Of a DNA stretch of 64,000 bases, positions 1 through 64,000 are shown one piece after another. The stretch comes from Candidatus Aenigmatarchaeota archaeon (GTDB taxonomy: Archaea > Aenigmatarchaeota > Aenigmatarchaeia > QMZP01): the NCBI GenBank assembly GCA_026397335.1, contig JAPLVB010000048.1:136-64135 (forward strand). Reading direction: 5' to 3'. How positions within the stretch are numbered: the stretch's first letter is position 1; the number at the start of each line of letters is the position of its first letter. Both the position numbers and the translations under genes were made by a program. The notes under the pieces were generated by a model. The model worked only from the letters and a program-made list of their open reading frames with translations. It was not told where the DNA came from and ran no database searches.

Positions 1-802
1 CCTGCCCGCAGCATGCGGCCTGAAAAGGGCAGTTCCAGTCTATTTGTTTCGTTTTCAAGCACTGCCTGAATATCTCTCCCGTATCATCCCCACAGCATGA
101 TTCAGCAGATTCCGAGAATGGGGTATCGAAAAAACACTCAGGGCCGGAGCAGTAGACAGCACCTTTGCAGGCGTCCCCACATGCAGGTCTCTGAATGTCG
201 CACTTTCGGGAGGCGCATACAGGGCATAGGGCGTTGTCACCTCCTGTTCCCGGAGGCTGGCTGCTTATGTTCAGGTGAAAGCTGAATATCCTTTTCTTGA
301 CAGAAGAGAGAAAAGCGCTGAACGTGAAATCATATTCCCCCATTGTGTTGTATGTGTTAATCTTTACTGTATAGTTCTGGAATTTTTCGTTTTCTATATT
401 CTGGGCTTTTGAAGGTGTTATGGTAATGTTAAAATCACAGCCAGGGCATCCCTGAAGGTCACAGTCAGGATAGCATGAAAAAAGCTCAACCTTCACATCC
501 GTAAACTTGCCTGACCAGCTTTCGCACATCGGAAATCCCTGATAATTAAGATTATCGTAACAGAACTGGTCCCCGGGATTGCAGTTCGGAGGGAAAATGA
601 TATTTCTGTTCTTTACTGTTATGTTGAATTCTATGAGGCCGCGGCCGACAACGGGCTTTGAAACTGTTGCATAAAACGGATTAGGGCATCCCAGCTGGGA
701 GTCCGCCTCGGGGTTTGTGTCAGGGCAGGTCTGGGCAAGGACACTCCCGTTAAAAAAACCCCAGACAAGACAAAGAAAAAGGCAGGCAGCAACAAGGATC
801 AT
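1..802 (-). CDS. Partial (3-prime truncated by window edge) secreted cysteine-rich protein. It has an N-terminal signal peptide, more than 25 Cys and several N-x-S/T sites.
   Basis: Manual translation of the minus strand from the ATG at 802..800 runs stop-free to position 1 (MILVAACLFLCLVWGFFNGSVLAQTCPD...CPGCDF...CPVCASRKCD...). It is absent from the ORF track because no stop lies inside the window. The hydrophobic N-terminus followed by AQT looks like a signal peptide. Confidence 0.45.
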   Translation of the reverse strand, partial: MILVAACLFLCLVWGFFNGSVLAQTCPDTNPEADSQLGCPNPFYATVSKPVVGRGLIEFNITVKNRNIIFPPNCNPGDQFCYDNLNYQGFPMCESWSGKFTDVKVELFSCYPDCDLQGCPGCDFNITITPSKAQNIENEKFQNYTVKINTYNTMGEYDFTFSAFLSSVKKRIFSFHLNISSQPPGTGGDNALCPVCASRKCDIQRPACGDACKGAVYCSGPECFFDTPFSESAESCCGDDTGEIFRQCLKTKQIDWNCPFQAACCGQ

Positions 803-906
803 TCTCAGATGGACGGCCTTATCCCATTGCCTCAAGCCGTCAGTCAAGAAATCCATATAATATATTTACATGGGCCGCTCTTATATTATTCGAGGACACT
901 TAGAAA

Positions 907-928
907 GAAGGCGTCTCTTGACGCCTTC
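907..928. repeat. GAAG-hairpin repeat copy R1: GAAGGCGTC-TCTT-GACGCCTTC (perfect 9-bp stem)
   Basis: Seen directly. Abuts the ftsY stop codon and is preceded by agaaa. Confidence 0.8.
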
Positions 929-2042
929 ACTCCAGGAGTTCTTTCACGAACTTCCTGGGCTCGAACATCTCTATGCTTTTGTAATCCTGTCCTGTCCCGA
1001 GGAAAAGTATGGGCTTCTTTATTGCGTAAGAGACCGAGAGGATAGCTCCTCCCTTCTTGTTCACGTCTATTTTTGTAAGAACTATCGCGTCCACCCCAGC
1101 CGCTTTGTCAAAGGTTTTTGCCTGCTCCACCGCGTCATTCCCTGTGAGGGAGTCCACAACCAGAACCCTGAGGTCAGGCTTGTTAACCCTCACGACTTTT
1201 GCAAGCTCGTCCATCAGGTTCTTGTCCGTGTGCGAGCGGCCTGCTGTGTCAGCAAGGACTATGTCATATCCCTTGGTTTTTGCGAACTTAACAGCATCAA
1301 AAACCACTGCAGCGGAATCAGCCCCATACTGGTGCTTGATAACCTTCACCCCGAGCTTCTCCCCGTGCACCTCGAGCTGCTCTATGGAGGCTGCGCGGAA
1401 TGTGTCAGCTGCGGCTATAACAGGGGTGAAACCCCTGGATTTGAGGTAGTGAGCCAACTTAGCGATTGAAGTGGTTTTTCCGGAGCCGTTAAAGCCCAAA
1501 AAAATCATGCATGCAGGCCTCCCCTCCGAGCGGGACTTCTTTATTATATCTTCTATATTAACAGCGCCTTGGTTAACAACATCATAGAGGCTGTCCTCAA
1601 ACGCCTCCTTGACCAAATCCTTTACCCCTAACCTTTTCGCCTGCTTCTGGGCAAGGTTCTCCTTCAACCTCTGCTTCAGGAAGTCCACAACCTCCATCGC
1701 GACATTCGCCTCGAGCATTCCATTCTCCGTCTCGGAGAAGAACTCCTCTATATCCGAATCCGAGAGAGCACGGGCGGTGACCCTTTCCCTCACCCGCCCA
1801 AGCAGACCGGGTTTTTTGCGGGATTCTGCTTCACGGGGCTCTTGAGGAATCTCCAAAACAGGATCCCGCTTTTCAGCAGGCTTGGGTCTCTGAAATTGTT
1901 TTTTCTCTCTGACTTCAGGCCTTTCAACCTCTGGCACAGTAAGCTCTTCCTTGGAAGGCTCCTGTTCTGCTTTTTTGGTCAGCTTCTCCACGGAGTCCTT
2001 GAGCTTTTTTTTCAGAAAGTCAAACATGCACTCGCCTTCCAT
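927..2042 (-). CDS. ftsY: Signal recognition particle receptor FtsY
   Basis: SRP GTPase motifs GFNGSGKTTS, DTAGR and TKIDV, preceded by an N-terminal acidic/lysine-rich region. Confidence 0.9.
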   Translation of the reverse strand: MEGECMFDFLKKKLKDSVEKLTKKAEQEPSKEELTVPEVERPEVREKKQFQRPKPAEKRDPVLEIPQEPREAESRKKPGLLGRVRERVTARALSDSDIEEFFSETENGMLEANVAMEVVDFLKQRLKENLAQKQAKRLGVKDLVKEAFEDSLYDVVNQGAVNIEDIIKKSRSEGRPACMIFLGFNGSGKTTSIAKLAHYLKSRGFTPVIAAADTFRAASIEQLEVHGEKLGVKVIKHQYGADSAAVVFDAVKFAKTKGYDIVLADTAGRSHTDKNLMDELAKVVRVNKPDLRVLVVDSLTGNDAVEQAKTFDKAAGVDAIVLTKIDVNKKGGAILSVSYAIKKPILFLGTGQDYKSIEMFEPRKFVKELLE

Positions 2043-2088
2043 TAATTATTGTCATAATTTATATATGCCAATAAAGCCTAATGTTATT

Positions 2089-3117
2089 ATGGAGCCGCAT
2101 TCTATTGAGCTTCCCAGAAAAATCCTCATGGGCAAAGGCGTTTCCGGAAGGATGCTGGGGCTTTGCAAAGAATTAAGGATTATGGGCAGGCCGCTGGTTC
2201 TTGCTGATTCTGTAACAAAGGGGATAGCAGGCGACCGCGTGTTCCAGGACCTCAGGAATCTGGACGCGAGAATGGAGATCGTAAAGGAGGCTACAATCCA
2301 GGAGGTCGCGAGGATAAGCAGGAGGGCAGGGCCCATAGACGCTGTTATAAGCGTGGGCGGGGGTTCTGTGATAGATGTGGGGAAGGCTGTCGCATTCAGA
2401 AAACAGGTGGACTTCATATGCGTCCCTACCGCTCCCTCACATGACGGGATAATTTCAGCAACAGCCAGCCTGCTGCATGGAAGGAAAAAGGTTTCTGTCC
2501 GCGGGAAGATGCCTCTCGCCATAGTGGCTGACACAAAAATCCTGAAAAGTGCGCCAAAGCGGCTGATAGCATCCGGTTATGCTGACGCGGTCTCAAACAT
2601 AACTGCAGTGTATGACTGGAAGCTCGCAAGGAAGAAAGGCGAGTATTATTCTGAGTATGCAGCCGAGCTCGGGATGCTCGCGGCCAAAAAAGCCATGCGC
2701 TCCGCGAACCTGATAAAGCAGGGGAGCGAGCGTGGCGTTCGCAACCTCATGGAAGCCCTTATAACCTCAAGCGTGGCCATGACAATGGCAGGCTCCTCAA
2801 GGCCTGCCTCGGGAGCAGAGCATGCAATTTCTCACGTGCTTGATAGCATGGGCTCCAGGGCACTGCACGGGGAACAGTGCGGGGTGGCTTCTATAGTGAC
2901 TGCATGCCTGCAGGGTCAGGACTGGTGGAAGATAAGGAAGGCCCTTAAGGATGGGGGAGCTCCCACAACAGCAAAAGAGCTCGGGGTGGGCAGGCAGAAA
3001 TTCCTGCAGGCAATAGTGAAAGCCAGGAATTACAGGGAAAGGTACACAATACTGAACGAGAAGAATGTGGACCTGAAAAAAGCAGAAAAAGCGTGCAAGG
3101 ACACAGGAGTTTGCTGA
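2089..3117 (+). CDS. egsA: Glycerol-1-phosphate dehydrogenase [NAD(P)+] (archaeal lipid backbone synthesis, EgsA/G1PDH)
   Basis: DHQS/GlyDH-fold motifs ISVGGGSVIDVGK and PTAPSHDGI. Start moved to the ATG at 2089 (MEPHSIELP) because the longer ORF would overlap ftsY on the opposite strand. Confidence 0.8.
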   Translation: MEPHSIELPRKILMGKGVSGRMLGLCKELRIMGRPLVLADSVTKGIAGDRVFQDLRNLDARMEIVKEATIQEVARISRRAGPIDAVISVGGGSVIDVGKAVAFRKQVDFICVPTAPSHDGIISATASLLHGRKKVSVRGKMPLAIVADTKILKSAPKRLIASGYADAVSNITAVYDWKLARKKGEYYSEYAAELGMLAAKKAMRSANLIKQGSERGVRNLMEALITSSVAMTMAGSSRPASGAEHAISHVLDSMGSRALHGEQCGVASIVTACLQGQDWWKIRKALKDGGAPTTAKELGVGRQKFLQAIVKARNYRERYTILNEKNVDLKKAEKACKDTGVC

Positions 3118-3314
3118 ACTGCTGGAATGACGGCTTGTATCAATTGGGCCAAGCCGTCCATCGAACTGTGCTGGAAAGAAGGCGGCTCCGCCACCTTCAA
3201 TCGGATACCGGGCAGTAAAAAATCTTATTTATAGAACAGAATCAAAATATAAAGCTAAATAATATCTGAAATTATATAAATTGACTAAATTAATCTTTAG
3301 GTTGGGATGCAAGG

Positions 3315-4100
3315 ATGGAAGTTTTAAGGTACATAAAAAGGAAAAAGAAGCCGCGGGTTTTCAAGTACATAAAGAAGAAGAGGAAAGGCCACCCGCTTCA
3401 CTTCACCCTTATAGATCCGGACAAGCAGATGCCCGAGAAGGCCGCGGAGATAGCGGAGAGGGCAAAGAGATTCGGCTCGGACGCGATAATGGTTGGCGGC
3501 TCGCATCCCACGCAGGCAATGTATCTGGATGACTGCGTGAAGGCGATAAAGGCGAAAGTGGAACTTCCTGTGATACTTTTCCCTTCCGCGCATTCCGGGA
3601 TTTCCGCGTATGCAGACGCGATATTTTTCATGTCCCTCCTGAACTCCAAGTCTCCTCAGTATATAGTTGAGGAGCAGATGAAGGGAGCCGTCCTTGTGAA
3701 GAACTACAAGCTTGAGCCCCTTCCAATGGCATACCTTATCGTGGACTCGGGAGAGACAACAAGCGCTGCATGGATGGGTGATGTGCGGCCCATCCCGAGA
3801 GAGAAGCCTGAGTTTGCAGTGGGCTATGCCCTTGCCGCCAAATACTTCGGTATGCGCTTTGTCTACCTGGAAGCGGGCTCGGGGGCAAAGCAACCTGTCC
3901 CTGATGAGATGATAAAAACCGTGAAGCACAGCATAGAGCCCGAGATGCTGCTGGTAGTGGGCGGCGGCATAAGGGACGGGAAGACCGCAAGGGAAAAGGT
4001 GAAGGCAGGCGCGGACATAATTGTCACGGGAACTGTTGCAGAAGGCAAGGATGAGAGCAAGCTAATGGAAGTGATACAGGCGGTCAGGGGGAAGAAATGA
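3315..4100 (+). CDS. Geranylgeranylglyceryl phosphate synthase (PcrB/GGGPS family)
   Basis: Full-length similarity to the PcrB/GGGPS TIM-barrel family (FTLIDPDK, IMVGGS, VVGGGIR). It lies immediately downstream of G1PDH. Confidence 0.8.
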   Translation: MEVLRYIKRKKKPRVFKYIKKKRKGHPLHFTLIDPDKQMPEKAAEIAERAKRFGSDAIMVGGSHPTQAMYLDDCVKAIKAKVELPVILFPSAHSGISAYADAIFFMSLLNSKSPQYIVEEQMKGAVLVKNYKLEPLPMAYLIVDSGETTSAAWMGDVRPIPREKPEFAVGYALAAKYFGMRFVYLEAGSGAKQPVPDEMIKTVKHSIEPEMLLVVGGGIRDGKTAREKVKAGADIIVTGTVAEGKDESKLMEVIQAVRGKK

Positions 4101-5047
4101 ACAAGGACCTGTTGTCCATAAACGACCTCTCAGTAGAGGAGATGCAGATAGTCTTCCGCAGGGCGGATGAGATACGGAAGGATGCGAAAAGGTATGAAAA
4201 CCTCCTGAAAGGGAGGACCTTGGCTCTGATTTTTGAGAAACCCTCCACCCGGACGCGAGTCTCTTTTGAGGTCGGGATGTGGCAGCTCGGAGGAAAATCC
4301 ATATACATGAACTGGAACGACATGCAGCTTTCCAGGGGGGAGAGCATAAAGGACACCACAAAAGTCATGGAAAGGTACGTGGACGGGATAGTCGCAAGAG
4401 TCTACTCCCACAGAGAAGTGGAGGAGCTTTCAAGAAACGCCAAAATCCCTGTCATAAACGGGCTCTCGGACCTTGAGCATCCATGCCAGGTCCTTGCTGA
4501 CATGTACACAATAAGGGAGAAGAAAAAAGTCCTGAAGGGCCTGAAACTCGCTTATCTTGGGGACGGCGCCAGCAATGTGTGCCATTCCCTCATGCTTGCA
4601 TGCACAAAGCTCGGGATGGACATGTATGTGGCCTGTCCGGAAAAATACTCTCCAAATAAGGAGATCCTGAAACAGGCAGAGGAGAACTCGAGGAAGTTCT
4701 GGACAACCCTGAAGATAGTTCCTAAAGTCGCACAGGCCGTGACAAACGCGGATATAATTTATACAGACACATGGGTGAGCATGGGAGAGGAAGAGCAGGC
4801 GAAGAAGCGAAAGAAGGACCTCAGGCCATACCAGCTGAATTCAGAAGTCCTGAAATTAGCGAAAAAGGACTGCCTTGTCATGCACTGCCTCGCAGCGCAC
4901 AGGGGGCAGGAAATCACGGATGAGGTGATTGACGGACCGAACTCAGTGGTATTTGACCAGGCCGAGAACAGGCTCCATGTGCAGAAAGCTCTCCTGACCA
5001 TGATGCTGAGGGAGCCTCCCAAGCAGGTTTTCAGGCCTTTTTATTAG
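4097..5047 (+). CDS. argF: Ornithine carbamoyltransferase
   Basis: STRTR carbamoyl-phosphate motif plus HPCQ, DTWVSMG and MHCLAAHRG (OTC-type HCLP region with an Ala substitution). The start overlaps the GGGPS stop by 4 nt. Confidence 0.7.
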   Translation: MNKDLLSINDLSVEEMQIVFRRADEIRKDAKRYENLLKGRTLALIFEKPSTRTRVSFEVGMWQLGGKSIYMNWNDMQLSRGESIKDTTKVMERYVDGIVARVYSHREVEELSRNAKIPVINGLSDLEHPCQVLADMYTIREKKKVLKGLKLAYLGDGASNVCHSLMLACTKLGMDMYVACPEKYSPNKEILKQAEENSRKFWTTLKIVPKVAQAVTNADIIYTDTWVSMGEEEQAKKRKKDLRPYQLNSEVLKLAKKDCLVMHCLAAHRGQEITDEVIDGPNSVVFDQAENRLHVQKALLTMMLREPPKQVFRPFY

Positions 5048-5137
5048 TCTGGATGTCCCAATAAGGGATTGATAGAAGCGATTGATTTATGGAAGAAGGG
5101 TTGTAGTGCGTAATCAGAAAAAAAGATGCAGGCTGCC

Positions 5138-5278
5138 TTTAACAGCAGCAGCATCCGGAAGCTGAAGCCTTTTTCTTCATGGTCTTTGCGCTGGCTTTCT
5201 TTGCGGCCTTTTTGGCTGGCATTTCAATCACACCCCAATTTTCTAAATGCGTTAAATCTTTTACATCTATATTTGTCA
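5138..5278 (-). CDS. Hypothetical small protein of 46 aa with a lysine/alanine-rich tail ending in GCCCC
   Basis: Manual translation: MTNIDVKDLTHLENWGVIEMPAKKAAKKASAKTMKKKASASGCCCC. It is below the 60-aa ORF-track cutoff and has no homology anchor. Confidence 0.2.
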
Positions 5279-5350
5279 TGATTCACTTAATAAATGTGCG
5301 GGAATTTGTACCGTTATAAAATATAAATGCATAAACTAGATTATTAGAAG

Positions 5351-5388
5351 GAAGGTGGTTGTAATTAGTTGGTTAGGAACCACCTTCA
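5351..5388. repeat. GAAG-hairpin repeat copy R2: GAAGGTGGTT-N18-AACCACCTTC followed by aattag
   Basis: Seen directly; ends 19 nt upstream of the gatD ATG. Confidence 0.7.
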
Positions 5389-5407
5389 ATTAGACATCGT
5401 GAATGGA

Positions 5408-6769
5408 ATGTATGCAAAAAAACTCCAGTCGATTCTTCGAAAGAAAAAAATCAGCACAGGCGAACGTATCGCGGTAGAGAAGGAGAACAGGAAGTATGAA
5501 GGCCTTCTCATGCCCAGGATAGAGCTCGGGGATCAGGAGTCGCTTGTTCTGAAGCTTGACAACGGCTACAATATCGGGATAAGGTTCGGGCCGGGAGTTA
5601 AGATAGAGAAGTCCCGCACTCATGAGCCGGAGGAAGTGAAGGAGGAGGAAGAGTACGAGCTCGGGAAGACGAAAAAGAGATATCTTGAGGTCAGCTTTGA
5701 CCCCAAAAAACCGCCAGTCTGCCTGGTAACAACAGGCGGGACAATCTCAAGCAGGGTGGATTACAGGACAGGCGGGGTTTATGCAGTCAGCAACCCCAAG
5801 GAGCTTCTGCACAATGTTCCTGAGCTGGCGGAAATAGTGAACATAAGGGAGATGGTAACTCCTTTTACAAAGATGAGCGAGGATATGGATTGTTTTGACT
5901 GGAGAAAAATAGCAGAGATTGCTGCAAAAAAGCTGAACTCGGGAGACCAGGGAGTGGTAATCGGCCATGGAACAGACACGCTCCATTTCACGGCAGCCGC
6001 TCTTTCATTCTTCCTGAGAAACCTTTCCAAGCCAGTGGTTTTGGTTGGCTCGCAGCGCTCTTCTGACCGCGGCTCTTCTGACGCGGGAATGAACCTTATA
6101 TGCGCGGCCCGCGTGGCTGTGAGCGATATTGCTGAGGTTGGAATTTGTATGCACGGGGAGCCGGACGACTCGTACTGCCTTTTCCTTCGCGGGACGAAAG
6201 TCAGGAAGATGCACACCTCAAGGAGGGACGCGTTCCGCCCGGTAAATGATTTGCCTCTCGCCAAAGTCTGGCCTGACGGGAGGCTGGACAAGATAAACCC
6301 TGAGCAGAAAAGAAGGAGCGAGGGAAAGGTGGAGCTTGATATAAAATTCGAGCCGGATATAGCTATTCTAAAAGCCTACCCGGGCTCAGACCCGGGAGTG
6401 ATTGATTATTACGTGAGAAAAGGGTACAAGGGTTTTGTGATAGAAGGGACTGGACTCGGGCATGTCCCCACATTTGCAAAAAAATCCTGGATATCCGTAA
6501 TCAAAAAACATTCCGAGCAAATCCCTTTTGTGGTTGCTCCCCAGGCGCTTTACGGAAGGGTTAATACTGATGTTTACACTAATCTCAGAATCCTCTACCA
6601 CGAAGCGAAAGCGATTCCCGGGGAGGACATGCTTCCGGAGACAGCTTACGTGAAGCTCGGGTGGGTGCTTGGTCACACAAAGAACATGGAAAAAGTTCGG
6701 GAAATGATGCTAACGAATTACGCAGGGGAGATAACGCCCAGAAGCCTGCCTGAAACGTATTTGTATTGA
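5408..6769 (+). CDS. gatD: Glutamyl-tRNA(Gln) amidotransferase subunit D
   Basis: Asparaginase-like core (TTGGTISS, GHGTDTL) after a GatD-specific N-terminal domain. Start set at MYAKK (5408) because a palindromic repeat occupies 5351-5388. Confidence 0.85.
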   Translation: MYAKKLQSILRKKKISTGERIAVEKENRKYEGLLMPRIELGDQESLVLKLDNGYNIGIRFGPGVKIEKSRTHEPEEVKEEEEYELGKTKKRYLEVSFDPKKPPVCLVTTGGTISSRVDYRTGGVYAVSNPKELLHNVPELAEIVNIREMVTPFTKMSEDMDCFDWRKIAEIAAKKLNSGDQGVVIGHGTDTLHFTAAALSFFLRNLSKPVVLVGSQRSSDRGSSDAGMNLICAARVAVSDIAEVGICMHGEPDDSYCLFLRGTKVRKMHTSRRDAFRPVNDLPLAKVWPDGRLDKINPEQKRRSEGKVELDIKFEPDIAILKAYPGSDPGVIDYYVRKGYKGFVIEGTGLGHVPTFAKKSWISVIKKHSEQIPFVVAPQALYGRVNTDVYTNLRILYHEAKAIPGEDMLPETAYVKLGWVLGHTKNMEKVREMMLTNYAGEITPRSLPETYLY

Positions 6770-6792
6770 GTCATAAAGTTATAGTCTTACAC

Positions 6793-6856
6793 GAAGTTGG
6801 CGAAGCCAACTTCTCCGTTAAGTCGCGAATAGCGAATGAAGGCGTGAAACGCCTTC
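6793..6856. repeat. Two tandem repeat copies, R3 GAAGTTGGC-GAA-GCCAACTTC and R4 GAAGGCG-TGAAA-CGCCTTC
   Basis: Seen directly. R4 ends 35 nt upstream of the HD-gene ATG and is followed by tatatcaaat. Confidence 0.8.
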
Positions 6857-6891
6857 TATATCAAATCGCGCATTGTTGCAAGGCGAAAGGC

Positions 6892-7500
6892 ATGAACCGC
6901 AAGATGGAGAAAATCAAGGAGCTCCTGAGATGGGAGCTGAGGAAGAACAACCGCATGTACGAGTGGAACCTGCACCTGATTATTGTGAAGAAGTATGCTG
7001 ACAGGCTTGCAGAGATTTACAATGCTGACAAGGAGATTGTGGAGTTATCCGTATGGCTGCATGACATAGGGAAGATACGTTACGGGGAGATCAACCACCA
7101 CATATCAGGGGCGCAGGATGCTGAAGTGATTCTCAGAGATCACAACTATCCGCAGGATGTTATAGACAAGGTAAAGGAATGCATTCTCACCCACAGGTGC
7201 GAGGCTAAGGACAAGCAGCCGGAAGGCATTGAGGCAAAGATACTGGCGACAGCTAACGCGATGTCCAAGATGGATGTTATCCCTGTATTTTTCTGGGAGG
7301 CCTGCCACGAGATGGGGCTGGGCATCCGGGAATCATGCGACTGGGTAGCTGAGGAGATTGAAAGAAACTGGTCGCGCAAAATAATTCTGCCGGAGGGAAA
7401 GGATATGGTAAGGGACAAATATGATGCTTTCAAAGTCATTGTTGAAACCACGCGGGAGTCCCTGAACGGGGAGAAGAATGTGAGGCTGCAGGTTACATAA
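6892..7500 (+). CDS. HD-domain phosphohydrolase
   Basis: HDIGK motif and downstream His/Asp residues typical of the HD superfamily. Start set at 6892 because two repeat hairpins occupy 6793-6856. Confidence 0.6.
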   Translation: MNRKMEKIKELLRWELRKNNRMYEWNLHLIIVKKYADRLAEIYNADKEIVELSVWLHDIGKIRYGEINHHISGAQDAEVILRDHNYPQDVIDKVKECILTHRCEAKDKQPEGIEAKILATANAMSKMDVIPVFFWEACHEMGLGIRESCDWVAEEIERNWSRKIILPEGKDMVRDKYDAFKVIVETTRESLNGEKNVRLQVT

Positions 7501-7545
7501 CACCAGTTGGTTCATAAATGATACATATGGTTCAAATTAAGAGCA

Positions 7546-9417
7546 ATGATAAATATGCTGGACTATGACAAAATCGGGTTGAAGTGTGGGGTGGAAATCC
7601 ATCAACAATTAGATACAAAAAAGCTTTTCTGCGGTTGCGCTTCCGAATCGCAAGAAGAGCCAAAAGCGGAAATCCGGAGAAGGCTGAGGGCTGTTGCCGG
7701 AGAGCTTGGAGAGGTGGATGTGGCAGCCCTGCACGAGGTTTTCAGGGCCAAGGAATTCCACTACAAAATCTATACGGATGCTTCCTGCCTGGTGGAGATG
7801 GACTGCGAGCCCCCGCACCAGATGAACAGGGATGCCCTGGAGATAGGGCTTACTGCAGCCGCAATGCTTAACTGCGAGATTCCTGACGAGATTCACGTGA
7901 TGCGCAAGCAGGTCATAGACGGCTCGAACACGACAGGATTCCAGAGGACTGCCATAGTCGGCCTCAAAGGATTTCTCCTGACACAGAAAAGCAGGGTTGG
8001 AATTAGCAATGTTTCGATAGAGGAAGAGGCATGTCAGATTCTCGCGACCGAAGAGAAATCCGTGACTTACGGCCTGGACAGGCTTTCCATCCCGCTTGTA
8101 GAGATTGGAACCTCTCCTGACATAAGACACCCGGAACAGGCGAAGGAGGTGTGCCAGGCTATTGGAATGCTCCTGCGCTCCACGGGAAAAGTCAGGCGCG
8201 GCATCGGGACAATACGCCAGGACATAAACATATCCGTCCGCGGCGGAGCGAGAATAGAGATAAAAGGCGCACAGGAGCTCAGGCTTATCCCGAATCTGGT
8301 TGAGAAAGAGGTTGAGAGGCAGCTCTCCCTTATCCGGATAATGAATGACCTGAAGGAGAAGGGTTTTAATCATGTGAAGCATGAAGGAACTAATGTGACG
8401 CAGATTTTCGGGAATTCCACTTCAAAAATAACTTCCGGAAAAACCACATACGCGATAAAAATCCCCGGCCTGGCAGGCTTCCTGAAAAGGAAACTCACCC
8501 CCACGCGCACGATGGGGAATGAGCTCGCGAACTATGCGAGGGTTAAGGCAGGCGTGAAAGGGATAATCCACACGGATGAGGATCTGGAAAAATACCAGCT
8601 TTCTCCTGAATTCCAGAAGCTTTCAGACTCAATGAGAACAGGACCGAATGACCTGCTTATAATAGCTGCAGGAGACTCTGACTCCTGCAGGAGGGCAATG
8701 AGAACGGTTGCGGACAGGATTAACCAGCTGCTTTCAGGAGTTCCGGAAGAAACCAGGAAAGCGCTGGAGAACGGGGACAGCGAATACATGAGGCCGCTTC
8801 CGGGTTCCGCACGCATGTATCCAGAGACGGATATCCCTCCAATCCCGCTTGATCCAGGGAAGCTCCGCGAAATCCGCAAAAATCTTCCCGAGCTTATTGA
8901 AGAGAAAATCAGCCGGTTCTCAAAACAGTACAGGATTCAGGAGGAGCTTGCAAGGCAGGTTATCCAGTCAGGGATGGCGGATACTTTTGAGAAGGGAGTG
9001 AAGATACTGATAGAGCCTGTGCTTGTCGCGAGCACGCTCACATCCACATTAACATACCTGAGGCGCGAGTCAGTTCCGGTAGAAAAGCTCACGGAAGGGC
9101 ATTTCCTGGAGATTTTCAGAGCCCTTGCGCACAAGAAATTCTCAAAAGAGAAGCTTCCCGAGATTCTCAGGCTCCAAGCAGAGAATCCGGCCCTGGGAAT
9201 TGAAAAGATTCTTGAGAAAGCAGGCGCAGAAGCCCTGCAGATGGATGAGCTAAGGCATATAGTGCGGGACATAGTTTCAAATAACCAGCAGGCCCTCTCT
9301 CTTGCGAATCCTGAGAAAGCCCTCATGGGGCTTGTGATGGAGAAGGTGCGCGGCAAGATTTCAGGAAAGCTTGTGGCGGAGGTCCTGAAGGAAGAGATTG
9401 ATAAAAGCCAGAAGTGA
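7546..9417 (+). CDS. gatE: Glutamyl-tRNA(Gln) amidotransferase subunit E
   Basis: GatE-specific N-terminus (DYDKIGLKCGVEIHQQL), a GatB-like core and a C-terminal YqeY-like tail. Confidence 0.9.
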   Translation: MINMLDYDKIGLKCGVEIHQQLDTKKLFCGCASESQEEPKAEIRRRLRAVAGELGEVDVAALHEVFRAKEFHYKIYTDASCLVEMDCEPPHQMNRDALEIGLTAAAMLNCEIPDEIHVMRKQVIDGSNTTGFQRTAIVGLKGFLLTQKSRVGISNVSIEEEACQILATEEKSVTYGLDRLSIPLVEIGTSPDIRHPEQAKEVCQAIGMLLRSTGKVRRGIGTIRQDINISVRGGARIEIKGAQELRLIPNLVEKEVERQLSLIRIMNDLKEKGFNHVKHEGTNVTQIFGNSTSKITSGKTTYAIKIPGLAGFLKRKLTPTRTMGNELANYARVKAGVKGIIHTDEDLEKYQLSPEFQKLSDSMRTGPNDLLIIAAGDSDSCRRAMRTVADRINQLLSGVPEETRKALENGDSEYMRPLPGSARMYPETDIPPIPLDPGKLREIRKNLPELIEEKISRFSKQYRIQEELARQVIQSGMADTFEKGVKILIEPVLVASTLTSTLTYLRRESVPVEKLTEGHFLEIFRALAHKKFSKEKLPEILRLQAENPALGIEKILEKAGAEALQMDELRHIVRDIVSNNQQALSLANPEKALMGLVMEKVRGKISGKLVAEVLKEEIDKSQK

Positions 9418-9465
9418 TATTTTGGATAACACAATGCTTATAAGATTTAATATAAGGATAAAGAC

Positions 9466-9825
9466 ATGAAATGTAAAGAAAAAATCCAGATAACCGAGGA
9501 AGCAAAAATTGAACCGTATCAGTACAAGGAGATTTCTCAGTTCAAAAAGGAGGACAGGGTCAGACTGGAGTGCTATAACAAAGAATGTTTTGGCATTTTC
9601 GCTTACGCTGTTCTTGCTGATGATGGAGAATCCGTGCACCCGAGTTTCAAAGGCAACGGCAGATTCCACTGGACACACATAAAAAGCCCCAAGGCCAAAT
9701 CTTTCTATTTGTCTGAACCATACAGGTGCAAAGGATGCGGAACATTGTTTGATAAAGCGATTGTTGTTCAAGAACCGCTTTTCAAAGATTTTGTAAAATT
9801 TGGGTATGACCCGGAGCCTGCTTAG
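9466..9825 (+). CDS. Hypothetical Cys-containing (zinc-ribbon-like) protein
   Basis: CYNKEC and CKGCG Cys pairs; no family recognised. Confidence 0.3.
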   Translation: MKCKEKIQITEEAKIEPYQYKEISQFKKEDRVRLECYNKECFGIFAYAVLADDGESVHPSFKGNGRFHWTHIKSPKAKSFYLSEPYRCKGCGTLFDKAIVVQEPLFKDFVKFGYDPEPA

Positions 9826-9833
9826 AATTAATT

Positions 9834-10856
9834 CTAATTTTCCTTCCTGGCTGCAGCCCACTGGACCAGGGAGCGGACGAAATCCTGGTATGTTTTCCCC
9901 GTGGCGAAGAAGGAGCGCATGAATCCTGCCTTGGGGGAGATGTCCGGGTTCGCGTTCACTTCCAGGACGTGCGGCCTTCCATTTGAGTCAAGCCTGAAGT
10001 CAACCCTCGCATAGTCCCTGAAGCGGAATATTTCAGCGCACTTTATTGCAGTTCTCTTTATCTTTTCCTCGAGATTCTTTTCAATCTCCGCGGGGCATTT
10101 CACAGGGGTGTTTTTGTATTCCTCGCTATCCTCCAGCCATTTCGCATTGTAATCCGTGATTTTTGGCTTACCTTCAGGGAAGTTCTCAAAAACTATTTCG
10201 GATATAGGGAGAATCTCGATTTCGGGATAGTTGCCGAAGAGGGAAACGTGGAACTCGCGGCCTTCGAGATACTCCTCCACGAGCGCGGGCTGCTTGAATT
10301 TGTCCAGAACGAAAGCGACCCTTTTTTCAAGATCCTCTTTGCTGTTCACAACAGCTCCGGAGTCTATCCCGAAGCTCCCGTCCTCATTATTTGGCTTCAC
10401 AATCGCGGGAAATTTGAGCGGGTAGGATATTTTTTGGGAGGAGTGGTAAATCCGGTATCTTGGAGTTGGTATGCCCTCCCTGACAAGTATGTGCTTCGTC
10501 TTCTGCTTGTCATTCGTCATTATCAGGCCGAATATGTCAGAGCCTGTATAAGGAATGTTCAGAAGGTTGAGGATAGCGGGGATGTTTATCTCGTTCTGGC
10601 TGTTCCCGTTTATGTCCTCACAGACGTTGAAGACCATGTCCACGCCGGAATTCTTTACGCGGCTGAAGAATCGCCCAATCGAATATTTCTGGTCCGAGCC
10701 GTTCAGCTCAAGCGGGATTATAACAGGCTCATGACCGAGCGATCTGATGGATTTCCTGAGAGAATTAACATCGTTCTTTATTCCTTCAATTGCGAGAACA
10801 TCATGTTCTGTTCTGCACTTCTTCCCCCCCTTGTCATAAATTATTCCGACTCTCAT
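9834..10856 (-). CDS. ATP-grasp enzyme of the D-alanine--D-alanine ligase family
   Basis: Ddl-like layout: N-terminal domain, then an ATP-grasp core with an EEYLEGREF-type motif and RVDFRLDSNGRPHVLEVNANP. Confidence 0.65.
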   Translation of the reverse strand: MRVGIIYDKGGKKCRTEHDVLAIEGIKNDVNSLRKSIRSLGHEPVIIPLELNGSDQKYSIGRFFSRVKNSGVDMVFNVCEDINGNSQNEINIPAILNLLNIPYTGSDIFGLIMTNDKQKTKHILVREGIPTPRYRIYHSSQKISYPLKFPAIVKPNNEDGSFGIDSGAVVNSKEDLEKRVAFVLDKFKQPALVEEYLEGREFHVSLFGNYPEIEILPISEIVFENFPEGKPKITDYNAKWLEDSEEYKNTPVKCPAEIEKNLEEKIKRTAIKCAEIFRFRDYARVDFRLDSNGRPHVLEVNANPDISPKAGFMRSFFATGKTYQDFVRSLVQWAAARKEN

Positions 10857-11260
10857 TTCTGGTTTATGAAAATATTTTAAAGTTTTTCCAATTGTAAATG
10901 CTGAATTTCTGGTTTTGAAAGAACTAATATATTATTTATTGTATTTGGTATAAATAAGTTTTTCTTTTTTCACATTGTCCTGCACAAATTTACAACAATA
11001 TTTTATGAAAATAAGAAAATAAAGGGAAAGATTTTTAAGCATATCTGCACAATAGATAGTCATGGATGAAGCCGCAAGCAGATGGGTGCGAATTTTTGGC
11101 GGTTTTAGTTCTAGCTACAGGTATTTCTATTTTTACTGATGATCCCGCACCTTTTTCGGGATTGTCTGCAATTTCTACAAATAGAGGGATAATCCTGTTT
11201 TCTGGTCCGGGCTTCTGCGGTTAGATTTACCTGCAGCGCTAAAAAAGAAAGAGGTGGAAA

Positions 11261-11446
11261 ATGACAGAAAAAATCCAGACGGATCTGAAGGAAAACACAA
11301 ATTTGATTATACCGGGAAGGTGCGAACATATAGATTACTGTGTTAAGTTGAGGGTTGTTACAAAAGACTGTTATGACTGTAAAGAGTGCAGAGCAAAAAA
11401 TACTTTCAGTAAACATGGTTATGGGGAGATTCTCCTGGGGTTCTAG
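11261..11446 (+). CDS. Hypothetical small Cys-rich protein
   Basis: 61-aa ORF with a CxxC..C pattern; weak. Confidence 0.2.
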   Translation: MTEKIQTDLKENTNLIIPGRCEHIDYCVKLRVVTKDCYDCKECRAKNTFSKHGYGEILLGF

Positions 11447-11454
11447 CGAACCCT

Positions 11455-11670
11455 TTACTCTTCCCTGCTGCTTGGCAGGTCTGTGCTCTCTGAAAGCTCC
11501 TCAACGCGCCGCTTGATGAGCCTTTCTATCTCGCTCGAGATTTTCAGCTCCTTCAGGACGCAGAGTGCCTTGAATTTCAGAAAAAGGTCCTTTTCGATTT
11601 CTATGGTGGTAGTTATGGTTTCAGGCTTCTGTTCCGGCTTCTCTTCCTGCTCGTCCTCTTCATGGACCAT
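11455..11670 (-). CDS. Hypothetical small acidic protein (possible ribbon-helix-helix)
   Basis: 71-aa ORF with an acidic N-terminus followed by a helical K/E-rich segment. Confidence 0.25.
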   Translation of the reverse strand: MVHEEDEQEEKPEQKPETITTTIEIEKDLFLKFKALCVLKELKISSEIERLIKRRVEELSESTDLPSSREE

Positions 11671-11772
11671 GGGATTTTCTTGGATTTCGGGTTTAAAAAG
11701 TTAACTATGTAAGGAAAAAGCCTGTTTTTACATAGGGGTATATAAATAGGTTCATATATAAATATAGTTTGT

Positions 11773-11794
11773 ATTGGTGATTGAAGGCGGCGAA
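11773..11794. repeat. Degenerate repeat copy R5: GAAGGCGGC-GAA-GCCGGCTTTT
   Basis: Seen directly; right arm imperfect. Confidence 0.5.
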
Positions 11795-12002
11795 GCCGGC
11801 TTTTCTCCAAGAATCTCCCGGGCGCCTTATAAGGGCGGCTCTTAGTTCTCTCCTTAGCACATGTGAATATGGATACTTACATATCGGTAGAGCATGGCAG
11901 GGTACATACAGCCTACCAGTATCTATCGAGTACGAACGAAAGCGAGAGCAATATCCCCACCTATAGCGGAGCCCCCGCCTCCCGATTGGAACGTGCAGTC
12001 GC

Positions 12003-14279
12003 ATGCGGTCGGGTGGAGGTATGGATAATACGCAAATCAAGGTTGATGAGCCTAGGAAGAATGAATGCGAAGCTTACCGGGTAGTTTTGCTGGACGGGGA
12101 GAGGAAAAAAGGCGAGATCAAAGACGTCAGGATTGTAAGGCTGGGCGGCCCAGAAAATAGGTATGTGAAAAGGGAGCCAGGGAAGGACAAATCGGCGGAA
12201 GGCGCTGCGCAGCGCCTTCAATCGAAGGTCGCGGTTCCTGAAATTCCAAGGGCAGCGGCTGTATCCAAAAAAAAGGGCGGCGTGCGGGTAATAGATTTGA
12301 AGAAGGCTTCCGAGAAGGAGGCCGAGAAGGCGAAAGCGAAAGCGGATTCTAAGGCAGAGGAAGAGAAGCGTCTCAGGCGCGATTTGAACAATTCCATAGC
12401 AGAGGGCTCATTCACAACCGCATCAAGCAGCATAGTAAGCTCCTACTCAACCCCCTTTGCGCTGGCGCTTAATGCCTCCAACTCTGAAATCGGGATTCTG
12501 AATTCCGTCCAGAACCTTGCCGGAATTCTTTCGCAGCTTCCTGGCGCAAGGCTCACAAAAAGCATGACCAGGAAAAAAATCTGGGTAATGTGCACCATCC
12601 TTTCCAGGCTGTTCCTGATACCGCTTATATTCATAGGGCTCTTCGCACCTTCCACAGAGATATGGCTGCTGATAATTCTCCTTGGGATGGTTGGCTTCTT
12701 TAGCAGCATGAGAGGGCCCGCATGGTCAAGCATGATGGGCGACCTCGTGCCTGTGGAAAGGAGAGGAAGATACTTCGGCAAAAGGAACATGATAATAGGG
12801 TTTGCAGGCATGGTTGCCACGCTTGGGGCAGGAGCTGCCGTATTCTACTTTGGGTTTCCTGTGATTTTTGGAATAGCCGTTGTCCTCACTTTCATATCCA
12901 TAATATTCTTTTTGCGCATAAGAGAACCAGAACTTAAACAGGAGAGAGAATATCACTACAGGCTGCATTTCCACCCGAGCGATTTAATCTACCAGATAAA
13001 GACGAACAGAAATTTCGCAATCTTCACCATCTACATGACTGTGGTGAACTTTGGTGTCAATATAGCGTCACCCTTTGCTGCTGTATATATGCTCAAGAAC
13101 CTGGATATAGGTTACGCATGGTTTGCAGTGCTGGTTACAATAGGCGCTCTGGCCCAGCTGCTTTCAATGAAATACTGGGGAAACAGGTGCGACAATTACG
13201 GGAACCGCAAGATCCTTGTGATATCCGGAATCCTGATATGCTTCGTTCCCCTAGGCTACATGCTTTCCACGAATGTTTTCCATCTTATACTCCTGAAGGT
13301 ATATGACGGGTTCGTATGGGGCGCTTTCGACCTGGTGGTGTTCAACTACCTGCTTGCCGTCACGCCTTCAGAGAAGAGGCCCGGATTCGTGGCAAACCAC
13401 AATTTCATTACAGGTGCGGGAACTGTCACAGGGGCGTTATTCGGGGCATTCCTGGCCCAGCAGTTCGAAACAAGCAGCTTCATGCTGTTCTATGGCCTCC
13501 AGCTGGTATTCCTGATATCCTTCATCCTCAGGCTAAGCTCCATATCCTTCCTGTCCAGGATAGCAGAGGTGGAGAAGAAGGAGAGCGAGCGCATTCCTGT
13601 GAGATATGTGTTCTGGGACACGGTTGCAATAGGCCCTGCAAAGGGAGTGGAGCATGCCGTGAGCAGCGCCTTCCGCTACCCTTACGGGGTTAAGATTAAA
13701 AGCAAGCTCGGACTAAATAATAACAGAAAAATAAAGCTCTCAACAAAAAAATTTGAGTCAGGGAACTCGCAAAAGCAGCGAATGAAGGTGAACGAAAGAA
13801 AGAAGGTGGAACTGGAGAACGAGACACCTTCAGGCAATAAGCCACCTTCAATCACAAATCACGTTCCAGCGAAGGTGTTTGATCATATAGGTGTCCTTCC
13901 GGTTAAAAAGCAAAAGATTGCGGGCGGATTCAGTCAAGAAAATGGGGTGTTTGAAATGGTATTAGGCAATAGGCAAAAACAGAAATCTGATGATAGAAGC
14001 GAATATGTTGAGCTTGGACTTGAGAGGCAGGCTCCCAAAACAGCGAAGATAGTGGTTCACCATCTCCAGAGGTTCTCGGAGACGGACAAGATTGTGAAGA
14101 GTATCCGCGCGAAAAACATTGTTTTCGTGGGGCTCAAGACCATGAAGCAGACCAATCTGGACGAGCTCAAGCAGGCAGTCGCAAAGATAAACAGGGCATG
14201 CATAGAGAACGGCTCGAACCTTTCGCTCGTGGAGGAGGAGTGGCTGATAATCACGCCTCAGACGGCGGCGATTGTTTAA
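12003..14279 (+). CDS. Fusion ORF joining a multi-pass (about 10-12 TM) transporter-like membrane domain to a SepF-like (DUF552) cell-division domain. The N-terminal ~187 codons are doubtful and a plausible alternative start is at 12564.
   Basis: The TM-rich core carries a GDLVPVERRGRYFG segment that resembles an MFS loop 2-3 motif, but this is weak. The last ~80 aa (KIVVHHLQRFSETDKIVKSIRAKNIVFVGL...WLIITPQTAAI) match the SepF core pattern. The linker at 13784-13855 contains a degenerate repeat copy. An in-frame ATG at 13782 could start a stand-alone 166-aa SepF if an unseen frameshift or stop exists. Confidence 0.5.
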   Translation: MRSGGGMDNTQIKVDEPRKNECEAYRVVLLDGERKKGEIKDVRIVRLGGPENRYVKREPGKDKSAEGAAQRLQSKVAVPEIPRAAAVSKKKGGVRVIDLKKASEKEAEKAKAKADSKAEEEKRLRRDLNNSIAEGSFTTASSSIVSSYSTPFALALNASNSEIGILNSVQNLAGILSQLPGARLTKSMTRKKIWVMCTILSRLFLIPLIFIGLFAPSTEIWLLIILLGMVGFFSSMRGPAWSSMMGDLVPVERRGRYFGKRNMIIGFAGMVATLGAGAAVFYFGFPVIFGIAVVLTFISIIFFLRIREPELKQEREYHYRLHFHPSDLIYQIKTNRNFAIFTIYMTVVNFGVNIASPFAAVYMLKNLDIGYAWFAVLVTIGALAQLLSMKYWGNRCDNYGNRKILVISGILICFVPLGYMLSTNVFHLILLKVYDGFVWGAFDLVVFNYLLAVTPSEKRPGFVANHNFITGAGTVTGALFGAFLAQQFETSSFMLFYGLQLVFLISFILRLSSISFLSRIAEVEKKESERIPVRYVFWDTVAIGPAKGVEHAVSSAFRYPYGVKIKSKLGLNNNRKIKLSTKKFESGNSQKQRMKVNERKKVELENETPSGNKPPSITNHVPAKVFDHIGVLPVKKQKIAGGFSQENGVFEMVLGNRQKQKSDDRSEYVELGLERQAPKTAKIVVHHLQRFSETDKIVKSIRAKNIVFVGLKTMKQTNLDELKQAVAKINRACIENGSNLSLVEEEWLIITPQTAAIV
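12198..12219. repeat. Repeat copy R6: GAAGGCGCTG-CG-CAGCGCCTTC (perfect 22-nt palindrome) followed by aatcg
   Basis: Seen directly. It lies inside the annotated N-terminal extension of the ORF at 12003-14279. Confidence 0.75.
13784..13855. repeat. Degenerate repeat copy R7 inside the transporter-SepF linker: gaaggtgaacgaaagaaagaaGGTGG...CACCTTC...ccaccttcaatca
   Basis: Near-identical to 24904-24950 (gaaggcgaacgaaagaaagaaggtgcacagcaccttcaatcg). Confidence 0.6.
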
Positions 14280-14415
14280 TGGGAAATTGGCAGAATATCA
14301 TTCCTTAATCCATTTCACAGAAAACCAAAACAGTATGAGAATACTGACAGAACTGCTTCTATATGTAGGCGATTCTGTGTTTGGTTTTTTTAAAGTTATC
14401 CTCTAATTATCCTCA

Positions 14416-14595
14416 TGCATGAGAAAGAGATTATAGTTACTGGCTATTCAGGAAATACGATTCAGTTCCTCGATCCTGAGGAAGGAAATGAATTATGCTA
14501 TACATCAGAACGTTTTCTGAAATATTTGAAAGAAAACTTTGATGTCGGAAAAGACATTGTAATAAGGGGCATACCTGGGGACTTATCTTTCTGAA
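14416..14595 (+). CDS. Hypothetical small protein of 59 aa
   Basis: Manual translation: MHEKEIIVTGYSGNTIQFLDPEEGNELCYTSERFLKYLKENFDVGKDIVIRGIPGDLSF. Below the ORF-track cutoff. Confidence 0.2.
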
Positions 14596-14690
14596 GTGCT
14601 AAATCACCAGCACACCCCACGCAACCAGCGCCTTCTCTATAAGGTTTATGGCTACGGCTGGCCTGTACAGGATTTATAACCTTCTGAATA
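14591..14690 (-). pseudogene. Diverged duplicate (about 75% identity over about 90 nt) of the 3-prime end of the marC-family gene at 15386-15480
   Basis: Direct alignment: gtgctaaatcaccagcac...ccacgc.ac.ag.gc.tt.tctat.agg.ttatggc... appears at both 14598-14685 and 15388-15475. Confidence 0.5.
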
Positions 14691-14713
14691 CTATTTAATT
14701 AATGGAGGCATCC

Positions 14714-15028
14714 ATGAAAAGCAAAGACAAGCTTTATCTTGACAGGGCCTCAATTCTTTCGGTCCTGAAGCAGAACAGGGATATCCTGAGGCAGTTCGGC
14801 CTCAAAAGGATAGGCCTCTTTGGATCCTACCTGAAAGGGGAGAGCAATCCGGACAGCGACATCGACTTCATTGTGGCGTTCAACAAAACCACGTTTGACA
14901 ATTACATGGATCTGAAATTCGCTCTGGAAAGGATTTTCAAGAGAAAGGTGGATCTTGTTATTGAGGGCAGCCTAAAGCCCGCCTTAAAGCATGTGAAAAA
15001 GGAAGCGGCCTATGCCAAAGGAATATAG
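14714..15028 (+). CDS. Minimal nucleotidyltransferase (MNT) of an MNT/HEPN toxin-antitoxin pair
   Basis: GLFGSYLKGESNPDSDIDFIV (GS-x9-DxD Pol-beta NTase motif). Confidence 0.8.
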   Translation: MKSKDKLYLDRASILSVLKQNRDILRQFGLKRIGLFGSYLKGESNPDSDIDFIVAFNKTTFDNYMDLKFALERIFKRKVDLVIEGSLKPALKHVKKEAAYAKGI

Positions 15029-15350
15029 GATCTACCTGGAAGACATACTGAGCTGCATTGGCAATATAGAAGAGTATTCAAAAGGGCTCTCATTCTCACA
15101 GTTCAGCAAAGACCAGATGAGGATAGATGCCGTGATAAGAAACCTGGAGATAATAGGGGAGGCTGTAAAGAAGCTTCCGGACGAATTCAGAAAGGATTAT
15201 CGCGATGTCGAGTGGGCCAAGATATCCGGCCTTAGGGACATACTGATACACGAGTATTTCGGCGTGAACCTGGAAATCATATGGGATGTTGTCTCAAACA
15301 AGATTCCAGACCTCAAGAAGAGCGTGAAGAAGATAATGACAGAGATCTGA
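15012..15350 (+). CDS. HEPN-domain protein (DUF86), partner of the upstream MNT
   Basis: RDILIHEY (R-x4-H HEPN motif). Overlaps the MNT gene. Confidence 0.8.
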   Translation: MPKEYRIYLEDILSCIGNIEEYSKGLSFSQFSKDQMRIDAVIRNLEIIGEAVKKLPDEFRKDYRDVEWAKISGLRDILIHEYFGVNLEIIWDVVSNKIPDLKKSVKKIMTEI

Positions 15351-15397
15351 CGCCTGCCTCATCCTATACCTTTTTCTTTCCTGAAAGCGGAGCGATG

Positions 15398-15991
15398 CTA
15401 AATCACCAGCACGTGCCACGCCACAAGGGCTTTTTCTATCAGGCTTATGGCAATTGCTGCTGTCAGGATTCCCATTATCCTTGTGAAGATTTTCAGGCCG
15501 TTGTGGCCGATTATCTTGACTATGCGCGTGCTGTAGTAGAGGAAGAAAAAGCACAGGAACATCACGAAAAATATGGCTGCCAGGGTGATTTCAGCTCCGT
15601 ATGTGTGCGTGAAGTAGATGGAGGTGGTTATTGCCCCCGGACCTGCAAGCAGGGGAGTGGCAACAGGAACTATCACATCAGACGGGTCCTTTTCCACGCT
15701 TCTTGTCTTGGGAAGCTCTCCCTTGATGAATTCGAACGAGAGGTAAAGGAGCAGGATACCGCCCGCTATCATGAATGCGGGAAGCGAGACGCTCATCCTC
15801 TCGAGGATTGCCGTACCGAAAAGGGAGAAGGCCACCAGAAGGAGGAGGGCAGCTATTGTTGCCTCCAGGGCAGCTTTTTTCTGCTTGGTCCTGTCTGACT
15901 TGCCAAAAAGCACCAGGAATGTCGGTATAGCTATAAGCGGGTCTATTATAACGAACATGGAAACGAAAACGGTGAGGAAATCCAGGGGCAT
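15398..15991 (-). CDS. MarC-family (UPF0056) integral membrane protein
   Basis: About 6 TM segments with an N-terminal FVIIDPLIAIPTFL motif characteristic of MarC/NAAT proteins. Confidence 0.75.
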   Translation of the reverse strand: MPLDFLTVFVSMFVIIDPLIAIPTFLVLFGKSDRTKQKKAALEATIAALLLLVAFSLFGTAILERMSVSLPAFMIAGGILLLYLSFEFIKGELPKTRSVEKDPSDVIVPVATPLLAGPGAITTSIYFTHTYGAEITLAAIFFVMFLCFFFLYYSTRIVKIIGHNGLKIFTRIMGILTAAIAISLIEKALVAWHVLVI

Positions 15992-16039
15992 GTATAATAT
16001 TTATCCCTGGCTGTTAAAATAGATTGTGGAAAGAAGCAG

Positions 16040-16435
16040 TTGACAGTTAGCGGTGAACTTATGTCAGAATTCAAACTTGTGGAAAAGCCTGAATGGGGAA
16101 CGCTGGCGACATTCATACCAAACAAGGAGGAACCTGTTTACAACTGGATTTATTACAAGGAGGGTTTCGCGAGGGAACTTGTGTTCAGGCTTGCAGAGAT
16201 GTTCTCGCTCAGAAAGGGTATGCACGTGCTGGACCCGTTCTGCGGGGTAGGGACAACCCTTCTCGCGTGCAAGCAGCTGGGCCTGGATTCATTCGGATTT
16301 GATGTGCACCCTGTGAGTGTCTTTTCCTCAAAGGTCAAGATCAGGGATTATGAGACTAGCGTTCTAAGGAGCGAGATAAAGTCCCTTATCAAGGCAAAAT
16401 TCGTCCCAGGGATTTCCTTCTGCTTGGGCTCATGA
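16040..16435 (+). CDS. SAM-dependent amino-methyltransferase, N-terminal part carrying motif I
   Basis: DPFCGVGTT (FxGxGTT SAM-binding motif I). Confidence 0.5.
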   Translation: MTVSGELMSEFKLVEKPEWGTLATFIPNKEEPVYNWIYYKEGFARELVFRLAEMFSLRKGMHVLDPFCGVGTTLLACKQLGLDSFGFDVHPVSVFSSKVKIRDYETSVLRSEIKSLIKAKFVPGISFCLGS

Positions 16436-17109
16436 ATGTGGCTGTCAAATGCAGCTATGCATACAAGGACGGGGCCGTGATAAAGGTGAGAAAGAAGCCG
16501 GTCCCTCCTATAAGAGACATGCTAAGAAGGCAGCTTTTCCATATGGTGAAAGATATTGAGAACTTCAAGTCTGAGAAGTGCGAGACCTTTGCTGATTTCG
16601 GGGATGCGCGCTCTCTTGCGCTCGAATCCGAGAAGATAGATTGCGTGATAACCTCCCCTCCTTACCTTAACAAAATAGAATATACAAAGGTTTATGAGAT
16701 AGAGCAGGAGCTTTTCCTGAACCGCATACAGGAGAGGCCGGCCATCCGCTCTTATATAGGCCTCTCTCTCCAGAGGCTTGAGAAGAACTCCTTGGGCCTT
16801 GAGAAAGCGCTTGATTATGGAACAGTGAGAAGCCTGCCGCCGGAATCAGTACCTTACCTGATGGACATGTTCCAGGCAATAGAGGAGATGTACAGGGTGT
16901 GCAGGAAGGGAGCGAAAATTGGGATTGTCGTAGGTAATGGATGCTTCCCGACAGGAGTGGTAGACTCGGACATACTCCTGAGCAGGATGGCTGAAAGCAT
17001 TGGCTTTACAGTCCAGAAAATCCTTGTCCTGAACAAGCGCTGGTGCACAAGGAACCGGACGGAGAAGATTGGAATAACAAGAGAAAGTCTTCTTCTGTGG
17101 GAGAAATAG
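16432..17109 (+). CDS. SAM-dependent amino-methyltransferase, C-terminal part carrying motif IV
   Basis: VITSPPYLN ((S/D/N)PPY catalytic motif IV). The ATGA overlap with the upstream ORF is in a different frame. Confidence 0.5.
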   Translation: MNVAVKCSYAYKDGAVIKVRKKPVPPIRDMLRRQLFHMVKDIENFKSEKCETFADFGDARSLALESEKIDCVITSPPYLNKIEYTKVYEIEQELFLNRIQERPAIRSYIGLSLQRLEKNSLGLEKALDYGTVRSLPPESVPYLMDMFQAIEEMYRVCRKGAKIGIVVGNGCFPTGVVDSDILLSRMAESIGFTVQKILVLNKRWCTRNRTEKIGITRESLLLWEK

Positions 17110-17757
17110 CTACCTGAGATGGAAAAGCTTTTCCCACAGCCGCTTGTTATAAACCTTTCCTATCATCCACCCGAAAACAAAGCCGCCTATGTGCGCGAAG
17201 AAGGCTATTCCGCTCCCTTCCCCTCCCAAAAGGCTTATTCCCCCGAAAACCAGCTGGAGGATAAACCAGAATCCTATGATGAACAGGGCAGGCATCTCAA
17301 ATGTCTGGTAGAAGGGGCCTATGGCCTTCACCTTAACCTTCGGGAAAACCGCTATGTATGCCCCCAGCACTCCTGATATCGCGCCTGAAGCCCCGATGGC
17401 AGGAACAGCTGAGAAAGGACCTGACACATAGTGCATAAGGGCTGCGAATATCCCTGCAGACAGATAGAATATTGAGTATTTCACCCTTCCGAACTTGTCT
17501 TCCACATTATCCCCGAAAAGCCAGAGGTACCACATGTTCCCGACTATATGGTCTATACCTCCATGCAGGAACATGGAAGTGATTATGGTGAGGAAAGAGA
17601 ATTCCATTGGCGTGAAGCCATACTGGATTATTATGTTATCGAAGTTGGAAAGGCTCCAGATAAAAATTGCCACATTCAGGACAATAAGGGAAACCGTCAC
17701 GAAAGGGAACTTGCTGGACTGGTTCTCGTCTTTGTACGGGAAGAACTGGCCTTTCAT
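17110..17757 (-). CDS. Rhomboid-family intramembrane serine protease
   Basis: GASGAISGVLGAY (GxSG catalytic Ser) and AHIGGFVFG (catalytic His); about 6 TM segments. Confidence 0.85.
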   Translation of the reverse strand: MKGQFFPYKDENQSSKFPFVTVSLIVLNVAIFIWSLSNFDNIIIQYGFTPMEFSFLTIITSMFLHGGIDHIVGNMWYLWLFGDNVEDKFGRVKYSIFYLSAGIFAALMHYVSGPFSAVPAIGASGAISGVLGAYIAVFPKVKVKAIGPFYQTFEMPALFIIGFWFILQLVFGGISLLGGEGSGIAFFAHIGGFVFGWMIGKVYNKRLWEKLFHLR

Positions 17758-17804
17758 TAAGTAGAATATGCATGCTGGATTTATAAAATCAGAAGCCCAG
17801 TCCC

Positions 17805-17830
17805 AAGCGTTTCTTATTTTTTAAACGCTT
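17805..17830. terminator. Perfect 8-bp hairpin AAGCGTTT-N10-AAACGCTT with a T-rich loop, immediately downstream of the coiled-coil gene
   Basis: Inverted repeat seen directly; a terminator role is inferred from its position only. Confidence 0.25.
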
Positions 17831-17863
17831 TCCAAACGCTTCATTCAGGCTTCGGATTGATTC

Positions 17864-18478
17864 CTAGAACTTAGTTTCCATTCCCTCGCGCAGCTCCTCG
17901 TATTCATGCTCGCGGTGGACATGCTTCAGGTTAAGGAGAAGCTCCCTTTCCTTGAAAAGACGCACAAGCTCAGCCACGCGGTTCTTTATGGCAAGTGTCC
18001 TTGCATTCAGCTTGTCAAGCTGCTCCCTGTCGAAAAGGCTTGTCCCGGGCTTCTCCATTACGAGAAGCTGCTTCTCTATCTCCTCGAGCTCGGAATTCAG
18101 CCTGGGAATCTCTCTCAGGAGCTCCGAGTCGTGGATGACTATCTTCTCAAGAAACTCTTCCGGTATGGTCTCGGGCCATTTCACGTGCTTTATCTTCACC
18201 CCGTCAAGGAATATGTCTATATCGTCGCGTATCTTCTGCAGGTCGGTTGTAAGGCCTTCCTTCTGCTGCTCGTATGAATTCTCAATAATATTGAAAAGGA
18301 TTTTCTTGGATTTCCTGAGCTCATCGTGAACAAGGTCTGTCATCTTCTCGTCTGTGGAAATCATGTAGTGCTTCTCGGAATAGTCATAAGAAGGTATAAG
18401 CTTCTCTATTTCCTTTATCCGCGCCCACATCTTTGTCTTCACTTCCTTCCATCCGGATTCAGCCATAAGTGCCTCCAA
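17864..18478 (-). CDS. Hypothetical coiled-coil protein
   Basis: Charged heptad-like sequence; no motif recognised. Confidence 0.4.
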   Translation of the reverse strand: MEALMAESGWKEVKTKMWARIKEIEKLIPSYDYSEKHYMISTDEKMTDLVHDELRKSKKILFNIIENSYEQQKEGLTTDLQKIRDDIDIFLDGVKIKHVKWPETIPEEFLEKIVIHDSELLREIPRLNSELEEIEKQLLVMEKPGTSLFDREQLDKLNARTLAIKNRVAELVRLFKERELLLNLKHVHREHEYEELREGMETKF

Positions 18479-18481
18479 ACA

Positions 18482-18832
18482 TCATCTCTTACTATCCAAA
18501 TCCCTTTTCAGTTTTAGCATACTGTCTTTCAATTCCGGTATGTCCCTTTGGACAACTTTCCATGTAAGTTCCAAATCAACTCCAAAATACTCGTGTATGA
18601 GGATATCTCTCATACCCGCAATCTCTTTCCATGCAATATCTGGATATTTGTTTTTTATTTCCTTTGGTATATTTTTAACCGCTTCGCCTATAATTTCAAT
18701 TCTTCTTATGACAGCATCCTGTACCTGTTCCGATTCTAAAAAACCATCCTTTGTTATTCCCTTTGTATATTCCTCAATTTTTTCTATGCATTCCAGCATA
18801 TGCTCTATGAAAACTTTCGGATCCTTTTTCAC
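18482..18832 (-). CDS. HEPN-domain protein (DUF86), paralog of the gene at 15012-15350
   Basis: [15 protein letters not shown]; about 50% identity to HEPN copy 1. Confidence 0.8.
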
Positions 18833-19116
18833 ATAATCACTTCCTGCTCGCCAAGAATCCTGTCCCTAAGAAGCGGATGCAGAGAATTATATGTAAGCAC
18901 ATCTACCTCCCTCTTCAGAACCCCCTCAAGCGTTATCTTGAGGCCTGCGAGGTCAAGGAGGCTTTTCTCGCCCCTGAACTCCACAAGCAGGTCTATATCG
19001 CTGCCTTTTTTATTCTCCCCTCTTGCGAATGACCCGAATATCGCTGCCCTTTTGACACCATAACGCTTCAGGACTGGAAGGATCTTTTTCCTTATTTCCT
19101 TATTGTCTTTTTTCAT
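18829..19116 (-). CDS. Minimal nucleotidyltransferase, partner of the HEPN protein
   Basis: [20 protein letters not shown]; its stop overlaps the HEPN start by 4 nt. Confidence 0.8.
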
Positions 19117-19168
19117 GTTATTACCCCTGGGATTACTTCTATAAATTTGGAATTATGGTTAAAAAGCC

Positions 19169-20461
19169 TTATTCCCCGTATTTGCGCCTGGATTTGTATC
19201 TCATATCCAGCTGGTAGCTTATTTCTGTCTGGTATTCCCCGGCTTCTTTGGCGGCTTTGAATGCGTATTTTTCTTCCTCCATCATTATCTCAGGCATATC
19301 AGGAATTATCAGTTCAAAACTTGTGATACCAAGTTCCGAATCCAGATCTACATCAGAAGGATAACCCAGACTTGTTTTGAAATCCCAAAGAAGCTTCCCC
19401 GTCTCAGCGGAGACACACCGCAGTTTGCAGTCCCATGAGCCGAAATATATCTTCCCGTTCCAGGCACCTGCGCCCATGGCTTCATATTCACTTATTTTTA
19501 CTTTCCAGAGCAGCCTCCCGTCAAGCCTTAGGGCATAGAAATTCTTGTCGCAGGCGCCGAAGTATACATTTCTGCCATAAACAACAGGGCAGGCATAGAG
19601 TATGTTCCCTGTCTGGAACTTCCATAACAGCCGGCCAACCTTGGAGACAGCATAGAAGTTCTGGTCATATGAGCCGAAGTAGATGACGCCTTCATGCACA
19701 GACGGAGTAGATATCACTGCGCCTCCTGTCCTGAATTTCCAAAGAAGCTCCCCATCATGGGAAAGCGCATAAAGGTGGTGGTCCCTGCTACCGAAATAGA
19801 TGCCGTCCCTATCGATTGCTATGCCCCAGTTTATCTCATCTGAAGCGGTGAACTTCCACAGAAGTCCGCCCTGCAAGTTCAGGGCGTAGAGGTTATGGTC
19901 CCATGAACCAAAGAATATGTTGTTATTATAAACGGCCGGGGTCATTATCGAAGCTTTTGCGTAAAATCTCCATAGCTCTCTTCCAGTCATTGCATCCAAC
20001 GCATAGAATATGCCATTCTTTGAGCCAAAATAGAGCACGCCTTTATGGGCAATCTGGCAAAATAATTTGCTTCCTGTTTCAAATCTCCACATTTCTTTCC
20101 CGTCTTTGGTAGACACGGCGTACATTATGCCGTCAAATCCCCCGAAATATACAATACCATTTTCTAATGCGGCCTTGTCACCTGCCAGTGGTCCGTTTGT
20201 CTTGAACCTCCATATCTCCTCTCCGGTTTCCGAATCCACTGCATAGAATTTGTGGTCGCATGCCCCAAAATAGGCTATCCCTTCATGAATAAGCACCCTG
20301 CAATCAATGCTGCCGCCTGTGCGTGTGCCCCAGAACACATCCCTGTCAGACTTCTTCAGAGTGGACCATTGCGCAACCTCTTCAATCTCGCCGAATGTTT
20401 TCCTGTCTATCCTGAATGTCGGCGTGGTCCCAGAAAGGTTGGCTGTTTCCAGATACCTCAT
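19169..20461 (-). CDS. PQQ-like beta-propeller repeat protein
   Basis: About 8 repeats of the YFGSxDxxLYALdxxtGxxlWkF type. Confidence 0.75.
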   Translation of the reverse strand: MRYLETANLSGTTPTFRIDRKTFGEIEEVAQWSTLKKSDRDVFWGTRTGGSIDCRVLIHEGIAYFGACDHKFYAVDSETGEEIWRFKTNGPLAGDKAALENGIVYFGGFDGIMYAVSTKDGKEMWRFETGSKLFCQIAHKGVLYFGSKNGIFYALDAMTGRELWRFYAKASIMTPAVYNNNIFFGSWDHNLYALNLQGGLLWKFTASDEINWGIAIDRDGIYFGSRDHHLYALSHDGELLWKFRTGGAVISTPSVHEGVIYFGSYDQNFYAVSKVGRLLWKFQTGNILYACPVVYGRNVYFGACDKNFYALRLDGRLLWKVKISEYEAMGAGAWNGKIYFGSWDCKLRCVSAETGKLLWDFKTSLGYPSDVDLDSELGITSFELIIPDMPEIMMEEEKYAFKAAKEAGEYQTEISYQLDMRYKSRRKYGE

Positions 20462-20776
20462 ACTAATTATATGGCATCCAAAGGTAAAAAAGCCTTTTGC
20501 CGAATCCCTGTGGAAAGGCTTTTATCCCTTAGGAACACACTGTTGCCATGGACAAGAGGCATTCCTGCAGGACGCTTCTCAGGGACAGGTATCTCACGAT
20601 ATTCGAGGAGAGCCTCTATCCCGTCAAGTATTGCCCTGCGTGCGGAGTCTATGTCTATTCTGATGAGAAATCGGGCCAGAGGACAGTGGGCATGGAAACC
20701 AAGGACCCTCAAGTCGTGATGACGTATCTGGAGAGCCATATAATTGAGAATATGGAGAATCTGCCGCTTTCCTGAA

Positions 20777-22824
20777 TCAGATGAAAAGCGGCGCCAGAAC
20801 CAGTGTTATTGTGGCTAACAGCTTGATGAGAACATGAAGGCTGGGGCCTGCCGTGTCCTTCAGCGGGTCTCCAAAAGTGTCTCCGACCACAGCCGCCTTG
20901 TGCGCTTCCGAGCCTTTCCCTCCCAGGGCTCCTGTCTCTATGTATTTCTTTGCGTTGTCCCATGCGCCGCCGCCATTGTTCATGACAGTGGCGAGGAGGA
21001 CTCCTGATATTGTCCCGACCATAAGAAACGCGGCCACGGCTTCTGCCTTAAGCACAATTCCCACTATCACGGGGAATGCGATTGCAAGAATCCCGGGAAG
21101 AACCATGTTCTTTAGCGCTCCCTTTGTGGTTATGTCCACACACTTCGCGTAATCAGGCTTCTTGGTCCCTTTCATTATTCCCTTGTCCCTGAACTGCCTT
21201 CTGACTTCCTCTATTATGTAGCCTGCTGTCTTGCCTACAGCCCTGATTGCCAATGAGCTGAACAGGAAGACCAGCATTGCACCAAGCATTGCTCCCACGA
21301 AAACAGGCACTTTTGCCAGATCCACCACAGCAAAAGCCTTTCCTGTTATGGATGCTACCTCGCCCATGTAAGCTGAGAACAAAAGGAAGGCTGCTAGAGC
21401 AGCGGAACCGATTGCATATCCCTTTGTGAGGGCTTTTGTGGTATTGCCAACCGCATCAAGCCTGTCCGTGTTCTTCCGGATATCTTTCGGGGCGTTGGAC
21501 ATCTCCACAATACCTCCCGCATTATCTGTTATCGGTCCGAAGGTGTCCATGGCAAGTATGTAGGCAGCTGTGGCAAGCATTCCCATGGTCGCGATGGCTG
21601 TCCCGTAAAGCCCGCCGTTCGGAACCCCGGACATCACGCCAAAGGTGTATGAGAGTATTAAAGAGAAGGATATCACTATTATCGGAAGGGCTGTGTTCTC
21701 AAGCGCGACTGAGAAGCCTGTGATTATATTTGTGGCAGTGCCTGTCTTGGATGCCTCGGCAATGCTCCTGACCGGCCTGTACCTGTATTCTGTGTAGTAT
21801 TGTGTTATGTAAACGAACAGCAGGCTCATGACAAGGCCCACCATGCCCGCATAAAAGAACCATATTGCCTGTTCAGGCTTCCCGAGAAGGCTCATGCTGG
21901 CAAAATAGAACAATATCGCGGCAAGTATGCTCGCAACATAATATCCCCTGTTAAGCGCTTTCATCGGGTCTTCATTCTCCCTCGCCTTCGCAACCAATAT
22001 CCCTATTATCGAGGCTATAAGGCCGAATGACCTCGCAACCAGAGGAAATAGAATCCCTCCCACCCCGAAGACCGGGAACAGTGCAACGCCAAGTATCATG
22101 GCTCCTATGTTCTCTGCTGCTGTGCTTTCGAAAAGGTCCGCGCCTCTCCCTGCGCAGTCCCCGACATTGTCACCCACGAGGTCAGCCACGACAGCAGGGT
22201 TTCTCGGGTCATCTTCTGGGATTCCTGCCTCAAGCTTGCCCACAAGGTCTGCTCCCACATCCGCAGCCTTTGTGTATATTCCACCGCCAAGCTGCGCAAA
22301 CAATGCGACAAATGAAGCGCCAAACGCGTAACCCACAATCATGAACGGGGTCTTTACAGGGTCTGCGCCAAAAATGTAATAAATCCCGGCCACCCCTATG
22401 AGGGAAAGCGCGACAACAAATATACCTGAAACAGCTCCGCCAAGTATGGCCACCCTCATTGCGTGGGCGGCTGACTTCTTTGCGGCTGCAGCTGTCCTGA
22501 GATTCGCCCTTACGGATATGGACATCCCTATTATGCCCGCAAGGGCAGAGCAGAATGCTCCAAGAATGAATGCGCTTGATGTGTGGATTGCGTAATCCCA
22601 CTTGCCGACATAGGAATAAACCCCGAAAATTACCAGCGCTGTCACAACAGCCAGGATTGCTATGGTCCTGTACTGCCTCTTTATGAATGCCTCAGCACCC
22701 TCGCGGATGTGGTCAGCTATCTCCTGCATCTTGGGCGTTCCCTTGTCCTGCTTGAGCACGTACCACGCGAAAAAGAGCGCAACGAGTATAGAGAAAATTG
22801 CTATGCCAAATACAATTTCTAACA
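20777..22824 (-). CDS. hppA: Membrane-bound proton/sodium-translocating pyrophosphatase (V-PPase)
   Basis: GGGIYTKAADVGADLVGK and DNVGDCAGRGADLFES signatures. Start set at MLEIVFG (22824) because a repeat hairpin occupies 22856-22874. Confidence 0.9.
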
Positions 22825-22855
22825 TGTTTGCACCGCTCAAAATTTCTTTTTGCTC

Positions 22856-22874
22856 GAAGGCGTGAAACACCTTC
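22856..22874. repeat. Repeat copy R8: GAAGGCG-TGAAA-CACCTTC (loop as in R4; one C.A / G.U position)
   Basis: Seen directly; lies 31 nt upstream of the V-PPase ATG on the minus strand. Confidence 0.7.
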
Positions 22875-23077
22875 TTTCCAAGCTTTGGGTTAAAATTGGA
22901 GGTTAGGCTTATAAAAGTTACGGCAGGGGACGGATTCTTAAACAGATTTCTTCCTTGCGTTCCAGTAGACAAAGCTCCCCAGAATTAGAATCATGAGTAA
23001 AGAGAGCCCGTAAAATACAGGTGGGTTCGCAATGAGCATCCCCACAAGGTCTGTTTCTCCTGCCATGGGAATCACAA

Positions 23078-23275
23078 TTACAGATATTCATTTACTTTTC
23101 TTTTTATCCATTCTTGCTGCCACACATACCTACCTTTTGTGTATTTTTTGATTTCTGCAGGTTCTCCGTTGCGGATATTGTCTTTTATATTAATCGCGCA
23201 CATCAAATCCATAAAACTGTACTCTTCAGGATGTTTTCCCCTCTGCAATTCAGCTTTTGCTGCTAATAAGTTCAT
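23078..23275 (-). CDS. Hypothetical 65-aa protein
   Basis: ORF only. Confidence 0.3.
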   Translation of the reverse strand: MNLLAAKAELQRGKHPEEYSFMDLMCAINIKDNIRNGEPAEIKKYTKGRYVWQQEWIKRKVNEYL

Positions 23276-23324
23276 GATATCACAACTTTTTATTGAAAAT
23301 AAGATTTATTAAAGGTGCGGTTGC

Positions 23325-24584
23325 CTATCTCTCCAATATGAAATACTTCCTGTGCTTCTCCACTTCCGGAATCTCTGCCAGCATCATCTCGCTTGATTTG
23401 CCCACTCCCATAACCGTGAGTTCCTGCATTTTTTTCAGGGCACGCTCGAGCTTGTAATCCTTCTCAGCGAAAATCTCGAACATGGTCTCTCCCTTCTTCA
23501 CGTGGTCCCCGGATTTTTTGTGGAACAGTATGCCTGCACCCTTATCCTTCGGGGCTCCCGCTTCCCTTGCGACCTGTATAACTGCGGTGTTGTTTATCCA
23601 GAGCACATGACCGGAGACTTTGGATTTTACCTGGTCAACGATTTTTCCCAGAGGTATATCCTCGGGCTTTATTTTCGGATTACCACCCTGCGCTTCTATA
23701 ATCTGCCTGAACTTCTTCTCAGCCTTCCCTGACGTGATTATGTGCTTGGCCTTCTCATAGCCATTCCTCATTCCCGCAAACTTGAAGAGGACAGCCGCCA
23801 AGTCGCAGACCTTGTCCAGCTGGTCCTGAGGTGTCCTGTGTCCAGAAAGAATCTGCAAGGCCTCCCTTGCTTCCAGAGCAGGCCCTACCCCGTAGCCTAC
23901 AGGCTGCTCACCAAATGTGGACAAACATTCAACCTTTATCCCGAGCTTCTTTCCGAGCTCTATGAATTGGTTCCCAAGCTCTTTCGCTTCGCCTATTGTC
24001 CTTATCTTCACTCCCTTTCCTGTTGGTATGTCTATCACGAGATATTTTGAGCCCATGGCCTTCTTCTTTGACATCACGGAAGGAAGGAGCATCGGGTCTA
24101 TGGAAAGAGGGTGCTCTATCTCTATGAATATGTCATCCGCCGGGGCGAGGTCAAGCGCGCCTCCCCACACCAGGCATGCATTAGTCTTCTTCACGACCTT
24201 CTTTATTTCTTCCAGCGTCAGACTCACGGGGCAGATGCACTCCATCTTGTCAGCTGTTCCTGCGGGAGCAGTTATCGCGCGGGATGAGGTTTTTGGGATA
24301 GTCAGGCCCGCTGCGGCGACTGTTGGAACAAGAATCATGGAAGTCTTGTCTCCCGGAATTCCCCCAATGCCGCACAGTCTCTCTTCCACGCAGCCGTAAA
24401 GCCCTATCTGTCCGGGCTGGATAAACCTTTCGGTTATGTTAACGATTGCGATTTCCCTTTTCCTGTTGTATGAAAGCTCCACCCTGTCCAGCGCCTTGAC
24501 ATCCAGCTCGTCTGCATCCTCCCTGTTGAGAATGACTATGGGCTTTTTGGCTTCCACATAAAGGGGCTTTGCTTTCAGCAGCAT
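23325..24584 (-). CDS. Thymidine phosphorylase family protein (probable archaeal AMP phosphorylase)
   Basis: TSSRAITAPAGTADKME and GDKTSMILVPTVAAAGL match the TP/AMPpase core. Confidence 0.7.
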   Translation of the reverse strand: MLLKAKPLYVEAKKPIVILNREDADELDVKALDRVELSYNRKREIAIVNITERFIQPGQIGLYGCVEERLCGIGGIPGDKTSMILVPTVAAAGLTIPKTSSRAITAPAGTADKMECICPVSLTLEEIKKVVKKTNACLVWGGALDLAPADDIFIEIEHPLSIDPMLLPSVMSKKKAMGSKYLVIDIPTGKGVKIRTIGEAKELGNQFIELGKKLGIKVECLSTFGEQPVGYGVGPALEAREALQILSGHRTPQDQLDKVCDLAAVLFKFAGMRNGYEKAKHIITSGKAEKKFRQIIEAQGGNPKIKPEDIPLGKIVDQVKSKVSGHVLWINNTAVIQVAREAGAPKDKGAGILFHKKSGDHVKKGETMFEIFAEKDYKLERALKKMQELTVMGVGKSSEMMLAEIPEVEKHRKYFILER

Positions 24585-24661
24585 TTTTTCACGGCTCGCT
24601 TGTATAATTAATTTGTAATATTATATGGGTTAGGCCTAATTTAAAGGTTCGAAAATGGAAA

Positions 24662-24682
24662 GAAGTCGGCTCTGCCGGCTTC
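24662..24682. repeat. Repeat copy R9: GAAGTCGGC-TCT-GCCGGCTTC followed by aatcgaaattcg
   Basis: Seen directly; one U.G position. Confidence 0.7.
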
Positions 24683-24822
24683 AATCGAAATTCGTAACCG
24701 ATAGGAGTCAGCCATGAAAATATGTTTTTGTGTAACCGACAAGGAGTTAAATCACATCAAAAACCAGTATGGGCCAAAACATTTATATACCCTTGTGCTA
24801 TAATTATATTAAATAAATTTTT

Positions 24823-24894
24823 AGCGACTGAGCGATTGAAGTCGGCTTCGCCGACTTCGGTCTAAATTCCGGATTCAACAGTCGCTTCAATCGA
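24823..24894. repeat. Nested repeat copy R10: outer AGCGACTG/CAGTCGCT and CGATTGAAG/CTTCAATCG arms enclosing GAAGTCGGC-TTC-GCCGACTTC
   Basis: Seen directly; the outer arms are perfect reverse complements. Confidence 0.8.
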
Positions 24895-24903
24895 AAAAAG
24901 TGA

Positions 24904-24957
24904 GAAGGCGAACGAAAGAAAGAAGGTGCACAGCACCTTCAATCGAGAATCGCCTTC
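24904..24957. repeat. Nested repeat copy R11: outer GAAGGCG...CGCCTTC enclosing GAAGGTGC-ACA-GCACCTTC, with aatcg following both
   Basis: Seen directly; ends 22 nt upstream of the MC1 ATG. Confidence 0.8.
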
Positions 24958-24979
24958 AATCTAAACGCGAGGTGTAAAA

Positions 24980-25288
24980 ATGGCGAAAAAGAGAAGGGCT
25001 TCCTCAAAGAAGTACTACGTTCTCAAAAGCGGAAGGAAAGTCTCAATCTTCACAGGAAGACAGCCAAGGCAGGCTGCTTTGAAGGCAGCAACCAGGGGAT
25101 TCACAGACATAAGATTGAGGGAAAGAGGACGCAAGAACAAAGACAGGACATATACAGTCCATGTTTTCCAGGGATCAAGGAAGAAGGTCAGCCTTCCAGC
25201 ATCAAGCAAGGTTGACTGGCTGCCAGCACAGGTCTGGAAACCGACTGTGAAGAAAGTCCGAGTTGAAAGACTGAAAACAATAAGATAA
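24980..25288 (+). CDS. Chromosomal protein MC1 family
   Basis: FTGRQPRQAALKAATRG...IRLRERG...VHVF aligns closely with the Methanosarcina MC1 core (FTGKQPRQAALKAANRG...IRLRERGTKKVHVF). Confidence 0.85.
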   Translation: MAKKRRASSKKYYVLKSGRKVSIFTGRQPRQAALKAATRGFTDIRLRERGRKNKDRTYTVHVFQGSRKKVSLPASSKVDWLPAQVWKPTVKKVRVERLKTIR

Positions 25289-25359
25289 ATAATTCAGATT
25301 CAGGGAGTCACACCCATTTTAACCTCTCCCTTTTTATTTTTATTTCTACAGAATTTCTT

Positions 25360-25704
25360 ATGGACATCAAATCTTTCTATAAGCAAGAAATGACAAGGTT
25401 AAAGGAAAATCTGAAAGAAGCTCCGGGATTGGAGGATTATTTTCTTTTGGTGTACGAAAATAAAAAGGAAGGAAGATTCATAACAAGAATATGCCCTGAG
25501 CAGCCCGACCTTATTCATAATATGTTTGAAGAGGTTAACCATTTCCTTCCTATTCATGGAAGCTTAAATTATATATGCTGCTGGCGGACTATTGGAGAAG
25601 AAATTCCTGAGGAAATAGAAATCGAAACTTATACGCGGTTATCGCAATCTGAAATTCTAGAGGAATTAAATAAAATTATGAAATCAATGAAAAGATTTGT
25701 CTAA
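25360..25704 (+). CDS. Hypothetical protein
   Basis: ORF only. Confidence 0.35.
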   Translation: MDIKSFYKQEMTRLKENLKEAPGLEDYFLLVYENKKEGRFITRICPEQPDLIHNMFEEVNHFLPIHGSLNYICCWRTIGEEIPEEIEIETYTRLSQSEILEELNKIMKSMKRFV

Positions 25705-25709
25705 TCCAT

Positions 25710-26573
25710 TTATACGAAAATCCAAAGCAAACTCCCGACAAAAAGAGTCACATAAAGATTGATAATGAAAACCGGGGCGAACCTCACTCCCTCCTTTATC
25801 CACATGCTTCCTCCCTTCCTTCTGAGTTTCTCTATATCCTTCTTTGTCAAGCCTTTCCATTTGTCTCCTATCAGCACGTCGCCCACGCGCAATTCCTTTA
25901 CTGGAAGTTTCTTCCTGAAAAGGTTCTGCTCCACAAACCTTCCGTAGCGGATGAAAATTATCACAGCAGCAAAAAGCACCGGAATGGAAAGAAGGTTGTA
26001 CATGGAAGAAACAGGGATTCCAAGGGAAATGTTGAGATAGAACACCATTGCCAGACAGAGCGCAGCAAATCCTGCCACAAGAAGGATAATGTTCCTTGAA
26101 TCTTTCTTCAGCTCTTTCGTGAATTTTGCGGAGATTTTCCTGTGCATTATCCCAAGTACAATTGAGTATAGGACAAGATAACAGAATGAGATGAAAAAGA
26201 AGTTGAATAGCATGATTATCGGGAACGGGAACTGCCCGAAAAACTGGAATGGGGGCCCTGCAATCTCAAAAACCGAGTAGGTAGGAAAAAGGAACCCCAT
26301 ACTTCCAAGAAGCCACGCGTCCCCGTCTCCCCACTGCTTCATGAAATAGAGAATCAGCCCGAAGCCAAGGAACAGGAGGCCAACTATTGCACAAGAGAAA
26401 AGAATCCACCAGTCCCCAAGCAGGTAGGAGAATACTCCGCGAACAGCAATGGCAGAGATTATTATGCAGTAGGGAAGCCAGTCAGGAAACTCCGTTGTCT
26501 TGATATCCCAGTATGCACCAAGCCCAAAACCCGCAGTCCCTATGGCCAGAAGTATCCACTCGTAAACAAGCAT
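25710..26573 (-). CDS. A24-family aspartic peptidase (archaeal prepilin/preflagellin peptidase, PibD/FlaK-like) with a C-terminal extension
   Basis: Polytopic membrane protein with GAYWDIKTTEFP (first catalytic Asp region) and WGDGDAWLLG (GxGD-type second Asp motif). Confidence 0.55.
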   Translation of the reverse strand: MLVYEWILLAIGTAGFGLGAYWDIKTTEFPDWLPYCIIISAIAVRGVFSYLLGDWWILFSCAIVGLLFLGFGLILYFMKQWGDGDAWLLGSMGFLFPTYSVFEIAGPPFQFFGQFPFPIIMLFNFFFISFCYLVLYSIVLGIMHRKISAKFTKELKKDSRNIILLVAGFAALCLAMVFYLNISLGIPVSSMYNLLSIPVLFAAVIIFIRYGRFVEQNLFRKKLPVKELRVGDVLIGDKWKGLTKKDIEKLRRKGGSMWIKEGVRFAPVFIINLYVTLFVGSLLWIFV

Positions 26574-26612
26574 GATAATAATGGGTTGTGTGGTTTATAT
26601 TGGATACGCTTA

Positions 26613-26978
26613 TTATGTCTTTTTATCCACCTTCGAAATCATCCTGCTCAGCTTAAACGGCAGGTAAAACATCCCGCCGTATAAGAAAGGGAACAGGAAG
26701 ATGCTGATAATGTTTATCGTGCGAAACAGGAAGGCTTCAGCCAGCATACCCACCACAATTCCAAAAACAACAGGGTATGCGATTTTTTTGTCCTTAAAAA
26801 CAAAGTAAGCCACTGAGAATATGAGAGCATACCAACCTAGTATGAGCCAAGGCCATCCGGGTACTTCCAAAAGAAAAGGGCTCCCGAAAAGGAGCCTGGG
26901 GACATTTTCAAAAATCATTGCTGAGAGATAGGCCAGAGCGAGAAAGACAGCAAAATCTTTCAGGCCACCCCTTTTCAT
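26613..26978 (-). CDS. Hypothetical small membrane protein (about 4 TM)
   Basis: Hydrophobic profile only. Confidence 0.4.
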   Translation of the reverse strand: MKRGGLKDFAVFLALAYLSAMIFENVPRLLFGSPFLLEVPGWPWLILGWYALIFSVAYFVFKDKKIAYPVVFGIVVGMLAEAFLFRTINIISIFLFPFLYGGMFYLPFKLSRMISKVDKKT

Positions 26979-27047
26979 AATATCATTTTATGTGTTGTAT
27001 ATACTATTTATTAACCTCAAAAACACTTCACTCATAAGGCGAGGCGT

Positions 27048-27545
27048 ATGATATTATCAGTCCAGACCGAGGGCTTTTCCGCGGATGCGAAGATTTTAGC
27101 CATAGGACTGAAGAGGCAGGCGTTCCTAAGGATTTGGAAGTCCTGGGAATTCGCGGACGAGAGGGAAATGATTTTTGACTTCATGAAGTATTTCCTCAAG
27201 ACAGATGATAAGATAGTTATAGGCTTCAATAACCTCAAGCTGGACATCCCTCTGTTACTCCTCCGCTCTGCAGGCCTTCCAAGCTTTGGAGAATTCTTCA
27301 AGAAGATGAATTATGCAAACGCGGAGGATTTGTTCGTGATACTCACATTCATAAACAGGGGCGTGATAAAGGGCCTTGACTATTACTGCAAGAAGGAAGG
27401 CATAGCCTGCGACTTCTCAGACAGGGAGATTATAAGCGCATACAATTCAAAGGATTATGCGAGATTCCAGGAGCTTTTCAAAAAGAAGCTTGAGGCGATG
27501 GATGCATTGTTCCTGAAGATGTGGGAGAAGGTGACGAAGGGATAA
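27048..27545 (+). CDS. RNase-H-like (DnaQ/PolB-exonuclease-fold) protein; catalytic residues appear degenerate
   Basis: Exo-II-like VIGFNNLKLDIPLL; the Exo-I position reads QTE rather than DxE. Distant paralog of the gene at 28133-28729. Confidence 0.35.
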   Translation: MILSVQTEGFSADAKILAIGLKRQAFLRIWKSWEFADEREMIFDFMKYFLKTDDKIVIGFNNLKLDIPLLLLRSAGLPSFGEFFKKMNYANAEDLFVILTFINRGVIKGLDYYCKKEGIACDFSDREIISAYNSKDYARFQELFKKKLEAMDALFLKMWEKVTKG

Positions 27546-27553
27546 ACAGCAGC

Positions 27554-28078
27554 TTAAATAAAGTCAGATATTTTATGCTTCTTTTCTTCATGCCACAACC
27601 AGCCGAGCAATATTACCGCGTCCAAGGCTTCCGTTATATTTGGCGCGTTCAGATAGCTTATGACATGGATTTTCCAGCTTTGCATGGAGAAAGGAAAAAG
27701 CCACATAACTCCTTCATAGCTGCCTCCTCCAATAAGACAGTCAAGTGATATATGAAGAAGTATAGCAAAGGCTGCAACAAAAAAATAAGCCGATTGCCTA
27801 TGCTTCTTGCTTTTCCAGAGGATTGCCGCGGGTATTAAAAATAGGAAAGCAAAGAAAGGCGTGTGCGTTATTCCTCCATGCTGGAGCAATGCGGGAATAT
27901 TCAAATTGAATAAGCCTGCTGTCATTTCCAAGACAATGTCTATGTCCGGCAACAGCCCGAAAAACCCTGCCAAGAAAATCGTGTAGATAGTGAAGTATTT
28001 TTTATGCTTTGCTACATAGTCTCTATATAAGTCAACCAGGATGATGCTTGACAAAACATGGGTTACGGCTAATGGCAT
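27554..28078 (-). CDS. Membrane-bound metal-dependent hydrolase (YdjM/DUF457-like)
   Basis: THxLxS N-terminus with DIDI, HGGITH and HISLD His/Asp clusters across TM segments. Confidence 0.5.
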   Translation of the reverse strand: MPLAVTHVLSSIILVDLYRDYVAKHKKYFTIYTIFLAGFFGLLPDIDIVLEMTAGLFNLNIPALLQHGGITHTPFFAFLFLIPAAILWKSKKHRQSAYFFVAAFAILLHISLDCLIGGGSYEGVMWLFPFSMQSWKIHVISYLNAPNITEALDAVILLGWLWHEEKKHKISDFI

Positions 28079-28132
28079 ATATAGTATTTAATTCACTGAA
28101 GAATAATAAGAACCTTTGCCAAAGGTGCACTT

Positions 28133-28729
28133 ATGGATATGTACTTCGACATAGAGGTCGCTTACACAGACCCTAAATATTTGGAACTTATGAAGCTTGG
28201 GAGGAAGACCCCTGACCCGCACCCTAGCAACTGCAAGATAATCACGATACAATACCAGCTGCTCAAGGATGACGGGACGCCTAAAGGCCCCTTGAGAATA
28301 TTCAGGGAGTGGGATTCTTCTGAGGAGCAGATTATCAGGAAGATTGCGACCATGATACATCCCCAGAGGAAATGGGAGTTCATACCAGTGGGCCACAACA
28401 TCTATTTTGACCTTGGGATGCTTAGGGAGAGGGCCTCCCTTTACGGGATAAACTACCCTGCCTGGTTTATCTACAATGACCTGCCGAGCATAGACATCAA
28501 GCACATATGCGTGGGAATGAACGCATTCAAGCTCAAGGATTCGGGGCTGGACAAGTTCTCAGGAAAGGAGACAAGCGGATTGAACGTGCCTGTATGGTAT
28601 CAAGAGAAAGAGTATGGCAAGATAATAGATTACATAGAGAAAGAGGCGAAAGAGTTTATAGAATTCTACAGGAAACTGAAGGAGACGCTTCCTCTATTTC
28701 GCCAGCAGCATGGATTTTGTAAGGATTGA
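28133..28729 (+). CDS. Predicted 3-prime-5-prime exonuclease with the DEDD/RNase-H-like fold
   Basis: YFDIEV (Exo I DxE), IPVGHNIYFDLGML (Exo II) and YGKIIDY (Exo III Y-x3-D). Confidence 0.5.
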   Translation: MDMYFDIEVAYTDPKYLELMKLGRKTPDPHPSNCKIITIQYQLLKDDGTPKGPLRIFREWDSSEEQIIRKIATMIHPQRKWEFIPVGHNIYFDLGMLRERASLYGINYPAWFIYNDLPSIDIKHICVGMNAFKLKDSGLDKFSGKETSGLNVPVWYQEKEYGKIIDYIEKEAKEFIEFYRKLKETLPLFRQQHGFCKD

Positions 28730-29162
28730 CATGCCCCAGATATTTGTCTATTTCTTTGCTTGTTTTATCCATCTTGGCTTTTAGTATGTTCATAACATCT
28801 TTTGTTTCTTTGGGAGAAAACCCAGCTTCTGTAGCATCGGAAATATTCCTTTCTATGAATAAAATATCGCTTGCAGCTTTCCAAAAACGTCTTTTTTCTA
28901 GGTCTTCCTGTGCACACTCCAATTGTTCTTTGTAAAAGCCCTTCTTGTCGCAATATGCTTTAATAGAGTCAAGCATCCCAAGACCTAACAGCTTTCTATA
29001 AAATTCAGACGACTCGTCTTTGTCAGGATGGCATACATATTTTACAAACCTGCTTGTAAGACCAAGGGCTCCATATTCACCTGAAAGTATAGAGTTTAGA
29101 ATTTCCTTTGCAATAACCCCTTCAAAGAAGGTATTGTAAAATTGGGAATCCAATCCTTCCAT
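28656..29162 (-). CDS. Hypothetical protein (start set at MEGLDSQ to avoid overlapping the upstream gene)
   Basis: ORF only; its 3-prime end overlaps the exonuclease gene antisense by about 74 nt. Confidence 0.3.
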   Translation of the reverse strand: MEGLDSQFYNTFFEGVIAKEILNSILSGEYGALGLTSRFVKYVCHPDKDESSEFYRKLLGLGMLDSIKAYCDKKGFYKEQLECAQEDLEKRRFWKAASDILFIERNISDATEAGFSPKETKDVMNILKAKMDKTSKEIDKYLGHVNPYKIHAAGEIEEASPSVSCRIL

Positions 29163-29167
29163 AATAC

Positions 29168-29554
29168 TCACTTTCTTTCGTATATTTCCAGTTCGTGCGG
29201 TCTTGTTTGCTTGGCGCCCAAAATAGTATTCATTGCCCTCAACCCGTTCAATCTCTCTGTCAATTGCCTGCATACATAGGCGGCTCCGTCAGCTGTTTCT
29301 TCCTCATCGTTTGGGAGCGTTACAGGGCCTTGAATACTCGTTTTGCTATGAGAATCGAGTTCAAATATCATGACATAATCAGTGTCAGTGCCGTGGGGAA
29401 CCTCACTTTCAACTATCAAGGTCCCCTTGATATACAATTCTAATTTCGGTCTGTACATTCTTTCAAGATTGGTTAATTCCACTGTCTGCTCAAAGCATTC
29501 GTCCCTGAAATCCTTCTTAATTTTAGGAACCCTATTCTTTATCATATTTACCAC
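29168..29554 (-). CDS. Hypothetical protein
   Basis: ORF only. Confidence 0.35.
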   Translation of the reverse strand: MVNMIKNRVPKIKKDFRDECFEQTVELTNLERMYRPKLELYIKGTLIVESEVPHGTDTDYVMIFELDSHSKTSIQGPVTLPNDEEETADGAAYVCRQLTERLNGLRAMNTILGAKQTRPHELEIYERK

Positions 29555-29902
29555 TTATTGATGGTTACTTTATTCCTTTATAAAGCTTTCTCCAAGGGAA
29601 TCCTCACTTCCCTCTTTTGCCTTGGGTAAATCCTTATTAAAATGCTTACCATTGGGGGCAGCTTTTTGCCGTTCCTATAGACAAATCCCTCAAAATCGCT
29701 ATCTATCACCTCTATTTTGTCTCAAGAGAAGCTTCCCTTCCACTAAGGGGTCAAATTTCAGGGAACCCTCACTCTAGTGTCTAAAAGTCATTTTATAAAA
29801 TATATTATATAAAGAATATTTATAAAAATATAATATAAAATAGATATTTTTGAATAGTATATATTTTATAGATATAATTAAAAATGGTTAAAATAAAATA
29901 TA

Positions 29903-30478
29903 TTATTTAAAATCTATATTTCTGAAGGCTTTCTCTACATACATGCTGTTTTTTCTAATCTGGAAAGACTGATGAAATCCGAAAAATGAGTCCCATGATA
30001 CCGATTTAGTTACAGTGAAAAATCTATAATTCTCTCCTTCCGGTTGGATAATCCACAAAGAAGTTTTCGGGCTTTCAAGATAGTCGATGGCTTTCCTTAT
30101 AGCGCATGGACCGCATTCCAAGGTTATTGTTTCTTCTCCCTTCTTTGCAAGAACATCTGGTATGCCTCCCATAAAACCGCATTCTATTGACGCTATTCTA
30201 TATCCCAAGTCTTTAAGCAATCTGATGCCGAATGCCTTCATCTCCTTCTGAGGACCCCGGATTCCTCCTATCTTTACAGGAGTCTTTTTGAGCGTTTTCT
30301 TTCTGATGAAGATCGCTTTGTTGTCCAGAAAACCAGCAACTATAACCGCATATTCGCTACTTGTATATCTGATATTGCCTTGTGTGAAAATATCATTTAT
30401 CCTATCAATTGTTTCGAATTTTGTCTTGTAGGTCTTTATGAGGGAGACATATCTCTCCGCTTCAGTTGTCATGCACAA
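29903..30478 (-). CDS. Hypothetical protein with a weak PD-(D/E)xK-like motif
   Basis: GGIPDVLAKKGEETITLECG resembles a restriction-endonuclease-fold PD...ExK with the Lys replaced; speculative. Confidence 0.3.
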   Translation of the reverse strand: MCMTTEAERYVSLIKTYKTKFETIDRINDIFTQGNIRYTSSEYAVIVAGFLDNKAIFIRKKTLKKTPVKIGGIRGPQKEMKAFGIRLLKDLGYRIASIECGFMGGIPDVLAKKGEETITLECGPCAIRKAIDYLESPKTSLWIIQPEGENYRFFTVTKSVSWDSFFGFHQSFQIRKNSMYVEKAFRNIDFK

Positions 30479-30485
30479 ACCTCTT

Positions 30486-31064
30486 TCAGAACAAATCGCC
30501 CATTATCTTCTCATAGCTTTTCTGCACGGAATCCATGCTAGGCGTTCCATAAACGTCTATGGTTGTCTTTATGGAAGAATGTCCGAGTATCTTTTGGACC
30601 TCCTCCATCCTCATCCCTTTCTCCAGCATCATCCTGGCGAAGGAGTGCCTGAAAAGATGAGGATTGATGCATTTCTTGGCAGGGTTTGGGTGATTTACCC
30701 CAGCTCTTTGGCCGCATTTTGCCACTATTTCATTGATTTGCTTAAGGGAAATGGTGCTCTGCTTGTTGCTTATTATGAGCTTGCCGGATGACCTGTCCCC
30801 TAGATAGAACTTAATATCCTGAAGGGTATCGGAATCTACAGGCACAGTCCTGCTTTTGTCTCCTTTGCCGCTCCTTATGTATATCCTTTTCTTTCCGAAA
30901 TCGACATCCTTTATGGTGAGATCCCGGAGCTCGAACCTTCTCATTCCTGTCCTGGCAAGTATCTTTATTATAACCCTATCCCTGAGGGAAGAAGCACACA
31001 AGATAATTTTCCCTATGTCTTCCTTTGCCAAATAATAGAAAGACTCCTTTGCAGCTTCTGACAT
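30486..31064 (-). CDS. Tyrosine recombinase/integrase, short catalytic-domain-only form of about 192 aa
   Basis: ARTGMRRFEL (box I Arg), KGDKSRTVP (Lys), HLFRHSFA (H-x-x-R) and LGHSSIKTTIDVYG (His...Tyr nucleophile). No N-terminal core-binding domain. Confidence 0.8.
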   Translation of the reverse strand: MSEAAKESFYYLAKEDIGKIILCASSLRDRVIIKILARTGMRRFELRDLTIKDVDFGKKRIYIRSGKGDKSRTVPVDSDTLQDIKFYLGDRSSGKLIISNKQSTISLKQINEIVAKCGQRAGVNHPNPAKKCINPHLFRHSFARMMLEKGMRMEEVQKILGHSSIKTTIDVYGTPSMDSVQKSYEKIMGDLF

Positions 31065-31259
31065 GTATTAAATTACGTTACACTTATTTATAAAGGTTAC
31101 GTTTTAGTTACACTTTATAAATTAATGTTACATATAAAGTTACAAAATATACATTCTGTAACGTTTTCTATAGAGAACATCTTTTGGAAGGTACTCAATA
31201 ATCAGGAGGCTAGCTTCCTAAGCTAAACTACCCCAGAAAACGCGATTTGCTCTTGGAAC

Positions 31260-31631
31260 CTAAGCGGCGACTTTCTTCTCTTCCTTTCCGGGCTTTGGCT
31301 GCTTCTTCTTATCTTCCTTTGCTGCGTTCTCCTCTATCTGGGAGAACTTCTTTATCATTGCCTCCACATTATGCGCTATGTCCCAGCCGTCATCCGTGAG
31401 TATGACCTTCTTTATGCGGCCCTGCTTATCGAATTTAACTATGCCCAGGTTCCTGAAAGCGTTTAGGATCTTTATTGTGTGCGAATACGTACAATCAGAT
31501 TCCTTGGCCAGAATAGTCGCATAAACGGGCTTATCCTTGCCGGTTTTCAGGCCCATGAGAATCCTTGCCGGCTTCTCCCTAAGAAACAAATCCTCTAACA
31601 TCCGGTTTTGTGGCATAGTTCTCATCTTCAA
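31260..31631 (-). CDS. Winged-helix DNA-binding protein with a lysine-rich C-terminus
   Basis: wHTH-like segment YATILAKESDCTYSHTIKILNAFRNLGIVKF. Confidence 0.45.
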   Translation of the reverse strand: MKMRTMPQNRMLEDLFLREKPARILMGLKTGKDKPVYATILAKESDCTYSHTIKILNAFRNLGIVKFDKQGRIKKVILTDDGWDIAHNVEAMIKKFSQIEENAAKEDKKKQPKPGKEEKKVAA

Positions 31632-31945
31632 TTTTCACAATAATTTTATGTATTTGTATTATATAAATGTTTCGTTTCTTATTTCATATAATATAGTTTA
31701 TAAAGTATTCTTTATTTATAATATAATAAAATAGATATTATATAAAATAGTTATTTAATTAGAATTATTAAAATATAGTTATTTTAATATATATTATTAA
31801 GTAGTATATTTTTAATCCTCACGGCCAAAGTGAGAGTTCCTTCCAAGAATGGCCCAATAAGGTGAGAGAGATGTTTCACGAGAGAATAGGGTCAATACAT
31901 ATCGGTTTATATAATAATCTCCCTAAGGGCGTAGATTCTAGGATA

Positions 31946-32977
31946 TCAGCCCTTCCACTCCAGCAGAATGGCTGCGAGTAGCAGGACGAATCCCAGGATT
32001 ATTGAGAGGATAAAACTGATTTCAGTGGCAGCAGGGTTCAGGATCATGTCTGTGGCACTATATGCTACCAGGGTTATTGCGAATCCGAACAGAGGGATGG
32101 CAGCTATCTTCCTGGAGCGCTTCTTCTTCACGTTCACGTTTCTGCCTATCCACGGTATCGTGCCCGCGAGGAAGAACAGATATACAGAGTGGGATATGAA
32201 CTCGGCCGCGACATTGATTATGCCTAGGTTCAGGGCTTCTATGGCATGGGAATAACCCCTGTAAGCGGCAAATATAGCCATAGCAATTCCAACCACATAT
32301 CCGAAGAATGCGAATCTTCTGTGATTGAAGGAGTCCTCGAATTCCCTCATCATTCTGAGAACATATGTGTCAAGCTTGAATCCCCTTATGAAAAGATAAA
32401 CACCCACAACCCCGAGAATGAGCCTCCATCCCTCAAAACCGAATATAGCATAGATGATAAGAACGACAGCAGGAATGCCGAAGAGCAGGCGCGAGACCTT
32501 GGGATATTCCAGTGTCTCATGCACGAAGTCCTTTACCTTGAAATAGACGGACTGGAGCTGGTCAGCCTGCCTCACCACGACCCTTTTCACGGAAAGTATG
32601 GGGACCCTGGACTGGATTACAGGCATAACACGCTCATCCTCGCTGCCGTCTGTAACAAGCACAGCAAAATTGGCCTCAAACCTGGAAAGAACGCTCTTCA
32701 GCTGCTCCCCTATTATGCGGTCTGACTTTATCCCAACATCCCTGTCTCCTGTAATAATCGCGATTTCCACGTTATACTGCTTTCTCATTTCGTCATACAC
32801 CTTCACTGTCTGGAAAATCCCGTTGAAGTCAGAGGATTCAGGGTCTTTAAGACCCATATCTATGCCTGTCTTCAGGACGCTATCCCTCCCGATAATGGGG
32901 CCTTTGACTGATATTTTCTGGCCTATGTCATTGTCCCTGTCCACGTTCAAAACCAGAATCTTGTCTGTGGATTTCAT
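31946..32977 (-). CDS. DUF373-like archaeal membrane protein (soluble N-domain plus about 6 C-terminal TM)
   Basis: Architecture and N-terminal ILVLNVDRDNDIG-type segment; family assignment is from memory. Confidence 0.45.
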   Translation of the reverse strand: MKSTDKILVLNVDRDNDIGQKISVKGPIIGRDSVLKTGIDMGLKDPESSDFNGIFQTVKVYDEMRKQYNVEIAIITGDRDVGIKSDRIIGEQLKSVLSRFEANFAVLVTDGSEDERVMPVIQSRVPILSVKRVVVRQADQLQSVYFKVKDFVHETLEYPKVSRLLFGIPAVVLIIYAIFGFEGWRLILGVVGVYLFIRGFKLDTYVLRMMREFEDSFNHRRFAFFGYVVGIAMAIFAAYRGYSHAIEALNLGIINVAAEFISHSVYLFFLAGTIPWIGRNVNVKKKRSRKIAAIPLFGFAITLVAYSATDMILNPAATEISFILSIILGFVLLLAAILLEWKG

Positions 32978-33013
32978 GCTTAGAATATGGGGTTGGGGTA
33001 TAAAAAGGTGAAA

Positions 33014-33499
33014 TTACACATCATCTAAAGAATTCCGCTTTAAAATTTGCTTTACCCTTTCGCTATCAATTTCCTTGAAAGACGGATTACCTAGTGTAAT
33101 TTTTTTTAATTGCCCATTTTCCAATTTTGCATATTTACACTGGATAACTACAGGAATAAATCCTATAACATTGGGATAAGATTTCGTGTGACTAGCAATG
33201 TCCTGAAACTCTTCCAAGAAAGTTATAAAATTATCTTCTTGCCCTGCATAAATAATATTAAGTAGACAGAGGCTATCAGAACTGTCTTTACCCGGATTTG
33301 GTTTTTCAAAGCATTCTACTTGTTCTGGATTGAGAACTTTTACGCGTGGTTTAGTAGCAAAGTAATCAAGCCAAGTATCAATCATATACTCAGGAGTATA
33401 CAAATTCATTTTGTACATTAACTCTTTATGCGCATCGCTTCCAAAAAGGGTTGAATAGGGACATTTACCCTTTTTTCCAAAGTAATTATTCTTACCCAC
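33014..33499 (-). CDS. Hypothetical protein
   Basis: ORF only. Confidence 0.4.
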   Translation of the reverse strand: MGKNNYFGKKGKCPYSTLFGSDAHKELMYKMNLYTPEYMIDTWLDYFATKPRVKVLNPEQVECFEKPNPGKDSSDSLCLLNIIYAGQEDNFITFLEEFQDIASHTKSYPNVIGFIPVVIQCKYAKLENGQLKKITLGNPSFKEIDSERVKQILKRNSLDDV

Positions 33500-33600
33500 A
33501 ATTTCGCCCCTATTAATTATATATTAACAGTTAACCTTTATATTTTTCGTCAACTGCCAAAATCTGTTAAGAAATTGACGTTAAAGTATTTAAACCTTTA

Positions 33601-33616
33601 CCCACTGTTTAGTGGG
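33601..33616. terminator. Hairpin CCCACT-GTTT-AGTGGG next to an A5/T5 run just past the 3-prime end of the tRNA
   Basis: Perfect 6-bp inverted repeat. On the tRNA strand the order is tRNA, TTTTT, then hairpin. Confidence 0.3.
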
Positions 33617-33621
33617 AAAAA

Positions 33622-33770
33622 TGGGGCCATCGAGATTTGAACTCGAGTCTAGAGCTGATTTGCGAAAGAAGTCGGAATTGCGTTAGAAGGTGCTCATGCG
33701 CCTTCATTCTCACGTTCCGACTTCAAACGTCCCGAAGCTCTGATGCTAGACCAAACTACACCATGGCCCC
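33622..33770 (-). tRNA. tRNA-Pro(CGG) with a 74-nt intron at the canonical 37/38 position. Exons are 33731-33770 and 33622-33656; the intron is 33657-33730. CCA is not encoded.
   Basis: Hand-folded. Acceptor GGGGCCA/TGGCCCC (7 bp) with discriminator A. T-arm TCGAG-TTCAAAT-CTCGA. Anticodon stem AGAGC/GCTCT with loop TTCGGGA (U33, anticodon CGG, G37). The D-arm is imperfect (GUGU/GCAU with wobbles). The 5-prime half resembles archaeal tRNA-Pro (GGGGCC.TGG.GTAG..TGGTCTA). Confidence 0.65.
33669..33724. repeat. Nested repeat copy R12 forming the tRNA-Pro intron: outer GAAGTCGGA/TCCGACTTC enclosing GAAGGTGC-TCAT-GCGCCTTC
   Basis: Seen directly; flanked by cgaaa and aaacg. Confidence 0.8.
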
Positions 33771-33781
33771 GATTCACGAAA

Positions 33782-33803
33782 GAAGGTGTCTCTTGACACC
33801 TTC
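33782..33803. repeat. Repeat copy R13: GAAGGTGTC-TCTT-GACACCTTC (same loop as R1; one compensatory C-G to T-A change)
   Basis: Seen directly; 11 nt upstream of the tRNA 5-prime end and preceded by cgaaa. Confidence 0.8.
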
Positions 33804-33818
33804 ATTTTAAGGTTCGAA

Positions 33819-33836
33819 GGTATCGCTTGCGATACC
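33819..33836. promoter_or_regulatory. Perfect palindrome GGTATCGC-TT-GCGATACC in the divergent spacer between the tRNA and the aminotransferase gene
   Basis: Seen directly; function unknown (candidate operator). Confidence 0.2.
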
Positions 33837-33889
33837 CCTGACTATCCCTTAAAGGATTGTTAATATAGAGAAGGGAACAATATTAATAC

Positions 33890-35188
33890 ATGGCTAAAAA
33901 GCCCCTGAAATCCGAGTCAATTCTGAAAAGGGATTCAAGGGTTATTTCTCCTTCTTACACCCGGAGCTACCCGCTTGTGATAGAGAGGGGAAAGGGGATT
34001 TACATATGGGATGTGGACGGGAAACGTTATCTTGACTTTACATCAGGGATTGCGGTCGCGAACGTGGGCCATTCGAATCCCGAGGTCGTGAAGGCGATTC
34101 GCTCGCAGACAGAGAAAATCCTGCACAATGCAGGGACGGATTTCTATAACGAACCGGCTGTTGCACTTGCGGAAAAGCTATGCGAAATAACCCCGGGAAG
34201 CTTTTCCAAGAAGGTCTTTTTCGCGAACTCGGGGACAGAGACAGTGGAGTGCGCGTTCAAGCTCGCGCGCTGGTATACGAAAAAACCCCGCATGATATCG
34301 TTCCTGGGGGCCTTCCACGGCAGGACTTTCGGGAGCATGACCCTTTCCTCCTCAAAGCTCACACACAGGGACCATTTCAGCCCGCTTGTTCCAGGGGTGG
34401 ATTACGCTCCTTTCCCCTACTGCTACAGATGCCCGCTCGGGAAGAAAGAGAAATGTGAGAAGGAATTCTCCTGCCTGAGTTACCTTGGAACGCAAATCCT
34501 CAAGAAGGTTGTCCCGCAGGATGAGCTTGCAGGAATTATAGTGGAGCCCATACAAGGAGAAGGTGGATACATAGTTCCACCGGACGGCTTCCACAAAGAG
34601 CTCCAGAAGCTCTGCAGGGAAGAAGGTTGCCTTTACATCATGGATGAGGTGCAGACAGGATTCGCAAGGACCGGGAAGATGTTCGCCTCCCATGTTTTTG
34701 GCGTGGAACCGGACATAATCTGCGTTTCAAAAGCGATAGCAGACGGGCTTCCCTTGGGAGCATGTGTGGCTAAAAGCGAGATAATGTCCTGGCCAAGGGG
34801 AGCGCATGCCAACACTTTTGGTGGTAATCCCCTTGCGTGTGTGGCAGGCCTCACTGTTATCGACTACATCCAGAGGGAAAAACTCTATGCCAAGGCGGAG
34901 AAACTTGGGGAATTCGGAAAGAAATACCTTAAGGACCTCATGCAGGAGCACAAGATAATAGGGGACGTCCGAGGGAAAGGGCTCATGCTTGCCGCGGAGC
35001 TTGTCAAGGACAGGAAGACTAAGAAACCTGCTTTTCAGGAAGTGGAGAAGATTGTGAACACGTGCTTCAAGAACGGGCTGCTCCTGCTCACTTGCGGCTA
35101 CTCCACAGTCCGGTTCATCCCACCCCTGATTATTGAGAGAGACGAGTTCGAGCGTGGGCTGGAGATTTTCGCGGATACCCTAAAATAA
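33890..35188 (+). CDS. Class-III PLP-dependent aminotransferase (acetylornithine/4-aminobutyrate aminotransferase family)
   Basis: Full-length fit to the family: SGIAVANVGHSNPEV, GTETVECAFKLAR, DEVQTGFARTG, and a SK region around the Lys. Confidence 0.85.
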   Translation: MAKKPLKSESILKRDSRVISPSYTRSYPLVIERGKGIYIWDVDGKRYLDFTSGIAVANVGHSNPEVVKAIRSQTEKILHNAGTDFYNEPAVALAEKLCEITPGSFSKKVFFANSGTETVECAFKLARWYTKKPRMISFLGAFHGRTFGSMTLSSSKLTHRDHFSPLVPGVDYAPFPYCYRCPLGKKEKCEKEFSCLSYLGTQILKKVVPQDELAGIIVEPIQGEGGYIVPPDGFHKELQKLCREEGCLYIMDEVQTGFARTGKMFASHVFGVEPDIICVSKAIADGLPLGACVAKSEIMSWPRGAHANTFGGNPLACVAGLTVIDYIQREKLYAKAEKLGEFGKKYLKDLMQEHKIIGDVRGKGLMLAAELVKDRKTKKPAFQEVEKIVNTCFKNGLLLLTCGYSTVRFIPPLIIERDEFERGLEIFADTLK

Positions 35189-35650
35189 TCAGAGCAGAAG
35201 CTTTTTCATTCCCTCGGAAAGCTTCACCATGTTTATCTTTTTCTGCCGCTCTTTTGTGATTATGCCTTTGTTTTTCAGAGAGTGCAAAATCCGAAAGACC
35301 TTGACTTTTGGAAGGCCGGTCTGCCTGACAATCTCCGCCTGCGAGACCTCTCCCTTGTTTTCCAGAATTACTTTCATTACAATTGACTCATTCCTCTCAA
35401 AGAACGCAAGAAGCTGTTTTTTGTCCACAGGAGGCTTCTCAAATTTTGGAGAAAGGAGGTAATAAGCCAGAACCCCAATAAACAGGCCCATGGAACCTAT
35501 GAGCGGAACGAACAGATAGAGAGGAATGGCGCAGCCGCAGGCATTCCCGCTCGAGACCTGCATCTGGACGTAAAGCGAGCTCAGGGCAACCGCCAGGATA
35601 AATATTGTAAGCACAAGCATGCCTGTCAGGAATTTTTTCTGGGGGTTCAT
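35189..35650 (-). CDS. Membrane-anchored winged-helix transcriptional regulator
   Basis: Two N-terminal TM segments followed by a MarR/ArsR-like HTH (EIVRQTGLPKVKVFRILHSLKNKGII). Confidence 0.45.
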   Translation of the reverse strand: MNPQKKFLTGMLVLTIFILAVALSSLYVQMQVSSGNACGCAIPLYLFVPLIGSMGLFIGVLAYYLLSPKFEKPPVDKKQLLAFFERNESIVMKVILENKGEVSQAEIVRQTGLPKVKVFRILHSLKNKGIITKERQKKINMVKLSEGMKKLLL

Positions 35651-35686
35651 ACGAAGAATTTGCTTTTAGGATTTATAAAATCCAAA

Positions 35687-37009
35687 TCAGTGAACATACC
35701 CCTTCTTCCCCTTTATATAGTCCTTTGAGATTCCAGAGCCATACTCATTCCCTGTTTCCCCATAGTTTTTGAATTCTGTCTCAGGCTTTCTTTCTTCTAC
35801 CCTTTCTTCGCCTCCCGAGGGCCACGTTACCTCGAAAATATTTTTTGACATTTCGGGTTCTATGTTCAGCCGGGACTGGTAGCTCAGGCCTGTGGGGAAT
35901 TTCCACAGGAGCTTTCCTTCTGTTGTTACAGCATAAAAATTGCAGTCCCATGAGCCGAAATAGATAATATTGCCTGAAATGACCGGTATGGACACAACAA
36001 TCCCGTTTGTTGCGAACTTCCAGAGCATTTTCCCCGTTGCAATATCAACAGCATAAATGTTGTTTTCCTCGCTTCCAAAATAGGCCGCATTGTTGAAAAC
36101 GATGGGTGTGGACGCTATATATTTTGTTGAAAATTTCCACAAGATTTCTCCTGTCGGTATTTTAACTGCATAAAGATTGTTATCTCTCGAAGGGACAAAA
36201 AGTACGTTTTTGTGCAATACAATGGAATTGCTGATGCAGTCTTCTGTCCTGAATCTGAACACAAGCTGCCCGGATGTGTTTACGCCGTACACATTGTTGT
36301 CCATGCTCCCGAAGTATATGACATTGTCAAGAGGAATGGAATTATACCGTATGCTATTTTTTGTTGGGAATTTCCATAAAAACCTGCCTTCCAAGGTCAA
36401 TGCATAGAAATTGAAGTCCTCGGAACCTATATACAGGACATCCTTGTAAACCATCGGATAGGCGCATACAGGGCCGGCTGTCTTGAACTTCCACTTCAGC
36501 CTTCCGTTAAGTCTAAGACAGTATACATTTCCATCTTTTGCACCGAAATATATGGAATCCCTATATACGCATGGCTTTGACAATATTTTATCACCCACGC
36601 TGAATTTCCACAGGAGATTCCCTGTGTTTATATCCAATGCGTATAAGTTCCCGTCAAATGAGCCAAAATAAACCACGTTTTCTGCCAGCATGGGATGGGA
36701 GCATACGCCGAATGTATTGAATTTCCATACAAGGCTACCATCTTTTGATATTGCGTAGAAATTATTGTCGCACGCGTTGAAATAAATCGTGTTGTTATGT
36801 ATGATGGCTTCGCTCCAAATGCTTCCTCCTGTTTCTATATCCCACTCCGCGTTAATCCTGCGTCTTTTCATTTCCATTACGGCGTATTCTATCTGGATAT
36901 TCTCGAATTCTGGACTAAGAGTAAAGCTGGAGCTGGCCCGCATAGAATACTCTCTACCAGAAAGGTACTTTTCCATATGTAGTATTTTTATTGAAAGCTT
37001 TATTAACAA
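35687..37009 (-). CDS. PQQ-like beta-propeller repeat protein, paralog of the gene at 19169-20461
   Basis: Same repeat signature (YFGS.D.NLYA...G.LLWKF). Confidence 0.75.
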   Translation of the reverse strand: MLIKLSIKILHMEKYLSGREYSMRASSSFTLSPEFENIQIEYAVMEMKRRRINAEWDIETGGSIWSEAIIHNNTIYFNACDNNFYAISKDGSLVWKFNTFGVCSHPMLAENVVYFGSFDGNLYALDINTGNLLWKFSVGDKILSKPCVYRDSIYFGAKDGNVYCLRLNGRLKWKFKTAGPVCAYPMVYKDVLYIGSEDFNFYALTLEGRFLWKFPTKNSIRYNSIPLDNVIYFGSMDNNVYGVNTSGQLVFRFRTEDCISNSIVLHKNVLFVPSRDNNLYAVKIPTGEILWKFSTKYIASTPIVFNNAAYFGSEENNIYAVDIATGKMLWKFATNGIVVSIPVISGNIIYFGSWDCNFYAVTTEGKLLWKFPTGLSYQSRLNIEPEMSKNIFEVTWPSGGEERVEERKPETEFKNYGETGNEYGSGISKDYIKGKKGYVH

Positions 37010-37085
37010 AGGCCTTTAAGGCGATTGCTATCAGTTTCACAAACTGAAACCAACCTTTATATATAGTTTCAGCAAGTGCTTTGTT

Positions 37086-38291
37086 ATGGACGTCAAAAGA
37101 ATAAGGGAGGACTTCCCTGTCCTAGAGAATTCGAAGGGAATTGTGTACTTTGACAATGCCTGCATGAGCCTGAAACCCAGGCAGGTCATCCAGGCAATGC
37201 TGGAGTATTACGAGAGGTACACAGCTTGCGTAGGCAGGAGCAACCACAGGCTGGGGAAGATTGCTACCGAGAAGTATAATGAGGCGCGGAAAGCAATTGC
37301 CAAGTTTGTGGGGGCGAAAAAACCCGAGGAGATAGTCTTCACCCGCAACACAACAGAAGGGATAAACCTGGTTGCCAATTCCCTGGATTTGAAAAAAGGA
37401 GACATCGTCCTGGCAAGCGACAGGGAGCACAACTCCAATCTAATTCCCTGGCAGCTGCTCAAGGAACGGAAAGGGATAGAGCACAGGATTGTGCGCTCGC
37501 GGGAGGATTGCACTTTTGACATGGAGGAGTTTAAGAAATCCATGAGCAGGCAAGTCAAGCTCGTGACAATGGTTTGGACTTCCAATATAGACGGCTACAA
37601 GCTTCCTGTCTGGGAGATAATAAAAACTGCGCATGATTTTGGCGCGCTCGTTTTGCTGGACGGGGCGCAGGCTGTCCCGCACTCAAAAACAGATGTGAGG
37701 AGAATGGATGCGGATTTCCTGGCTTTCTCAGGCCACAAGATGCTAGGGCCCACAGGGACAGGAATCCTTTATGGCAAGTATGAGCTTCTTGAGAGACTGG
37801 AGCCTTTCATGGTCGGAGGGGATACTGTGGAAAGGACAACGTACGAGACGCACAAGTTCCTGAACCCGCCTGAGAAGTTTGAGGCAGGGCTGCAGGATTA
37901 TGCAGGGATGATAGGACTAGGGGAGGCTGCAAGGTATCTTGAGAGGATAGGTATGGAGAACATAGAAAAACACGAGGTTATGCTTAACAAGCTCATTTCA
38001 GAAAGGATTTCCCAGATACCAAACCTCCAGATGGTTGGAATCCAGAACCCGGAACTAAGAGGAGGGATAATATCCTTTAATATAAGGGGAATGAAATACC
38101 ATGACATATCGCTCATGCTTGACCACAACCATGGGATTCTCATTCGTTCAGGCCAGCACTGCTGCCACTCATGGTTTAACGCACGCGGAATAGAGGGCTC
38201 AGCAAGGGCTTCCCTCTACTTATATAATACACAGGAGGAAGCGGAGCTGTTCGCGGAGGCCGTGCAGAAAATAGCAAAATTGGGAAAGTGA
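37086..38291 (+). CDS. Cysteine desulfurase (class-V aminotransferase, SufS/CsdA-like)
   Basis: SGHKMLGPTGTGILYGK (PLP Lys) and a C-terminal RSGQHCC active-site Cys region. Confidence 0.85.
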   Translation: MDVKRIREDFPVLENSKGIVYFDNACMSLKPRQVIQAMLEYYERYTACVGRSNHRLGKIATEKYNEARKAIAKFVGAKKPEEIVFTRNTTEGINLVANSLDLKKGDIVLASDREHNSNLIPWQLLKERKGIEHRIVRSREDCTFDMEEFKKSMSRQVKLVTMVWTSNIDGYKLPVWEIIKTAHDFGALVLLDGAQAVPHSKTDVRRMDADFLAFSGHKMLGPTGTGILYGKYELLERLEPFMVGGDTVERTTYETHKFLNPPEKFEAGLQDYAGMIGLGEAARYLERIGMENIEKHEVMLNKLISERISQIPNLQMVGIQNPELRGGIISFNIRGMKYHDISLMLDHNHGILIRSGQHCCHSWFNARGIEGSARASLYLYNTQEEAELFAEAVQKIAKLGK

Positions 38292-38295
38292 TTTT

Positions 38296-39099
38296 ATGGT
38301 TATTTGTATAGTTGCGCTTGTTGTTTTTGGAATCATGGGAATCTTTTCAGCCAGCCACAGGAAGATTGCTAAAGAAGCGTTCTCCTGCGTGAAAAGGATG
38401 CTCACGTTCCGGCCGTGCGAGACAGGGTTTGATGACAAGGTGCGCTCGAAGGTCACAGCAAAGCTGATGAAAAGGAGCGAAAGAGCGGCTGGGGTTTTTT
38501 ACAGGAATTTCAAGGTGATTTCACTAGCATTCACGGTAGTGTTTTTTGTGAGCATGGCTTATTCAGCCTACGGGCTTTACAATCTTGCTGTTTTGGGGAC
38601 ATGCGACCCCGCAAATCCCCAGAACTGCGTGTTCAATCCAGGAAGCGACCCCAACAGGGTGATATGTCCCTACCAGGGGCTGAGCCCGAATGCGAGCGTC
38701 GCGACCATAGGCAATTTCAGGAATATAGAGTCCGCGAGCATAGAAGCCAAGCCCGCTGCTTATTTTTTCGGCACCACTTGGTGTCCCCACTGCTTATGGG
38801 AAAGGCCGATTTTCATGAATGTCACAGCCAAGTTCTCCGGTTTCATAGACACGAAGGCGATAGAGATTGATATAGAGCAGCCGCCTCTTGAGATGGAGAT
38901 ATTCAAGCACTATTCCCAGGAGGAAGGGAAGATACCTGTGATTGTGATAGGGGGAAAGTACTTCAGGGTGGGGAGTGGGGAGAGCCTAGGAGAGGAGACG
39001 GAAGCGAATGTCCTCACGGCAATCCTGTGCAAGGTCACGAATGACCCGATTTCTGACTGTTCCAGGACAGAGGTCAAGCAGCTTGAGGCCGGATTGTGA
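38296..39099 (+). CDS. Membrane-anchored thioredoxin-fold thiol-disulfide oxidoreductase
   Basis: FGTTWCPHCL (CxxC) in a Trx-like domain after N-terminal TM segments; immediately downstream of sufS. Confidence 0.5.
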   Translation: MVICIVALVVFGIMGIFSASHRKIAKEAFSCVKRMLTFRPCETGFDDKVRSKVTAKLMKRSERAAGVFYRNFKVISLAFTVVFFVSMAYSAYGLYNLAVLGTCDPANPQNCVFNPGSDPNRVICPYQGLSPNASVATIGNFRNIESASIEAKPAAYFFGTTWCPHCLWERPIFMNVTAKFSGFIDTKAIEIDIEQPPLEMEIFKHYSQEEGKIPVIVIGGKYFRVGSGESLGEETEANVLTAILCKVTNDPISDCSRTEVKQLEAGL

Positions 39100-39141
39100 A
39101 GAATTGCATGATGGCCAGAATGTATGCGGAATAACAGCACT

Positions 39142-40557
39142 TTAGGATTTCTTCTTGTCAGGCTTTTTTGCAGGCTTGGATTTTTCCTTATCAGGCTCCT
39201 TGATAGATGGAAGTTGTGAAGCAGCTTCTTTCGAAGGTCGTTCCTCTTCGTGCTCTATCTCATCCTCCAGCTCCTCTTCCTTCTCTTCCACCGTTTCCCT
39301 GTTCGCGTAGTTTTTCACGGAGAGCTGGCCACCCGCGAACCTGCTGCTGGCCGCGAACTTTGCCATGAACGTGCTGAAAATAACAGTGAGTATTATCACA
39401 ACCACGACCATGTTCATTATGCTGGCCGCGGCAGCGCCGAGGTTTGCTGCTATAAGGGCGGCAGCCACTATGGGAGCCATTGCAGCCGCGTCTATTCCCC
39501 TTGGGGCCACGAAGCTCATGACGAATCTCTCCTGTTTTGTGTAGTTCTTCCTTTCCTTGCCAAGAATGATGTTTACAAACAGCGGCCTTGCAAGCACGAT
39601 GGCTATGAAGAAAAGCAATATCGGGATGATGTCGGATAGGCCGAAAGTGAGAGTCACCTGCGCCCCAAGGAATGTGAAGACTGCAATCCTCAGCATCTCG
39701 GAGAAGTGGTCGTCAAACCTCTTCACATCATCCTTCTCCTGGAATCCCATGTCTCCTACTATAAGCCCACAGATAGCCACGGCCAGGATTCCGGAGCCGC
39801 CCACGTATTCGGACGCGGCATACGTGAGGAGGGCTATGGAGAGCATGAGCAGGACCGTGTAGTCTTGGGCCATCCTTTTTACAAGCTTGGAAAAACCCAA
39901 CCCGAGAATTATTCCCGCGCCAACTCCAGCCACCATCATCAGCACGAATTTGGAGAAGTAAGCCATAGGCTCGATTATGGCTCCGGGCTGGATTGACACG
40001 AAGTCAAGGAAGACAAGGGGTATCAGAATGCACATGGGGGAGTTGAAAACCGCCTCTGTTTTTAGCATGGTCATAACGCGCCTGTAATCCTTGTCCAGAA
40101 TGGAGTCGAAAGTGAATATTATCGCGTCCGCGGTTCCGCTCAGGACGCCTCCGAGAAGGAGCGCGAACACCCAGTCGATGCCGAATATGAAATGTGCCGC
40201 AACTCCGAGAATTATTGTATTAAAAGCAACCCCCAATACCGCGAACTTGACCGAAATTCCGGAGGTCTTCCTGAAGGAGCGGAGTCCCACGTTGAACATT
40301 CCCGCGAACACTATCATTATCAGGGCAAGTATCCTGAGGAAGTCGGGGACGGCTCCCATCGCGCTTATGCTGACAGGCTCTATCTTCATGTATTGGGCTA
40401 TAAATGGGTTTCCCAGAATAGTTGGGCCCAGCAGGAGCCCCAGAAGTATCAGGAATATGCTGTCGGGTATATTCCTCTTCTTGAAGAAGTTTGCCAGCAG
40501 CACGCCAAGCCCGAGCAGTATGGCGAAATATGTTATAGCTATTAAGGCATCGCTCAT
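39142..40557 (-). CDS. Na+/H+ antiporter (CPA1/NhaP type) with an acidic, lysine-rich C-terminal tail
   Basis: 12-13 TM layout with CPA1 motifs (FFLPPIIF-like, ILFGGV..SGTADA). Confidence 0.85.
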   Translation of the reverse strand: MSDALIAITYFAILLGLGVLLANFFKKRNIPDSIFLILLGLLLGPTILGNPFIAQYMKIEPVSISAMGAVPDFLRILALIMIVFAGMFNVGLRSFRKTSGISVKFAVLGVAFNTIILGVAAHFIFGIDWVFALLLGGVLSGTADAIIFTFDSILDKDYRRVMTMLKTEAVFNSPMCILIPLVFLDFVSIQPGAIIEPMAYFSKFVLMMVAGVGAGIILGLGFSKLVKRMAQDYTVLLMLSIALLTYAASEYVGGSGILAVAICGLIVGDMGFQEKDDVKRFDDHFSEMLRIAVFTFLGAQVTLTFGLSDIIPILLFFIAIVLARPLFVNIILGKERKNYTKQERFVMSFVAPRGIDAAAMAPIVAAALIAANLGAAAASIMNMVVVVIILTVIFSTFMAKFAASSRFAGGQLSVKNYANRETVEEKEEELEDEIEHEEERPSKEAASQLPSIKEPDKEKSKPAKKPDKKKS

Positions 40558-40696
40558 GAACTATATTTGTCCGAAGGGGCTTTTATAGGTTAAAAATTTG
40601 CTGATTTAACCTCCCGCAACAACAATAATTATTATACAATCATCTCGACAAAACCCGAATGCAAAGACATATATACCTCTAAGGTCCAATCTTGAC

Positions 40697-41596
40697 ATGA
40701 AAAACAACAATGTGGAACGAACGCTGAAGATAGCCATAATCCTGACTTCTGTGATATTCGTTGTGGAGCTTGCGGGAAGCTTTGCCTCGGGCTCCCTCTC
40801 GCTCCTGGGGGATGCAGGGCACATGCTCAGGGATGTGTTTGCATTAGCCGTATCTCTAAGCGCGGTAATGATAGCCAAGAAGCTCCCGACAAAGGAGAAG
40901 ACGTTCGGCTACCACAGGGTTGAGATACTTGCGGCCCTGCTGAACGGGATTCTGCTGATAGTGATAAGCGGGTGGATTTTCGCGGCGGCATATATCCGTT
41001 TCTTCACCCCGGCTCCCATCCAGAGCTTTACCATGCTAGTGGTAGCTTCCATAGGGCTTGTGGTTAACGTTATTGTGGCGTTCAGCCTGCGAGGTCACCA
41101 TGACCTGAACGTGAGGAGCGCGTTCTTCCACGTGCTGACGGATTTGCTCTCCTCTGTGGCTGTTGTGTTTGCTGCAATCTGGATATTCTTCACCGGACAG
41201 ACCATAGTGGACCCGATACTCGGGACGCTAATCGCGATTCTCGTTTTAATATCAGCTTTCAACATCATCCGCGATTCCATTCACATCCTGCTGGGATTCG
41301 CCCCCAAGGACGTGAATTTCGAGGGGATGATAAAGGACATGGAGAGCGTGAGTGGCGTGGACGGTGTGAACAACGTCCACCTGTGGACATTGTGCTCGAA
41401 TGTGAACATACTGGACGCGCACGTGCTCACGAAAGAACCCAGCATGACAAAAATCGAGAAGATGAAGGATGAGATAAAGCAGAGGCTTGGGAAGTACAAC
41501 ATAAGGCACGCGACCCTGGAATTCGAGTGCGAGGAATGCAGGGAGTGCAAGGAGTGCAGCATAAATAATAGCAAGGTCAGGGAGATGAAGCACTAG
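40697..41596 (+). CDS. Cation diffusion facilitator (CzcD/ZitB family) with a Cys-rich C-terminal tail
   Basis: 6 TM segments with HxxxD motifs (HMLRDV, HVLTDLLSS) and a cytoplasmic C-terminal domain; tail reads CEECRECKECS. Confidence 0.85.
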   Translation: MKNNNVERTLKIAIILTSVIFVVELAGSFASGSLSLLGDAGHMLRDVFALAVSLSAVMIAKKLPTKEKTFGYHRVEILAALLNGILLIVISGWIFAAAYIRFFTPAPIQSFTMLVVASIGLVVNVIVAFSLRGHHDLNVRSAFFHVLTDLLSSVAVVFAAIWIFFTGQTIVDPILGTLIAILVLISAFNIIRDSIHILLGFAPKDVNFEGMIKDMESVSGVDGVNNVHLWTLCSNVNILDAHVLTKEPSMTKIEKMKDEIKQRLGKYNIRHATLEFECEECRECKECSINNSKVREMKH

Positions 41597-41652
41597 ATTC
41601 AGCTCAAGCGGTGTTATTTGCTAGATTTAAATAAAAGAATATAACTAAAAAT

Positions 41653-42123
41653 ATGGCATTTGTTTTTGAACAAGAGAGCCGGTTAATTGTAACGCTCAAA
41701 AAACAGCACTCCAATATCTTGCTGTATTTGAACAATTTCAACCCGCTTTTATCCGGTAAGCCATTTTCAGAGGCGACTTGCATAGTTACGCTAAGAGAAC
41801 TTAGAAAAATCCTGGTTGAGCATTTGTCATTGGAGGATAAAGAGCTTTATCCGGCTCTTGAACAATCCAAAGTTAAAGAAATCAGGGAAACAGGAAGGAA
41901 ATTGTCAGAAAAAATGCAAGCAATCTCCCAGAAGGCCTTTGATTTCTTTAACAAATACAGCTCAATGAAAACATCTGACATGACCAGCGCACGCTTCAGG
42001 AAAGAGCTCAGTGACTTGAAGGAGCTTATTGTAAAAAGGGTAAAACTGGAAGAAGAGATACTCTATCCTCTATACAGGAAAAACCCCCTAATGACCGAAA
42101 AAGAAAAAAGGAAGTTCTCTTGA
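41653..42123 (+). CDS. Hypothetical protein, possibly a hemerythrin-like HHE domain
   Basis: Two H/E...E(L)YP-type segments (VEHLSLEDKELYPAL, EEEILYPLY); weak. Confidence 0.3.
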   Translation: MAFVFEQESRLIVTLKKQHSNILLYLNNFNPLLSGKPFSEATCIVTLRELRKILVEHLSLEDKELYPALEQSKVKEIRETGRKLSEKMQAISQKAFDFFNKYSSMKTSDMTSARFRKELSDLKELIVKRVKLEEEILYPLYRKNPLMTEKEKRKFS

Positions 42124-42138
42124 ATCACGAACACTTTT

Positions 42139-43722
42139 TTATGGTTTTCCTCTCCTGTAGAAATCGTCCCTGAGCTTCCTTCCAGTCTTCTCCTCCCATT
42201 TGGGGATGGGAAGGGAGAACTTCTTCTGTGTGGGTTCCCTGTACATATCTGGCATCACATTGAACGCGCAGAAAGGAATAATCGGCATCTTGGGGTCAGG
42301 AGTGGCATAGTGTATGCAGCAGCGCTTCACACGCTCCACGTCATAATTGTACTGGTCCATGAAGTGCATCATTCCCACGAACAGGCTCTTGTGGTGGAAT
42401 TCTCCAAGCGCGCTGTAGTCATGCTTCATGAGGGCATTGTATATGACTTTGGAAAGGCTGAAACCCTTGGGCTGTTTCTGCTTGTCTATGAAGCTGTTGA
42501 GCTTGAACATGAGGTTCAGGCCTGCCTTGTAGCGGTTCTTTCCTCTCCTGATGTCATCTGCCAGCGTGTCCAGGTAGCGGAAAAGCCCCTCCACATCCAC
42601 GAATCGCGTTATGGGGAGCATCTTCCCGTTGTCATTGAAAACATAGGTTGCCATCCCACAGCTAAAGTGCGTGGAAAGGGAGTACTTCTGCTTCTTGGTA
42701 ATGGCCTCCACAAAATTTGTTATGGGCATTACGCTGGGAACTGGGTAGAAATCCTCCCTGGAGACTTCCCCTTTTGTCTGTTCCTCTATACTTTTTATGG
42801 CGTCAGGGATGGTTATCCTGAAATTGTCCCTCTCCTTCTTGGGCATCCTGCCCACCAAAGAGACAGGCTGGTAGTTCACACCTCGTATAACATCATTGTT
42901 CTTGAACCCGAAGCGGAGGATGTCCCCGAGCTCGTGGTCATTCACACCCTTTATAACTGTGGGTACAAGGACTATCCCTATCCCGGCTTTCCTGCAGTTT
43001 TCCATGGCTTTGGGAACCTCCCAGTGGTTCTTGGGGTTTGTCTTCTCGGTAACGCCGTCAAAGCTCATGTAAAGGATATTCACTCCTGCCTCCCTGACAC
43101 GCATGGCTAGAGCAGGCGACTGTGAAAGGCGGATCCCATTAGTGTTCAGCTGGACGTGGTCTATTCCCCCTTCCTTGCAGATTTTTATTATCTCAATAAG
43201 ATCTTCCCTCATGGTAGGTTCCCCGCCTGTAAGCTGAACTGCATTGCACGGGACAGGCTTCTCGTTCACAAGATTCTTCACCATGAAGCGAATTTGCTCA
43301 AGTGTGGGCTCGTACACGTAACCCATCTTCTGTGCATAGTAGAAGCAATACCAGCATGCCAAATCACACCTGTTAGTAACCACTATATTTGCAAGGGCCG
43401 TATGGCTCTTGTGCATCTTGCACAGGCCGCAATCATTCGGGCAAATAGGATTCTCCTTCTCCACGTTAGGGTTTGACACACCCTTTCCGTCCCTGGCAAA
43501 GCTCCTGGCTTTCTCGTACATCTGGTAGTCTCCCCAGTACAGTTCCTCAAAATCCCCATGTGTGGAACAGGTCTTCTTAATCCAGACCTTCCCGTCCCTC
43601 TCGAATATCTCTGCGGGAAGAACCTTCTGGCATTCAGGGCAGACTGACTGGGTCTTCACAAGAGCATGGTTGTACGGGTGCCTTATCACCCTGTGAATTT
43701 TTGGGGATTTTTTCGCTGGCAT
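42139..43722 (-). CDS. Large radical-SAM enzyme with extra Cys clusters; candidate tetraether-lipid-synthase (Tes/GDGT-MAS)-like protein
   Basis: Canonical CDLACWYC (Cx3Cx2C), plus an N-terminal CPEC...C.TH rubredoxin-like motif, CPNDCGLC, and C-terminal CC/C motifs; 527 aa. The Tes assignment is inference from architecture. Confidence 0.7.
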   Translation of the reverse strand: MPAKKSPKIHRVIRHPYNHALVKTQSVCPECQKVLPAEIFERDGKVWIKKTCSTHGDFEELYWGDYQMYEKARSFARDGKGVSNPNVEKENPICPNDCGLCKMHKSHTALANIVVTNRCDLACWYCFYYAQKMGYVYEPTLEQIRFMVKNLVNEKPVPCNAVQLTGGEPTMREDLIEIIKICKEGGIDHVQLNTNGIRLSQSPALAMRVREAGVNILYMSFDGVTEKTNPKNHWEVPKAMENCRKAGIGIVLVPTVIKGVNDHELGDILRFGFKNNDVIRGVNYQPVSLVGRMPKKERDNFRITIPDAIKSIEEQTKGEVSREDFYPVPSVMPITNFVEAITKKQKYSLSTHFSCGMATYVFNDNGKMLPITRFVDVEGLFRYLDTLADDIRRGKNRYKAGLNLMFKLNSFIDKQKQPKGFSLSKVIYNALMKHDYSALGEFHHKSLFVGMMHFMDQYNYDVERVKRCCIHYATPDPKMPIIPFCAFNVMPDMYREPTQKKFSLPIPKWEEKTGRKLRDDFYRRGKP

Positions 43723-43834
43723 AAAATCAATTGTCTTTGATGGTTTTTAAAGTTTTCAATCCAACGTTTCCAATTCGTTAATCAACAGTTAATGGGAGAC
43801 AAATGGTTAAAAATGCCCGGAAGCAATCTTTATC

Positions 43835-45079
43835 ATGGACTTCTCTTCTGATACAGGCTCCCTGTGCGCAAGGTGCAAGGGAAGGATGTGGTGCGGAAAG
43901 GACAGGTGCCCCCTTCTTGTCAAGTTCTATGCGCAGACAAAGGCCAAGCCTCTTATAGATTCCTTACATCTTGAGGGTTCTTCTCCCCCATCCGTTTTTG
44001 TTGGCAGGTTCAGCTACCCGAAGGTTTACATAGGTCCAATGCTCCCCCCGCAGCATGGGGATACGAGCTTAATGGACACGCCCGAATTGTGGACAGGAAT
44101 GAGCATAGATGAAATAGTGGACTTTCGCTTCCAGCTCGTGCGCGGGAAGTTCCTTAACCCGGTAAAGAATTTTGACGGAAAGATTATAGAGCAGACAAGG
44201 GAGATAGCGCTGGCTGAAAAGTCTCCTGACGCGGAACTGGAGTTCAAGAAGAAGCCGGCAGGCAAGCTTGTCATGAATGATGAGATTCAGCCTTTCGGGC
44301 CTTCCGCGCTGCTTGCGAAACTGGATGTGGGGAATGTGAAGTTTGACAAGTATATAGAGAAGGCCTTTTATGACACAGACCTGAAGGCGAGGGAGGCTGT
44401 GATAAGCCTGCATGAGAGAGGGGTTCTGGTCTCGAAAATCCAGAAGGCTTTCTCAGTGGGGGCTTTCGGTGTGGGGAAGAACCGCAAATTTGTGCCCACA
44501 AGATGGAGCATAACTGCAGTTGATGACACGCTTGGGAAGAACCTCATGACTTATACGCGGGATTATCCCCTGATAAACGAGTTCAGGGTTTATGAGCACG
44601 TGCAGCTGGACAACCGCTGGCTCATTCTCATGCTTCCAAGGGAATGGTGCTATGAGCTGATAGAAGCATGGTATCCGAACACGATATGGAACCCTGCCGG
44701 AAGGAACATAGAGATTTTCTCTGACCATGAATTCTATGACGGGAGGACTACATATGCGGACATAGGAGGCTGTTACTATGCGGCAAGGCTTGCCACGAAC
44801 GAGCTGCTCAACCGAGAAAAGCGCCAGGCAGGAGTGGTGATAATGAGGGAGACCCATCCCGGATACATAATGCCGGTGGGGGTGTGGAATGTTCGGGAGG
44901 CTGTGCGCGCAGCTGTGAAAAATCCCCCGTACAGGTTCGCAACACTCCAGGAAGCCTTGGACTTCGTGGGCAGGAGAATGGACATTCCTGTAAGCAGGTG
45001 GATTGAGAAAAGCTCTATTCTGAAGGATACCATGAGGCAGAGGAAGCTGGTGGATTTTTTCATGGCTAAGACAACTTAG
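43835..45079 (+). CDS. Hypothetical protein with an N-terminal Cys4 zinc motif; possibly Nre-family (DUF650/651) DNA-repair-associated
   Basis: CARCKGRMWCGKDRCP N-terminus on a ~414-aa archaeal-style protein; family assignment from memory. Confidence 0.35.
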   Translation: MDFSSDTGSLCARCKGRMWCGKDRCPLLVKFYAQTKAKPLIDSLHLEGSSPPSVFVGRFSYPKVYIGPMLPPQHGDTSLMDTPELWTGMSIDEIVDFRFQLVRGKFLNPVKNFDGKIIEQTREIALAEKSPDAELEFKKKPAGKLVMNDEIQPFGPSALLAKLDVGNVKFDKYIEKAFYDTDLKAREAVISLHERGVLVSKIQKAFSVGAFGVGKNRKFVPTRWSITAVDDTLGKNLMTYTRDYPLINEFRVYEHVQLDNRWLILMLPREWCYELIEAWYPNTIWNPAGRNIEIFSDHEFYDGRTTYADIGGCYYAARLATNELLNREKRQAGVVIMRETHPGYIMPVGVWNVREAVRAAVKNPPYRFATLQEALDFVGRRMDIPVSRWIEKSSILKDTMRQRKLVDFFMAKTT

Positions 45080-45494
45080 CAGCCGAACCATCATCCTTGG
45101 TGACCTTCTCCTTCACGGCCTCATATAGCGGCCGGAATATGGCCTTAGCAATAGAAATTATGTCCTCTATATCCGCCGTATTCGGCCTGTAGCCATAATA
45201 ATTTATGTTGTGCCTCAGCCGTTTCAGGTTCCATAAAAGACTTATTGGTTTTTGTGTGTTCACGCTCAGTTCTGTAAGCTCCTTTATCGGAGCTGAATGA
45301 TCTTCTGATTCGATGCCTTTGGAGACCAATAAGGCATCCCCTAACATCCTAAAGCATTCATATATGTTCCTTACAATAGTCGGCCCAGAAGATTCAGTGA
45401 CTTTCATTGCTAATGTAAATTCCATATCTCTTTTTGCGGCTTCGGTGAGGCTTAATGCGTTCTTTTTATCCGGTCTTTTGTACCTCGTTTTCAT
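45066..45494 (-). CDS. HEPN-domain protein, partner of the upstream wHTH-nucleotidyltransferase
   Basis: RLRHNINYYG (R-x-x-H-N HEPN motif); 4-nt overlap with the NT gene. Confidence 0.55.
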   Translation of the reverse strand: MKTRYKRPDKKNALSLTEAAKRDMEFTLAMKVTESSGPTIVRNIYECFRMLGDALLVSKGIESEDHSAPIKELTELSVNTQKPISLLWNLKRLRHNINYYGYRPNTADIEDIISIAKAIFRPLYEAVKEKVTKDDGSAAKLS

Positions 45495-46081
45495 GGCCTC
45501 GCTTCCAGAAAGCCTTCCAGCACGATACCGTTGGCTATATTTGCGAACAGGTTCAAATCAACTTTGTTTCTTGAGAAAATATACAGATTCACCGTAACAT
45601 TCTCTCTGTAACCAAACTGGGGAATAGCTCCCAACTTGACAAGCTTCACGTCTTCATTACCCACGACTTCCACGGCAATGTCAATGTCGCTTTTTTCCAT
45701 ATCGTCACCTTTCCTGTAACTCCCGAACAGGGTTATCGATCTAGGATTCGGTATGATATGATGGATTTCCTGGAGTATCGAGGATTCATAGATTAGCATT
45801 AGATGGTAAGGAATCTTTCTTGTGTGATTAAAAGGATGGTTCTGGTTGCAGGAAATCCTCCAGAGCCTGCCTAGGACTTCCCTGTTGAGGAATCCATCAT
45901 CCACGAAGTCTAAGACAATCCTTTTTGCTGTGGTTTTGGATATTCCCAACTCTTCGGAGAGGTCATTCAGCCCCATTTCTCTGGAGGGATAGGCAAAAAA
46001 CCAATGCTGAACATGATTGTAGGCTTCAGTCAGTTCAATCATTTCTACCTTCAATTTCTTGTTCATGTTATATGGTAACAT
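45491..46081 (-). CDS. Nucleotidyltransferase with an N-terminal winged-helix domain
   Basis: LFGSYRKGDDMEKSDIDIAV (GS...DxD), preceded by an HTH (LSEELGISKTTAKRIV). Confidence 0.75.
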   Translation of the reverse strand: MLPYNMNKKLKVEMIELTEAYNHVQHWFFAYPSREMGLNDLSEELGISKTTAKRIVLDFVDDGFLNREVLGRLWRISCNQNHPFNHTRKIPYHLMLIYESSILQEIHHIIPNPRSITLFGSYRKGDDMEKSDIDIAVEVVGNEDVKLVKLGAIPQFGYRENVTVNLYIFSRNKVDLNLFANIANGIVLEGFLEARP

Positions 46082-46189
46082 TCGCTACCTTATAAGCTTT
46101 TTGGTTACCAAGTGGTAACCTATATTACCACATGAACTTTTTGGGAACCATCAAATCAGCAATTTATTCCCACAAACAAATTCTTTTTC

Positions 46190-46762
46190 ATGCAGAATAC
46201 ACTCTACCTTAAAGACCGCCATGAATGGCGGGCCTGGCTCGAGAAGAACCACTCCACAGCGAAGGAGGCATGGGTGGTATTCTACAAGAAGCACACGGGA
46301 AAGAAAGGCGCGCCCTACCTGGATGTTCTGGAGGAGGCTCTGTGCTTCGGTTGGATTGACGGCCCGCTGAAGAGGATTGATGATGAGAAGCATGCCATAA
46401 AGTTCACCCCGAGGCGGAAGCACAGCGTGTGGGCCGAGAGCAACATAGAGCGAGCCAAGCGAATGATAAGGCTGGGGAAGATGACCCCTGCAGGGCTGGA
46501 GAAGTTCAAGGGGCACGAGAGCAGGAAGGTCCCGAAGGTCATTCCCATGCCCGAAGACCTGGAGAACGCGCTAAAGAAAAACAGGAAAGCATGGGAGAAC
46601 TTCCAGAAGTTCGCTCCAAGCCATCGCAAGCACTATTTCTGGTGGATAATCAGCTCCAAAAAGCCCGAGACTAGAGAGAGGAGGATAAAAGAAGTGGTGA
46701 ATAGGGCTGCGATAAACAGGAAGCTTGTGTGGGAGAGGGTGGCTGAGAAGTATAGGAAATAA
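46190..46762 (+). CDS. YdeI/OmdA-family protein
   Basis: FGWIDG, WFYKKH...PYL-type N-terminus and HRKHYFWWI C-terminal segment. Confidence 0.5.
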   Translation: MQNTLYLKDRHEWRAWLEKNHSTAKEAWVVFYKKHTGKKGAPYLDVLEEALCFGWIDGPLKRIDDEKHAIKFTPRRKHSVWAESNIERAKRMIRLGKMTPAGLEKFKGHESRKVPKVIPMPEDLENALKKNRKAWENFQKFAPSHRKHYFWWIISSKKPETRERRIKEVVNRAAINRKLVWERVAEKYRK

Positions 46763-46857
46763 AGAGGCTGGACTGGCACATGAAGCTATTGGGAAAAATG
46801 AGGCTGCCCTAGGCTATGACATGAGAGTTTGTTGGAAAAGGCCTAGCTTTTATTGCT

Positions 46858-47238
46858 TTGCCCGATTATCTCTATATGGACAAGAAGTTCGATGATTTGC
46901 TCTGGAAAGAGCCCACGATATGGATGCCTCCCAGCGGGAGAAACTGGAATTATGAAAAAATCTTAGCCATTTCCGACCCTGAATTCTCAGAATTCTATCT
47001 TGCGTTAATGACAGAGTACAGGGACAACGAAGGATGGTGGAGCGGAGAAAAGATACCGAAATGCTTCAAGTGTCACAATGTCATTCCCGGCCCTGAAACG
47101 CTGAGGCGCTTAACAGGCCGCACGCTCGATCCGGAATGCTTCCGTGTTGTTTACGCAAGTGAAAGAAACGATTATGGCCCGATAGTGCAGAAATACTGGG
47201 ATAGGGTTGCAAAACTCGATTTGACGGGGAAACCATGA
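46858..47238 (+). CDS. Hypothetical protein
   Basis: ORF only. Confidence 0.35.
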   Translation: MPDYLYMDKKFDDLLWKEPTIWMPPSGRNWNYEKILAISDPEFSEFYLALMTEYRDNEGWWSGEKIPKCFKCHNVIPGPETLRRLTGRTLDPECFRVVYASERNDYGPIVQKYWDRVAKLDLTGKP

Positions 47239-47268
47239 AAACGTCGGTTTCTGGCCGGAAAAGTAAAG

Positions 47269-48009
47269 CTAGAACTTCTCCAACCACTTCACAGTCAGCC
47301 CAATAACCTCATCTACCTTCCCCGTGAAGAAGTGGTTCCCGCCTTCTATGATTTCCAGCTTGGAGCCCTTAGGAAGGAGCTTGATGGCCTCCCTGGAATC
47401 CTGGACCGGGACAATGTCATCCGCGTCCCCATGGATTATCATGACAGGCTTCTTGACCGCGGAAAGGATTTTCTCCCTGTCAACGCCTTTCCTCTCGTTA
47501 ACGTACAGCCTTTCTATCTTATGCTCCACGCCCCTGGCGTTCTTTATCATGGCAAATCCCTTTTTATCCAGCTGTTCCTTCACCTCTTTCGTGGAGTATA
47601 TGGAAGGGACCTTTGCAGTGGTCACGGGAGCCCACAGTACGAGCGTGTAGATGTCCTTGTCATACGAGAGGATGGATATAAGGCCTCCGAGACTCGAGCC
47701 CACCAGTGCGATTTCTGTATATCCTTTCCCGCGCATGAACAATATTGCGCTCCTGAGATCATCCACTTCCTTGGCGACAGTTATGGTGTCCGGGTCGCTC
47801 TCCCCGCATCCCGAGAAATCGAACCTCAGGACGGCTATCCCTATGGCCTCAAGTCGTTGTGCCAGCTTGGGGATTTTCTCGTGAGAGCCTGTCTTGTCGC
47901 TCGTGAAGCCGTGTGCTATAATCACCGCTTTCTTTGTAGGCCTTTCGGGTGTGTGCAGAATACCTACGAGGTTCAATCCCCTCGAGTTCCGGAAAGTCAC
48001 TCTTTCCAT
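47269..48009 (-). CDS. Alpha/beta-fold hydrolase
   Basis: GSSLGG nucleophile elbow (GxSxG) with downstream Asp/His candidates. Confidence 0.75.
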   Translation of the reverse strand: MERVTFRNSRGLNLVGILHTPERPTKKAVIIAHGFTSDKTGSHEKIPKLAQRLEAIGIAVLRFDFSGCGESDPDTITVAKEVDDLRSAILFMRGKGYTEIALVGSSLGGLISILSYDKDIYTLVLWAPVTTAKVPSIYSTKEVKEQLDKKGFAMIKNARGVEHKIERLYVNERKGVDREKILSAVKKPVMIIHGDADDIVPVQDSREAIKLLPKGSKLEIIEGGNHFFTGKVDEVIGLTVKWLEKF

Positions 48010-48012
48010 GCT

Positions 48013-48288
48013 TCACTTCCTAGCCAGCAAAATCTCAACCTCCTGGAGAGAAGCTCCGTCCACGAAAATCTCCTTGTGACTGCTCTGCAAGCCGCGGACT
48101 ATCCGGACATCCCTTCTCAGGATTTTTATGAGATTCTTTACAATCTCCTGGTTGGCCTTCCCGCCTTCCGGGGGGCTTTTTGTGGTGACTGTTATCTCGT
48201 CTTTCCCGAGCTTTACTGAAAATCTGCCGGAGCCAGGCCTAGCTTTGATTTCCAGGATTACCCCGTTCTGTACCTGCCTTATTGTCAT
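48013..48288 (-). CDS. DUF167/YggU-family protein
   Basis: Family pattern (...KARPGS...V.APP.GKAN..I...I...). Confidence 0.65.
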   Translation of the reverse strand: MTIRQVQNGVILEIKARPGSGRFSVKLGKDEITVTTKSPPEGGKANQEIVKNLIKILRRDVRIVRGLQSSHKEIFVDGASLQEVEILLARK

Positions 48289-48821
48289 TTCAACCTCTTG
48301 AGAACTTCCCTGTCCAGCTGGATGTGGTCACACTCTATATCCACCAGCGCTTTGAAAATCTCCCTCAGTCTGGGTTCTTTTGCCTCTCCAAGAAACTTCC
48401 CGTAATGTTTGACGGCGCTGGTCTCCCTTTCCAGAGACTCGTTTACAGAGTTCTTGTCAATAGCTGTGCAGAGCTTTGGGTCAAAATCTATGTCAGGCTT
48501 GGGAGCTTTTAGTATCCTCGCGTGCAGGCTGGCATGCTCCTTCTCTATGTTGGAGAGGGTCTTGAACATCCCCTGTATGAAAGGGTCTTTTGACACTTTG
48601 GAAACGCACAGGTAAAAGGAGGCGTTGCTTATTTCCAGTTTAAGCGCTTCTTCCATGTTCTTCCTTGACTTTGGAGAAAGCTGTACATCATCCTCATACT
48701 TCCAGTCCTCTGCCGGGATTATATACTCCTGGTGCGCTCCGCAGAACGGGCAGTTGCTGGGCCTTTCATATCCTATGTAAGGCTCCGCGCATATCTTACA
48801 TCTCCACACTTTGGTTTGCAT
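48285..48821 (-). CDS. Rubrerythrin-family ferritin-like protein with an N-terminal rubredoxin-like Cys4 (reverse rubrerythrin arrangement)
   Basis: CKIC...CPFC followed by ExxH di-iron motifs (EKEHASLH, ETSAVKHY, ECDHIQL). Start set at MQTKVW (48821). Confidence 0.6.
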   Translation of the reverse strand: MQTKVWRCKICAEPYIGYERPSNCPFCGAHQEYIIPAEDWKYEDDVQLSPKSRKNMEEALKLEISNASFYLCVSKVSKDPFIQGMFKTLSNIEKEHASLHARILKAPKPDIDFDPKLCTAIDKNSVNESLERETSAVKHYGKFLGEAKEPRLREIFKALVDIECDHIQLDREVLKRLK

Positions 48822-48901
48822 AACATCACCTGATTTTAGAGTGCTCATAATACAGAGCAGCAAAACAATATTATGATACAAACTCATAATATAAATGTGA
48901 T

Positions 48902-49150
48902 TTGATGGCCATAGAGGAAGAGTTATCAAAGAGGATGAAGTCCCTGCCGGACATTGTAGTGGCCCTGGTATGGGCAGGGATATTCACAGGAGCAGGCTTC
49001 CTTTTCGTGTTTTTCGCGAAAGCTCTCTACACACTACCAGGCTCGTTTGACCTTCCCTGGCTCATGATTTTTGCGGTCGTGTTTTTCGCGATTATAGTCA
49101 GAAAGAGGATAAAGATAATACGGCAGGACACAAAGCCTGCACTGTCGTGA
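48902..49150 (+). CDS. Hypothetical small membrane protein (2 TM)
   Basis: Hydrophobic profile only. Confidence 0.3.
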   Translation: MMAIEEELSKRMKSLPDIVVALVWAGIFTGAGFLFVFFAKALYTLPGSFDLPWLMIFAVVFFAIIVRKRIKIIRQDTKPALS

Positions 49151-49189
49151 TTTCTGGAAAGGATTCGCATTTCAATTATTTTTGGCTGT

Positions 49190-49750
49190 TTAGCCAGAAG
49201 CATGCTTTGCCGGCTTCGCTCTCTTTTTCTTCCTGGATTTTGGCTTGCTTTGTGTTGCCGGCTTTGGAATCGCCTTAAGCCTTTTGCCGCAGTTGGAGCA
49301 GAACATGTTGGCTGGCGGGTTTTCCGTGTTGCAGCCTGGGCATATTAATATCTTTACAACACCCCTGGCTTCAGAAGGCTCAGAAGGCAGTACAGGTTCC
49401 TGGGCTTTTGGCTGTATTGGTATTGCTGGCTTGGGTTCAGGCTTGGGTTGTTCCACAGGGATTTTTGGAGGGTCAGCAAGGGTTTCGGGAGGCCTGAGCT
49501 GGCTGACAACATTCTGCTTGAGCTGATCTATCTGCCTGGATTCGATTGGAGGAAGCTTCTCGGGAGTTCCCTCAAGAAGCTTCTTCTTCCCGTAAAATCC
49601 GCCTATAGTTGAGAAAAGAAGCCCTGCAACCATAAGCCCGAATCCTGTCGGACCATATGACATAAAGGCAATCATATAAAGCCCTACGAAAATAAGAACA
49701 AGACCGATTGCATACATCCCTATTACTTTCATGAATCTTCCTGCGGCCAT
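49190..49750 (-). CDS. Hypothetical membrane protein with a Pro-rich linker and a C-terminal zinc ribbon
   Basis: 2 TM segments, PEPKP repeats, and CPGC...CSNC. Confidence 0.4.
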   Translation of the reverse strand: MAAGRFMKVIGMYAIGLVLIFVGLYMIAFMSYGPTGFGLMVAGLLFSTIGGFYGKKKLLEGTPEKLPPIESRQIDQLKQNVVSQLRPPETLADPPKIPVEQPKPEPKPAIPIQPKAQEPVLPSEPSEARGVVKILICPGCNTENPPANMFCSNCGKRLKAIPKPATQSKPKSRKKKRAKPAKHASG

Positions 49751-49885
49751 AATATATTTATCATAAAGCCCGAATATAAATCAGATGGTTAAAACGGGGG
49801 AAATGGCAGGGAAACATTCGGCAAAACCCGAAACAAAGCGAAAGCGTTAAATATAAAGGATACATTCAAATTTTAATGGAGAGCC

Positions 49886-50431
49886 ATGCCAGAGGAAAAA
49901 ATCACGCTGGACAGGAAGACCTTCAGGAGCCTGGCTTCTGACACGAGAATCTCGATACTCAAGAGCCTGGACGTGAGGAGGAAGATGCTCACGGAGCTCG
50001 CCAAGGAGATGGGCATGTCCCCTTCCACAGTGAAGGAGCACATGGAAAGCCTGAGGAAGGCTGGTCTCGTGCAGCTCAAGGATGACGGGCACAAATGGAA
50101 GTATTATGAGCTCACCAGGGACGGGAAGAACATTCTCCATCCTGGGGATACGAAAATCTGGGTTATACTCTCACTGTCCGGAATGGCATTACTTGTAACA
50201 GCGTATGACATGCTCACGGGCTCGCTCATGTCTGCGGCTTCACAGCTCAAATCAGGCGCGCCTGATGCTTTGAGGGAAGTAGGCGGCGCAGCAGCTCCTA
50301 TGGCCTCTAGCGCGCCTGTCCAGCAGATCCCATACTTTAATATAGTAGGTATGGTGCTATTTGCCGGAATATTCGCACTGACACTCGGTTATTACCTTGG
50401 CACAAGAAAATCCTGGAGTCTGGATTTCTAG
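49886..50431 (+). CDS. ArsR-family winged-helix regulator with a C-terminal membrane segment
   Basis: ISILKSL...LTELAKEMGMSPSTVKEHMESLRKAGLV, then a TM helix. Confidence 0.6.
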   Translation: MPEEKITLDRKTFRSLASDTRISILKSLDVRRKMLTELAKEMGMSPSTVKEHMESLRKAGLVQLKDDGHKWKYYELTRDGKNILHPGDTKIWVILSLSGMALLVTAYDMLTGSLMSAASQLKSGAPDALREVGGAAAPMASSAPVQQIPYFNIVGMVLFAGIFALTLGYYLGTRKSWSLDF

Positions 50432-50593
50432 AAGAAAGATGGAAGCTGAAACACGCTGGCTAAGTATTTCCACCCTCACCCGGTTTTCGGGATTTTTATG
50501 GTATGGGGGTACTATTACTTCCGGAAAGCGTGCTTATTTGCTTACGAACGGGGTTCCATAACCCCTTAAAAAATTAACTATCATCTATCCTGT

Positions 50594-51454
50594 ATGGACA
50601 AATGCGAGATGAAAAGTCCTCCAGTTCTTTACAGGATACCAGGTGTGGTAAGCCAGGCAGCCGATGCGATTTATCAGCATTATGGACAGGGTTTGGAAGG
50701 AATAGAGCAGGCAACCATTCCCGAATTGAAGGAGCTGAAAGGGGTCGGAGACCAAAGTGCAAGGTGCATACATGCATTTTTTCATGAGCCTTCCTATGAG
50801 CTGTGGTATAATGACAATTTAAGACCCGTGTATAACAGGAAATCAGAGTATGAGGTTCTGGGTACAGTTCTTGGCAGGAGGGTAAGGACAATACTTTCAC
50901 TCAAGCGACTGCCCGTGGGCACAATAAAGGATTTGAGCCTCAGCGAGCTGGAAAAAATCCATGTAGAATACATTAAACGCAGGAAAGTGAAGAAGGAAAA
51001 AATAAGCCCCAAAGAGGCGAGAAAAATCCACGATTATTTTCACTTGACGGGATTCGAGTTCCACACAAGGCCCAGAGGGGCTGGAAGGCAAAAGGTCAAG
51101 GACAGCCTGCCGGAATTCAGGCCGAAGTTCCCGGAGGAAATTCTGAGGAAGGTGGTAAGCGTCATTTCAGGGAAAGAGGTGGATGACTGGAGAAATTCCC
51201 TTGAAGAAAAGTACGGGGATTTTGTTCATTTTGAGAGGTTTGTGCTTTACCTTAACCAGAAAGCAAGACCTGATGAAACGACTTCGGCGCTTCCTAGGAT
51301 TTTTTCAGACCTCCGGCATTATGCATACCGGACATTTGACAGGGAAAATGAAATTGAAAACAAGTTCTATAAGGATTTATCAGAAAAGGAAATATTGGAT
51401 GATAGCAGATACAAAAGTATGCTGGAAGAACTGAGACTCAAATGGCCGATTTAA
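50594..51454 (+). CDS. Hypothetical protein with a helix-hairpin-helix motif
   Basis: LKELKGVGDQSARCI. Confidence 0.4.
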   Translation: MDKCEMKSPPVLYRIPGVVSQAADAIYQHYGQGLEGIEQATIPELKELKGVGDQSARCIHAFFHEPSYELWYNDNLRPVYNRKSEYEVLGTVLGRRVRTILSLKRLPVGTIKDLSLSELEKIHVEYIKRRKVKKEKISPKEARKIHDYFHLTGFEFHTRPRGAGRQKVKDSLPEFRPKFPEEILRKVVSVISGKEVDDWRNSLEEKYGDFVHFERFVLYLNQKARPDETTSALPRIFSDLRHYAYRTFDRENEIENKFYKDLSEKEILDDSRYKSMLEELRLKWPI

Positions 51455-51476
51455 GTGGCGGCTTCCAAAGATAATT

Positions 51477-51905
51477 ATGGACCGCACAGACACTGTCCTT
51501 CTCGCAATAGCATCCGGCCTTGTTATAGTGGTGATAGCGGTTTCCTTCTCACCTCCTGCTTTCTCGCGGGAGATTACCAAAGAGCTGTGCGAGGACTCGG
51601 ACGGGGTTTGGAACGAGTGCGGGTCCCTATGCACAGGAGAGCCCCCGGGAACAATGTGCGCTGATGTGTGCGTGCCTCTATGCGAGTGCAAGTCCAACCT
51701 TCAGTGTCCGCCAGGTTTCTACTGCAAGACTTCCGGAGCTGTTCCTGGAGAGACCGGAACATGCGAGCCATTCCTGGCAAAGAGATGCGAGTTTAATGAG
51801 GACTGCCCCCAGCCAAGGTGCCTGGGGATGCATGCTGTCTGCCAGGGCGGGGAGTGCAGGATTGTGAGCGAGCAGGGCGCGCTTTCTAGGTGTGGGAACC
51901 CTTAA
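51477..51905 (+). CDS. Membrane-anchored or secreted cysteine-rich small protein with more than 16 Cys in the ectodomain
   Basis: N-terminal TM/signal segment followed by CEDSDGVWNECGSLCTGEPPGTMCADVCVPLCEC... Confidence 0.45.
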   Translation: MDRTDTVLLAIASGLVIVVIAVSFSPPAFSREITKELCEDSDGVWNECGSLCTGEPPGTMCADVCVPLCECKSNLQCPPGFYCKTSGAVPGETGTCEPFLAKRCEFNEDCPQPRCLGMHAVCQGGECRIVSEQGALSRCGNP

Positions 51906-52213
51906 AACCCTTTGTATCAACTTTAATTCTAGGTGTGGTCATGGGAGAATGGGTAAAATATCCTATTTTCATAAAATTCGAGCATAAATATGGAAGCCGA
52001 AAGGCACAGCAAATATTTGACAGCCTGGAAAGATGGTATTCCCCCAGAGGAGGGTTTAATAGATTTTCATATGACTGGTTTAAAATACAATTAGAAGATA
52101 TAAGAGATGACGGGATTAAAGCAAAAATAATAACGGAATTCATGAGCGAGGATGAAATAATGGAGGCTTTTAGGGAAAAGGCAGAGCTTTTGGAAAAGCA
52201 CAAAATCAGGTGA
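51890..52213 (+). CDS. Hypothetical protein
   Basis: ORF only. Confidence 0.3.
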   Translation: MWEPLKPFVSTLILGVVMGEWVKYPIFIKFEHKYGSRKAQQIFDSLERWYSPRGGFNRFSYDWFKIQLEDIRDDGIKAKIITEFMSEDEIMEAFREKAELLEKHKIR

Positions 52214-52875
52214 TTGGTATGCGCTTCAAGAAATGGATTGCTGCGGGATCTATTGCGTTGGCGGCAGCGGGGATTGGCCAAGAGATAATCAGCAAGAAGA
52301 GCGCTCATGAACTGGATGAGGCAAGGCTGGAGAGGGAAAAGGCCGAGCAGGATTATGATTACATAAAGAGCAAAATGGAAGAGTCAGAAGTAATGGCTGG
52401 CATTCTCAGGGATATCTATGAAGACATCAAAAAAAGCAGCCTGGGCAAGTCGGATTCGGACCCTTTCGAGCGCAACCCTGCTGAGTGGAAAACACTGCCC
52501 ATACCTGAAGGTTCATACAGGGAGGGGTCGGGAAAGAGCTACAAGGTAATTGTTGAAAAACCATTTTTTGTCAGGGAAGACGGGGAGATTTGCATATGCT
52601 TGAAGCAGGACGGATATTTTGATGCGATAGCAGTAAGCACCAAGGCAGGAGTTTCTTTTGGCCTCCCGGGAAAAGAGATTGGTGTGATAATCTCCCCGGA
52701 GGAGCTATTTGATTTGCTTGAAGGACGGCGCGTGCCTTTTAGTGTGATGGGAATAGAACAAGGAGTTTATGGTCTCAAGGTAAAAGGTTCTTACAGGGGA
52801 GAATTTTCAAATCCGTTTATTTCTGATGACAAGCCTCTGAAAGAATACAGGGATGACAGCCTCAACATAGGGTAA
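52210..52875 (+). CDS. Hypothetical N-terminally anchored protein
   Basis: N-terminal TM segment; ORF only. Confidence 0.35.
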   Translation: MIGMRFKKWIAAGSIALAAAGIGQEIISKKSAHELDEARLEREKAEQDYDYIKSKMEESEVMAGILRDIYEDIKKSSLGKSDSDPFERNPAEWKTLPIPEGSYREGSGKSYKVIVEKPFFVREDGEICICLKQDGYFDAIAVSTKAGVSFGLPGKEIGVIISPEELFDLLEGRRVPFSVMGIEQGVYGLKVKGSYRGEFSNPFISDDKPLKEYRDDSLNIG

Positions 52876-52887
52876 ATAAAGATATAA

Positions 52888-53541
52888 TTATTTCCTTCTC
52901 CTGGAATATGTGCACGGCCCGTTAAGGGGGCACCTACTGCAAAGGGGCTTGTTTTTGCAAATCTCTTTCCCCAGCCTGACAATAAGGGCGTGATACTCCT
53001 TGTACACGTCCACATCCTTGGGAAGGTTCTTCTCGAAGAAAAGCCGGGTTTTATCGTATTCCCATTTCTCCTTTATCATGCCAAACCTTGTGAATATCCT
53101 GCGGGTGTAGGCGTCCACAACGAAAAACTTCTTGTTGGCTGCGTAAAGGAGGATTGAGTCAGCGGTTTCAGGTCCAATACCATGGATGAGAAGCAGGTCC
53201 TTCCTGTCCACTCCGCGCAGGAAGCTTTTCTCACTGTCAAACTGTGAAACAAACCCAGCAAGGGCCTTGAGCCTGTGGGCTTTCTGGGTGTAGTAGCCAG
53301 AGGAGCGGATGAAGTTCTTGAGGACATGGTTCTTGACCTTCAGGGTTTGTTGGGGGGATATTACTCCAGCGGATTTGAGGCTGGAGAGAGCTTTCTCCAC
53401 ATTAGACCAGTTGGTGTTCTGGGTTAGCACAGCTCCTGCACACACCTCCCACTCAGGAGGGGAGAATCCGTTCTGCATGGGCCACCATCCCTGGGGCCCG
53501 AATTCTTTCAGAAGCCGGCGGTAGACCTGAACGGGTTTCAT
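52888..53541 (-). CDS. HhH-GPD DNA glycosylase (endonuclease III-like) with a C-terminal 4Fe-4S cluster loop
   Basis: LLLIHGIGPETADSILLYA (HhH-GPD) and C-x6-C-x2-C-x5-C (CKNKPLCSRCPLNGPC). Confidence 0.75.
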   Translation of the reverse strand: MKPVQVYRRLLKEFGPQGWWPMQNGFSPPEWEVCAGAVLTQNTNWSNVEKALSSLKSAGVISPQQTLKVKNHVLKNFIRSSGYYTQKAHRLKALAGFVSQFDSEKSFLRGVDRKDLLLIHGIGPETADSILLYAANKKFFVVDAYTRRIFTRFGMIKEKWEYDKTRLFFEKNLPKDVDVYKEYHALIVRLGKEICKNKPLCSRCPLNGPCTYSRRRK

Positions 53542-53593
53542 AAATATTGTTTGGTCTAGGAAGTTAAAAAGAATTAAACCCAATTATCTTTGA

Positions 53594-54328
53594 TTGAATA
53601 TGCTTTACCTTGTAGGCCTCGGGATATGGGATGAGAAGGACATCTCCCTGAAGGGGATAGAAGCCTGCCGTCGCTCCAGTCAGGTTTACGCTGAACTTTA
53701 CACAGCCCGCTGGGGAGGCTCGCTCAAGAACCTGGAGAAGATTATAGGAAAGAATATACACCTTCTTGAAAGGACAGATTTGGAAGACGACTCCTCGAAG
53801 CTTGTCAGGAAATCCAAATTCTCGGATATAGCTATCCTTTTCCCAGGAGACCCGCTTTCCGCAACCACCCATCTCGCGCTTGTTTCCGAGGCGAAGGAAT
53901 CCAAAATTCCTGTTAAGGTTATCCACTCCTCCTCAATCTTCACCGCAGTGGCTGAATGCGGTCTCTCCCTCTATAACTTCGGGAGAACCGTGAGCATACC
54001 AACTCCACAGAAGAATTTCCAGCCCAGCTCTTTTGCGGATTCCATCCTGGAGAACAGAAGGCTTGGAATGCACACTCTTGTCCTTCTTGACATAAGCATG
54101 CCCGTGGCACAGGGAATAGACATCCTTCTGGGGATAGAGAAATCCTCTAGGAAGAAACTAATCTCGGACCAGAAGATAGTTGCGGCCTCTGGTCTGGGCT
54201 CTGACAACCAGAAAATCCTTTACAAAAGTGCGGGAGAGCTTCTTGTTTCCGGGTTGAGTCCTCCAGCGGTCCTGATAATACCGGGCAAGATGCACTTCAC
54301 GGAGAAGGAGTTCTTGGATAAGCTCTAA
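53594..54328 (+). CDS. dph5: Diphthine synthase (diphthamide biosynthesis methyltransferase)
   Basis: Tetrapyrrole-methylase-fold N-terminus MLYLVGLGIWDEKDISLKGIEA..VYAELYT and overall Dph5 length. Confidence 0.8.
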   Translation: MNMLYLVGLGIWDEKDISLKGIEACRRSSQVYAELYTARWGGSLKNLEKIIGKNIHLLERTDLEDDSSKLVRKSKFSDIAILFPGDPLSATTHLALVSEAKESKIPVKVIHSSSIFTAVAECGLSLYNFGRTVSIPTPQKNFQPSSFADSILENRRLGMHTLVLLDISMPVAQGIDILLGIEKSSRKKLISDQKIVAASGLGSDNQKILYKSAGELLVSGLSPPAVLIIPGKMHFTEKEFLDKL

Positions 54329-55998
54329 AATTTCGGGATTTTGAGCATCCAGCCTGCTTCGATATGGTCAGGATTGTTCTCAAGTGTAGGATATTTTCCT
54401 TTGTTCTCTTCAACAATTTTCTTTACAGCGTTTCCAATATTAGTGTCCAGCTTGAGATTTTTCGCTATATTCCATAAACAGTCGCCTTTGTTCACATTAT
54501 AAATATTTTCTTTATTGGCAGCAGGCCTTATTTCTGCAACTATGTTCGGCAAACTTTCATTTTTGGCTTCAAGCTGCATTTCTTTATTGGCCGGTAAATT
54601 CAAAGCATCAAAAGGATTTTGCGGGCTGTATACTGCAGTATATGCTGGTTTTTTCAATCCCACGATTTTCATGGCTTTATCGCTTAATTTGTGGTTAAGA
54701 TAGGTATCCGCTGCAACTATCATTAATGCCGCCGGTATCAAGAGTGGCGCCAATTGCTTGTAATACTGCCATTTAGATTTCCGTTTTCTGACCCAATAGC
54801 CTTTTCTTTCAGTTACAATCCCTGCCGTTCCATGAAGATTAACGGCATACCCGGCCCAATCATCCAGATTTTTGAATTGATGGTGGCTGCCATTCTCTTT
54901 CATCACTTCTTCATACCATGTCTTTAATTGGGATTCGTCAAAATCAACTTTTGTTTCAATCTTTTCATAATACTTGGTAAGAAGCCTGCCGGCCTTTTTA
55001 GGTTTAATACCTTTGACAGACATGATACTCTTTGCCAGGATTTCTGTTGGGTTATATCTATCGTCCCCGCCGTTTTCAAACATCAATGCCTCGTCCTGCA
55101 GGGCTATTTCATTACCTTCCGTATTCATGGTTCCCGAAGGATATGCCGCTCCGCCGCAACCCTCCATTTCACTTTCATAAAGCTCATCAAGCATCAAACT
55201 ATACTTGTAGGAAAATTCTTCCACCGTCTCATACTCTTTATTCTTCACAGCCTTGTACCATTTCCTGAGCTGCTTTTCATCGACATGTTTGCCAACTTCT
55301 CCAAGAAGCTTGGCAGCAGTCTTGTATCCTACACCTTTTATATTCATGAAATATTTGGCCGCGGTCTCCGTGTCCTCCCCTTTCAGGGAATTTTTCATGT
55401 CCTCACTTAGGATGTATTTGTCAGTGTGATGTTTGCGTCTGGTTTTTTCAGGCACCAGCTCCAGAATCTCCTCATCCAATTTTTCAGGAGCAAGCTCAAG
55501 CAGCTCTTCTTCAAAAGGCACCTTATCTTCGAAAGCATACTCGGGAGCAAGCTCAAGCAGCTCTTCCTCAAAAGGCACCCTGTCTTCGAAAGGAAAGTCC
55601 AGAATTTTTTCTTTGGCTGAGCCTTTATGTTCAAGAAGCAGAGGCTTTGACAATGAATAATCTGTCACCACAAGCGGTTTCTCCATTTTTTTGCCGTTAT
55701 TCCCGAATAAATAGTTGGCAATGGCTGAATTGTAAAAAGTCTTTCCGTTAGAAGGGATTGGGATTTCTGTTTTTTTAACCAAGCATCCTTTAGTCCGATC
55801 TGTCATTTTTTGTATGTCGTAATCAAGCCCGTCCATAATCCTTTGTATTTCATCGCGAGGAGCATCACTGAAGTTAGCATACTTGCCCTTTCTTGGAAAC
55901 CAATTGCGATAAATACCCATTCCCCATTCTGCAGCGCTGCTAAATACTCCTCTATCTGCACGATTATCGCGATATCCTAATTCTTCCATATTTGTCAC
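54325..55998 (-). CDS. LysM-domain protein containing internal tandem acidic repeats
   Basis: C-terminal LysM (GDCLWNIAKNLKLDTNIG...AGWMLKIP), one TM helix, and a repeated FEDxVPFEEELLELAPE unit. Confidence 0.55.
   Translation of the reverse strand: MTNMEELGYRDNRADRGVFSSAAEWGMGIYRNWFPRKGKYANFSDAPRDEIQRIMDGLDYDIQKMTDRTKGCLVKKTEIPIPSNGKTFYNSAIANYLFGNNGKKMEKPLVVTDYSLSKPLLLEHKGSAKEKILDFPFEDRVPFEEELLELAPEYAFEDKVPFEEELLELAPEKLDEEILELVPEKTRRKHHTDKYILSEDMKNSLKGEDTETAAKYFMNIKGVGYKTAAKLLGEVGKHVDEKQLRKWYKAVKNKEYETVEEFSYKYSLMLDELYESEMEGCGGAAYPSGTMNTEGNEIALQDEALMFENGGDDRYNPTEILAKSIMSVKGIKPKKAGRLLTKYYEKIETKVDFDESQLKTWYEEVMKENGSHHQFKNLDDWAGYAVNLHGTAGIVTERKGYWVRKRKSKWQYYKQLAPLLIPAALMIVAADTYLNHKLSDKAMKIVGLKKPAYTAVYSPQNPFDALNLPANKEMQLEAKNESLPNIVAEIRPAANKENIYNVNKGDCLWNIAKNLKLDTNIGNAVKKIVEENKGKYPTLENNPDHIEAGWMLKIPKF
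55488..55601. repeat. Two tandem copies of a 57-nt unit inside the LysM gene
   Basis: ggagcaagctcaagcagctcttc.tcaaaaggcacc.t.tcttcgaaag occurs twice in direct succession. Confidence 0.8.
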
Positions 55999-56188
55999 TC
56001 TTTAGTCATAAATATAATATATTTGCAGTTAAGTATTTAAGCTTTTGCCCTGTACTTTAAAAAATTCTGGTCATATAAGGGCAACATTCCGGCCGGAAAA
56101 CAGGAACCTTTAAATAAGTTCGCCACCATTACTTAAACGGAAATTCAGGTCCGGGTTTTTTGTTTAAACCTAGCTACATGGAGGAATC

Positions 56189-56497
56189 ATGCCAGAAAAT
56201 TTTTGGAAAAGACTAAAGGAGTATACAAAAAAAACAAAGGAAATAAGCATTGCCCCAGAAGAAAGGTCAGATTATCTTGCATTAGAGAAAAAATATGGAG
56301 ATTTTGTAAACCAATTAAATGAAGCTGCAAGAATAGTGAGAAACAACGGGAGTCATCCGGATAATTTAAAGAAATTGTATGAAGCAAAAAATGAATATAT
56401 GAGTTTTGTGACAATATTAGAACAAACAATGGGCAAAAAAGAAGCCACAAAAATCCGCATAAACCCAAAATATATAATAAATGATTCTATGGATTGA
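56189..56497 (+). CDS. Hypothetical helical protein
   Basis: ORF only. Confidence 0.3.
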   Translation: MPENFWKRLKEYTKKTKEISIAPEERSDYLALEKKYGDFVNQLNEAARIVRNNGSHPDNLKKLYEAKNEYMSFVTILEQTMGKKEATKIRINPKYIINDSMD

Positions 56498-56506
56498 AAA
56501 AAAGAT

Positions 56507-56707
56507 TTATTCAGCCTTCTTCGCGGCAGGCTTCTTTGATTCCTTCTGGAAGGTATGTGTCCACTTAACGCTCTTGCCTTCCCTGCCGAGCTTCCAGTTA
56601 CCCTGGCACTTTGAGTTGCAGAAGTAGAATATCTTCCCGTCATTCCTGACAAACATCTTACCCCTGGCTTCAGGTGTCTTTCCCCCGCAAAACGAACACT
56701 TTGCCAT
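56507..56707 (-). CDS. rpl24e: Ribosomal protein L24e
   Basis: CSFCGGK...FCNSKC zinc-binding N-terminus with the L24e length. Confidence 0.85.
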   Translation of the reverse strand: MAKCSFCGGKTPEARGKMFVRNDGKIFYFCNSKCQGNWKLGREGKSVKWTHTFQKESKKPAAKKAE

Positions 56708-56717
56708 AACTTCCCTC

Positions 56718-56918
56718 TCACCTTCGGCTCATGGCAGCCACGCTGTCCATTGTAGTGTCCTTTAGGAGTATCACATCTCCCCTCTTTATTGGGCCTACAA
56801 CATTCCTTGTAAGAATCTTCCCCTTGTCCCTTCCGTCAAGGACCTTGCACCTGACCCTGCACACTCCCTTGACTCCTAACCTTTCCATAACCTGGATAAT
56901 TTCTGCTGCATCAGGCAT
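56718..56918 (-). CDS. rps28e: Ribosomal protein S28e
   Basis: AEIIQV..R.G..G....RCK.L.GRDKG.ILTRNV.GP...GD.L pattern. Confidence 0.85.
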   Translation of the reverse strand: MPDAAEIIQVMERLGVKGVCRVRCKVLDGRDKGKILTRNVVGPIKRGDVILLKDTTMDSVAAMSRR

Positions 56919-56959
56919 GCTTTCACCTTTTGACTTGCAATATATATGACAATACCAAT

Positions 56960-56980
56960 GAAGTAGGCTACGCCTACTTC
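56960..56980. repeat. Repeat copy R16: GAAGTAGGC-TAC-GCCTACTTC
   Basis: Seen directly; 41 nt upstream of the S28e ATG on the minus strand. Confidence 0.75.
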
Positions 56981-57046
56981 GCGTAAGGCTTTCGCCTCAC
57001 AACACTTAATTATTTGAAATTTTAACTTTTCGACTTAACGGAGAAG

Positions 57047-57104
57047 GATTCTGGAGTGAAGGCGAATTTGAGTTGGAAGTCGGCTATGCCGACTTCGTTC
57101 TTTC
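57047..57104. repeat. Nested repeat copy R14: outer GAAGGCG/CGCCTTC enclosing GAAGTCGGC-TAT-GCCGACTTC
   Basis: Seen directly; lies between the S28e and L7Ae genes. Confidence 0.8.
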
Positions 57105-57164
57105 GAACGCCTTCTTTCTAAGTTCCTGCGCCTACTTTAAATAAGATTTGTGTTTTGCAAATCC

Positions 57165-57527
57165 TTATTTCATGAGCGACTTGACTTTCTCCGCAATCTC
57201 GTTCACCAGCTTCTTCGCGTCACCTTCCTGCGCAATTGCGATTGATGAGGTGGGAACGTCTATCCCGCATGCCTTGCCTAGCTCAACCTTTGAAGGCACA
57301 AAAACATACGGCACTTTCTTCTCATCGCATAGAACCGGAAGATGCATAAGGATCTCCGGAGGCGTGACGTCCTCGGCCATTACAACAAGCTTTGCAATTC
57401 CCCTGTCTATCGCCTTGGTGGTCTCGTTTACGCCTTTCTTGATCTTTCCGCTGGATTTCGCGACTGTAACGGCTTCGTAAACCTTTTCCACAAGATCCTT
57501 CGAAACCTTGAATTTCACGAATGTCAT
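57165..57527 (-). CDS. rpl7ae: Ribosomal protein L7Ae (K-turn binding)
   Basis: Full-length match ([28 protein letters not shown]...LP.LC.EK..PY..V.SK..LG.A.GI). GGAGG lies 7 nt upstream of the ATG. Confidence 0.9.
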
Positions 57528-57560
57528 ATCATCCCCTCCTAAAAGGTACGATTTTGGAAA

Positions 57561-57581
57561 GAAGGCGACTTCGTCACCTTC
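57561..57581. repeat. Repeat copy R15: GAAGGCGAC-TTC-GTCACCTTC followed by aaac
   Basis: Seen directly; 33 nt upstream of the L7Ae ATG on the minus strand. Confidence 0.75.
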
Positions 57582-57650
57582 AAACTTTGGACGCCTTTTC
57601 AGGTCTAAGTTTACGATTATATAACTATATTAATATATAAACGTTTGGAT

Positions 57651-57962
57651 TTATAACTTCCCCGTTCTGAGCGCCTTCACCCTGCTTTTGTAGAAATTGA
57701 TGGCCTCCCTCAGGGCCTTCCTGCCTGCTGGGGTGAGGGCGTAAACCTTTTGCCGGCCTGAGACAGTCTTCTTCACGTACCCGGACTTTGAAAGCAGATA
57801 AAGGACCTTGTATGCGGTGACAGTGCCCGGCTCGAACCCGAACCTCTCTCTTATATCCTTCCTTATCACGTAAGCATGCATGGGGCCATCCTGCAGAATC
57901 CTGAGTATGTAAACCCACAGGCACTCCTTCGTGTTCAGCTGGACCAGACGAGAGAGAGGCAT
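57651..57962 (-). CDS. PadR-family transcriptional regulator
   Basis: LWVYILRILQDGPMHAYVIRKDIRERFGFEPGTVTAYKVLYLLSKSGYVK. Confidence 0.8.
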   Translation of the reverse strand: MPLSRLVQLNTKECLWVYILRILQDGPMHAYVIRKDIRERFGFEPGTVTAYKVLYLLSKSGYVKKTVSGRQKVYALTPAGRKALREAINFYKSRVKALRTGKL

Positions 57963-57996
57963 ACTATCTTATTCTTTGTTTTACATAAATAATGTT

Positions 57997-58659
57997 ATGA
58001 AAATCGACCTGCACGTCCACACCAAGTGGTCTGAGGATTCCATAAACTTGCCCTGGCTCATAATGAAAATGATAAAGAAGCGAAAGCTTGACGGCCTTGC
58101 TGTAACAGACCACAATTCCATCCGCGGCTGGAAAAGCATGCAGGAAGCCGCTCGGAGATACGGCCTCCAGCTCATCCTTGGTGAAGAGATAAAGGTCTAT
58201 CATAATGGAAAGCTCTCGGGAGAGGTTCTAGGGCTGTTCCTCAACGAGGAGATAAGGAAAGGCGAGCCGGAAGAGGTTATAGACCATATCAGGCAGCAGG
58301 ACGGGGCTGCAGTGATAGCCCACCCCTTTGACAGGATAAAGGGCTTCAGGAACCTTGATTCTTTCGCTGGGAAGATAGACGCGGTGGAGGCATTCAACGC
58401 GCGGGTCTTCTCCATGGCTACAAACAATATGGCATTTGATTTTGCCGAGAAAACCAGACTGGGATGCACAGGAGGAAGCGACGCGCATATACCGATAGAA
58501 GTGGGCCTGGCTTACACTGTGGCAGACTGTTCGGACCTTGAGGGCTTCAGGAAAGCGCTCAAAAGAAGGGAAACGCGATTCTTCGGGAGGATGGTTTTCC
58601 CGCTAACACATTTCTGCGGGATAACTATACTTTCTTTAAAGAAGGCTGGGTATTTTTGA
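57997..58659 (+). CDS. PHP-domain phosphoesterase
   Basis: MKIDLHVHTKWS, VTDHN, IAHPF and GGSDAH metal-binding motifs. Confidence 0.75.
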   Translation: MKIDLHVHTKWSEDSINLPWLIMKMIKKRKLDGLAVTDHNSIRGWKSMQEAARRYGLQLILGEEIKVYHNGKLSGEVLGLFLNEEIRKGEPEEVIDHIRQQDGAAVIAHPFDRIKGFRNLDSFAGKIDAVEAFNARVFSMATNNMAFDFAEKTRLGCTGGSDAHIPIEVGLAYTVADCSDLEGFRKALKRRETRFFGRMVFPLTHFCGITILSLKKAGYF

Positions 58660-58672
58660 TTAGCGATTTCTT

Positions 58673-59236
58673 TCAGTAGCCTCTTCTTTGTTTTGGGGAA
58701 TAAGGAGGATTGTCTATCATTATTTTTATCTTAGGTACATATCCAGGGTCAGACATTGACCTCAAGCCATCTTTATAGTGCTCCAGGTGGAATTTTTCTT
58801 CCAAGTATATCCGATTAGAAAGTTTGGATTTTGCTTTTGCAGCGTTTTCTTTAATTTTGGCATTAATTTCTTTAATTTCCGATTTTGTCAGTCTCATTTC
58901 CTCCCTTAACTTCACATTCTTGGTTTCAGTCTCATAAACCACATTTATCAGCTTGCGACCCTTTATTGCAAACATAAATGCTATTTCAAGAGGAGGAATC
59001 TCGCTTTCGTAAAGTATTTTTTCAAACTCTTCTGGGTTATAGATATGGGAATCCGGCTTAGGTTTTCCGACCTTTTTGGCCTGCTCAGGAGCGGGGATAT
59101 TAGCAGGGTGTTCCTTGAACCCGCAGAAATAAGGCTCATTGTCTTTAACGGTTTCGTCAAATGGGTCGGCGCCCTTGAATTTTCTCTCAGCCTTGAGAAT
59201 CTTTTCAAGGGGTTTGGGCTCCATATCTTTTTTCAT
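58673..59236 (-). CDS. Hypothetical protein that shares a C-terminal tail motif with the next gene
   Basis: C-terminus KIKIMIDNPPYSPKQRRGY. Confidence 0.4.
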   Translation of the reverse strand: MKKDMEPKPLEKILKAERKFKGADPFDETVKDNEPYFCGFKEHPANIPAPEQAKKVGKPKPDSHIYNPEEFEKILYESEIPPLEIAFMFAIKGRKLINVVYETETKNVKLREEMRLTKSEIKEINAKIKENAAKAKSKLSNRIYLEEKFHLEHYKDGLRSMSDPGYVPKIKIMIDNPPYSPKQRRGY

Positions 59237-59278
59237 GCTTAATCTCTCTTGGAAAGAAATAAAAGCCTTTCAGGCGAT

Positions 59279-59908
59279 TCAGTAATTCCTTTTCCATTTT
59301 TTGGGGCTATAAGTCTCCGGCTGCCCAAAGACAACTTTTACTTTTGGAGAGTAGTTGGCCTGTGATGCATTCGCAAAATCATAATGCTTCTGAGATTCAA
59401 AGAGAGACAGAAGCACCATGTAGTCAGAAAATCCTGACTTCCCGTTGAGGTCTTTCAGGAGTTCCTCAAAAACCTTTTTGCCCAGCTTCATTTCACGCTT
59501 GAAGATGCATGAATAGGTCTCCGCATCGTAGACGTAGTTCGTGATATTCTTGCAATCAAGGCTATAGACTTCCTTCTTGGAACTTCCCATGGCGCTGATG
59601 GCCCCTCCTTCCCAGATTACTTGCCCGGACCCCATATCATTTGGGTGCCTTTTATATTCTCTTCTCAATCCGTCTAAGAATAACCGAAGGGTTTCAGCTG
59701 GCACGGACTGGGAGCAGAACTGATGGCCTTTCTTGTAGAGTCCTCTTGGATTTGCCTTTGGAACTCCTGTTCGGTTATATGGATATGTTACCCCAAATCC
59801 CAAAGGCCCCAGTACCTCATCGTTGTTAATAGAAATTGAATCCGGGTTGACCGGATAACCTTTGGTTCCCTCACGCTCCAGAATCTCTCCATGCTTCTTT
59901 GCCTTCAT
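59279..59908 (-). CDS. Hypothetical protein that shares a C-terminal tail motif with the previous gene
   Basis: C-terminus KVKVVFGQPETYSPKKWKRNY. Confidence 0.4.
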   Translation of the reverse strand: MKAKKHGEILEREGTKGYPVNPDSISINNDEVLGPLGFGVTYPYNRTGVPKANPRGLYKKGHQFCSQSVPAETLRLFLDGLRREYKRHPNDMGSGQVIWEGGAISAMGSSKKEVYSLDCKNITNYVYDAETYSCIFKREMKLGKKVFEELLKDLNGKSGFSDYMVLLSLFESQKHYDFANASQANYSPKVKVVFGQPETYSPKKWKRNY

Positions 59909-60043
59909 ATGCTTTCTATTGTCAGGAAAAAATAAAAACCCATGCTATCCCAGGATGCTATTTTACACCCATAAAATATATAAGCCCCCGGAACCAACTA
60001 TTTTACAGGTGTATAATACTAAGGGTTTCGGGGTGAATTATTT

Positions 60044-61144
60044 ATGGGTGAAATAAAGCTTGCTATCGCGGGCGTGGGCAACTGCGCCTCTTCCCTTGTG
60101 CAGGGATTCTTCTATTACAAGGACGTTGATTCCAACAATAGGCTCATACCGGGGCTCATGCACAACGTCCTGGGAGGGTATAAAATCTCGGACGTGAAGC
60201 CAGTCGCCGCGTTTGACGTGGACGCGCGCAAGGTCGGGAAGGACCTTTCCGAGGCAATATTCGCGCTTCCCAACTGCACAAAGGTCTTCTGCAAGGATGT
60301 CCCGGACATGGGCGTGTCCGTGATGAAGGCGCCCGTCTTGGATGGCATCGCGGAGCACATGAAAGACTATCCTGAAGATAGGAGTTTCTTAGTCTCCAAA
60401 GACAAGCCTGTGGACGTGGCGAAAGTTCTCAAACAAACTGGAGCAGAAGTGTTTGTTAATTATGTTCCAGTAGGTTCTGAACAAGCTGCACAATACTATG
60501 CACAGTGTGCGCTGGACGCAGGCTGCGCATTCGTGAACTGCATGCCTGTTTTCATAGCCTCTGACCACAAGTGGTCCGAAAAATTCCACCAGGCCGGCCT
60601 TCCAATAGCAGGGGATGACATGAAGAGCCAGCTAGGTGCAACCATTCTGCACAGGACGCTTGTGAAGCTATTCGCAGACAGGGGAGTGAAGATAGACAGG
60701 ACATACCAACTCAACACGGGCGGGAACACGGATTTCCTGAACATGCTGGAACGCTCCCGCCTGAAGAGCAAGAAGCTGAGCAAGACCCGCTCAGTCCAGT
60801 CGCAGCTTCCTGTCCCGCTGGAAGAGGAAAATATACATATCGGACCGAGCGATTATGTGCCCTGGCAGAAGGACAACAAGATATGCTTCATTCGCATAGA
60901 AGGCCGCAAATTCGGGGACGTCCCTCTTGACCTTGAGCTCCGCCTCTCGGTTGAGGATTCTCCGAACAGCGCGGGAGTGGTCATAGATGCAGTAAGGTGC
61001 GCGAAGCTTGCCCTGGACAGGAGCATCTCCGGACCCCTGACAAGCATATCCGCCTACACCATGAAGCATCCGCCCCAGCAGTATCCTGACCCGGTGGCCA
61101 GGCAGATGGTGGAAGAATTCATTAAAGGGGAGAGGGAGCGCTAG
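60044..61144 (+). CDS. myo-Inositol-1-phosphate synthase family protein (archaeal/bacterial short form)
   Basis: N-terminal Rossmann [16 protein letters not shown], a GGNTDF segment and a length of about 366 aa; assigned from memory. Confidence 0.55.
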
Positions 61145-61288
61145 CTTCTTTTCCACCTGCAAAACCCCTAAATAAGCCCTATTTCTGCTCCTTTTCCGCT
61201 ATGCTGCACCTCACAGAAACCTTTATAAACCCTCTTTTTAAGAGTAAATAAGTGTTACTATTAAGTGGTTACAATATCTAGGTGGGTT

Positions 61289-62305
61289 ATGGACCTTCAG
61301 AAAGAGATGGGGGAGCATGCTAGGATACTGGAATCTCTCCAGACGGCCAAAGGGCTCTTTCTGGCTGCACCCAGCCAGGGAACAGGCTACAACAAGGCCT
61401 GGATAAGGGACAACATTTACGAGTCTCTGGGACTGGAGATTGTCAGGCCTGAGAAGGTGGGTCTGGTAATCCACAGGCTGTTTGACATCCTCAGAAAGTA
61501 TGGGTACAAGATAGACTGGGCTATAAAGGAGAAGCCTGTTTACGCATACCAGTATATTCACGCAAGATATAACCCCGAGACTCTTGAGGAATTATGGGAT
61601 GAATGGGGAAACAAGCAGAATGATGCTGTAGGGGCGTTTCTTTTCAAGGTCGCTGACCTTCTGAGGAAAAGCCACAGATTGATCAGGAATTCCGGGGATA
61701 TGAGAATTCTGAAAAAGCTGGTTCTTTATTTGCAGTCCATCAGGTACTGGGAGGATAAGGACAATGGAATGTGGGAGGAGAACGAAGAGGTACATGCCTC
61801 CTCTGTGGGAGCATGCCTCGCAGGGCTGAAAGCAATTTCCAAGTTTATTGATGTTCCAAAGGAACTGATAGGAAAAGGGCAGGAAGCACTGGAAAAACTG
61901 CTTCCTAGGGAATCAGAAACCAAGGAAGTGGATCTGGCTTTGCTTTCGCTTATTTATCCTTACAATATTGTAACTCCAGCCCAAAGAAAAGCAATCCTGA
62001 GGAATGTGGAAAAGAAACTTGTCAGGAAAAGGGGCTTGATAAGATACTCTGGAGACAAGTACTACAAAAGGGACGGGGAAGCCGAGTGGACCATGGGATT
62101 CCCCTGGCTTGCTATAATCTACAAAATACTTGGGGACAGAAAGAAGTTTGATTTTTACATGAGAAAGACAAGGTTCGTTATGAACGGTTCAGGCCATCTT
62201 CCTGAGCTTTATTTTGCAGGCTCAAAAGAGCACAATGACAATACACCCCTTGGCTGGGCGCAATCCCTCTATCTGGTGGCGCTGGCTGAGGGGATGGGTT
62301 CTTAG
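61289..62305 (+). CDS. Glycoside hydrolase family 15-like (glucoamylase/glucodextranase-related) protein
   Basis: (alpha/alpha)6-barrel-like pattern (GYNKAWIRDN, DNGMWEE, YSGDKYY, GWAQSLY). Confidence 0.5.
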   Translation: MDLQKEMGEHARILESLQTAKGLFLAAPSQGTGYNKAWIRDNIYESLGLEIVRPEKVGLVIHRLFDILRKYGYKIDWAIKEKPVYAYQYIHARYNPETLEELWDEWGNKQNDAVGAFLFKVADLLRKSHRLIRNSGDMRILKKLVLYLQSIRYWEDKDNGMWEENEEVHASSVGACLAGLKAISKFIDVPKELIGKGQEALEKLLPRESETKEVDLALLSLIYPYNIVTPAQRKAILRNVEKKLVRKRGLIRYSGDKYYKRDGEAEWTMGFPWLAIIYKILGDRKKFDFYMRKTRFVMNGSGHLPELYFAGSKEHNDNTPLGWAQSLYLVALAEGMGS

Positions 62306-62334
62306 GATTTTAATCCATTCCGCTTATTTTCTTT

Positions 62335-62715
62335 ATGGACGGCATTTCAGTCGTGATAAAGAAGGACGGCAAATACATGATGATACAGCAGGCCAAGGGA
62401 AGACCTTTCCAGCTTAAATGGATGGCTGTTTCCGGTGCTATCAACGAGGACGAAACAAAAGAGGAATCAGTCATAAGAGAAACCAAAGAAGAGGTGGGAT
62501 TGGATATAGAAATATTAAGGGAAATTGCAACTCTTAAGTCCGACTGGAAATCAGAAAACACGCATTTCTTTATTGCCAACTGGAAAAGCGGGAAGATAAA
62601 AGCTGACCCACGGGAAATAAACAAATATGGCTGGTTCACCTATGAGGAAATCCTGGAGCTGGATTTGATGCCAGCGACCAAGGTTTTCTTTGAGAAGCAC
62701 TTCAGGCCGTTCTGA
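62335..62715 (+). CDS. NUDIX hydrolase
   Basis: Nudix box GAINEDETKEESVIRETKEEVGL. Confidence 0.8.
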   Translation: MDGISVVIKKDGKYMMIQQAKGRPFQLKWMAVSGAINEDETKEESVIRETKEEVGLDIEILREIATLKSDWKSENTHFFIANWKSGKIKADPREINKYGWFTYEEILELDLMPATKVFFEKHFRPF

Positions 62716-62722
62716 TAGAGTT

Positions 62723-63412
62723 CTACCCCTTGTACCTGTACTTGAATCCCCTGGGGAATCCACCCCTGAGGAAGCGAAGGCCAAAGTAAATCCCGCCTGC
62801 CACGAGAAGAATAACCACTACATACTGGGTAACTGGGTTGGCTGTCACAAGCCCTGTGGTAGGGATTGCTTCAGGTTGTTTTTGGGCTGGCTCAGTCGCA
62901 TTTTCCTGCTGCTCTGGCTTTGATGCCGGGACTGTTGCATTGATGATTGGCGTGGCTGTTTTGTTGATAAGTGGAGCTTGCGTCTGGTTCTGCTCGGCAG
63001 GATTCGCGGCGTCCTCCGGGACTACGCCACCTATAACTATTTTCGTTGGGGAGATGTTTGCGCCATCAGCGGCGAACCATATTATGGCGCTCTTCTCACC
63101 GTCAGGAATGATTATCTTTATGGATGAGTTTTCACTTTGTCCCGCTTTCAGGCTGCTTGTGGTAAAGTTAGCCCCGCTGTACCAGCCCTCTGGAATCAAT
63201 GGGTAAACCGTTGTCGAGGCTTCGCATGAGCCTGTGTTAGTCACAGTTATGTCTATCCACACAAAAGTTTTGCTAATATTCACAGAATCTGGAGAAGTGA
63301 TGGCAAACTGGGGCGCGCACCCGGAGCTGTCCTGAGCAAAGGTTGCCTGAGCTATGAAAACAAATGCCAGAATGGCAAAAACTGGCAAGCAGGCGAACCT
63401 GGGTTTTTGCAT
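62723..63412 (-). CDS. Secreted/surface protein with an N-terminal signal peptide, a Thr/Pro/Gln-rich region and a C-terminal TM anchor
   Basis: MQKPRFACLPVFAILAFVFIAQATFA signal peptide; C-terminal VVILLVAGGIYFGL TM followed by a basic tail. Confidence 0.45.
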   Translation of the reverse strand: MQKPRFACLPVFAILAFVFIAQATFAQDSSGCAPQFAITSPDSVNISKTFVWIDITVTNTGSCEASTTVYPLIPEGWYSGANFTTSSLKAGQSENSSIKIIIPDGEKSAIIWFAADGANISPTKIVIGGVVPEDAANPAEQNQTQAPLINKTATPIINATVPASKPEQQENATEPAQKQPEAIPTTGLVTANPVTQYVVVILLVAGGIYFGLRFLRGGFPRGFKYRYKG

Positions 63413-63474
63413 AATCAGCCCCGGATTTATATATAATAAATTATTGATTATGCAAGCTTAAATCATAATTCTGC

Positions 63475-64000
63475 TTACCATCTGCGAGAAGGTCCGCGCC
63501 TGTGCGGAGCTCCGCGTCCAAAGCTTTCCTTCCGTTCCCTCCCCGCATACGGGTTGAAAGGCACTTTCGCGAAATTCTCCTTCTCACCCTTCTGGACAGA
63601 GAGTCCAGGATTCAGCTGTAAAATGCGACGGAAATTCTGGTGGTCTGCAGGAGCCAGAAGGGTTATTGCTTTCCCGGATTTTCCGGCCCGTGCGGTCCTT
63701 CCTATCCTGTGCGTGTAGTCATCGCTCTTGTCCGGGACGTCATAATTGAAGATGTGGGTGACTCCCTTTATGTCAAGCCCCCGCGAGGCCACATCTGTCG
63801 CGACAAGGACATTGATATTTCCCGCGTGCATTTCACTCATGATTCTCTCGCGCTTCTCCTGTTCAAGCCCGCCATGTATGACCTTTGCGTTCACGCCGTT
63901 TGAAACAAGGTTCCTGTAGACCGCGTCACATGTTGTCCTGCGACCGCAAAAAATCATTGCCAGCTTTGGATTCTCCTTCTTTATCAGATGGACAAGCAGG
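63475..64000 (-). CDS. DEAD-box RNA helicase, partial (the N-terminal part lies beyond the window edge)
   Basis: Helicase C-domain motifs VLVATDVASRGLDI (motif V) and HRIGRTARAG (motif VI). The ORF continues past 64000. Confidence 0.85.
   Translation of the reverse strand, partial: LLVHLIKKENPKLAMIFCGRRTTCDAVYRNLVSNGVNAKVIHGGLEQEKRERIMSEMHAGNINVLVATDVASRGLDIKGVTHIFNYDVPDKSDDYTHRIGRTARAGKSGKAITLLAPADHQNFRRILQLNPGLSVQKGEKENFAKVPFNPYAGRERKESFGRGAPHRRGPSRRW

Follow-up and report, generated by a model that had tools for sequence, protein, structure and literature searches.

The window analysed here, 64 kb of a metagenome-assembled contig labelled Candidatus Aenigmarchaeota (the counts for that genome cover these 64 kb), carries a dispersed family of hairpin elements, and we confirm that such a family in an archaeal genome is real. 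We favour, as the likeliest though far from certain description, lineage-restricted, miniature, non-autonomous palindromic mobile DNA elements, analogous to bacterial REP/BIME and the Rickettsia palindromic elements (RPE). A basic unit measures about 40 nt and consists of a purine-rich 5' flank (..TGGAAA or ..GAAAGAAA), a G+C-rich hairpin of 8-10 bp (GAAGKYGNC / GNCRMCTTC) with a variable loop of 2-4 nt, and a 3' flank, AATCG(AAA). The foot of the hairpin is invariant, with GAAG at its start and CTTC at its end, and the flanks are conserved among copies, as had been claimed (consensus ..TGGAAA-hairpin-AATCGAAA). The element has no match in Rfam.

The enrichment of these hairpins is clear. The window holds 14 perfect hairpins (stem of at least 8 bp, loop 2-6), compared to a mean of 5.1 in 60 dinucleotide-preserving shuffles. 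Nine of the 14 have GAAG exactly at the start, against a chance expectation of 0.03 (maximum 1), and in every one of these nine pairing stops at GAAG/CTTC; the remaining five have five different tags. A covariance model trained on 36 copies matches 16 distinct window sites at E<0.01 (895, 3166, 5342, 6826, 11771, 12186, 13790, 22844, 24650, 24826, 24910, 33674, 33770, 39198, 57064 and 57549), so the original prediction of at least 16 copies in 64 kb holds; it also matches two weaker perfect hairpins, at 6793 (E 0.03) and 56957 (E 0.67). Since the copies were chosen as hairpins, counting covariation in the alignment of these 36 copies is circular. A non-circular test is given by a flank-only pattern, which finds 24 loci in public metagenomes; the unconstrained interior is a perfect or near-perfect hairpin in 11, and the 13 chance loci are without further copies.

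All hairpins quoted in the original prediction are present in the window. The copy at 895..940 (plus strand, 43.6 bits, E 8e-11), in the spacer past the ftsY stop codon (927) and before the next minus-strand gene, has a perfect 9-bp hairpin at 907-928, GAAGGCGTC-TCTT-GACGCCTTC. It differs by exactly one compensatory pair, as stated earlier, from the hairpin at 33782-33803, GAAGGTGTC-TCTT-GACACCTTC, of the copy at 33770..33815 (plus, 44.4 bits) upstream of a hemL-like aminotransferase gene. The copy at 3166..3210 (plus, 42.7 bits; hairpin 3178-3198, GAAGGCGGC-TCC-GCCACCTTC, flanks CTGGAAA / AATCGG) lies between two plus-strand genes, one of the Fe-ADH family (putative G1P dehydrogenase) and one for PcrB. 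A marginal long-loop copy at 5342..5399 (plus, 18 bits, E 0.006) has a 10-bp stem at 5351-5387, GAAGGTGGTT/AACCACCTTC, with a 17-nt loop, a conserved promoter upstream and the gatD start downstream. Two copies occupy the gatD-HD spacer: a bare hairpin at 6793..6813 (unoriented; GAAGTTGGC-GAA-GCCAACTTC, perfect 9-bp stem) and 6826..6868 (minus, 27.9 bits; hairpin 6838-6856, GAAGGCGT-GAA-ACGCCTTC). The latter shares a GTGAAAC centre, also as claimed, with the hairpin at 22856-22874 of 22844..22886 (minus, 23.2 bits), which lies upstream of the true H+-pyrophosphatase start (the Pfam match begins at residue 60). A degenerate copy, 11771..11815 (minus, 22.9 bits, E 2e-4; GAAGGCGGC-GAA-GCCGGCTT), is downstream of a conserved promoter. 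The window's top covariance-model score, 49.1 bits, belongs to 24650..24694 (plus; hairpin 24662-24682, GAAGTCGGC-TCT-GCCGGCTTC, flanks TGGAAA / AATCGAAA) in the divergent spacer of a putative AMP phosphorylase (Glycos_transf_3/PYNP_C) gene and the MC1 gene, and 24826..24870 (minus, 41.2 bits; hairpin 24838-24858, GAAGTCGGC-TTC-GCCGACTTC) is also upstream of MC1. Genes hold a minority of the window copies (3 of 18).

Composite palindromes of two or three tiers, 55-75 nt long, are a regular feature of the family. A perfect outer helix of at least 6 bp at 5-14 nt spacers surrounds 13 of 45 hairpins (29%), against 1.8% with shuffled flanks, and the nested outer stems GAAGGCG/CGCCTTC and GAAGTCGGAA/TTCCGACTTC noted earlier are real. 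In the window the two-tier copies are 13784..13849 (plus, 27.5 bits, z -4.2; outer GAAGGTG/CACCTTC, spacer AACGAAAGAAA, degenerate inner hairpin 13802-13831), inside an open reading frame joining MFS and SepF domains; 24904..24957 (plus, 41.2 bits, -15.8 kcal/mol, z -5.3; GAAGGCGA-ACGAAAGAAA-[GAAGGTGC-ACA-GCACCTTC]-AATCGAGAA-TCGCCTTC), with the MC1 start codon 23 nt past its end; 33668..33724 (unoriented, 28.7 / 23.8 bits on the two strands, z -5.4; outer GAAGTCGGAA/TTCCGACTTC, inner 33686-33705, GAAGGTGC-TCAT-GCGCCTTC); and 57058..57114 (minus, 37.6 bits, z -5.5; outer GAAGGCG/CGCCTTC, inner 57076-57096, GAAGTCGGC-TAT-GCCGACTTC) in the L7Ae-S28e spacer. Folding z-scores for seven composite elements run from -3.4 to -5.5. 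The origin of such forms is seen at an orthologous GAAGTAGGC hairpin, which is simple in the window and L006 and in L052 holds GAAGGCGTC-AAGA-GACGCCTTC plus flanks within its loop. Existing copies are preferred landing places, in or adjoining the resident element, and a unit that lands inside an existing hairpin loop gives a GAAG...CTTC palindrome of two or three tiers. Composite forms are also copied onward as units. The 5' halves of 13784 and 24904 have 24 of 25 nt in common, an identical dimer is found at the non-homologous loci L024 and L036, and one sub-family, GAAGGCGAC-TCTT/AAGA-GTCGCCTTC, has reached unrelated loci and genomes (ArgRS of L006, L24e of L016, and L036). That copies enter the loops of other copies was missing from the original prediction.

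Comparison between genomes shows that units have spread to new sites within the genomes of one Aenigmarchaeota clade. The covariance model finds matches in L001, L006, L016, L021, L022, L049, L050 and L052; L002, the Borrarchaeota loci and L020, a 1.05 Mb Aenigmatarchaeota genome sample, yield no match. Orthologous sites were compared among genomes with about 75-80% DNA identity (the strain sets of L006 and of L016 being identical), and at this distance the position of most copies differs, with empty and filled spacers. The gatD-HD spacer is about 115 nt longer in the window than in L001, from which the 6826..6868 copy is absent. At the place of 5342..5399, L001 has a different short hairpin plus an extra long-loop copy upstream, and its counterpart of 11771..11815 sits at the same place in opposite orientation on the other side of TCTCCCGGGCRCC. 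L001 also has a 75-nt three-tier palindrome inserted at window 12003-12009. The L7Ae-S28e spacer measures 246 nt in the window, 105 nt in L006 and 31 nt in L016, and the 57058..57114 copy is absent from both of these relatives. Extra copies in L016, L050 and L052 are located between TATA box and UTR in differing orientations. Direct repeats (GAAGG, AATCG and GGCGAA) at three junctions are only suggestive as insertion marks. No two of the long window copies are identical, and so they give no sign of recent activity. Together with sub-families at non-orthologous sites, dimers and nested copies, this gain and loss agrees with the REP-like behaviour first proposed.

Units land in intergenic spacers and UTRs, and also in tolerant protein loops and tails, where they are read in frame in one orientation only. 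In-frame copies are found in GatE, ArgRS, L24e and the MFS protein. The window copy at 12186..12231 (plus, 34.4 bits; hairpin 12198-12219, GAAGGCGCTG-CG-CAGCGCCTTC) adds 14 codons (GKDKSAEGAAQRLQ) to the N-terminal extension of the MFS protein; L001 lacks this 42-nt insertion but has a 21-nt in-frame copy of its own 60 nt further on. GatE has 10 additional codons in L001 only, and L24e is 100 aa long in the carrier as against 65-66 aa. In the window, 39198..39240 (minus, 26.8 bits; hairpin 39210-39228) contributes ..RPSKEAASQLPS.. to the charged tail at the C-terminus of a Na+/H+ exchanger whose Pfam domain ends at residue 397. All seven coding copies (7/7) are in forward orientation, and stop codons per copy number 0.89 in the forward and 1.75 in the reverse orientation (2.03 expected). 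These coding insertions were likewise missing from the original prediction.

A few copies are retained. The copy in the L7Ae 5' UTR (57549..57593, plus strand, with the gene on the minus strand; hairpin 57561-57581, 44.1 bits) is kept at the orthologous place in seven of seven genomes; both sides have changed in three of its nine pairs, and its four non-Watson-Crick pairs are all U.G in the mRNA sense. UUUCC directly after the hairpin can pair with the Shine-Dalgarno GGAGG. The bare hairpin at 56960..56980 in the L7Ae-S28e spacer (unoriented; GAAGTAGGC-TAC-GCCTACTTC) is an old copy, with orthologous copies in L006 and L052, and that of L006, GAAGCAGGC/GCCTGCTTC, shows a double compensatory change relative to the window. 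The original prediction had taken compensatory variation as pointing to selection on a folded nucleic acid. Pairing is indeed kept through double changes, including those at these two orthologous sites, but the inference of selection on the folded strand is only partly safe, because the copies are recognised by their pairing and because arm-to-arm correction of a DNA palindrome gives the same pattern.

Both sites, and the many copies in 5' UTRs and operon spacers, would fit host regulatory or stabilising RNA modules (protective hairpins, translational operators) that are selected on the transcript and resemble each other through a shared binding protein. We consider this improbable as an account of the family: the position of most copies is not conserved at 75-80% DNA identity, non-coding copies lie in both orientations relative to transcription, coding sequence holds copies as well, and only copying would explain the nesting and the dimers at unrelated loci. 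Nor is there a general RNA-sense signal, since imperfect pairs in the flank-defined forward orientation, read from the copy tables, are about seven C.A versus two G.T; the RNA-sense bias in wobble-versus-mismatch counts is confined to the L7Ae 5' UTR copy.

Equally unlikely, in our judgement, is an origin in replication or repair, in which GAAGG-like words would prompt fold-back or template switching that makes and lengthens quasi-palindromes, with arm-to-arm correction keeping them perfect and flipping their loops. Loops do occur both ways round (TCTT versus AAGA) in the same flanks, as in hairpin-mediated inversion, GAAG(G) is already there at the empty counterparts of filled sites (MFS, L24e, GatE), and DNA-level pairing is perfect, with wobbles lacking overall strand bias. 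However, local fold-back would copy arbitrary adjoining sequence, whereas here 9-bp stems and non-palindromic flanks (TGGAAA ... AATCGAAA) are shared by unrelated loci and by different genomes and metagenomes, and whole 40-75 nt units are cleanly inserted. This origin also accords with the search for a mobilising enzyme: in Pfam searches and gene tables, neither the window nor the surroundings of about 60 copies in some 183 kb of element-bearing DNA gave a candidate transposase or nuclease, and tblastn found no transposase, a weak test with approximate queries. The proposed link to RAYT or IS200/IS605 TnpA is not supported: no such gene lies in the window or in the roughly 183 kb of element-bearing DNA from relatives, and RAYT subclasses are reported from bacteria only in published surveys (PMC6006769).

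The symmetric palindromes with their invariant GAAG/CTTC foot could instead serve a chromatin or replication protein as binding or structural sites (cruciforms) at the level of DNA. MC1, which prefers distorted DNA, is a possible candidate, and its gene has three copies upstream. Binding alone does not account for dispersal, nesting or coding insertions and is a very improbable explanation, though compatible with the mobile-element reading as a secondary use. That the hairpins are ordinary transcription terminators, or arose by chance in purine-rich sequence, is scarcely credible, and the terminator reading was rejected: reverse-orientation hairpins are followed by T-rich TTTCC / TTTCTTTCG and a simple terminator scan flags one copy, but there is no T-tract rule, archaeal termination uses oligo-T and not hairpins, convergent genes have no copy between them, many copies are inside operons, inside ORFs or upstream of start codons, and nine hairpins stand against 0.03 expected.

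Among known systems, the closest are the REP/BIME/REPIN elements, the GTAG- or CGTC-tagged bacterial palindromes mobilised by RAYT Y1 transposases. Both are short, G+C-rich, imperfect palindromes (20-40 nt) with an invariant foot tetranucleotide, lineage-restricted and dispersed in dozens to hundreds of mostly extragenic copies (for the archaeal family by extrapolation from 64 kb), with clusters, dimers, composite structures and compensatory variation; occasional REP copies also lie within ORFs (PMC3733652), as in the archaeal family. They differ in the DPANN host, in the GAAG tag placed inside the stem on both arms, in composites that are nested (hairpin in hairpin loop) where REPs typically form inverted doublets, and in the RAYT, not found in the window and about 183 kb. 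RPE, which have no known cognate transposase, likewise insert in frame in essential genes, as short hydrophilic peptides in loops or tails that leave the ORF intact, and have intergenic copies too; however, they are about 100-150 bp long and unrelated in sequence, while the archaeal units are 20-75 nt and predominantly outside genes. Prokaryotic MITEs, including those of the archaea Sulfolobus, Halobacterium and Haloquadratum (PATE), are also non-autonomous, dispersed, palindromic or TIR-bearing, and present or absent among relatives. They are usually 70-800 bp, recognisably IS-derived and flanked by target-site duplications, PATEs having IS1341-type ends; the present family is much smaller, with no known parent IS and no definable target-site duplication, and the suggested PATE comparison fails on size and architecture. 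IS1397, ISKpn1 and ISPpu9/10 similarly use the loops of existing palindromic repeats as targets, but there a full IS enters a REP, whereas here the insert is a copy of the same miniature element.

For the mobile elements that we favour, we suggest that an enzyme acting in trans would recognise the strand in its folded hairpin form and carry out cutting and joining at the invariant GAAG foot, much as HUH/Y1 enzymes act on REPs and IS200/IS605 ends. After insertion most copies turn over fast, and a few are retained with their pairing kept. The retained copies probably act in mRNA, with the L7Ae 5' UTR copy as the clearest case. This kind of repeat has not been described for this archaeal group.

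A scan of the window for perfect hairpins (stem of at least 8 bp, loop of 2-6 nt) returned 14, nine of which start exactly with GAAG and end with CTTC; the pairing in these nine stops at the GAAG/CTTC tetranucleotide and never runs past it, and the other five have five different ends. In 60 dinucleotide-preserving shuffles the mean was 5.1 hairpins of any kind and 0.03 with GAAG. When a single mismatch or wobble was permitted, hairpins at 3178, 22856, 24662, 33686, 39210 and 57561 were added. A covariance model built from an alignment of 36 copies located 16 separate sites across the window with E<0.01, and in addition two perfect hairpins of weaker score. Stems of the window copies are 8-10 bp long and their loops 2-4 nt. 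The dispersed GAAG...CTTC hairpin family of the original prediction is confirmed, and strengthened, by the shuffles, the covariance model and the flank-only search in metagenomes. Its details also hold: the hairpins at 907-928 and 33782-33803 differ by one compensatory pair, the shared centre GTGAAAC (noted as a TGAAA loop) is present, and so are the outer stems GAAGGCG and GAAGTCGGA. A perfect 8-bp hairpin, GGTATCGC-TT-GCGATACC (33819-33836), lies 16 nt past the element at 33782 and falls outside the GAAG family.

To define the unit, 45 hairpins were gathered from the window and related loci, and their flanks were used to orient them. Their stems share the consensus GAAGGCGTC / GACGCCTTC, with variation mostly at positions 5, 6, 8 and 9 and a free loop sequence. 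The two flanks, ..(GAT)TCTGGAAA and AATCG(AAAA), do not form a palindrome, and relative to the same flanks the loop occurs in either orientation (TCTT or AAGA). In the alignment of 36 copies, pairing in the inner helix stands at 96%, both partners vary at four of the nine pairs and one position takes all four Watson-Crick pairs, a count that is circular because the copies were chosen as hairpins. An outer CGATT/AATCG closing helix is paired in only 46% of cells and is therefore not a general feature. Only in the GGTG sub-family does the stem (GAAGGUGAC / GUCACCUUC) mimic the Shine-Dalgarno or anti-Shine-Dalgarno sequence; since the stem consensus is GGCG, we treat the resemblance as coincidence. 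The G.U versus A.C strand test yielded too few cases, across all copies, to speak for either strand.

The flank-only search used the pattern GGAAAGAAGG-N8-14-CCTTCAATCG, which fixes the flanks and five stem bases and does not presuppose pairing. It matched 24 loci in the JGI metagenome collection and none in the virus collection. At 11 of the 24 the free interior supplies four to five more pairs, perfect or nearly so, and the stems are of several kinds; the remaining 13 matched by chance. Scanned with the covariance model, the 11 family loci yielded further copies and the chance loci (about 95 kb) none. The hairpins constitute a sequence family. An origin in repair or replication, by fold-back and quasi-palindrome correction instead of transposition, would account for the loop flips and for the perfect DNA symmetry, yet it leaves the shared non-palindromic flanks and the identical stems at unrelated loci unexplained, and we consider it rather improbable.

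Copying of the element to new sites is seen by comparison with four to eight related genomes, which are syntenic with the window at about 75-80% DNA identity. The contig sets L007-L015 and L017-L019 duplicate the relatives L006 and L016 exactly and therefore yield no clean empty sites. Between gatD and HD the window has a spacer of about 137 nt that holds two copies; in L001, another relative, this spacer is about 22 nt. GatE of L001, 81% identical to that of the window outside the insertion, carries a clean 10-codon insertion, ANGREKASAT, that is a copy (44.6 bits with the model). The conserved N-terminal extension of the MFS transporter holds a 42-nt in-frame copy in the window (12198, +14 aa), and in L001 its own 21-nt in-frame copy 60 nt from the place of the window's insertion. 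A 75-nt three-tier palindrome is inserted in L001 where the window reads GCATGCG|GTCGGG. Two copies lie in the 246-nt L7Ae-S28e spacer of the window, one in the 105-nt spacer of L006 and none in that of L016, which is 31 nt long. L24e has 100 aa in L016, against 76-77 aa in L021 and L022 and 65-66 aa in L006 and the window, and the covariance model matches a copy inside the extended tails of L016 and L022. The ArgRS reading frame of L006 reads through a two-tier copy into the DALR domain. Between the TATA box and the L7Ae leader there is a forward copy in L016, reverse copies in L050 and L052, and none in the window or L006. The copies at 11771-11815 in the window and 6156-6201 in L001 share the same conserved promoter upstream, sit on opposite sides of the motif TCTCCCGGGCRCC and have opposite orientations; this arrangement could reflect two independent hot-spot insertions or a local inversion. 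The S28e and L24e genes are only 4-10 nt apart in the window and L016, and copies occupy this spacer in L021 (2065-2127, long-loop GAAGGCGTT...AACGCCTTC-TTTCCAGAATC) and L052 (1027-1128, GAAGTTGC-GAA-GCAACTTC).

All sampled genomes with an L7Ae that matches the window's at 81% identity or more have the family, and in the sampled DNA of L021 and L022 one or two copies are left. No copy occurs in the sampled DNA of L002 (GatD 65%), in that of CP070801 (L7Ae 75%, 41.6% G+C) or in the Borrarchaeota loci. The window's own L7Ae is the same, residue for residue, as an NCBI MAG protein that bears the name 'Candidatus Aenigmarchaeota archaeon', and the closest GatD loci are labelled likewise.

New copies also enter old ones. 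Of the 45 hairpins, 13 (29%) sit within an outer helix that is perfect over at least 6 bp, with spacers of 5-14 nt on each side, against 1.8% when the downstream flank is shuffled, and eight of the 13 outer helices themselves begin with GAAG. Two-tier composites in the window, each with an outer and an inner helix, lie at 13784-13849, 24904-24957, 33668-33724 and 57058-57114; seven composites fold as two- or three-tier DNA hairpins with energies of -11.6 to -18.1 kcal/mol (z -3.4 to -5.5). Nesting arises through insertion into the loop of an existing copy, and the direct evidence is in L052, where the ortholog of the L7Ae-S28e spacer hairpin, recognised by its stem and conserved downstream flank, holds in its loop a complete unit, AAAAAGAAG-GAAGGCGTC-AAGA-GACGCCTTC-GGGCAA. 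The composites at 13784 and 24904 agree at 24 of their first 25 nt, a stretch that spans outer arm, spacer and inner arm, and one direct dimer recurs at both L024 and L036, loci that are not homologous; copying of whole composites as units thus takes place as well.

Reading frames tolerate the element in one orientation. All seven unambiguous coding copies are forward, and non-coding copies occur in both orientations. Over the three frames a copy contains 0.89 stop codons forward and 1.75 in reverse, with 2.03 expected from composition, and 15 of 36 copies are open in all three frames forward versus one of 36 in reverse. Besides the MFS N-terminus, coding copies in the window lie in the tail of a Na+/H+ exchanger (39210) and in the linker of an MFS-SepF reading frame (13784-13849). 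The latter frame (12003-14279, plus strand) joins an MFS transporter to a SepF domain with no stop between them, and its linker of about 90 codons holds the two-tier element; it may be a real fusion, a read-through made by the insertion or an assembly error.

Old copies exist as well. The hairpin of the L7Ae-S28e spacer is orthologous between the window (GAAGTAGGC/GCCTACTTC) and L006 (GAAGCAGGC/GCCTGCTTC), with both arms changed. The copy in the L7Ae leader has been kept in seven genomes with its pairing maintained: both partners differ at three of its nine pairs, and the non-canonical pairs, four in all, are each U.G when read as mRNA. The UUUCC 3' of this hairpin can pair with the GGAGG ribosome-binding site. 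The retention, the paired changes, the U.G wobbles and the UUUCC-GGAGG pairing suggest that this copy was taken over for the control of L7Ae expression. The conserved structured 5' UTR in which it sits (57528-57612, minus strand; also in L006, L016, L022, L049, L050 and L052) has the layout AGACCUGAAG ... GAAG hairpin ... CUUC-UUUCC-AGAAU ... CUUAGGAGGGGAUG, and its 5' ACCUGAAG can pair with CUUAGG; it is possibly an autoregulatory leader. Inspection by eye for the C-stem, 3-nt bulge and tandem G.A arrangement found no consistent K-turn in the seven orthologous UTRs, and we rejected an L7Ae-binding reading of this copy.

REP-type repeats, with their RAYT partners, count as bacterial, and to our knowledge the miniature elements so far known from archaea are MITEs, larger and derived from IS elements. 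In bacteria, GTAG- or CGTC-tagged REPs are known, including REPs within ORFs (PMC3733652). Archaeal MITEs are recorded from Sulfolobus, Halobacterium, Haloquadratum and a few others, and RPEs, reviewed in the same paper, are the classic palindromes inserted in frame (PMC10969869). A recent tool paper reports generic hairpins in a few archaeal genomes and defines no families (PMC12306157), and Quentin et al. (2018) find that archaea have IS200-type TnpA only, the REP-associated subclasses being bacterial (PMC6006769). Our literature search on Aenigmarchaeota or archaea with palindromic elements or RAYT found no tagged hairpin family in DPANN archaea.

The likeness to REPs that the original prediction had drawn stands for the behaviour of the element. 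REPs are imperfect palindromes of 20-40 nt, G+C-rich and present in many dispersed, mainly extragenic copies; the 64 kb of the window hold 18 copies, of which 15 are outside ORFs. Membership of the REP/RAYT system is not established, because tag and composite form differ and no RAYT was found. The REP tag is GTAG or CGTC at one end of the palindrome, whereas GAAG/CTTC forms the first four stem pairs, so that the tag is analogous but differs in sequence and placement. A REPIN, the unit that replicates, is two inverted REPs with a short spacer; here we see nested two-tier forms (13 of 45) and direct dimers but no inverted doublets. As with RPEs, there is in-frame insertion into functional ORFs (GatE, +10 aa; MFS, +14 and +7 aa; L24e; ArgRS; the Na+/H+ exchanger), but RPE families 1-10 are about 100-150 bp and from Rickettsia, and size (20-75 nt) and an archaeal host set the present family apart. 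MITEs are recognised by TIRs, target-site duplication and origin from an autonomous IS; the present element is an inverted repeat over its whole length, and no parent IS was seen in the DNA covered.

Nor are the copies ordinary terminators of convergent genes, the reading against which the prediction had been set; location and orientation both speak against it. No copy lies between convergent genes, and many lie upstream of start codons or in operons; the terminator reading therefore fails. A minus-strand frame open for at least 288 codons (1-864) runs off the start of the window, which places the hairpin at 907 between co-directional genes. An intrinsic terminator is a hairpin with an oligo-T tract after it, at the 3' end of a transcription unit; the copies sit in 5' UTRs, operons and ORFs, and a T-rich tail follows the hairpin in one orientation only. 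Rfam gave no matches at gathering thresholds over the whole window and only chance-level matches (E>0.3) around two element clusters, and the window has no tRNA or tmRNA. PATEs, the IS200/IS605-derived elements of Haloquadratum, are several hundred nt long with IS1341/TnpB-type ends and a 3' palindrome; the present copies are 20-75 nt, and neither tnpB nor tnpA was found near them. Integron attC sites (RYYYAAC...GTTRRRY, with gene cassettes and intI) are excluded by the GAAG/CTTC ends and by neighbours that are core housekeeping genes. Sequence and context rule out CRISPR and dif.

The window is core archaeal chromosome of about 47% G+C. Its genes include FtsY, OTCase, GatD/GatE, H+-pyrophosphatase, MC1, Nre, L7Ae-S28e-L24e, a Fe-ADH-family protein (putative G1P dehydrogenase), a PcrB-family protein (GGGP synthase-like) and a class-III aminotransferase (HemL-like). 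The chromatin protein MC1 gene (24980-25288, plus strand; Pfam E 1e-20), in a DPANN-labelled MAG, has three element copies within 400 nt upstream, and two paralogous PQQ-like beta-propeller proteins are encoded at 19169-20461 and 35687-37009 (both minus strand). A low-GC island at 27000-32000 (39-44% GC, several ORFs without a family match) is probably an integrated foreign element. It contains the window's only recombinase gene, a tyrosine integrase (30486-31064, minus strand), as well as PolB-exonuclease-like fragments (27048-27545 and 28133-28729) and AT-rich perfect palindromes (31721-31743 and 31766-31789), and no GAAG copies.

The RAYT or IS200-like Y1 partner gene suggested by the original prediction did not appear: in the REP system a RAYT (Y1 HUH) gene lies between inverted REPs, but Pfam searches, and a weak test by tblastn, revealed neither a Y1 transposase nor any other candidate, either in the window or in the roughly 183 kb of relatives' DNA that bears the element. 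The ORF at 33014-33499 (161 aa, no Pfam match), which adjoins two copies and is of RAYT size, has no HUH motif; a NurA-like ORF between two copies in L029 and other copy-adjacent ORFs are ordinary housekeeping genes. By analogy with TnpA(REP)/RAYT and IS200/IS605 TnpA, a trans-acting enzyme would recognise the folded strand and would cut and join at the invariant GAAG foot. Short direct repeats occur at the MFS junction (GAAGG, AATCG), at the GatE junction (GGCGAA) and, again as AATCG, at the L016 leader site, and are not decisive because the genomes are too diverged. We tentatively raise the possibility of a self-targeting miniature palindromic DPANN element moved by a mechanism new to archaea, either the first archaeal RAYT-like domesticated single-strand hairpin transposase or transposase-free host replication or repair, that would remodel essential proteins (GatE, ArgRS, L24e, transporters) in frame and supply regulatory mRNA hairpins such as that of L7Ae.

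With its invariant GAAG foot and loop-targeted nesting, the family would be a handle on the mobilisation of single-strand hairpin DNA in archaea. DPANN genomes are small and streamlined, and the family would be a natural record of in-frame peptide insertions in the essential genes of such reduced genomes. It would also be a repeat useful for strain typing and relevant to assembly in these uncultured organisms, and it draws attention to the L7Ae mRNA, whose conserved, structured 5' UTR is built round one copy.

Follow-up and report, generated by a model that had tools for sequence, protein, structure and literature searches.

Short hairpins stand close upstream of several start codons in the 64-kb stretch of DNA analysed here (the window), which comes from an uncultured Candidatus Aenigmarchaeota archaeon (MAG). 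A preliminary description had placed them at a fixed offset from the start codon, on top of or just upstream of the BRE/TATA position. The question is whether they are promoter-proximal structures or something else. We propose that they are probably copies of a lineage-specific, non-autonomous palindromic repeat of the REP/RPE kind, which tends to land in hairpin loops and persists where it is tolerated.

Hairpins with a GAAG foot

We found 12 perfect hairpins with a GAAG…CTTC foot (stem of at least 8 bp, loop of 3-5 nt) in the window, where Markov simulations gave an expectation of 0.13; no other 4-mer foot gave more than four hairpins in the same count. The window total is 18 sites with about 21 hairpins:

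907-928, unstranded: hairpin GAAGGCGTC-tctt-GACGCCTTC, adjoining the FtsY stop codon
3178-3198, plus strand: hairpin GAAGGCGGC-tcc-GCCACCTTC, with the canonical flanks ggaaa and aatcg
5351-5387, plus strand: hairpin, 10-bp stem (GAAGGTGGTT/AACCACCTTC), 17-nt loop, 5′ of gatD
6793-6813, unstranded: hairpin GAAGTTGGC-gaa-GCCAACTTC, in the 122-nt gatD-HD spacer
6838-6856, unstranded: hairpin GAAGGCGT-gaa-ACGCCTTC, 5′ of the HD-domain gene
11783-11803, unstranded: degenerate copy GAAGGCGGC-gaa-GCCGGCTTT, in the divergent spacer 11671-12020
12198-12219, plus strand: hairpin GAAGGCGCT-gcgc-AGCGCCTTC, in frame within ORF 12021-14279 (N-terminal linker)
13784-13870, plus strand: degenerate multi-tier array (GAAGGTGA..GAAGGTGG..CCACCTTC..CACgTTC), in the MFS/SepF-like linker of the same ORF
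22856-22874, minus strand: hairpin (minus-strand GAAGGTGT-ttc-ACGCCTTC), 5′ of V-PPase
24662-24682, plus strand: hairpin GAAGTCGGC-tct-GCCGGCTTC, in the divergent spacer between an AMP-phosphorylase-like gene and MC1
24838-24858, minus strand: hairpin GAAGTCGGC-ttc-GCCGACTTC, in the MC1 leader, 3′ of the conserved BRE/TATA
24904-24957, plus strand: two-tier element in the MC1 leader, with outer arms GAAGGCGA/TCGCCTTC and an inner hairpin at 24922-24940 (GAAGGTGC-aca-GCACCTTC)
33668-33724, unstranded: two-tier element with outer arms GAAGTCGGAA/TTCCGACTTC and an inner hairpin at 33686-33705, nearly the whole tRNA-Pro intron
33782-33803, plus strand: hairpin GAAGGTGTC-tctt-GACACCTTC, 11 nt 5′ of tRNA-Pro
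39210-39228, unstranded: hairpin GAAGTTGT-gaa-GCAGCTTC, in the C-terminal tail of a Na+/H+ exchanger
56960-56980, minus strand: hairpin GAAGTAGGC-tac-GCCTACTTC, in the L7Ae-S28e spacer
57058-57114, minus strand: two-tier element with outer arms GAAGGCG/CGCCTTC and an inner hairpin at 57076-57096, in the L7Ae-S28e spacer
57561-57581, unstranded: hairpin (mRNA sense GAAGGUGAC-gaa-GUCGCCUUC), apex of the L7Ae K-turn stem-loop

Fifteen of the 18 sites are in spacer DNA, which makes up about 15% of the window, a bias toward non-coding sequence far beyond chance.

From the window and related contigs (designated by L numbers) we collected 76 copies, all with the GAAG/CTTC foot. The core module of about 21 nt reads GAAG[G/T]NNN(N), a loop of 3-4 nt, and (N)NNN[C/A]CTTC; the conserved part of the stem is the 4-5 bp foot, and the upper stem is variable yet complementary. 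Counting the flanks, which are A-rich and about 10 nt long (left ..GGAAA, right AATCGAAA..), the whole unit measures about 40 nt; foot and flanks are conserved, including tandem A.A mismatches. The repeat is lineage-restricted: dense in the window, in L001, L133, L134 and at similar loci, it falls to about zero at the L7Ae loci of more distant Aenigmarchaeota. Viral contigs held no copies.

Gain, loss and nesting of copies

In relatives at about 80% identity, an orthologous site may be occupied, vacant or occupied in a different way. The L7Ae-S28e spacer, 246 nt with three hairpins in the window, is about 35 nt and hairpin-free in L001 and L002; L001 has an extra element of about 55 nt upstream of L7Ae. 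At the MC1 locus, hairpin 24662 (77 nt from the minus-strand start) is absent in L157 and L161, hairpin 24838 is decayed in L161 and missing in L157, and the two-tier element 24904-24957 is absent from both, while a composite nearly identical to it occurs in L084. The V-PPase orthologue in L133 has a different, degenerate nested arrangement, and L133 also carries two hairpins where the window has only the remnant GGAAAGAAG|CAGTTGAC. In L120 a nested element lies 15 nt 5′ of an ATG; the corresponding window region is uninterrupted. Filled/empty pairs display no consistent target-site duplication; the flanks of copies are alike, TCGAAA-like on both sides, which could reflect a target preference or be part of the unit.

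Coding sequence shows the same variability. Hairpin 12198 encodes EGAAQRLQ between conserved coding segments, and the L120 orthologue has only GAAGG-ttcc-CCTTT at that position. L133 has a different array at a place neighbouring that of array 13784-13870, the frame being open in both L133 and the window. Hairpin 39210 sits in a 14-residue in-frame insert, EERPSKEAASQLPSI, which is absent from the L157 and L161 orthologues. In-frame copies of the family occupy disordered protein linkers. At the first site of the window, the final two bases of the hairpin foot supply the GA of the FtsY stop codon TGA (minus strand, 927-929).

Copies also occupy one another. Nested copies (19 of the 76) take two- and three-tier forms of near-constant span, 54-60 nt, and are concentric, with one unit inside the loop of another. 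Outer stems of at least 7 bp, specific to the copy, were found in 24% of copies, against 4.7% when flanks were paired to those of other copies. Nesting arose at orthologous sites, namely the tRNA-Pro intron and the hairpin at position -11 of tRNA-Pro. Orientation relative to the downstream gene is without bias (about 13 sense, 8 antisense), and the balance of G.U and A.C mismatches does not favour the transcribed strand.

As judged from sequence, the GAAG repeat appears to resemble known kinds of palindromic repeat. With the bacterial REP/REPIN/BIME sequences (mobilised by RAYT, a Y1/HUH transposase) it shares a short imperfect palindrome of 20-40 nt with a conserved tetranucleotide foot, many dispersed and overwhelmingly extragenic copies in both orientations and in clusters, sub-types differing by compensated stem changes, fast turnover between relatives, and transcription as stem-loops; REP-like palindromes have been reported in archaea too (PMC12306157). 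It differs in that the foot is GAAG rather than GT[AG]G, the 64 kb and the fragments of relatives showed no RAYT gene, tRNA loops and protein-coding frames also contain copies, and copies in the window lie mostly 5′ of genes, whereas REPs favour 3′ ends. A REPIN, moreover, is two inverted REPs forming one long hairpin, unlike the concentric nests found here. Rickettsia palindromic elements (RPE) are selfish palindromic repeats of 100-150 bp (PMC1779305). Like them, the GAAG unit has both spacer and in-frame coding copies (39210, 12198) and has proliferated in a lineage-specific way; unlike these elements of bacteria (Rickettsiales), the unit is archaeal, measures about 40 nt with its 21-nt core, and occupies tRNA loops as well as the loops of its own copies. 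Archaeal MITEs and IS200/IS605-derived palindrome-associated elements are, like the GAAG unit, non-autonomous, structured, dispersed and able to nest. Typical MITEs are much longer, however, and the GAAG unit has neither terminal inverted repeats separate from the hairpin nor a consistent target-site duplication, and no parent IS was found in the available sequence.

Copies would spread at the DNA level by means of a trans-acting enzyme. By analogy with the Y1/HUH transposases that move REP and IS200/IS605, the most plausible kind would be one that recognises single-stranded hairpins, with exposed hairpin loops as preferred landing sites. Selection would then leave only harmless copies, those in spacers, in in-frame linkers, and in tRNA loops cleared by the splicing endonuclease. 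A unit inserted downstream of a TATA box would become a stable 5′-leader stem-loop, which could alter mRNA stability or translation.

Several observations stand against the mobile-repeat reading. First, the indels are unpolarised, and some of the apparent insertions could be deletions. Second, the 64-kb window and the fragments of relatives showed no gene for a transposase or other mobilising function (ten hairpin-flanking genes run against Pfam included no transposase), and consistent target-site duplication is lacking. Third, the window has no copy between convergent genes, where 15 spacers total just 434 nt. Fourth, upper stems differ between copies yet are near-perfectly paired, which structural selection predicts and simple single-master copying does not. 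Fifth, three genomes keep a hairpin at the same spot, both in the L7Ae leader and at tRNA-Pro position -11.

The last two points would also suit a family of selected RNA structures, that is, UTR or intercistronic stem-loops serving, for example, as exonuclease end protectors or as the site of a single RNA-binding protein. Such a family would explain the compensated stems; the foot and flanks, conserved with their tandem A.A mismatches, look like a recognition site, and folding is stable (z-score of -4.1 for the MC1 leader). We nevertheless consider it unlikely. Both orientations occur upstream of genes, the G.U/A.C asymmetry is independent of the transcribed strand, gain and loss at orthologous sites are fast even in leaders of the same gene, and copies within proteins and tRNA loops make no sense for such a function. 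Rfam has no family matching the GAAG hairpins.

One copy does form part of a recognisable RNA structure:

57533-57603, minus strand: L7Ae leader K-turn stem-loop (5′ strand CCU-GA-AAAGG; 3′ strand CCUUU-UAG-GA-GGG(G))

In the window as in L001 and L002, the leader is built of a C-stem, a 3-nt bulge, tandem G.A/A.G pairs, and an NC stem overlapping the SD, which is the end of the 3′ strand. The C-stem covaries, reading AAAGG/CCUUU in the window, AGGUCGUU/GGCGACCU, and AAGCG/CGCUU in L001 and L002. An autoregulatory K-turn, at which bound L7Ae represses translation, is described from the l7ae 5′ UTR (PMC5539422, PMC6298567); the layout found here agrees with the K-turn of PMC6298567, making this a putative K-turn of the autoregulatory type. 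Its terminal loop is the GAAG hairpin in the window and a short GC hairpin in more distant relatives. The likeness accounts for hairpin 57561 only, generic GAAG hairpins not being K-turns.

Start codons and promoters

The seven distances on which the fixed offset had been based were correct within 1 nt on remeasurement: 20 nt from hairpin end 5387 to the gatD ATG at 5408 (earlier given as 19), 35 nt from 6856 to the HD ATG at 6892, 30 nt from 22856 to the V-PPase ATG at 22825 (earlier 31), 22 nt from the outer arm end 24957 to the MC1 ATG at 24980, 11 nt from 33782 to the tRNA-Pro 5′ end at 33770, 33 nt from 57561 to the L7Ae ATG at 57527, and 41 nt from 56960 to the S28e ATG at 56918. The offset itself is not borne out, the seven being a selection from 18 sites with a spread of 11-41 nt. 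The copies at 3178, 24662, 24838, 57058-57114 and 11783 lie 60-300 nt from any start codon; hairpin 3178, for instance, is 60 nt past an egsA-like stop and 116 nt ahead of the PcrB start, with AT-rich TATA-like boxes downstream of it. Hairpin 33782 is also 86 nt from an aminotransferase ATG, and further copies lie at the stop codon (907-928), in ORFs (12198, 13784-13870, 39210) and in the tRNA intron (33668-33724). When each hairpin block was placed uniformly within its own spacer as a null, the observed distances to the nearest start codon were not unusually short (Fisher p=0.27, KS p=0.32). Closeness to start codons is mostly a consequence of the short spacers of a compact genome.

The hairpins that can be judged lie in predicted 5′ leaders, not on promoters. 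TATA-like boxes at L7Ae (57614-57641), V-PPase (22906-22916) and gatD (5314-5328) precede the hairpins by about 30-40 nt. The HD and S28e cases, two of the seven, lie between genes apparently in operons. The L7Ae hairpin must lie in the 5′ UTR, since it is the apex of the K-turn stem-loop whose other strand bears the SD. SD motifs at L7Ae (GGAGGGG), S28e (AAGGTGA) and MC1 (GAGGTG) mean that these transcripts are not leaderless; the preliminary description had supposed mostly leaderless or short-leader transcripts. At MC1 the orthologous promoters share one context feature:

24776-24789, plus strand: MC1 BRE/TATA AAAACATTTATATA, conserved in L157 and L161

This element is upstream of every MC1 leader hairpin and is conserved where the hairpins vary, which speaks against overlap with the promoter.

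That the hairpins sit where they could affect highly expressed genes stands in part: filled and empty orthologous sites show that insertions adjoin such genes, with which they are almost certainly co-transcribed, while the claimed BRE/TATA overlap is not supported. Nor is a preference for promoter-proximal DNA, since in relatives the family is also found between convergent genes, in frame in proteins and in tRNA loops; of the 24 classifiable copies there, 8 are in convergent, 10 in co-directional and 6 in divergent spacers.

We therefore regard it as very unlikely that the hairpins are promoter-proximal elements, inserted at or co-opted on BRE/TATA at a set distance from the start codon and rewiring highly expressed genes. 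Beyond the seven short distances, this explanation can draw on the copy at tRNA-Pro -11, which three genomes share and which could overlap the promoter of the tRNA gene, and on the nested element of L120, the single case fitting the original claim, which separates a TATA box from an apparently leaderless ATG. Against it, besides the random-placement result, the MC1 and L7Ae arrangements, the SD motifs, and the copies in ORFs, tRNA introns and convergent spacers, TATA sequences in 146 flanks did not peak sharply at any fixed distance from the foot. Co-option may have followed insertion for the two position-conserved copies, in the L7Ae leader and at tRNA-Pro -11.

Copies in tRNA genes

Units were found in the anticodon, D and T loops of tRNAs. 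Three tRNA genes carry the GAAG element as all or most of an intron, at positions 37/38, in the D loop and at 59/60, the window's example being:

33622-33770, minus strand: tRNA-Pro(CGG) gene, interrupted at the canonical position 37/38 by a 74-nt intron (c[33622,33770], detected only by ARAGORN -i)

The intron of this tRNA is a 37-nt single hairpin in L157, with the same flanks as the window's, a 74-nt two-tier element in the window and about 185 nt in L160; L161 has an intron of about 90 nt at the same tRNA. In an L134 tRNA the T-loop copy shows a textbook hBHBh′ motif, with GGCGG/CCGCC as h, UUCG/CGAA as H, and AAA and AUU as the bulges; its predicted splicing would give the T loop UUCGAAU. 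The intron in the window has a near-canonical BHB.

These two motifs, together with the presence of copies in open reading frames, raise the possibility that every copy is a mobile bulge-helix-bulge intron, cut by the tRNA splicing endonuclease, spliced from any RNA and phenotypically silent. We find this hard to credit: among generic copies, correctly handed BHB geometry occurred in 16 of 150 flank sets, against 14 in mirror image and 12.3 in shuffled sets, which is no enrichment, and the BHBs in these tRNAs are built largely from exon sequence. A double-stranded DNA operator, with the conserved inverted GAAGG..CCTTC half-sites bound by a dimeric global transcription factor at the many copies near promoters, can be set aside almost entirely, since the variable bases between half-sites are always self-complementary as a double-stranded site would not need, spacing changes with stem and loop length, and nested tiers, tRNA-intron copies and coding copies are left unexplained.

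More tentatively than the mobile repeat itself, we suggest that the GAAG unit might be a loop-seeking mobile palindrome that creates and then enlarges archaeal tRNA introns, canonical and non-canonical, the same element filling spacers, nesting in itself and adding in-frame peptide inserts. Archaeal tRNA introns with BHB junctions occur at non-canonical positions and undergo intron transposition (review PMC4090602), and ultrasmall archaea have a broad-specificity endonuclease (PMC3239211). The GAAG elements resemble such introns in forming all or most of the intron in three tRNA genes, one with a canonical BHB, and differ in that generic copies have no BHB and that the known introns are not known to belong to any genome-wide family of intergenic repeats. 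If the suggestion is true, the origin of at least some archaeal tRNA introns would be tied to a REP-like selfish repeat; the tRNA-intron link is the newest lead from this repeat.

Just outside the same gene, position -11 of tRNA-Pro is filled in L160 and L157 too: the window and L160 have a lone hairpin there, and the loop of the L157 hairpin contains a further, nested unit.

Count and placement of the GAAG hairpins

The window contains 12 perfect GAAG…CTTC hairpins (a stem of at least 8 bp and a loop of 3-5 nt on a GAAG…CTTC foot) against 0.13 in first-order Markov simulations, and the best count for any other 4-mer foot in the same scan was no more than 4. If a single transition mismatch is tolerated and long loops and outer tiers are counted too, the family comes to 18 sites and about 21 hairpins. 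Non-coding placement is far above chance: 15 of the 18 sites lie in spacer, which makes up about 15% of the window, and none falls in the 15 convergent spacers, which sum to only 434 nt. Genes were identified by Pfam (GatD, HD-domain protein, MC1, FtsY, PcrB, MFS transporter, aminotransferase and Na/H exchanger) or recognised by translation (V-PPase, L7Ae, S28e and L24e). Features referred to below include the following.

907-928, hairpin adjoining the FtsY stop codon
12198, 13784-13870 and 39210, hairpins within open reading frames
20777-22825, minus strand, V-PPase
33890-35188, aminotransferase
56718-56918, minus strand, S28e
57165-57527, minus strand, L7Ae

The preliminary description had the hairpins at a fixed offset upstream of start codons, on top of or just upstream of the BRE/TATA position. 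The seven hairpin-to-start distances that it quoted are correct to within 1 nt, its gene names GatD, HD-domain protein and MC1 are upheld by Pfam, and its tRNA is genuine: with introns allowed, ARAGORN places a tRNA-Pro(CGG) at c[33622,33770] and gives it an intron of 74 nt. The seven are a selection from the 18 sites, and some of the other copies lie 60-300 nt from a start codon. With each hairpin block placed uniformly in its own spacer, the distances to the nearest start were unremarkable (Fisher p=0.27), and a fixed, promoter-overlapping offset is not supported. The simplest account is that the hairpins are close to start codons because the spacers are short.

Hairpins, promoters and leaders

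All promoter assignments are inferred from sequence and conservation. In a search of genome contigs for L7Ae, two relatives were close and about 78 were distant, and the distant set was used as negative controls; the closest loci among species-representative genomes belong to two MAGs (L001 and L002, 88% protein identity), and farther Aenigmarchaeota loci have 64-73% protein identity. The L7Ae leaders of the window, L001 and L002 can be aligned: they open with a TATA box, TTATATAAT, after which come an invariant TTAGACCTGAA, the hairpin and TTAGGAGGGGATGAT. The invariant blocks build a K-turn with NC CCU/GGG, tandem G.A/A.G, the bulge UAG and a C-stem, and this C-stem covaries (AAAGG/CCUUU, AGGUCGUU/GGCGACCU, AAGCG/CGCUU). 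The Shine-Dalgarno (SD) motif lies within the NC strand and the GAAG hairpin forms the apical part, which puts this copy in the predicted 5' UTR. The K-turn agrees with the L7Ae autoregulatory leader reported by Daume et al. (PMC5539422) and by Huang et al. (PMC6298567); in distant relatives a short GC hairpin replaces the GAAG hairpin at the same site. This leader, around copy 57561, is the only K-turn. We rejected the generic hairpin as a K-turn, since the GA of its foot is in Watson-Crick pairs with UC and sheared G.A pairs are thus impossible.

At MC1, V-PPase and gatD as well, the predicted promoter boxes lie upstream of the hairpins rather than beneath them, and the proposed overlap with BRE/TATA is not supported for these genes or for L7Ae. 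The MC1 BRE/TATA AAAACATTTATATA (24776-24789) is kept in the related loci L157 and L161, upstream of every leader hairpin, and TATA-like boxes are found about 30-40 nt upstream of the V-PPase and gatD hairpins. The MC1 two-tier element (one unit inside the loop of another), which was the source of the quoted 22 nt, is missing in L157 and L161. A counter-example comes from the related locus L120, where a nested element lies between a TATA box and an apparently leaderless ATG; the corresponding upstream region of the window is uninterrupted. The MC1 leader hairpin 24838 is decayed in L161, and the V-PPase leader of another related locus, L133, has a different, degenerate nested arrangement. The HD and S28e copies lie between genes of apparent operons; the L7Ae-S28e spacer is 246 nt with many hairpins in the window, against about 35 nt in L001 and L002. 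A constant distance from TATA to foot was discarded, as four window cases fall near -42/-43, yet there is no sharp peak across 146 flanks. A transcribed hairpin would add a stable stem-loop to its leader (the folding z-score of the MC1 leader is -4.1), which makes expression effects plausible.

The block AACCGACAAGGAGTTAAATCA…CAAAACCAG (24730-24775, plus strand) directly precedes the MC1 BRE/TATA. L161 has kept it, though not in a constant reading frame, and it probably serves as an upstream regulatory site of MC1. A 29-residue ORF downstream of hairpin 24662 was rejected as a gene; its frame is not kept in L161, so we read the region as conserved MC1 upstream DNA. The 360-nt spacer upstream of gatD holds a small, very basic ORF, MPAKKAAKKASAKTMKKKASASGCCCC (5141-5224, minus strand). 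GAAGGUG/CACCUUC is a possible SD/anti-SD mimic; the actual SD motifs are situated elsewhere.

Nesting, tRNA introns and in-frame inserts

The anatomy of the unit was drawn from 76 copies in the window and related contigs. Its foot GAAG[G/T]…[C/A]CTTC is conserved, its upper stem varies yet stays complementary (GCGTC, GTGTC, GCGAC, TCGGC and others), and its loop is a variable 3-4 nt. The A-rich flanks are asymmetric: one side carries (G/A)GAAA and the opposite side AATCGAAA(T)TC. A C/T-G/A hybrid at stem position 6 accounts for about half of the single mismatches. Of the 76 copies, 19 are enclosed by a second GAAG…CTTC tier; the spacers measure 7-12 nt, the span is nearly constant at 54-60 nt, and the related locus L084 has three-tier forms. 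An outer stem of 7 bp or more that is specific to the copy was present in 24% of copies; the figure was 4.7% when the left flank of one copy was paired with the right flank of another. The ends of CRISPR repeats (ATTGAAG) and the mini-ORB boxes of origins (TTCCAG) show only a superficial likeness and were dropped.

The origin and enlargement of archaeal tRNA introns is a question of long standing. The tRNA-Pro(CGG) gene (33622-33770, minus strand) is undetected by default ARAGORN and Rfam, which we attribute to the GAAG family. Its intron differs in size among the syntenic loci.

Introns of tRNA-Pro in the window and at syntenic related loci (coordinates are those of the tRNA gene)
Window: 74 nt; flanks and outer arms as in L157, with a unit of about 38 nt in the loop
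L157, 9775-9887: 37 nt, a single hairpin GAAGGCGGC-gaa-GCCTCCTTC
L160, about 9664-9923: about 185 nt, three to four hairpins
L161, about 9380-9600: about 90 nt

The hairpin at -11 of this gene (33782-33803) is single with an AAGA loop in the window and L160; in L157 it has identical outer arms and an extra unit nested in the loop. In the tRNA cluster of L134, another related locus, a hairpin sits in the D loop of tRNA-Val(CAC), and the tRNA call returns once the insert is removed. A further hairpin there makes up a T-loop intron of 39 nt that has a canonical bulge-helix-bulge (BHB); removing this intron gives GGCGG-TTCGAAT-CCGCC. The generic BHB motif is not enriched (16 correctly handed against 14 mirror-image and 12.3 shuffled).

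Several further features of these tRNAs were seen. The syntenic tRNA of L160 and L161 has an identical body, the anticodon loop TTGCG(G/A) and an ARAGORN call of Arg-GCG; this could reflect a changed anticodon, another splice site or an erroneous call. A separate T-loop intron in L161 is of a non-GAAG type. Nearly all tRNAs of the L134 cluster (357-951, 1528-1701) carry one to three long inserts in D-, anticodon- or T-loops, only some of which contain GAAG hairpins.

Copies also enter proteins, and the canonical strand of the unit is open in all three frames on inspection. Hairpin 12198 encodes EGAAQRLQ in the ORF from ATG 12021, whose protein is conserved on either side of it in L120 and L133, with only a stub at that point in L120. 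The linker between the MFS and SepF-like parts carries different arrays in the window and L133, and the tail of the Na/H exchanger has a 14-residue in-frame insert with hairpin 39210 that is absent in two orthologues. These copies behave as reported for Rickettsia palindromic elements (RPEs), which show in-frame protein insertion (PMC1779305). In the frame 12021-14279 (plus strand), a conserved N-terminal domain of about 50 residues is joined to an MFS transporter, and the C-terminal domain is SepF-like (PF04472); the same frame is open in L133, and given a possible internal SD and ATG GGGGTGTTTGAAATGG at about 13942, the SepF-like part may also be made separately.

Relatives and proposed mode of spread

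Scanning metagenome contigs with the flank pattern gave 76 loci, 29 with perfect hairpins, all from a few sediment/wetland samples; the loci are alike in GC content, and some share synteny with the window, their nucleotide identity to it being 75-90%. By ORF-based gene calls, 8 of the classifiable copies in relatives lie in convergent spacers, 10 in co-directional and 6 in divergent ones, which shows that the family is not promoter-specific. Orientation toward the nearest downstream gene is not significantly biased (about 13 sense, 8 antisense), and G.U versus A.C asymmetry, tried as a marker of a functional RNA strand, does not favour the transcribed strand; both argue against strand-specific selection at the RNA level. 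Filled and empty alleles occur naturally among the relatives, as where L133 has two hairpins in an orthologous spacer and the window retains only GGAAAGAAG|CAGTTGAC. Rfam, at gathering and E-value thresholds, returned nothing relevant for the hairpin regions, and the flank pattern had no match in viral contigs.

The simplest account of all observations is a selfish, non-autonomous palindromic repeat. Insertion would take place in DNA, with exposed hairpin loops as frequent targets (the loops of the repeat itself, those of tRNAs and the K-turn apex), and copies would persist only at harmless positions. Mobilisation would putatively be in trans, by an enzyme; no transposase was found among ten genes checked by Pfam. 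Selection for RNA function is possible at the two positionally conserved copies, the L7Ae leader and tRNA-Pro -11. The main feature that a pure 'junk' model explains poorly is the near-perfect pairing of the variable stems, which intramolecular templated palindrome repair or conversion between copies could explain; a hint of conversion is that L002 has at the L7Ae site a TCGGC-type stem, a sub-type common elsewhere in the window.

Dispersed palindromic repeats have been much studied in bacteria and little in archaea. The GAAG family works like REP elements and RPEs and is a member of neither: its foot is not GTAG as in REP, its composites are concentric where REPINs are doublets, its unit is much shorter than an RPE, and its host is a DPANN archaeon. 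REP-like palindromes in archaeal genomes have been counted by a general tool (PMC12306157). Our literature searches found no account of the GAAG element, none of tRNA introns being built by a dispersed repeat, and no description of dispersed palindromic repeats in DPANN lineages. We regard the family as moderately interesting, chiefly through its tRNA-intron link and loop targeting; one small genome combines self-nesting, in-frame protein inserts, K-turn loop occupation and tRNA intron formation. If loop targeting is true, it offers a concrete, testable route for the origin and growth of archaeal tRNA introns, and it would also supply highly expressed genes with variation in their leader sequences. 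In annotation, the family accounts for the extended or fused look of some ORFs and for the local inflation of spacers in a compact genome.

A second palindrome, GACAGCC-tcc-GGCTGTC or GACAGC…GCTGTC, recurs in L120 (about 2830-2880) and L133 (1650-1720), both in the protein linkers that hold GAAG units and around such units; the GAAG family may not be the only palindromic one in the lineage. Two paralogues, each of about 430 residues (19169-20461 and 35687-36976, both minus strand) have internal 117-nt (39-residue) repeats of families D2-D4. The small-ORF cluster 17864-19116 (minus strand) contains a putative nucleotidyltransferase/HEPN-type toxin-antitoxin pair, judged by translations alone, and 18468-20781 has no aligned counterpart in syntenic L133, which has only about 420 nt there. 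Around 28000-32000 the GC content is 39% against about 47%; AT-rich repeat blocks (29777-29914 and 31696-31780) flank small ORFs, the ORF 30486-31064 (minus strand) is putatively integrase-like by translation, and L157, L160 and L161 have integrase genes at the syntenic place. This island is probably an old integrated element. Lastly, the stretch 14280-15400 (about 1.1 kb) has small ORFs and a direct repeat of 64 nt, whose copies at 14597-14660 and 15396-15459 are 80% identical; L133 has only about 100 nt at this place, with one GAAG hairpin between convergent genes.

Follow-up and report, generated by a model that had tools for sequence, protein, structure and literature searches.

A single open reading frame of an Aenigmatarchaeota archaeon encodes a 12-transmembrane (12-TM) permease of the major facilitator superfamily (MFS) that continues, in frame, into the cell division protein SepF. 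We consider this to be a genuine fusion maintained within a clade of Aenigmatarchaeota, DPANN archaea of very small size, in which a DPANN-type permease carries the SepF of the organism at its C-terminus and would replace the amphipathic helix as the membrane anchor of FtsZ; the probability of this reading is, in our estimate, roughly 60%. SepF is regarded as the ancestral membrane anchor of FtsZ, with practically no other in archaea. It is built of an amphipathic helix, a linker and a core, is described as attached peripherally through the helix, and is present as a single copy in most archaea (PMC8178401). Division based on FtsZ is found in 93% of DPANN genomes (PMC8407392).

A single reading frame joins an MFS permease to SepF

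The window, that is, the whole stretch of 64,000 nt that was analyzed, comes from a Candidatus Aenigmatarchaeota archaeon (DPANN; GTDB lineage Archaea; Aenigmatarchaeota; Aenigmatarchaeia; QMZP01) and covers positions 136 to 64,135 of the forward strand of contig JAPLVB010000048.1 (assembly GCA_026397335.1). As originally predicted, the frame at 12003..14279 (+ strand) runs through 758 codons with no interruption. All full-length homologues begin with MDNTQIK, so the likely start is the second ATG at 12021, giving 752 residues, rather than 12003. The fused protein has a disordered N-terminal extension, the 12-TM permease, a conserved cytoplasmic tail, a disordered linker and the SepF core, in this order. 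The features of the locus are as follows.

11738..11758, + strand: TATA-like sequence GTATATAAATAGGTTCATATA, putative promoter, conserved in the window and in loci L084, L085 and L086
11966..12110, + strand: block conserved at the nucleotide level over the start codon, candidate cis-regulatory mRNA leader
12021..14279, + strand: fused MFS-SepF coding sequence, 752 aa and stop, both Pfam domains in one protein
12021..12296, + strand: N-terminal cytoplasmic extension (aa 1-92), predicted to be disordered, pLDDT <50 at residues 1-92
12198..12225, no strand assigned: REP-like hairpin, a 22-nt perfect palindrome with an AATCGA tail, in frame in the variable N-terminal segment
12297..12395, + strand: Lys/Glu-rich helix continuing into TM1 (aa 93-125), modelled as helix 93-149, dN/dS 0.14-0.26
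12396..13556, + strand: MFS permease core of 12 TM helices (6+6), by Pfam, AlphaFold2 and Foldseek, dN/dS about 0.1
13557..13745, + strand: conserved, family-specific cytoplasmic MFS tail (IPVRYVFWDTVAIGPAKGVEH..FRYPYGVKIKSKLGLNNNRKIKLS), dN/dS 0.06-0.22
13746..13955, + strand: disordered linker, whose homologue in unfused relatives is the spacer between the MFS gene and sepF
13779..13871, + strand: window-specific in-frame insertion of 31 codons (93 nt), absent from all homologues, containing ATG 13782
13944..13949, + strand: Shine-Dalgarno (SD)-like GGGGTG, 6 nt 5' of the internal ATG
13956..13958, + strand: invariant in-frame ATG, ancestral sepF start, product of 107 aa from here
13956..14033, + strand: what is left of the SepF N-terminus, namely MVLGNRQKQKSD, the degenerate membrane-targeting helix, with a short linker (..EYVELGLE..)
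14034..14276, + strand: SepF core domain, by Pfam, profile, AlphaFold2 and Foldseek, dN/dS 0.05-0.16

The same fused frame is present in more than 20 independent Ca. Aenigmatarchaeota assemblies (from JGI, ENA, NCBI and Logan) at 37-82% identity, the MAGs JAWCLA01, CAYGVS01 and CAYMDJ01 among its carriers, and it is uninterrupted in loci L001, L002, L005, L011, L084-L090, L092-L094 and L097. The fused frame is real, conserved and under purifying selection, except for the N-terminal codons 46-92, where dN/dS is about 1. The closest relatives (L001, L002, L004 and L084-L086) share a common synteny around the gene. A neighbouring methyltransferase gene of the window (16040-17109) is disrupted relative to its homologues.

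The permease is a 12-TM MFS protein with a conserved cytoplasmic tail

The permease part matches Pfam MFS_1 (PF07690) in two stretches with an E-value of 2e-41 and 142 bits, against a cut-off of 33.4, and AlphaFold2 predicted 12 TM helices with pLDDT >90 and a central loop at residues 299-329. The transporter-like domain had been proposed from the letters of the sequence to hold 10-12 TM helices, and both it and the SepF assignment are borne out by the Pfam matches and the model. Structural similarity search using Foldseek placed the MFS part close to solved transporters, including NorA, MCT1, VMAT2 and YajR, with a target-normalised TM-score (TMt) of up to 0.84. The N-terminus, the central loop and the C-terminus of the MFS core are rich in Lys and Arg. 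MFS proteins have both their N- and C-termini in the cytoplasm; by this established topology and the positive-inside rule, both termini of the present permease should be cytoplasmic as well.

MFS proteins carry a motif A-like pattern, G-x-x-x-D-R-x-G-R-R, in the loops TM2-3 and TM8-9. Here the TM8-9 loop WGNRCDNYGNRK is a good match and the TM2-3 loop PGARLTKSMTRKK a degenerate version of it, and both are conserved in the family. For the MFS part, no NCBIfam subfamily reaches its cut-off, and the matches are generic only (NorA, MelB, AmpG, YajR and, weakly, LtaA). The cytoplasmic tail that follows TM12 is also found in MFS-only DPANN relatives.

The C-terminal domain has a SepF fold with a diverged sequence

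The C-terminus had been recognized earlier by its SepF/DUF552 pattern, and the HMM search agrees: residues 683-756 match Pfam SepF (PF04472, DUF552) with 32.5 bits, or 35.7 bits for the C-terminal fragment, above the gathering cut-off of 27. A profile of the clade matches the PDB SepF entries 3ZIE, 3ZIG, 3ZIH, 7AL1 and 8HZT; PDB yielded nothing meaningful when the SepF part was used as a lone phmmer query, so that profile and fold searches were needed. The AlphaFold2 model of the core shows the SepF-type order beta-alpha-beta-alpha-alpha-beta-beta with pLDDT >90. In the Foldseek search against PDB, each of the 23 entries closest to the C-terminal model is a SepF structure, with a TMt of 0.76-0.91 and an rmsd of 1.2-3.0 Å.

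Compared to the canonical neighbours, which score 45-52 bits against Pfam SepF, the members of the fused clade score 18-36 bits, and the distant fused members P0011, P0016 and P0041, with 18-22 bits, fall under the cut-off. S-N-L-S-L-V-E takes the place of the usual G-D-I-x-G-x-G strand in the fused clade. The lower scores and the changed strand could mean that the function of SepF has been altered. The residues K115, R118 and R130 that contact FtsZ in the Methanobrevibacter smithii SepF align to no basic residues here in a weak alignment of 16 bits, and the canonical Aenigmatarchaeota SepFs likewise lack the three basic residues in such a weak alignment; we abandoned reading contact residues off it for that reason. 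No second SepF was seen in the window, its flanks or any locus examined. A search for the tubulin signature of FtsZ found none in the window or in loci L001-L083, except in one unrelated Nanoarchaeia locus.

The linker is maintained as coding sequence and tolerates repeat insertions

Residues 541-671 mostly have pLDDT <50, with disorder predicted at 541-552, 568-589 and 597-671, and the soluble stretch from TM12 to the SepF core comprises about 160 residues, twice the ~80 aa first given for the linker. Across the homologues, the linker contains no stop in 908 codons in frame, compared to 63 and 61 in the other two frames and about 62 expected; moreover, pN is lower than pS in 8 of 9 pairs, with a dN/dS of 0.24-0.44. 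A motif conserved in the clade, KVFDHIGVLPVKKQKIAGG, lies at 13872-13928. We dropped the idea that the linker motif KVFDHIGVLP mimics the FtsZ C-terminal peptide NEDQLDDFIDGIF, the resemblance being vague.

The 31-codon insertion derives from a composite REP-like element at 13783-13855, which resembles the composite hairpin element at 24905-24955. Within it, positions 13784-13808 match 24904-24928 at 96% (E 4e-6 within the window), which confirms the degenerate repeat copy that had been noticed at 13784-13855. A hairpin family, GAAG[GT]YG-loop-CRMCTTC, has 13 copies in the window versus 0.14 expected. REP/MITE-like repeats are short imperfect palindromes that occur in many dispersed, mostly intergenic copies, and the hairpin family, with its short, imperfect and dispersed palindromes, fits this description. 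These repeats are limited to close relatives, and several of them sit in frame within the disordered segments of the fused gene. The homology continues in the same frame on either side of the 93-nt insertion. The original prediction had raised the possibility that a repeat, by exonisation, had given rise to a genuine fusion: the fusion stands, but its origin from a repeat does not, for 13779-13871 is absent from every fused homologue, and the fusion is therefore older than the insertion. A creative role of the repeat is accordingly ruled out by the alignment.

An ancestral sepF start is retained upstream of a decayed membrane-targeting helix

A free SepF of 166 aa had been suggested to start at ATG 13782. 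This codon lies within the window-specific insertion, and it is ATG 13956 that has a conserved SD sequence and start. The motif G[GA]GGTG (-12 to -7) and the ATG are invariant in 14 distinct sequences, both fused and unfused, and the codons that make up the SD are fixed as GTG and GGG/GAG, whose usage in the genome is 37% and 29%/63%, respectively. This SD motif also stands in front of other genes, such as the one at 60044. Moreover, the position of ATG 13956 is the actual start of the separate sepF in L081, L082, L083 and L091, and the 107 residues from there are comparable to the stand-alone SepFs of 108-114 aa in relatives. The retained SD and ATG probably also allow the translation of a free, anchor-less SepF of 107 aa.

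The segment MVLGNRQKQKSD that follows this start aligns with MSIFSRFFKK, MALFKRR and MKFPFFGKKK of canonical SepFs and lacks their Phe residues. It has a hydrophobic moment of 0.14, compared to 0.39-0.55 in three of four canonical neighbours (0.07 in L009); in the fused forms the former membrane-targeting helix ranges from 0.10 to 0.25. The fused protein has no amphipathic membrane-targeting helix at the N-terminus of SepF, the segment being internal in the fusion. Judged by these comparisons, the amphipathic helix of SepF has degenerated. The unfused L081, L083 and L091 share the same degenerate N-terminus, and covalent tethering would therefore not be strictly required.

The fusion arose from a gene pair and was split again in some lineages

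In the outgroups L006-L009, the MFS gene is followed on the same strand by a separate downstream sepF, whose product has 108-114 aa and an amphipathic N-terminus. Comparison with these separate neighbouring genes shows that the fused frame descends from two neighbouring co-oriented genes. A neighbor-joining tree recovered the fused forms as monophyletic with L006-L009 as the outgroup, and nested the unfused L081 and L091 inside the fused clade. The fused SepF is thus orthologous to canonical sepF, which lies downstream of the orthologous MFS gene in L006-L009, with the fused clade derived. By the topology of the tree, the well-sampled L081/L091 sub-lineage has split the genes again, and L082 and L083 probably did the same. 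A stop codon between the two genes, which had been named earlier as evidence against a fusion, does occur in L006-L009, L081-L083 and L091; the separate genes show how the fusion arose and that it can revert, and not that it is false.

At the other extreme, P0016 and P0041 have a very short linker and neither an internal Met nor an SD; the short linker and the missing Met make them obligate fusions. A word-indexed homologue search with the SepF part returned seven matches, all short fragments; the three that were followed up (P0095-P0097) come from unfused relatives in which sepF is a gene of its own. P0019 and P0022, the nearest MFS-only relatives, have no sepF nearby, and the MFS-sepF pair is therefore limited to part of the family.

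The start region is conserved at the nucleotide level

The block over the start codon is almost invariant across eight loci and consists of CCCCCGCCTCCCGATTGGAA..CCGC, a variable loop, ATCGGGTGGAGGT and the ATG with about 30 codons. For codons 1-45, pS is 0.10-0.37 versus 0.57-0.76 for the MFS part, and REP insertions in the block are confined to the predicted loop. An Rfam covariance-model search of 11300-12400 gave no relevant match at E<=1, RNAalifold yielded stems without covariation or compensatory changes, and the folding z-score of the single sequence is a non-significant -0.97. On these grounds we do not assign the block to any RNA family already described, and treat it simply as conserved at the sequence level. 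Were GTATATAAATAGGTTCATATA the promoter, a 5' UTR of about 250 nt could be inferred.

The N-terminal extension, once regarded as doubtful, is coding: its frame is unbroken in every homologue, and the DPANN MFS family to which the fused permease belongs is characterized by long extensions at the N-terminus. Codons 46-92 evolve neutrally, yet the frame is kept and indels are in frame. The perfect palindrome reported within the extension is present at 12198-12219, GAAGGCGCTGCGCAGCGCCTTC.

A proposed arrangement and its alternatives

Our best reading is that a polytopic membrane protein serves as the tether of SepF, perhaps with a free SepF present as well, and with FtsZ binding as a putative function. 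As both MFS termini should be cytoplasmic, about 160 flexible residues would connect the SepF core to the membrane on its cytoplasmic face, and the polytopic permease would take over the anchoring from the amphipathic helix. The SepF domain may dimerize and bind the C-terminal peptide of FtsZ, by which the Z-ring would be fastened to an integral membrane protein or, equivalently, the transporter recruited to the division site. A free 107-aa SepF from the internal start could pair with the tethered domain. The retained internal SD and ATG would explain how some sub-lineages could return to a pair of separate genes.

A more ambitious form of this proposal, which we offer tentatively and regard as unlikely in full, is a gene with dual output. 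Tethered and internally initiated SepF would dimerize, the permease would be the sole anchor of the FtsZ ring, and transport would be coupled to division; the cargo might be envelope or lipid precursors or host-derived nutrients, delivered at the division site of a genome-reduced symbiont. The nucleotide-conserved leader over the start codon would then regulate the output.

Alternatively, the locus may be two genes in disguise, a transporter and a free SepF translated from the SD and ATG at 13944-13958, with the frame a read-through that has been tolerated since the MFS stop was lost and the appended SepF without a role. The invariance of the SD and ATG in fused and unfused sequences would fit such an arrangement, as would the homology of the linker with an intergenic spacer, its tolerance of REP insertions, and the separate genes of L081, L082, L083 and L091, three of which need at least two mutations to fuse. 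However, the fused forms are monophyletic and diverge to about 37% identity, and the frame must therefore have been kept for a long time. The stop-free linker with pN below pS, and the existence of P0016 and P0041 with no internal start at all, argue in the same direction, while the decay of the helix would leave a free SepF without a membrane anchor unless it depended on the permease. We thus hold the two-gene explanation to be improbable.

More doubtful still is a repurposed SepF-like module that serves the transporter, for example in dimerisation or regulation, and has lost FtsZ anchoring. YajR is an MFS protein with a C-terminal soluble domain, and other MFS proteins carry small cytosolic alpha/beta domains; YajR is among the structural matches, and the reduced Pfam scores and the changed Gly-rich strand of the fused clade would also agree with a new role. 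By contrast, the domain is a direct descendant of the neighbouring canonical sepF, its core is under strong purifying selection (dN/dS 0.05-0.16), and the SepF fold is kept at an rmsd of 1.2-3 Å. Nor was a second SepF found in any locus examined, most archaea having a single one (PMC8178401). Finally, an assembly or sequencing artefact, namely a missed stop or frameshift joining two genes in this window only, as the original prediction had considered, could draw on the disrupted methyltransferase gene and on the separate genes of some relatives, but is effectively refuted by a frame that is continuous in over 20 assemblies obtained independently from four sources and by same-frame homology flanking a window-specific insertion of exactly 93 nt.

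Comparison with known systems

The core of the maintained fusion is homologous to archaeal SepF, as known from M. smithii (MsSepF, PDB 7AL1/7AL2) and Haloferax volcanii, with a match to Pfam SepF and Foldseek matches to 7AL1 and to bacterial SepFs. The logic of membrane anchor, flexible linker and FtsZ-binding core is also shared, with binding here assumed by analogy. Canonical SepF, with about 110-150 aa, is soluble, 'fully cytoplasmic' and peripherally attached via a 12-residue N-terminal amphipathic helix (PMC8178401), whereas here the helix has decayed and the core is covalently placed on the C-terminus of a 12-TM permease via about 160 disordered residues. In addition, the core of the window is diverged, with 32-36 Pfam bits compared to 45-52 in the neighbours.

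The overall architecture resembles that of E. coli YajR (PDB 3WDO), in which a 12-TM MFS fold leads into a small soluble alpha/beta domain that faces the cytoplasm. They differ in the appended domain, which is the cell division protein SepF here and not YAM, and in the permease, here a member of a DPANN-specific subfamily whose N-terminal extensions are long and disordered and whose C-terminal tail is conserved. Transmembrane proteins are also joined to the FtsZ ring or to SepF in ZipA, EzrA, MapZ, the Corynebacterium GlpR-Glp-SepF system and archaeal CdpA/CdpB-SepF (PMC13584725). However, those tethers and partners are separate, non-covalent proteins, mostly with one TM helix or unrelated folds, compared to a covalent transporter fusion that shares no homology with them. 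As in 'Rosetta-stone' fusions with reversible fission, there is one frame, the downstream SD and ATG are kept, and relatives are fused or split; unlike in internal-start systems, the internal initiation here is a prediction from nucleotide conservation. In the literature searched we found no description of an architecture that fuses SepF to an MFS protein or permease, and an automated IMG product name is the only place found to combine the two domains.

If the maintained fusion is real in function as well, a polytopic transporter has taken the place of SepF's amphipathic helix in a naturally occurring lineage, and the mode of membrane attachment would be interchangeable. Such a lineage would allow the influence of tether length and of the type of anchor on the function of the Z-ring to be tested in nature. 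The fused, obligately fused and secondarily split states, together with a preserved internal ribosome-binding site, make the locus a clean example of reversible gene fusion. It would also point to a connection, not suspected before, of an MFS transporter particular to DPANN archaea with cell division, in organisms about whose cell biology very little has been learned. In this DPANN clade, the anchor of the FtsZ ring may be part of an integral membrane protein.

Domain architecture and predicted structure of the fusion protein

The fusion gene is a single + strand open reading frame of 758 codons (12003-14279), uninterrupted in the window. Because all homologues in the alignment begin with MDNTQIK, the ATG at 12021 is most likely the real start, which would give a 752-residue product. 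A Pfam search with the whole protein revealed MFS_1 (E 2e-41). SepF (PF04472) follows at the very end of the chain and scores 32.5 bits in the whole protein and 35.7 bits in the C-terminal fragment (cut-off 27 bits). NCBIfam returned generic MFS matches only, far under every subfamily cut-off.

In the AlphaFold2 model of the fusion (71 aligned homologues, mean pLDDT 76), the membrane part consists of twelve transmembrane helices (6+6; pLDDT above 90). N-terminal residues 1-92 are disordered, residues 541-671 largely so, and residues 672-748 make up a confidently folded domain. The MFS part resembles solved MFS transporters, with a target-normalised TM-score (TMt) of up to 0.84; its matches include YajR, an MFS protein that likewise carries an extra cytosolic C-terminal domain. 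When modelled separately, the last 107 residues gave a core pLDDT above 90, and the 23 best PDB matches of this model are all SepF (TMt 0.76-0.91), from Bacillus, Corynebacterium, Archaeoglobus, Pyrococcus and Methanobrevibacter. A profile built from the clade's sequences also matches the PDB SepF entries. The C-terminal domain is SepF by sequence, fold and descent, and its carrier is an ordinary MFS protein by fold. Pfam, AlphaFold2 and the PDB matches agree with the original prediction of a multi-pass transporter-like domain and SepF in one frame; the 22-nt perfect palindrome (12198-12219) and the repeat copy (13784-13855) that it described are also present.

Conservation of the fused frame

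A dozen homologues of 601-773 residues carry both Pfam domains, with 85-99% query coverage and 47-74% BLASTP identity, in addition to two more distant proteins, P0016 and P0041, at 37-39% identity. In IMG, the automatic product name of several of them is 'MFS family permease/SepF-like predicted cell division protein'. In the genome collection, the fused homologues sit in Candidatus Aenigmatarchaeota MAGs (DPANN archaea). The frame is continuous in the DNA of the homologous loci L001, L002, L005, L011, L084-L090, L092-L094 and L097, and its recurrence in assemblies from JGI, ENA, NCBI and Logan rejects an assembly artefact, including the hidden stop or frameshift once considered. The window and its closest relatives share the gene order GatD, HD, GatE, ATP-grasp(-), small ORF(-), fusion, MarC(-), DNA methyltransferase, rhomboid(-).

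dN/dS from codon-level comparison of the fused genes
MFS core: about 0.1
Conserved cytoplasmic tail: 0.06-0.22
Linker: 0.24-0.44 where measurable; pN < pS in 8/9 pairs
SepF core: 0.05-0.16

Over 908 linker codons from twelve fused sequences, there is no stop in frame, against 63 and 61 in the other two frames. As the linker stays stop-free across divergences saturated at synonymous sites, selection holds the fused frame open. These data give good support to the fusion as a real and conserved architecture, whose evolutionary history is unusual.

Origin of the fusion

Four more distant Aenigmatarchaeota genomes (L006-L009) encode an MFS protein about 41-44% identical that ends at a stop codon, and a separate sepF of 108-114 aa on the same strand, 0.2-0.8 kb downstream. 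Their SepF N-termini are canonical, basic and hydrophobic (MSIFSRFFKK, MSIFGKFFKK, MALFKRR and MKFPFFGKKK). A tree built by neighbour joining from the MFS C-terminal half and SepF groups all fused forms in one clade and leaves L006-L009 outside. The simplest history is one old fusion between neighbouring genes. No sepF was found within 5 kb of P0019 and P0022, the nearest MFS-only relatives, so the MFS-sepF pair is limited to part of the family. A SepF profile matched 106 proteins among 1.84 billion cluster representatives, almost all stand-alone and 90-150 aa long; membrane-protein fusions among these matches belong to this clade only.

The fusion had alternatively been attributed to exonisation of a repeat. 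The 31-codon insertion at 13779-13871, which includes the repeat copy and the ATG at 13782, is private to the window and missing from every other fused homologue, so the fusion is older than the repeat copy and was not created by it. P0001 has its own private insertion at a different linker position. The repeat family is REP/MITE-like, with the hairpin GAAG[GT]YG-loop-CRMCTTC, often next to AATCGA. By the strict pattern, the window contains 13 copies, where shuffling predicts 0.14; degenerate copies recognised by eye stand outside this count.

REP-like hairpin sites in the window
907
3178
6793
6838
11773, - strand, degenerate
12198, the palindrome
13783-13855, degenerate
22856
24666-24960, cluster, in part degenerate
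27396
33686
33782
57076
57561

The family is restricted to close relatives, and its copies cluster in the fusion gene's long 5' UTR. In-frame insertions, repeated in different lineages, hit both disordered segments of the protein. Codons 46-92, which hold the 12198 palindrome, evolve neutrally (dN/dS about 1), the frame nonetheless being kept.

Divergence of the fused SepF

The fused SepF has lost the N-terminal amphipathic helix, one of the defining features of the family. The former membrane-targeting segment has lost its Phe residues and amphipathicity; its hydrophobic moment is 0.10-0.25, whereas three canonical neighbours reach 0.39-0.55 and the fourth, L009 (MKFPFFGKKK), has only 0.07. 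The degeneration extends to secondarily unfused relatives. Pfam SepF scores of the core are 18-36 bits, compared to 45-52 bits in the canonical neighbours. S-N-L-S-L-V-E replaces the usual G-D-I-x-G-x-G strand, and the aromatic residue of ..D/E-E-W-L..TP is retained. Such divergence of the core sequence leaves room for a changed SepF function.

An internal start and secondary fission

The Met at 13956-13958 aligns to the start codon of stand-alone SepFs; it never varies within the window clade or the L005/L087 clade, and is absent from P0011, P0016 and P0041. Since P0016 and P0041 also have a short linker, they are obligate fusions. Six nt upstream of this ATG, the Shine-Dalgarno (SD) core G[GA]GGTG is invariant in 14 distinct sequences, whereas the adjoining codons vary. 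The codons bearing it are always GGG or GAG, then GTG, although these genes use GGG for 29% of Gly, GAG for 63% of Glu and GTG for 37% of Val codons; the constraint therefore acts on nucleotides. A comparable motif precedes some other genes of the window, such as GGGGTGAATTA-ATG at 60044.

On four contigs from close relatives, the MFS frame is terminated by a stop after the tail, and sepF starts from exactly the same SD and ATG in another frame.

Unfused contigs
L081, 1-1112
L082, 1-513
L083, 1-455
L091, 1-937

Restoring the fused frame needs at least two mutations in three of these four contigs, so those three are not single-indel errors. L081 and L091 nest within the fused clade of the tree, beside the fused L002, which indicates that their split is a secondary fission. 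The SepF N-termini of the unfused relatives are not amphipathic (MPIGRSRPGG, MQITIGKGRPQG and MQIGRKQANE). A free, anchor-less SepF may also be made, as the persistence of this SD and ATG suggests.

A candidate 5' leader

A block of ~145 nt that spans the start codon (11966-12110) hardly varies among eight loci (window, L001-L004, L084-L086), even though the rest of the gene is saturated at synonymous sites; the substitutions within the block show no third-position bias. Its segment CCGCCUCCCGAU can pair with AUCGGGUGGAGG, which lies right in front of the AUG; REP insertions are confined to the intervening loop. From this pattern, the block is a candidate translational leader; it gave no Rfam match and no covariation. 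Upstream, the window and L084-L086 share a conserved TATA-like GTATATAAATAGGTTCATATA (11738-11758), whose position implies a 5' UTR of ~250 nt in the window and up to ~800 nt in L084, a length unusual for compact DPANN genomes.

Neighbouring genes and MFS relatives

Direct repeats of 64 nt and 80% identity (14597-14660 and 15396-15459) lie on either side of an MNT/HEPN (nucleotidyltransferase/DUF86) toxin-antitoxin-like pair (14702-15350), the second repeat overlapping the marC 3' end. The cassette is absent at the matching position in L001, L002, L084 and L086, which suggests that it was inserted; another such pair occupies 18482-19116 (-). What is a single 386-aa N6/N4 DNA methyltransferase gene in L084-L086 is broken up here (16040-17109) into two ORFs that differ in frame, with ~39 codons fewer, and is probably a pseudogene or rearranged gene. 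In the DPANN MFS subfamily, as in the MFS-only relatives P0013-P0022, long Lys/Glu-rich extensions (N-terminal 130-190 aa) are general, with the recurring motifs SSSFKEIVDGEIV and GFRVIENGEYV; the window counterparts are GGVRVIDLKK and AYRVVLLDGE.

Proposed role in cell division

Both termini of MFS transporters are cytoplasmic. In the predicted structure, the SepF core would thus sit at the cytoplasmic face on a ~160-residue disordered tether, and membrane attachment would have passed from the SepF helix to the MFS domain. In archaea, SepF is the FtsZ anchor: an amphipathic helix at its N-terminus (residues 1-12) is joined by a flexible linker to a dimeric core, which binds the C-terminal peptide of FtsZ, and the protein has been termed fully cytoplasmic (PMC8178401). 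FtsZ-based division is encoded by most DPANN genomes (PMC8407392). Known transmembrane partners of FtsZ or SepF include ZipA, MapZ, GlpR and CdpA (PMC13584725); no description of SepF covalently fused to a transporter was found in the literature searched. We infer a cellular role in which the fusion protein would provide the Z-ring with an integral membrane anchor or, seen the other way round, bring a transporter to the division site, and the free anchor-less SepF from the internal SD and ATG could pair with the tethered copy.
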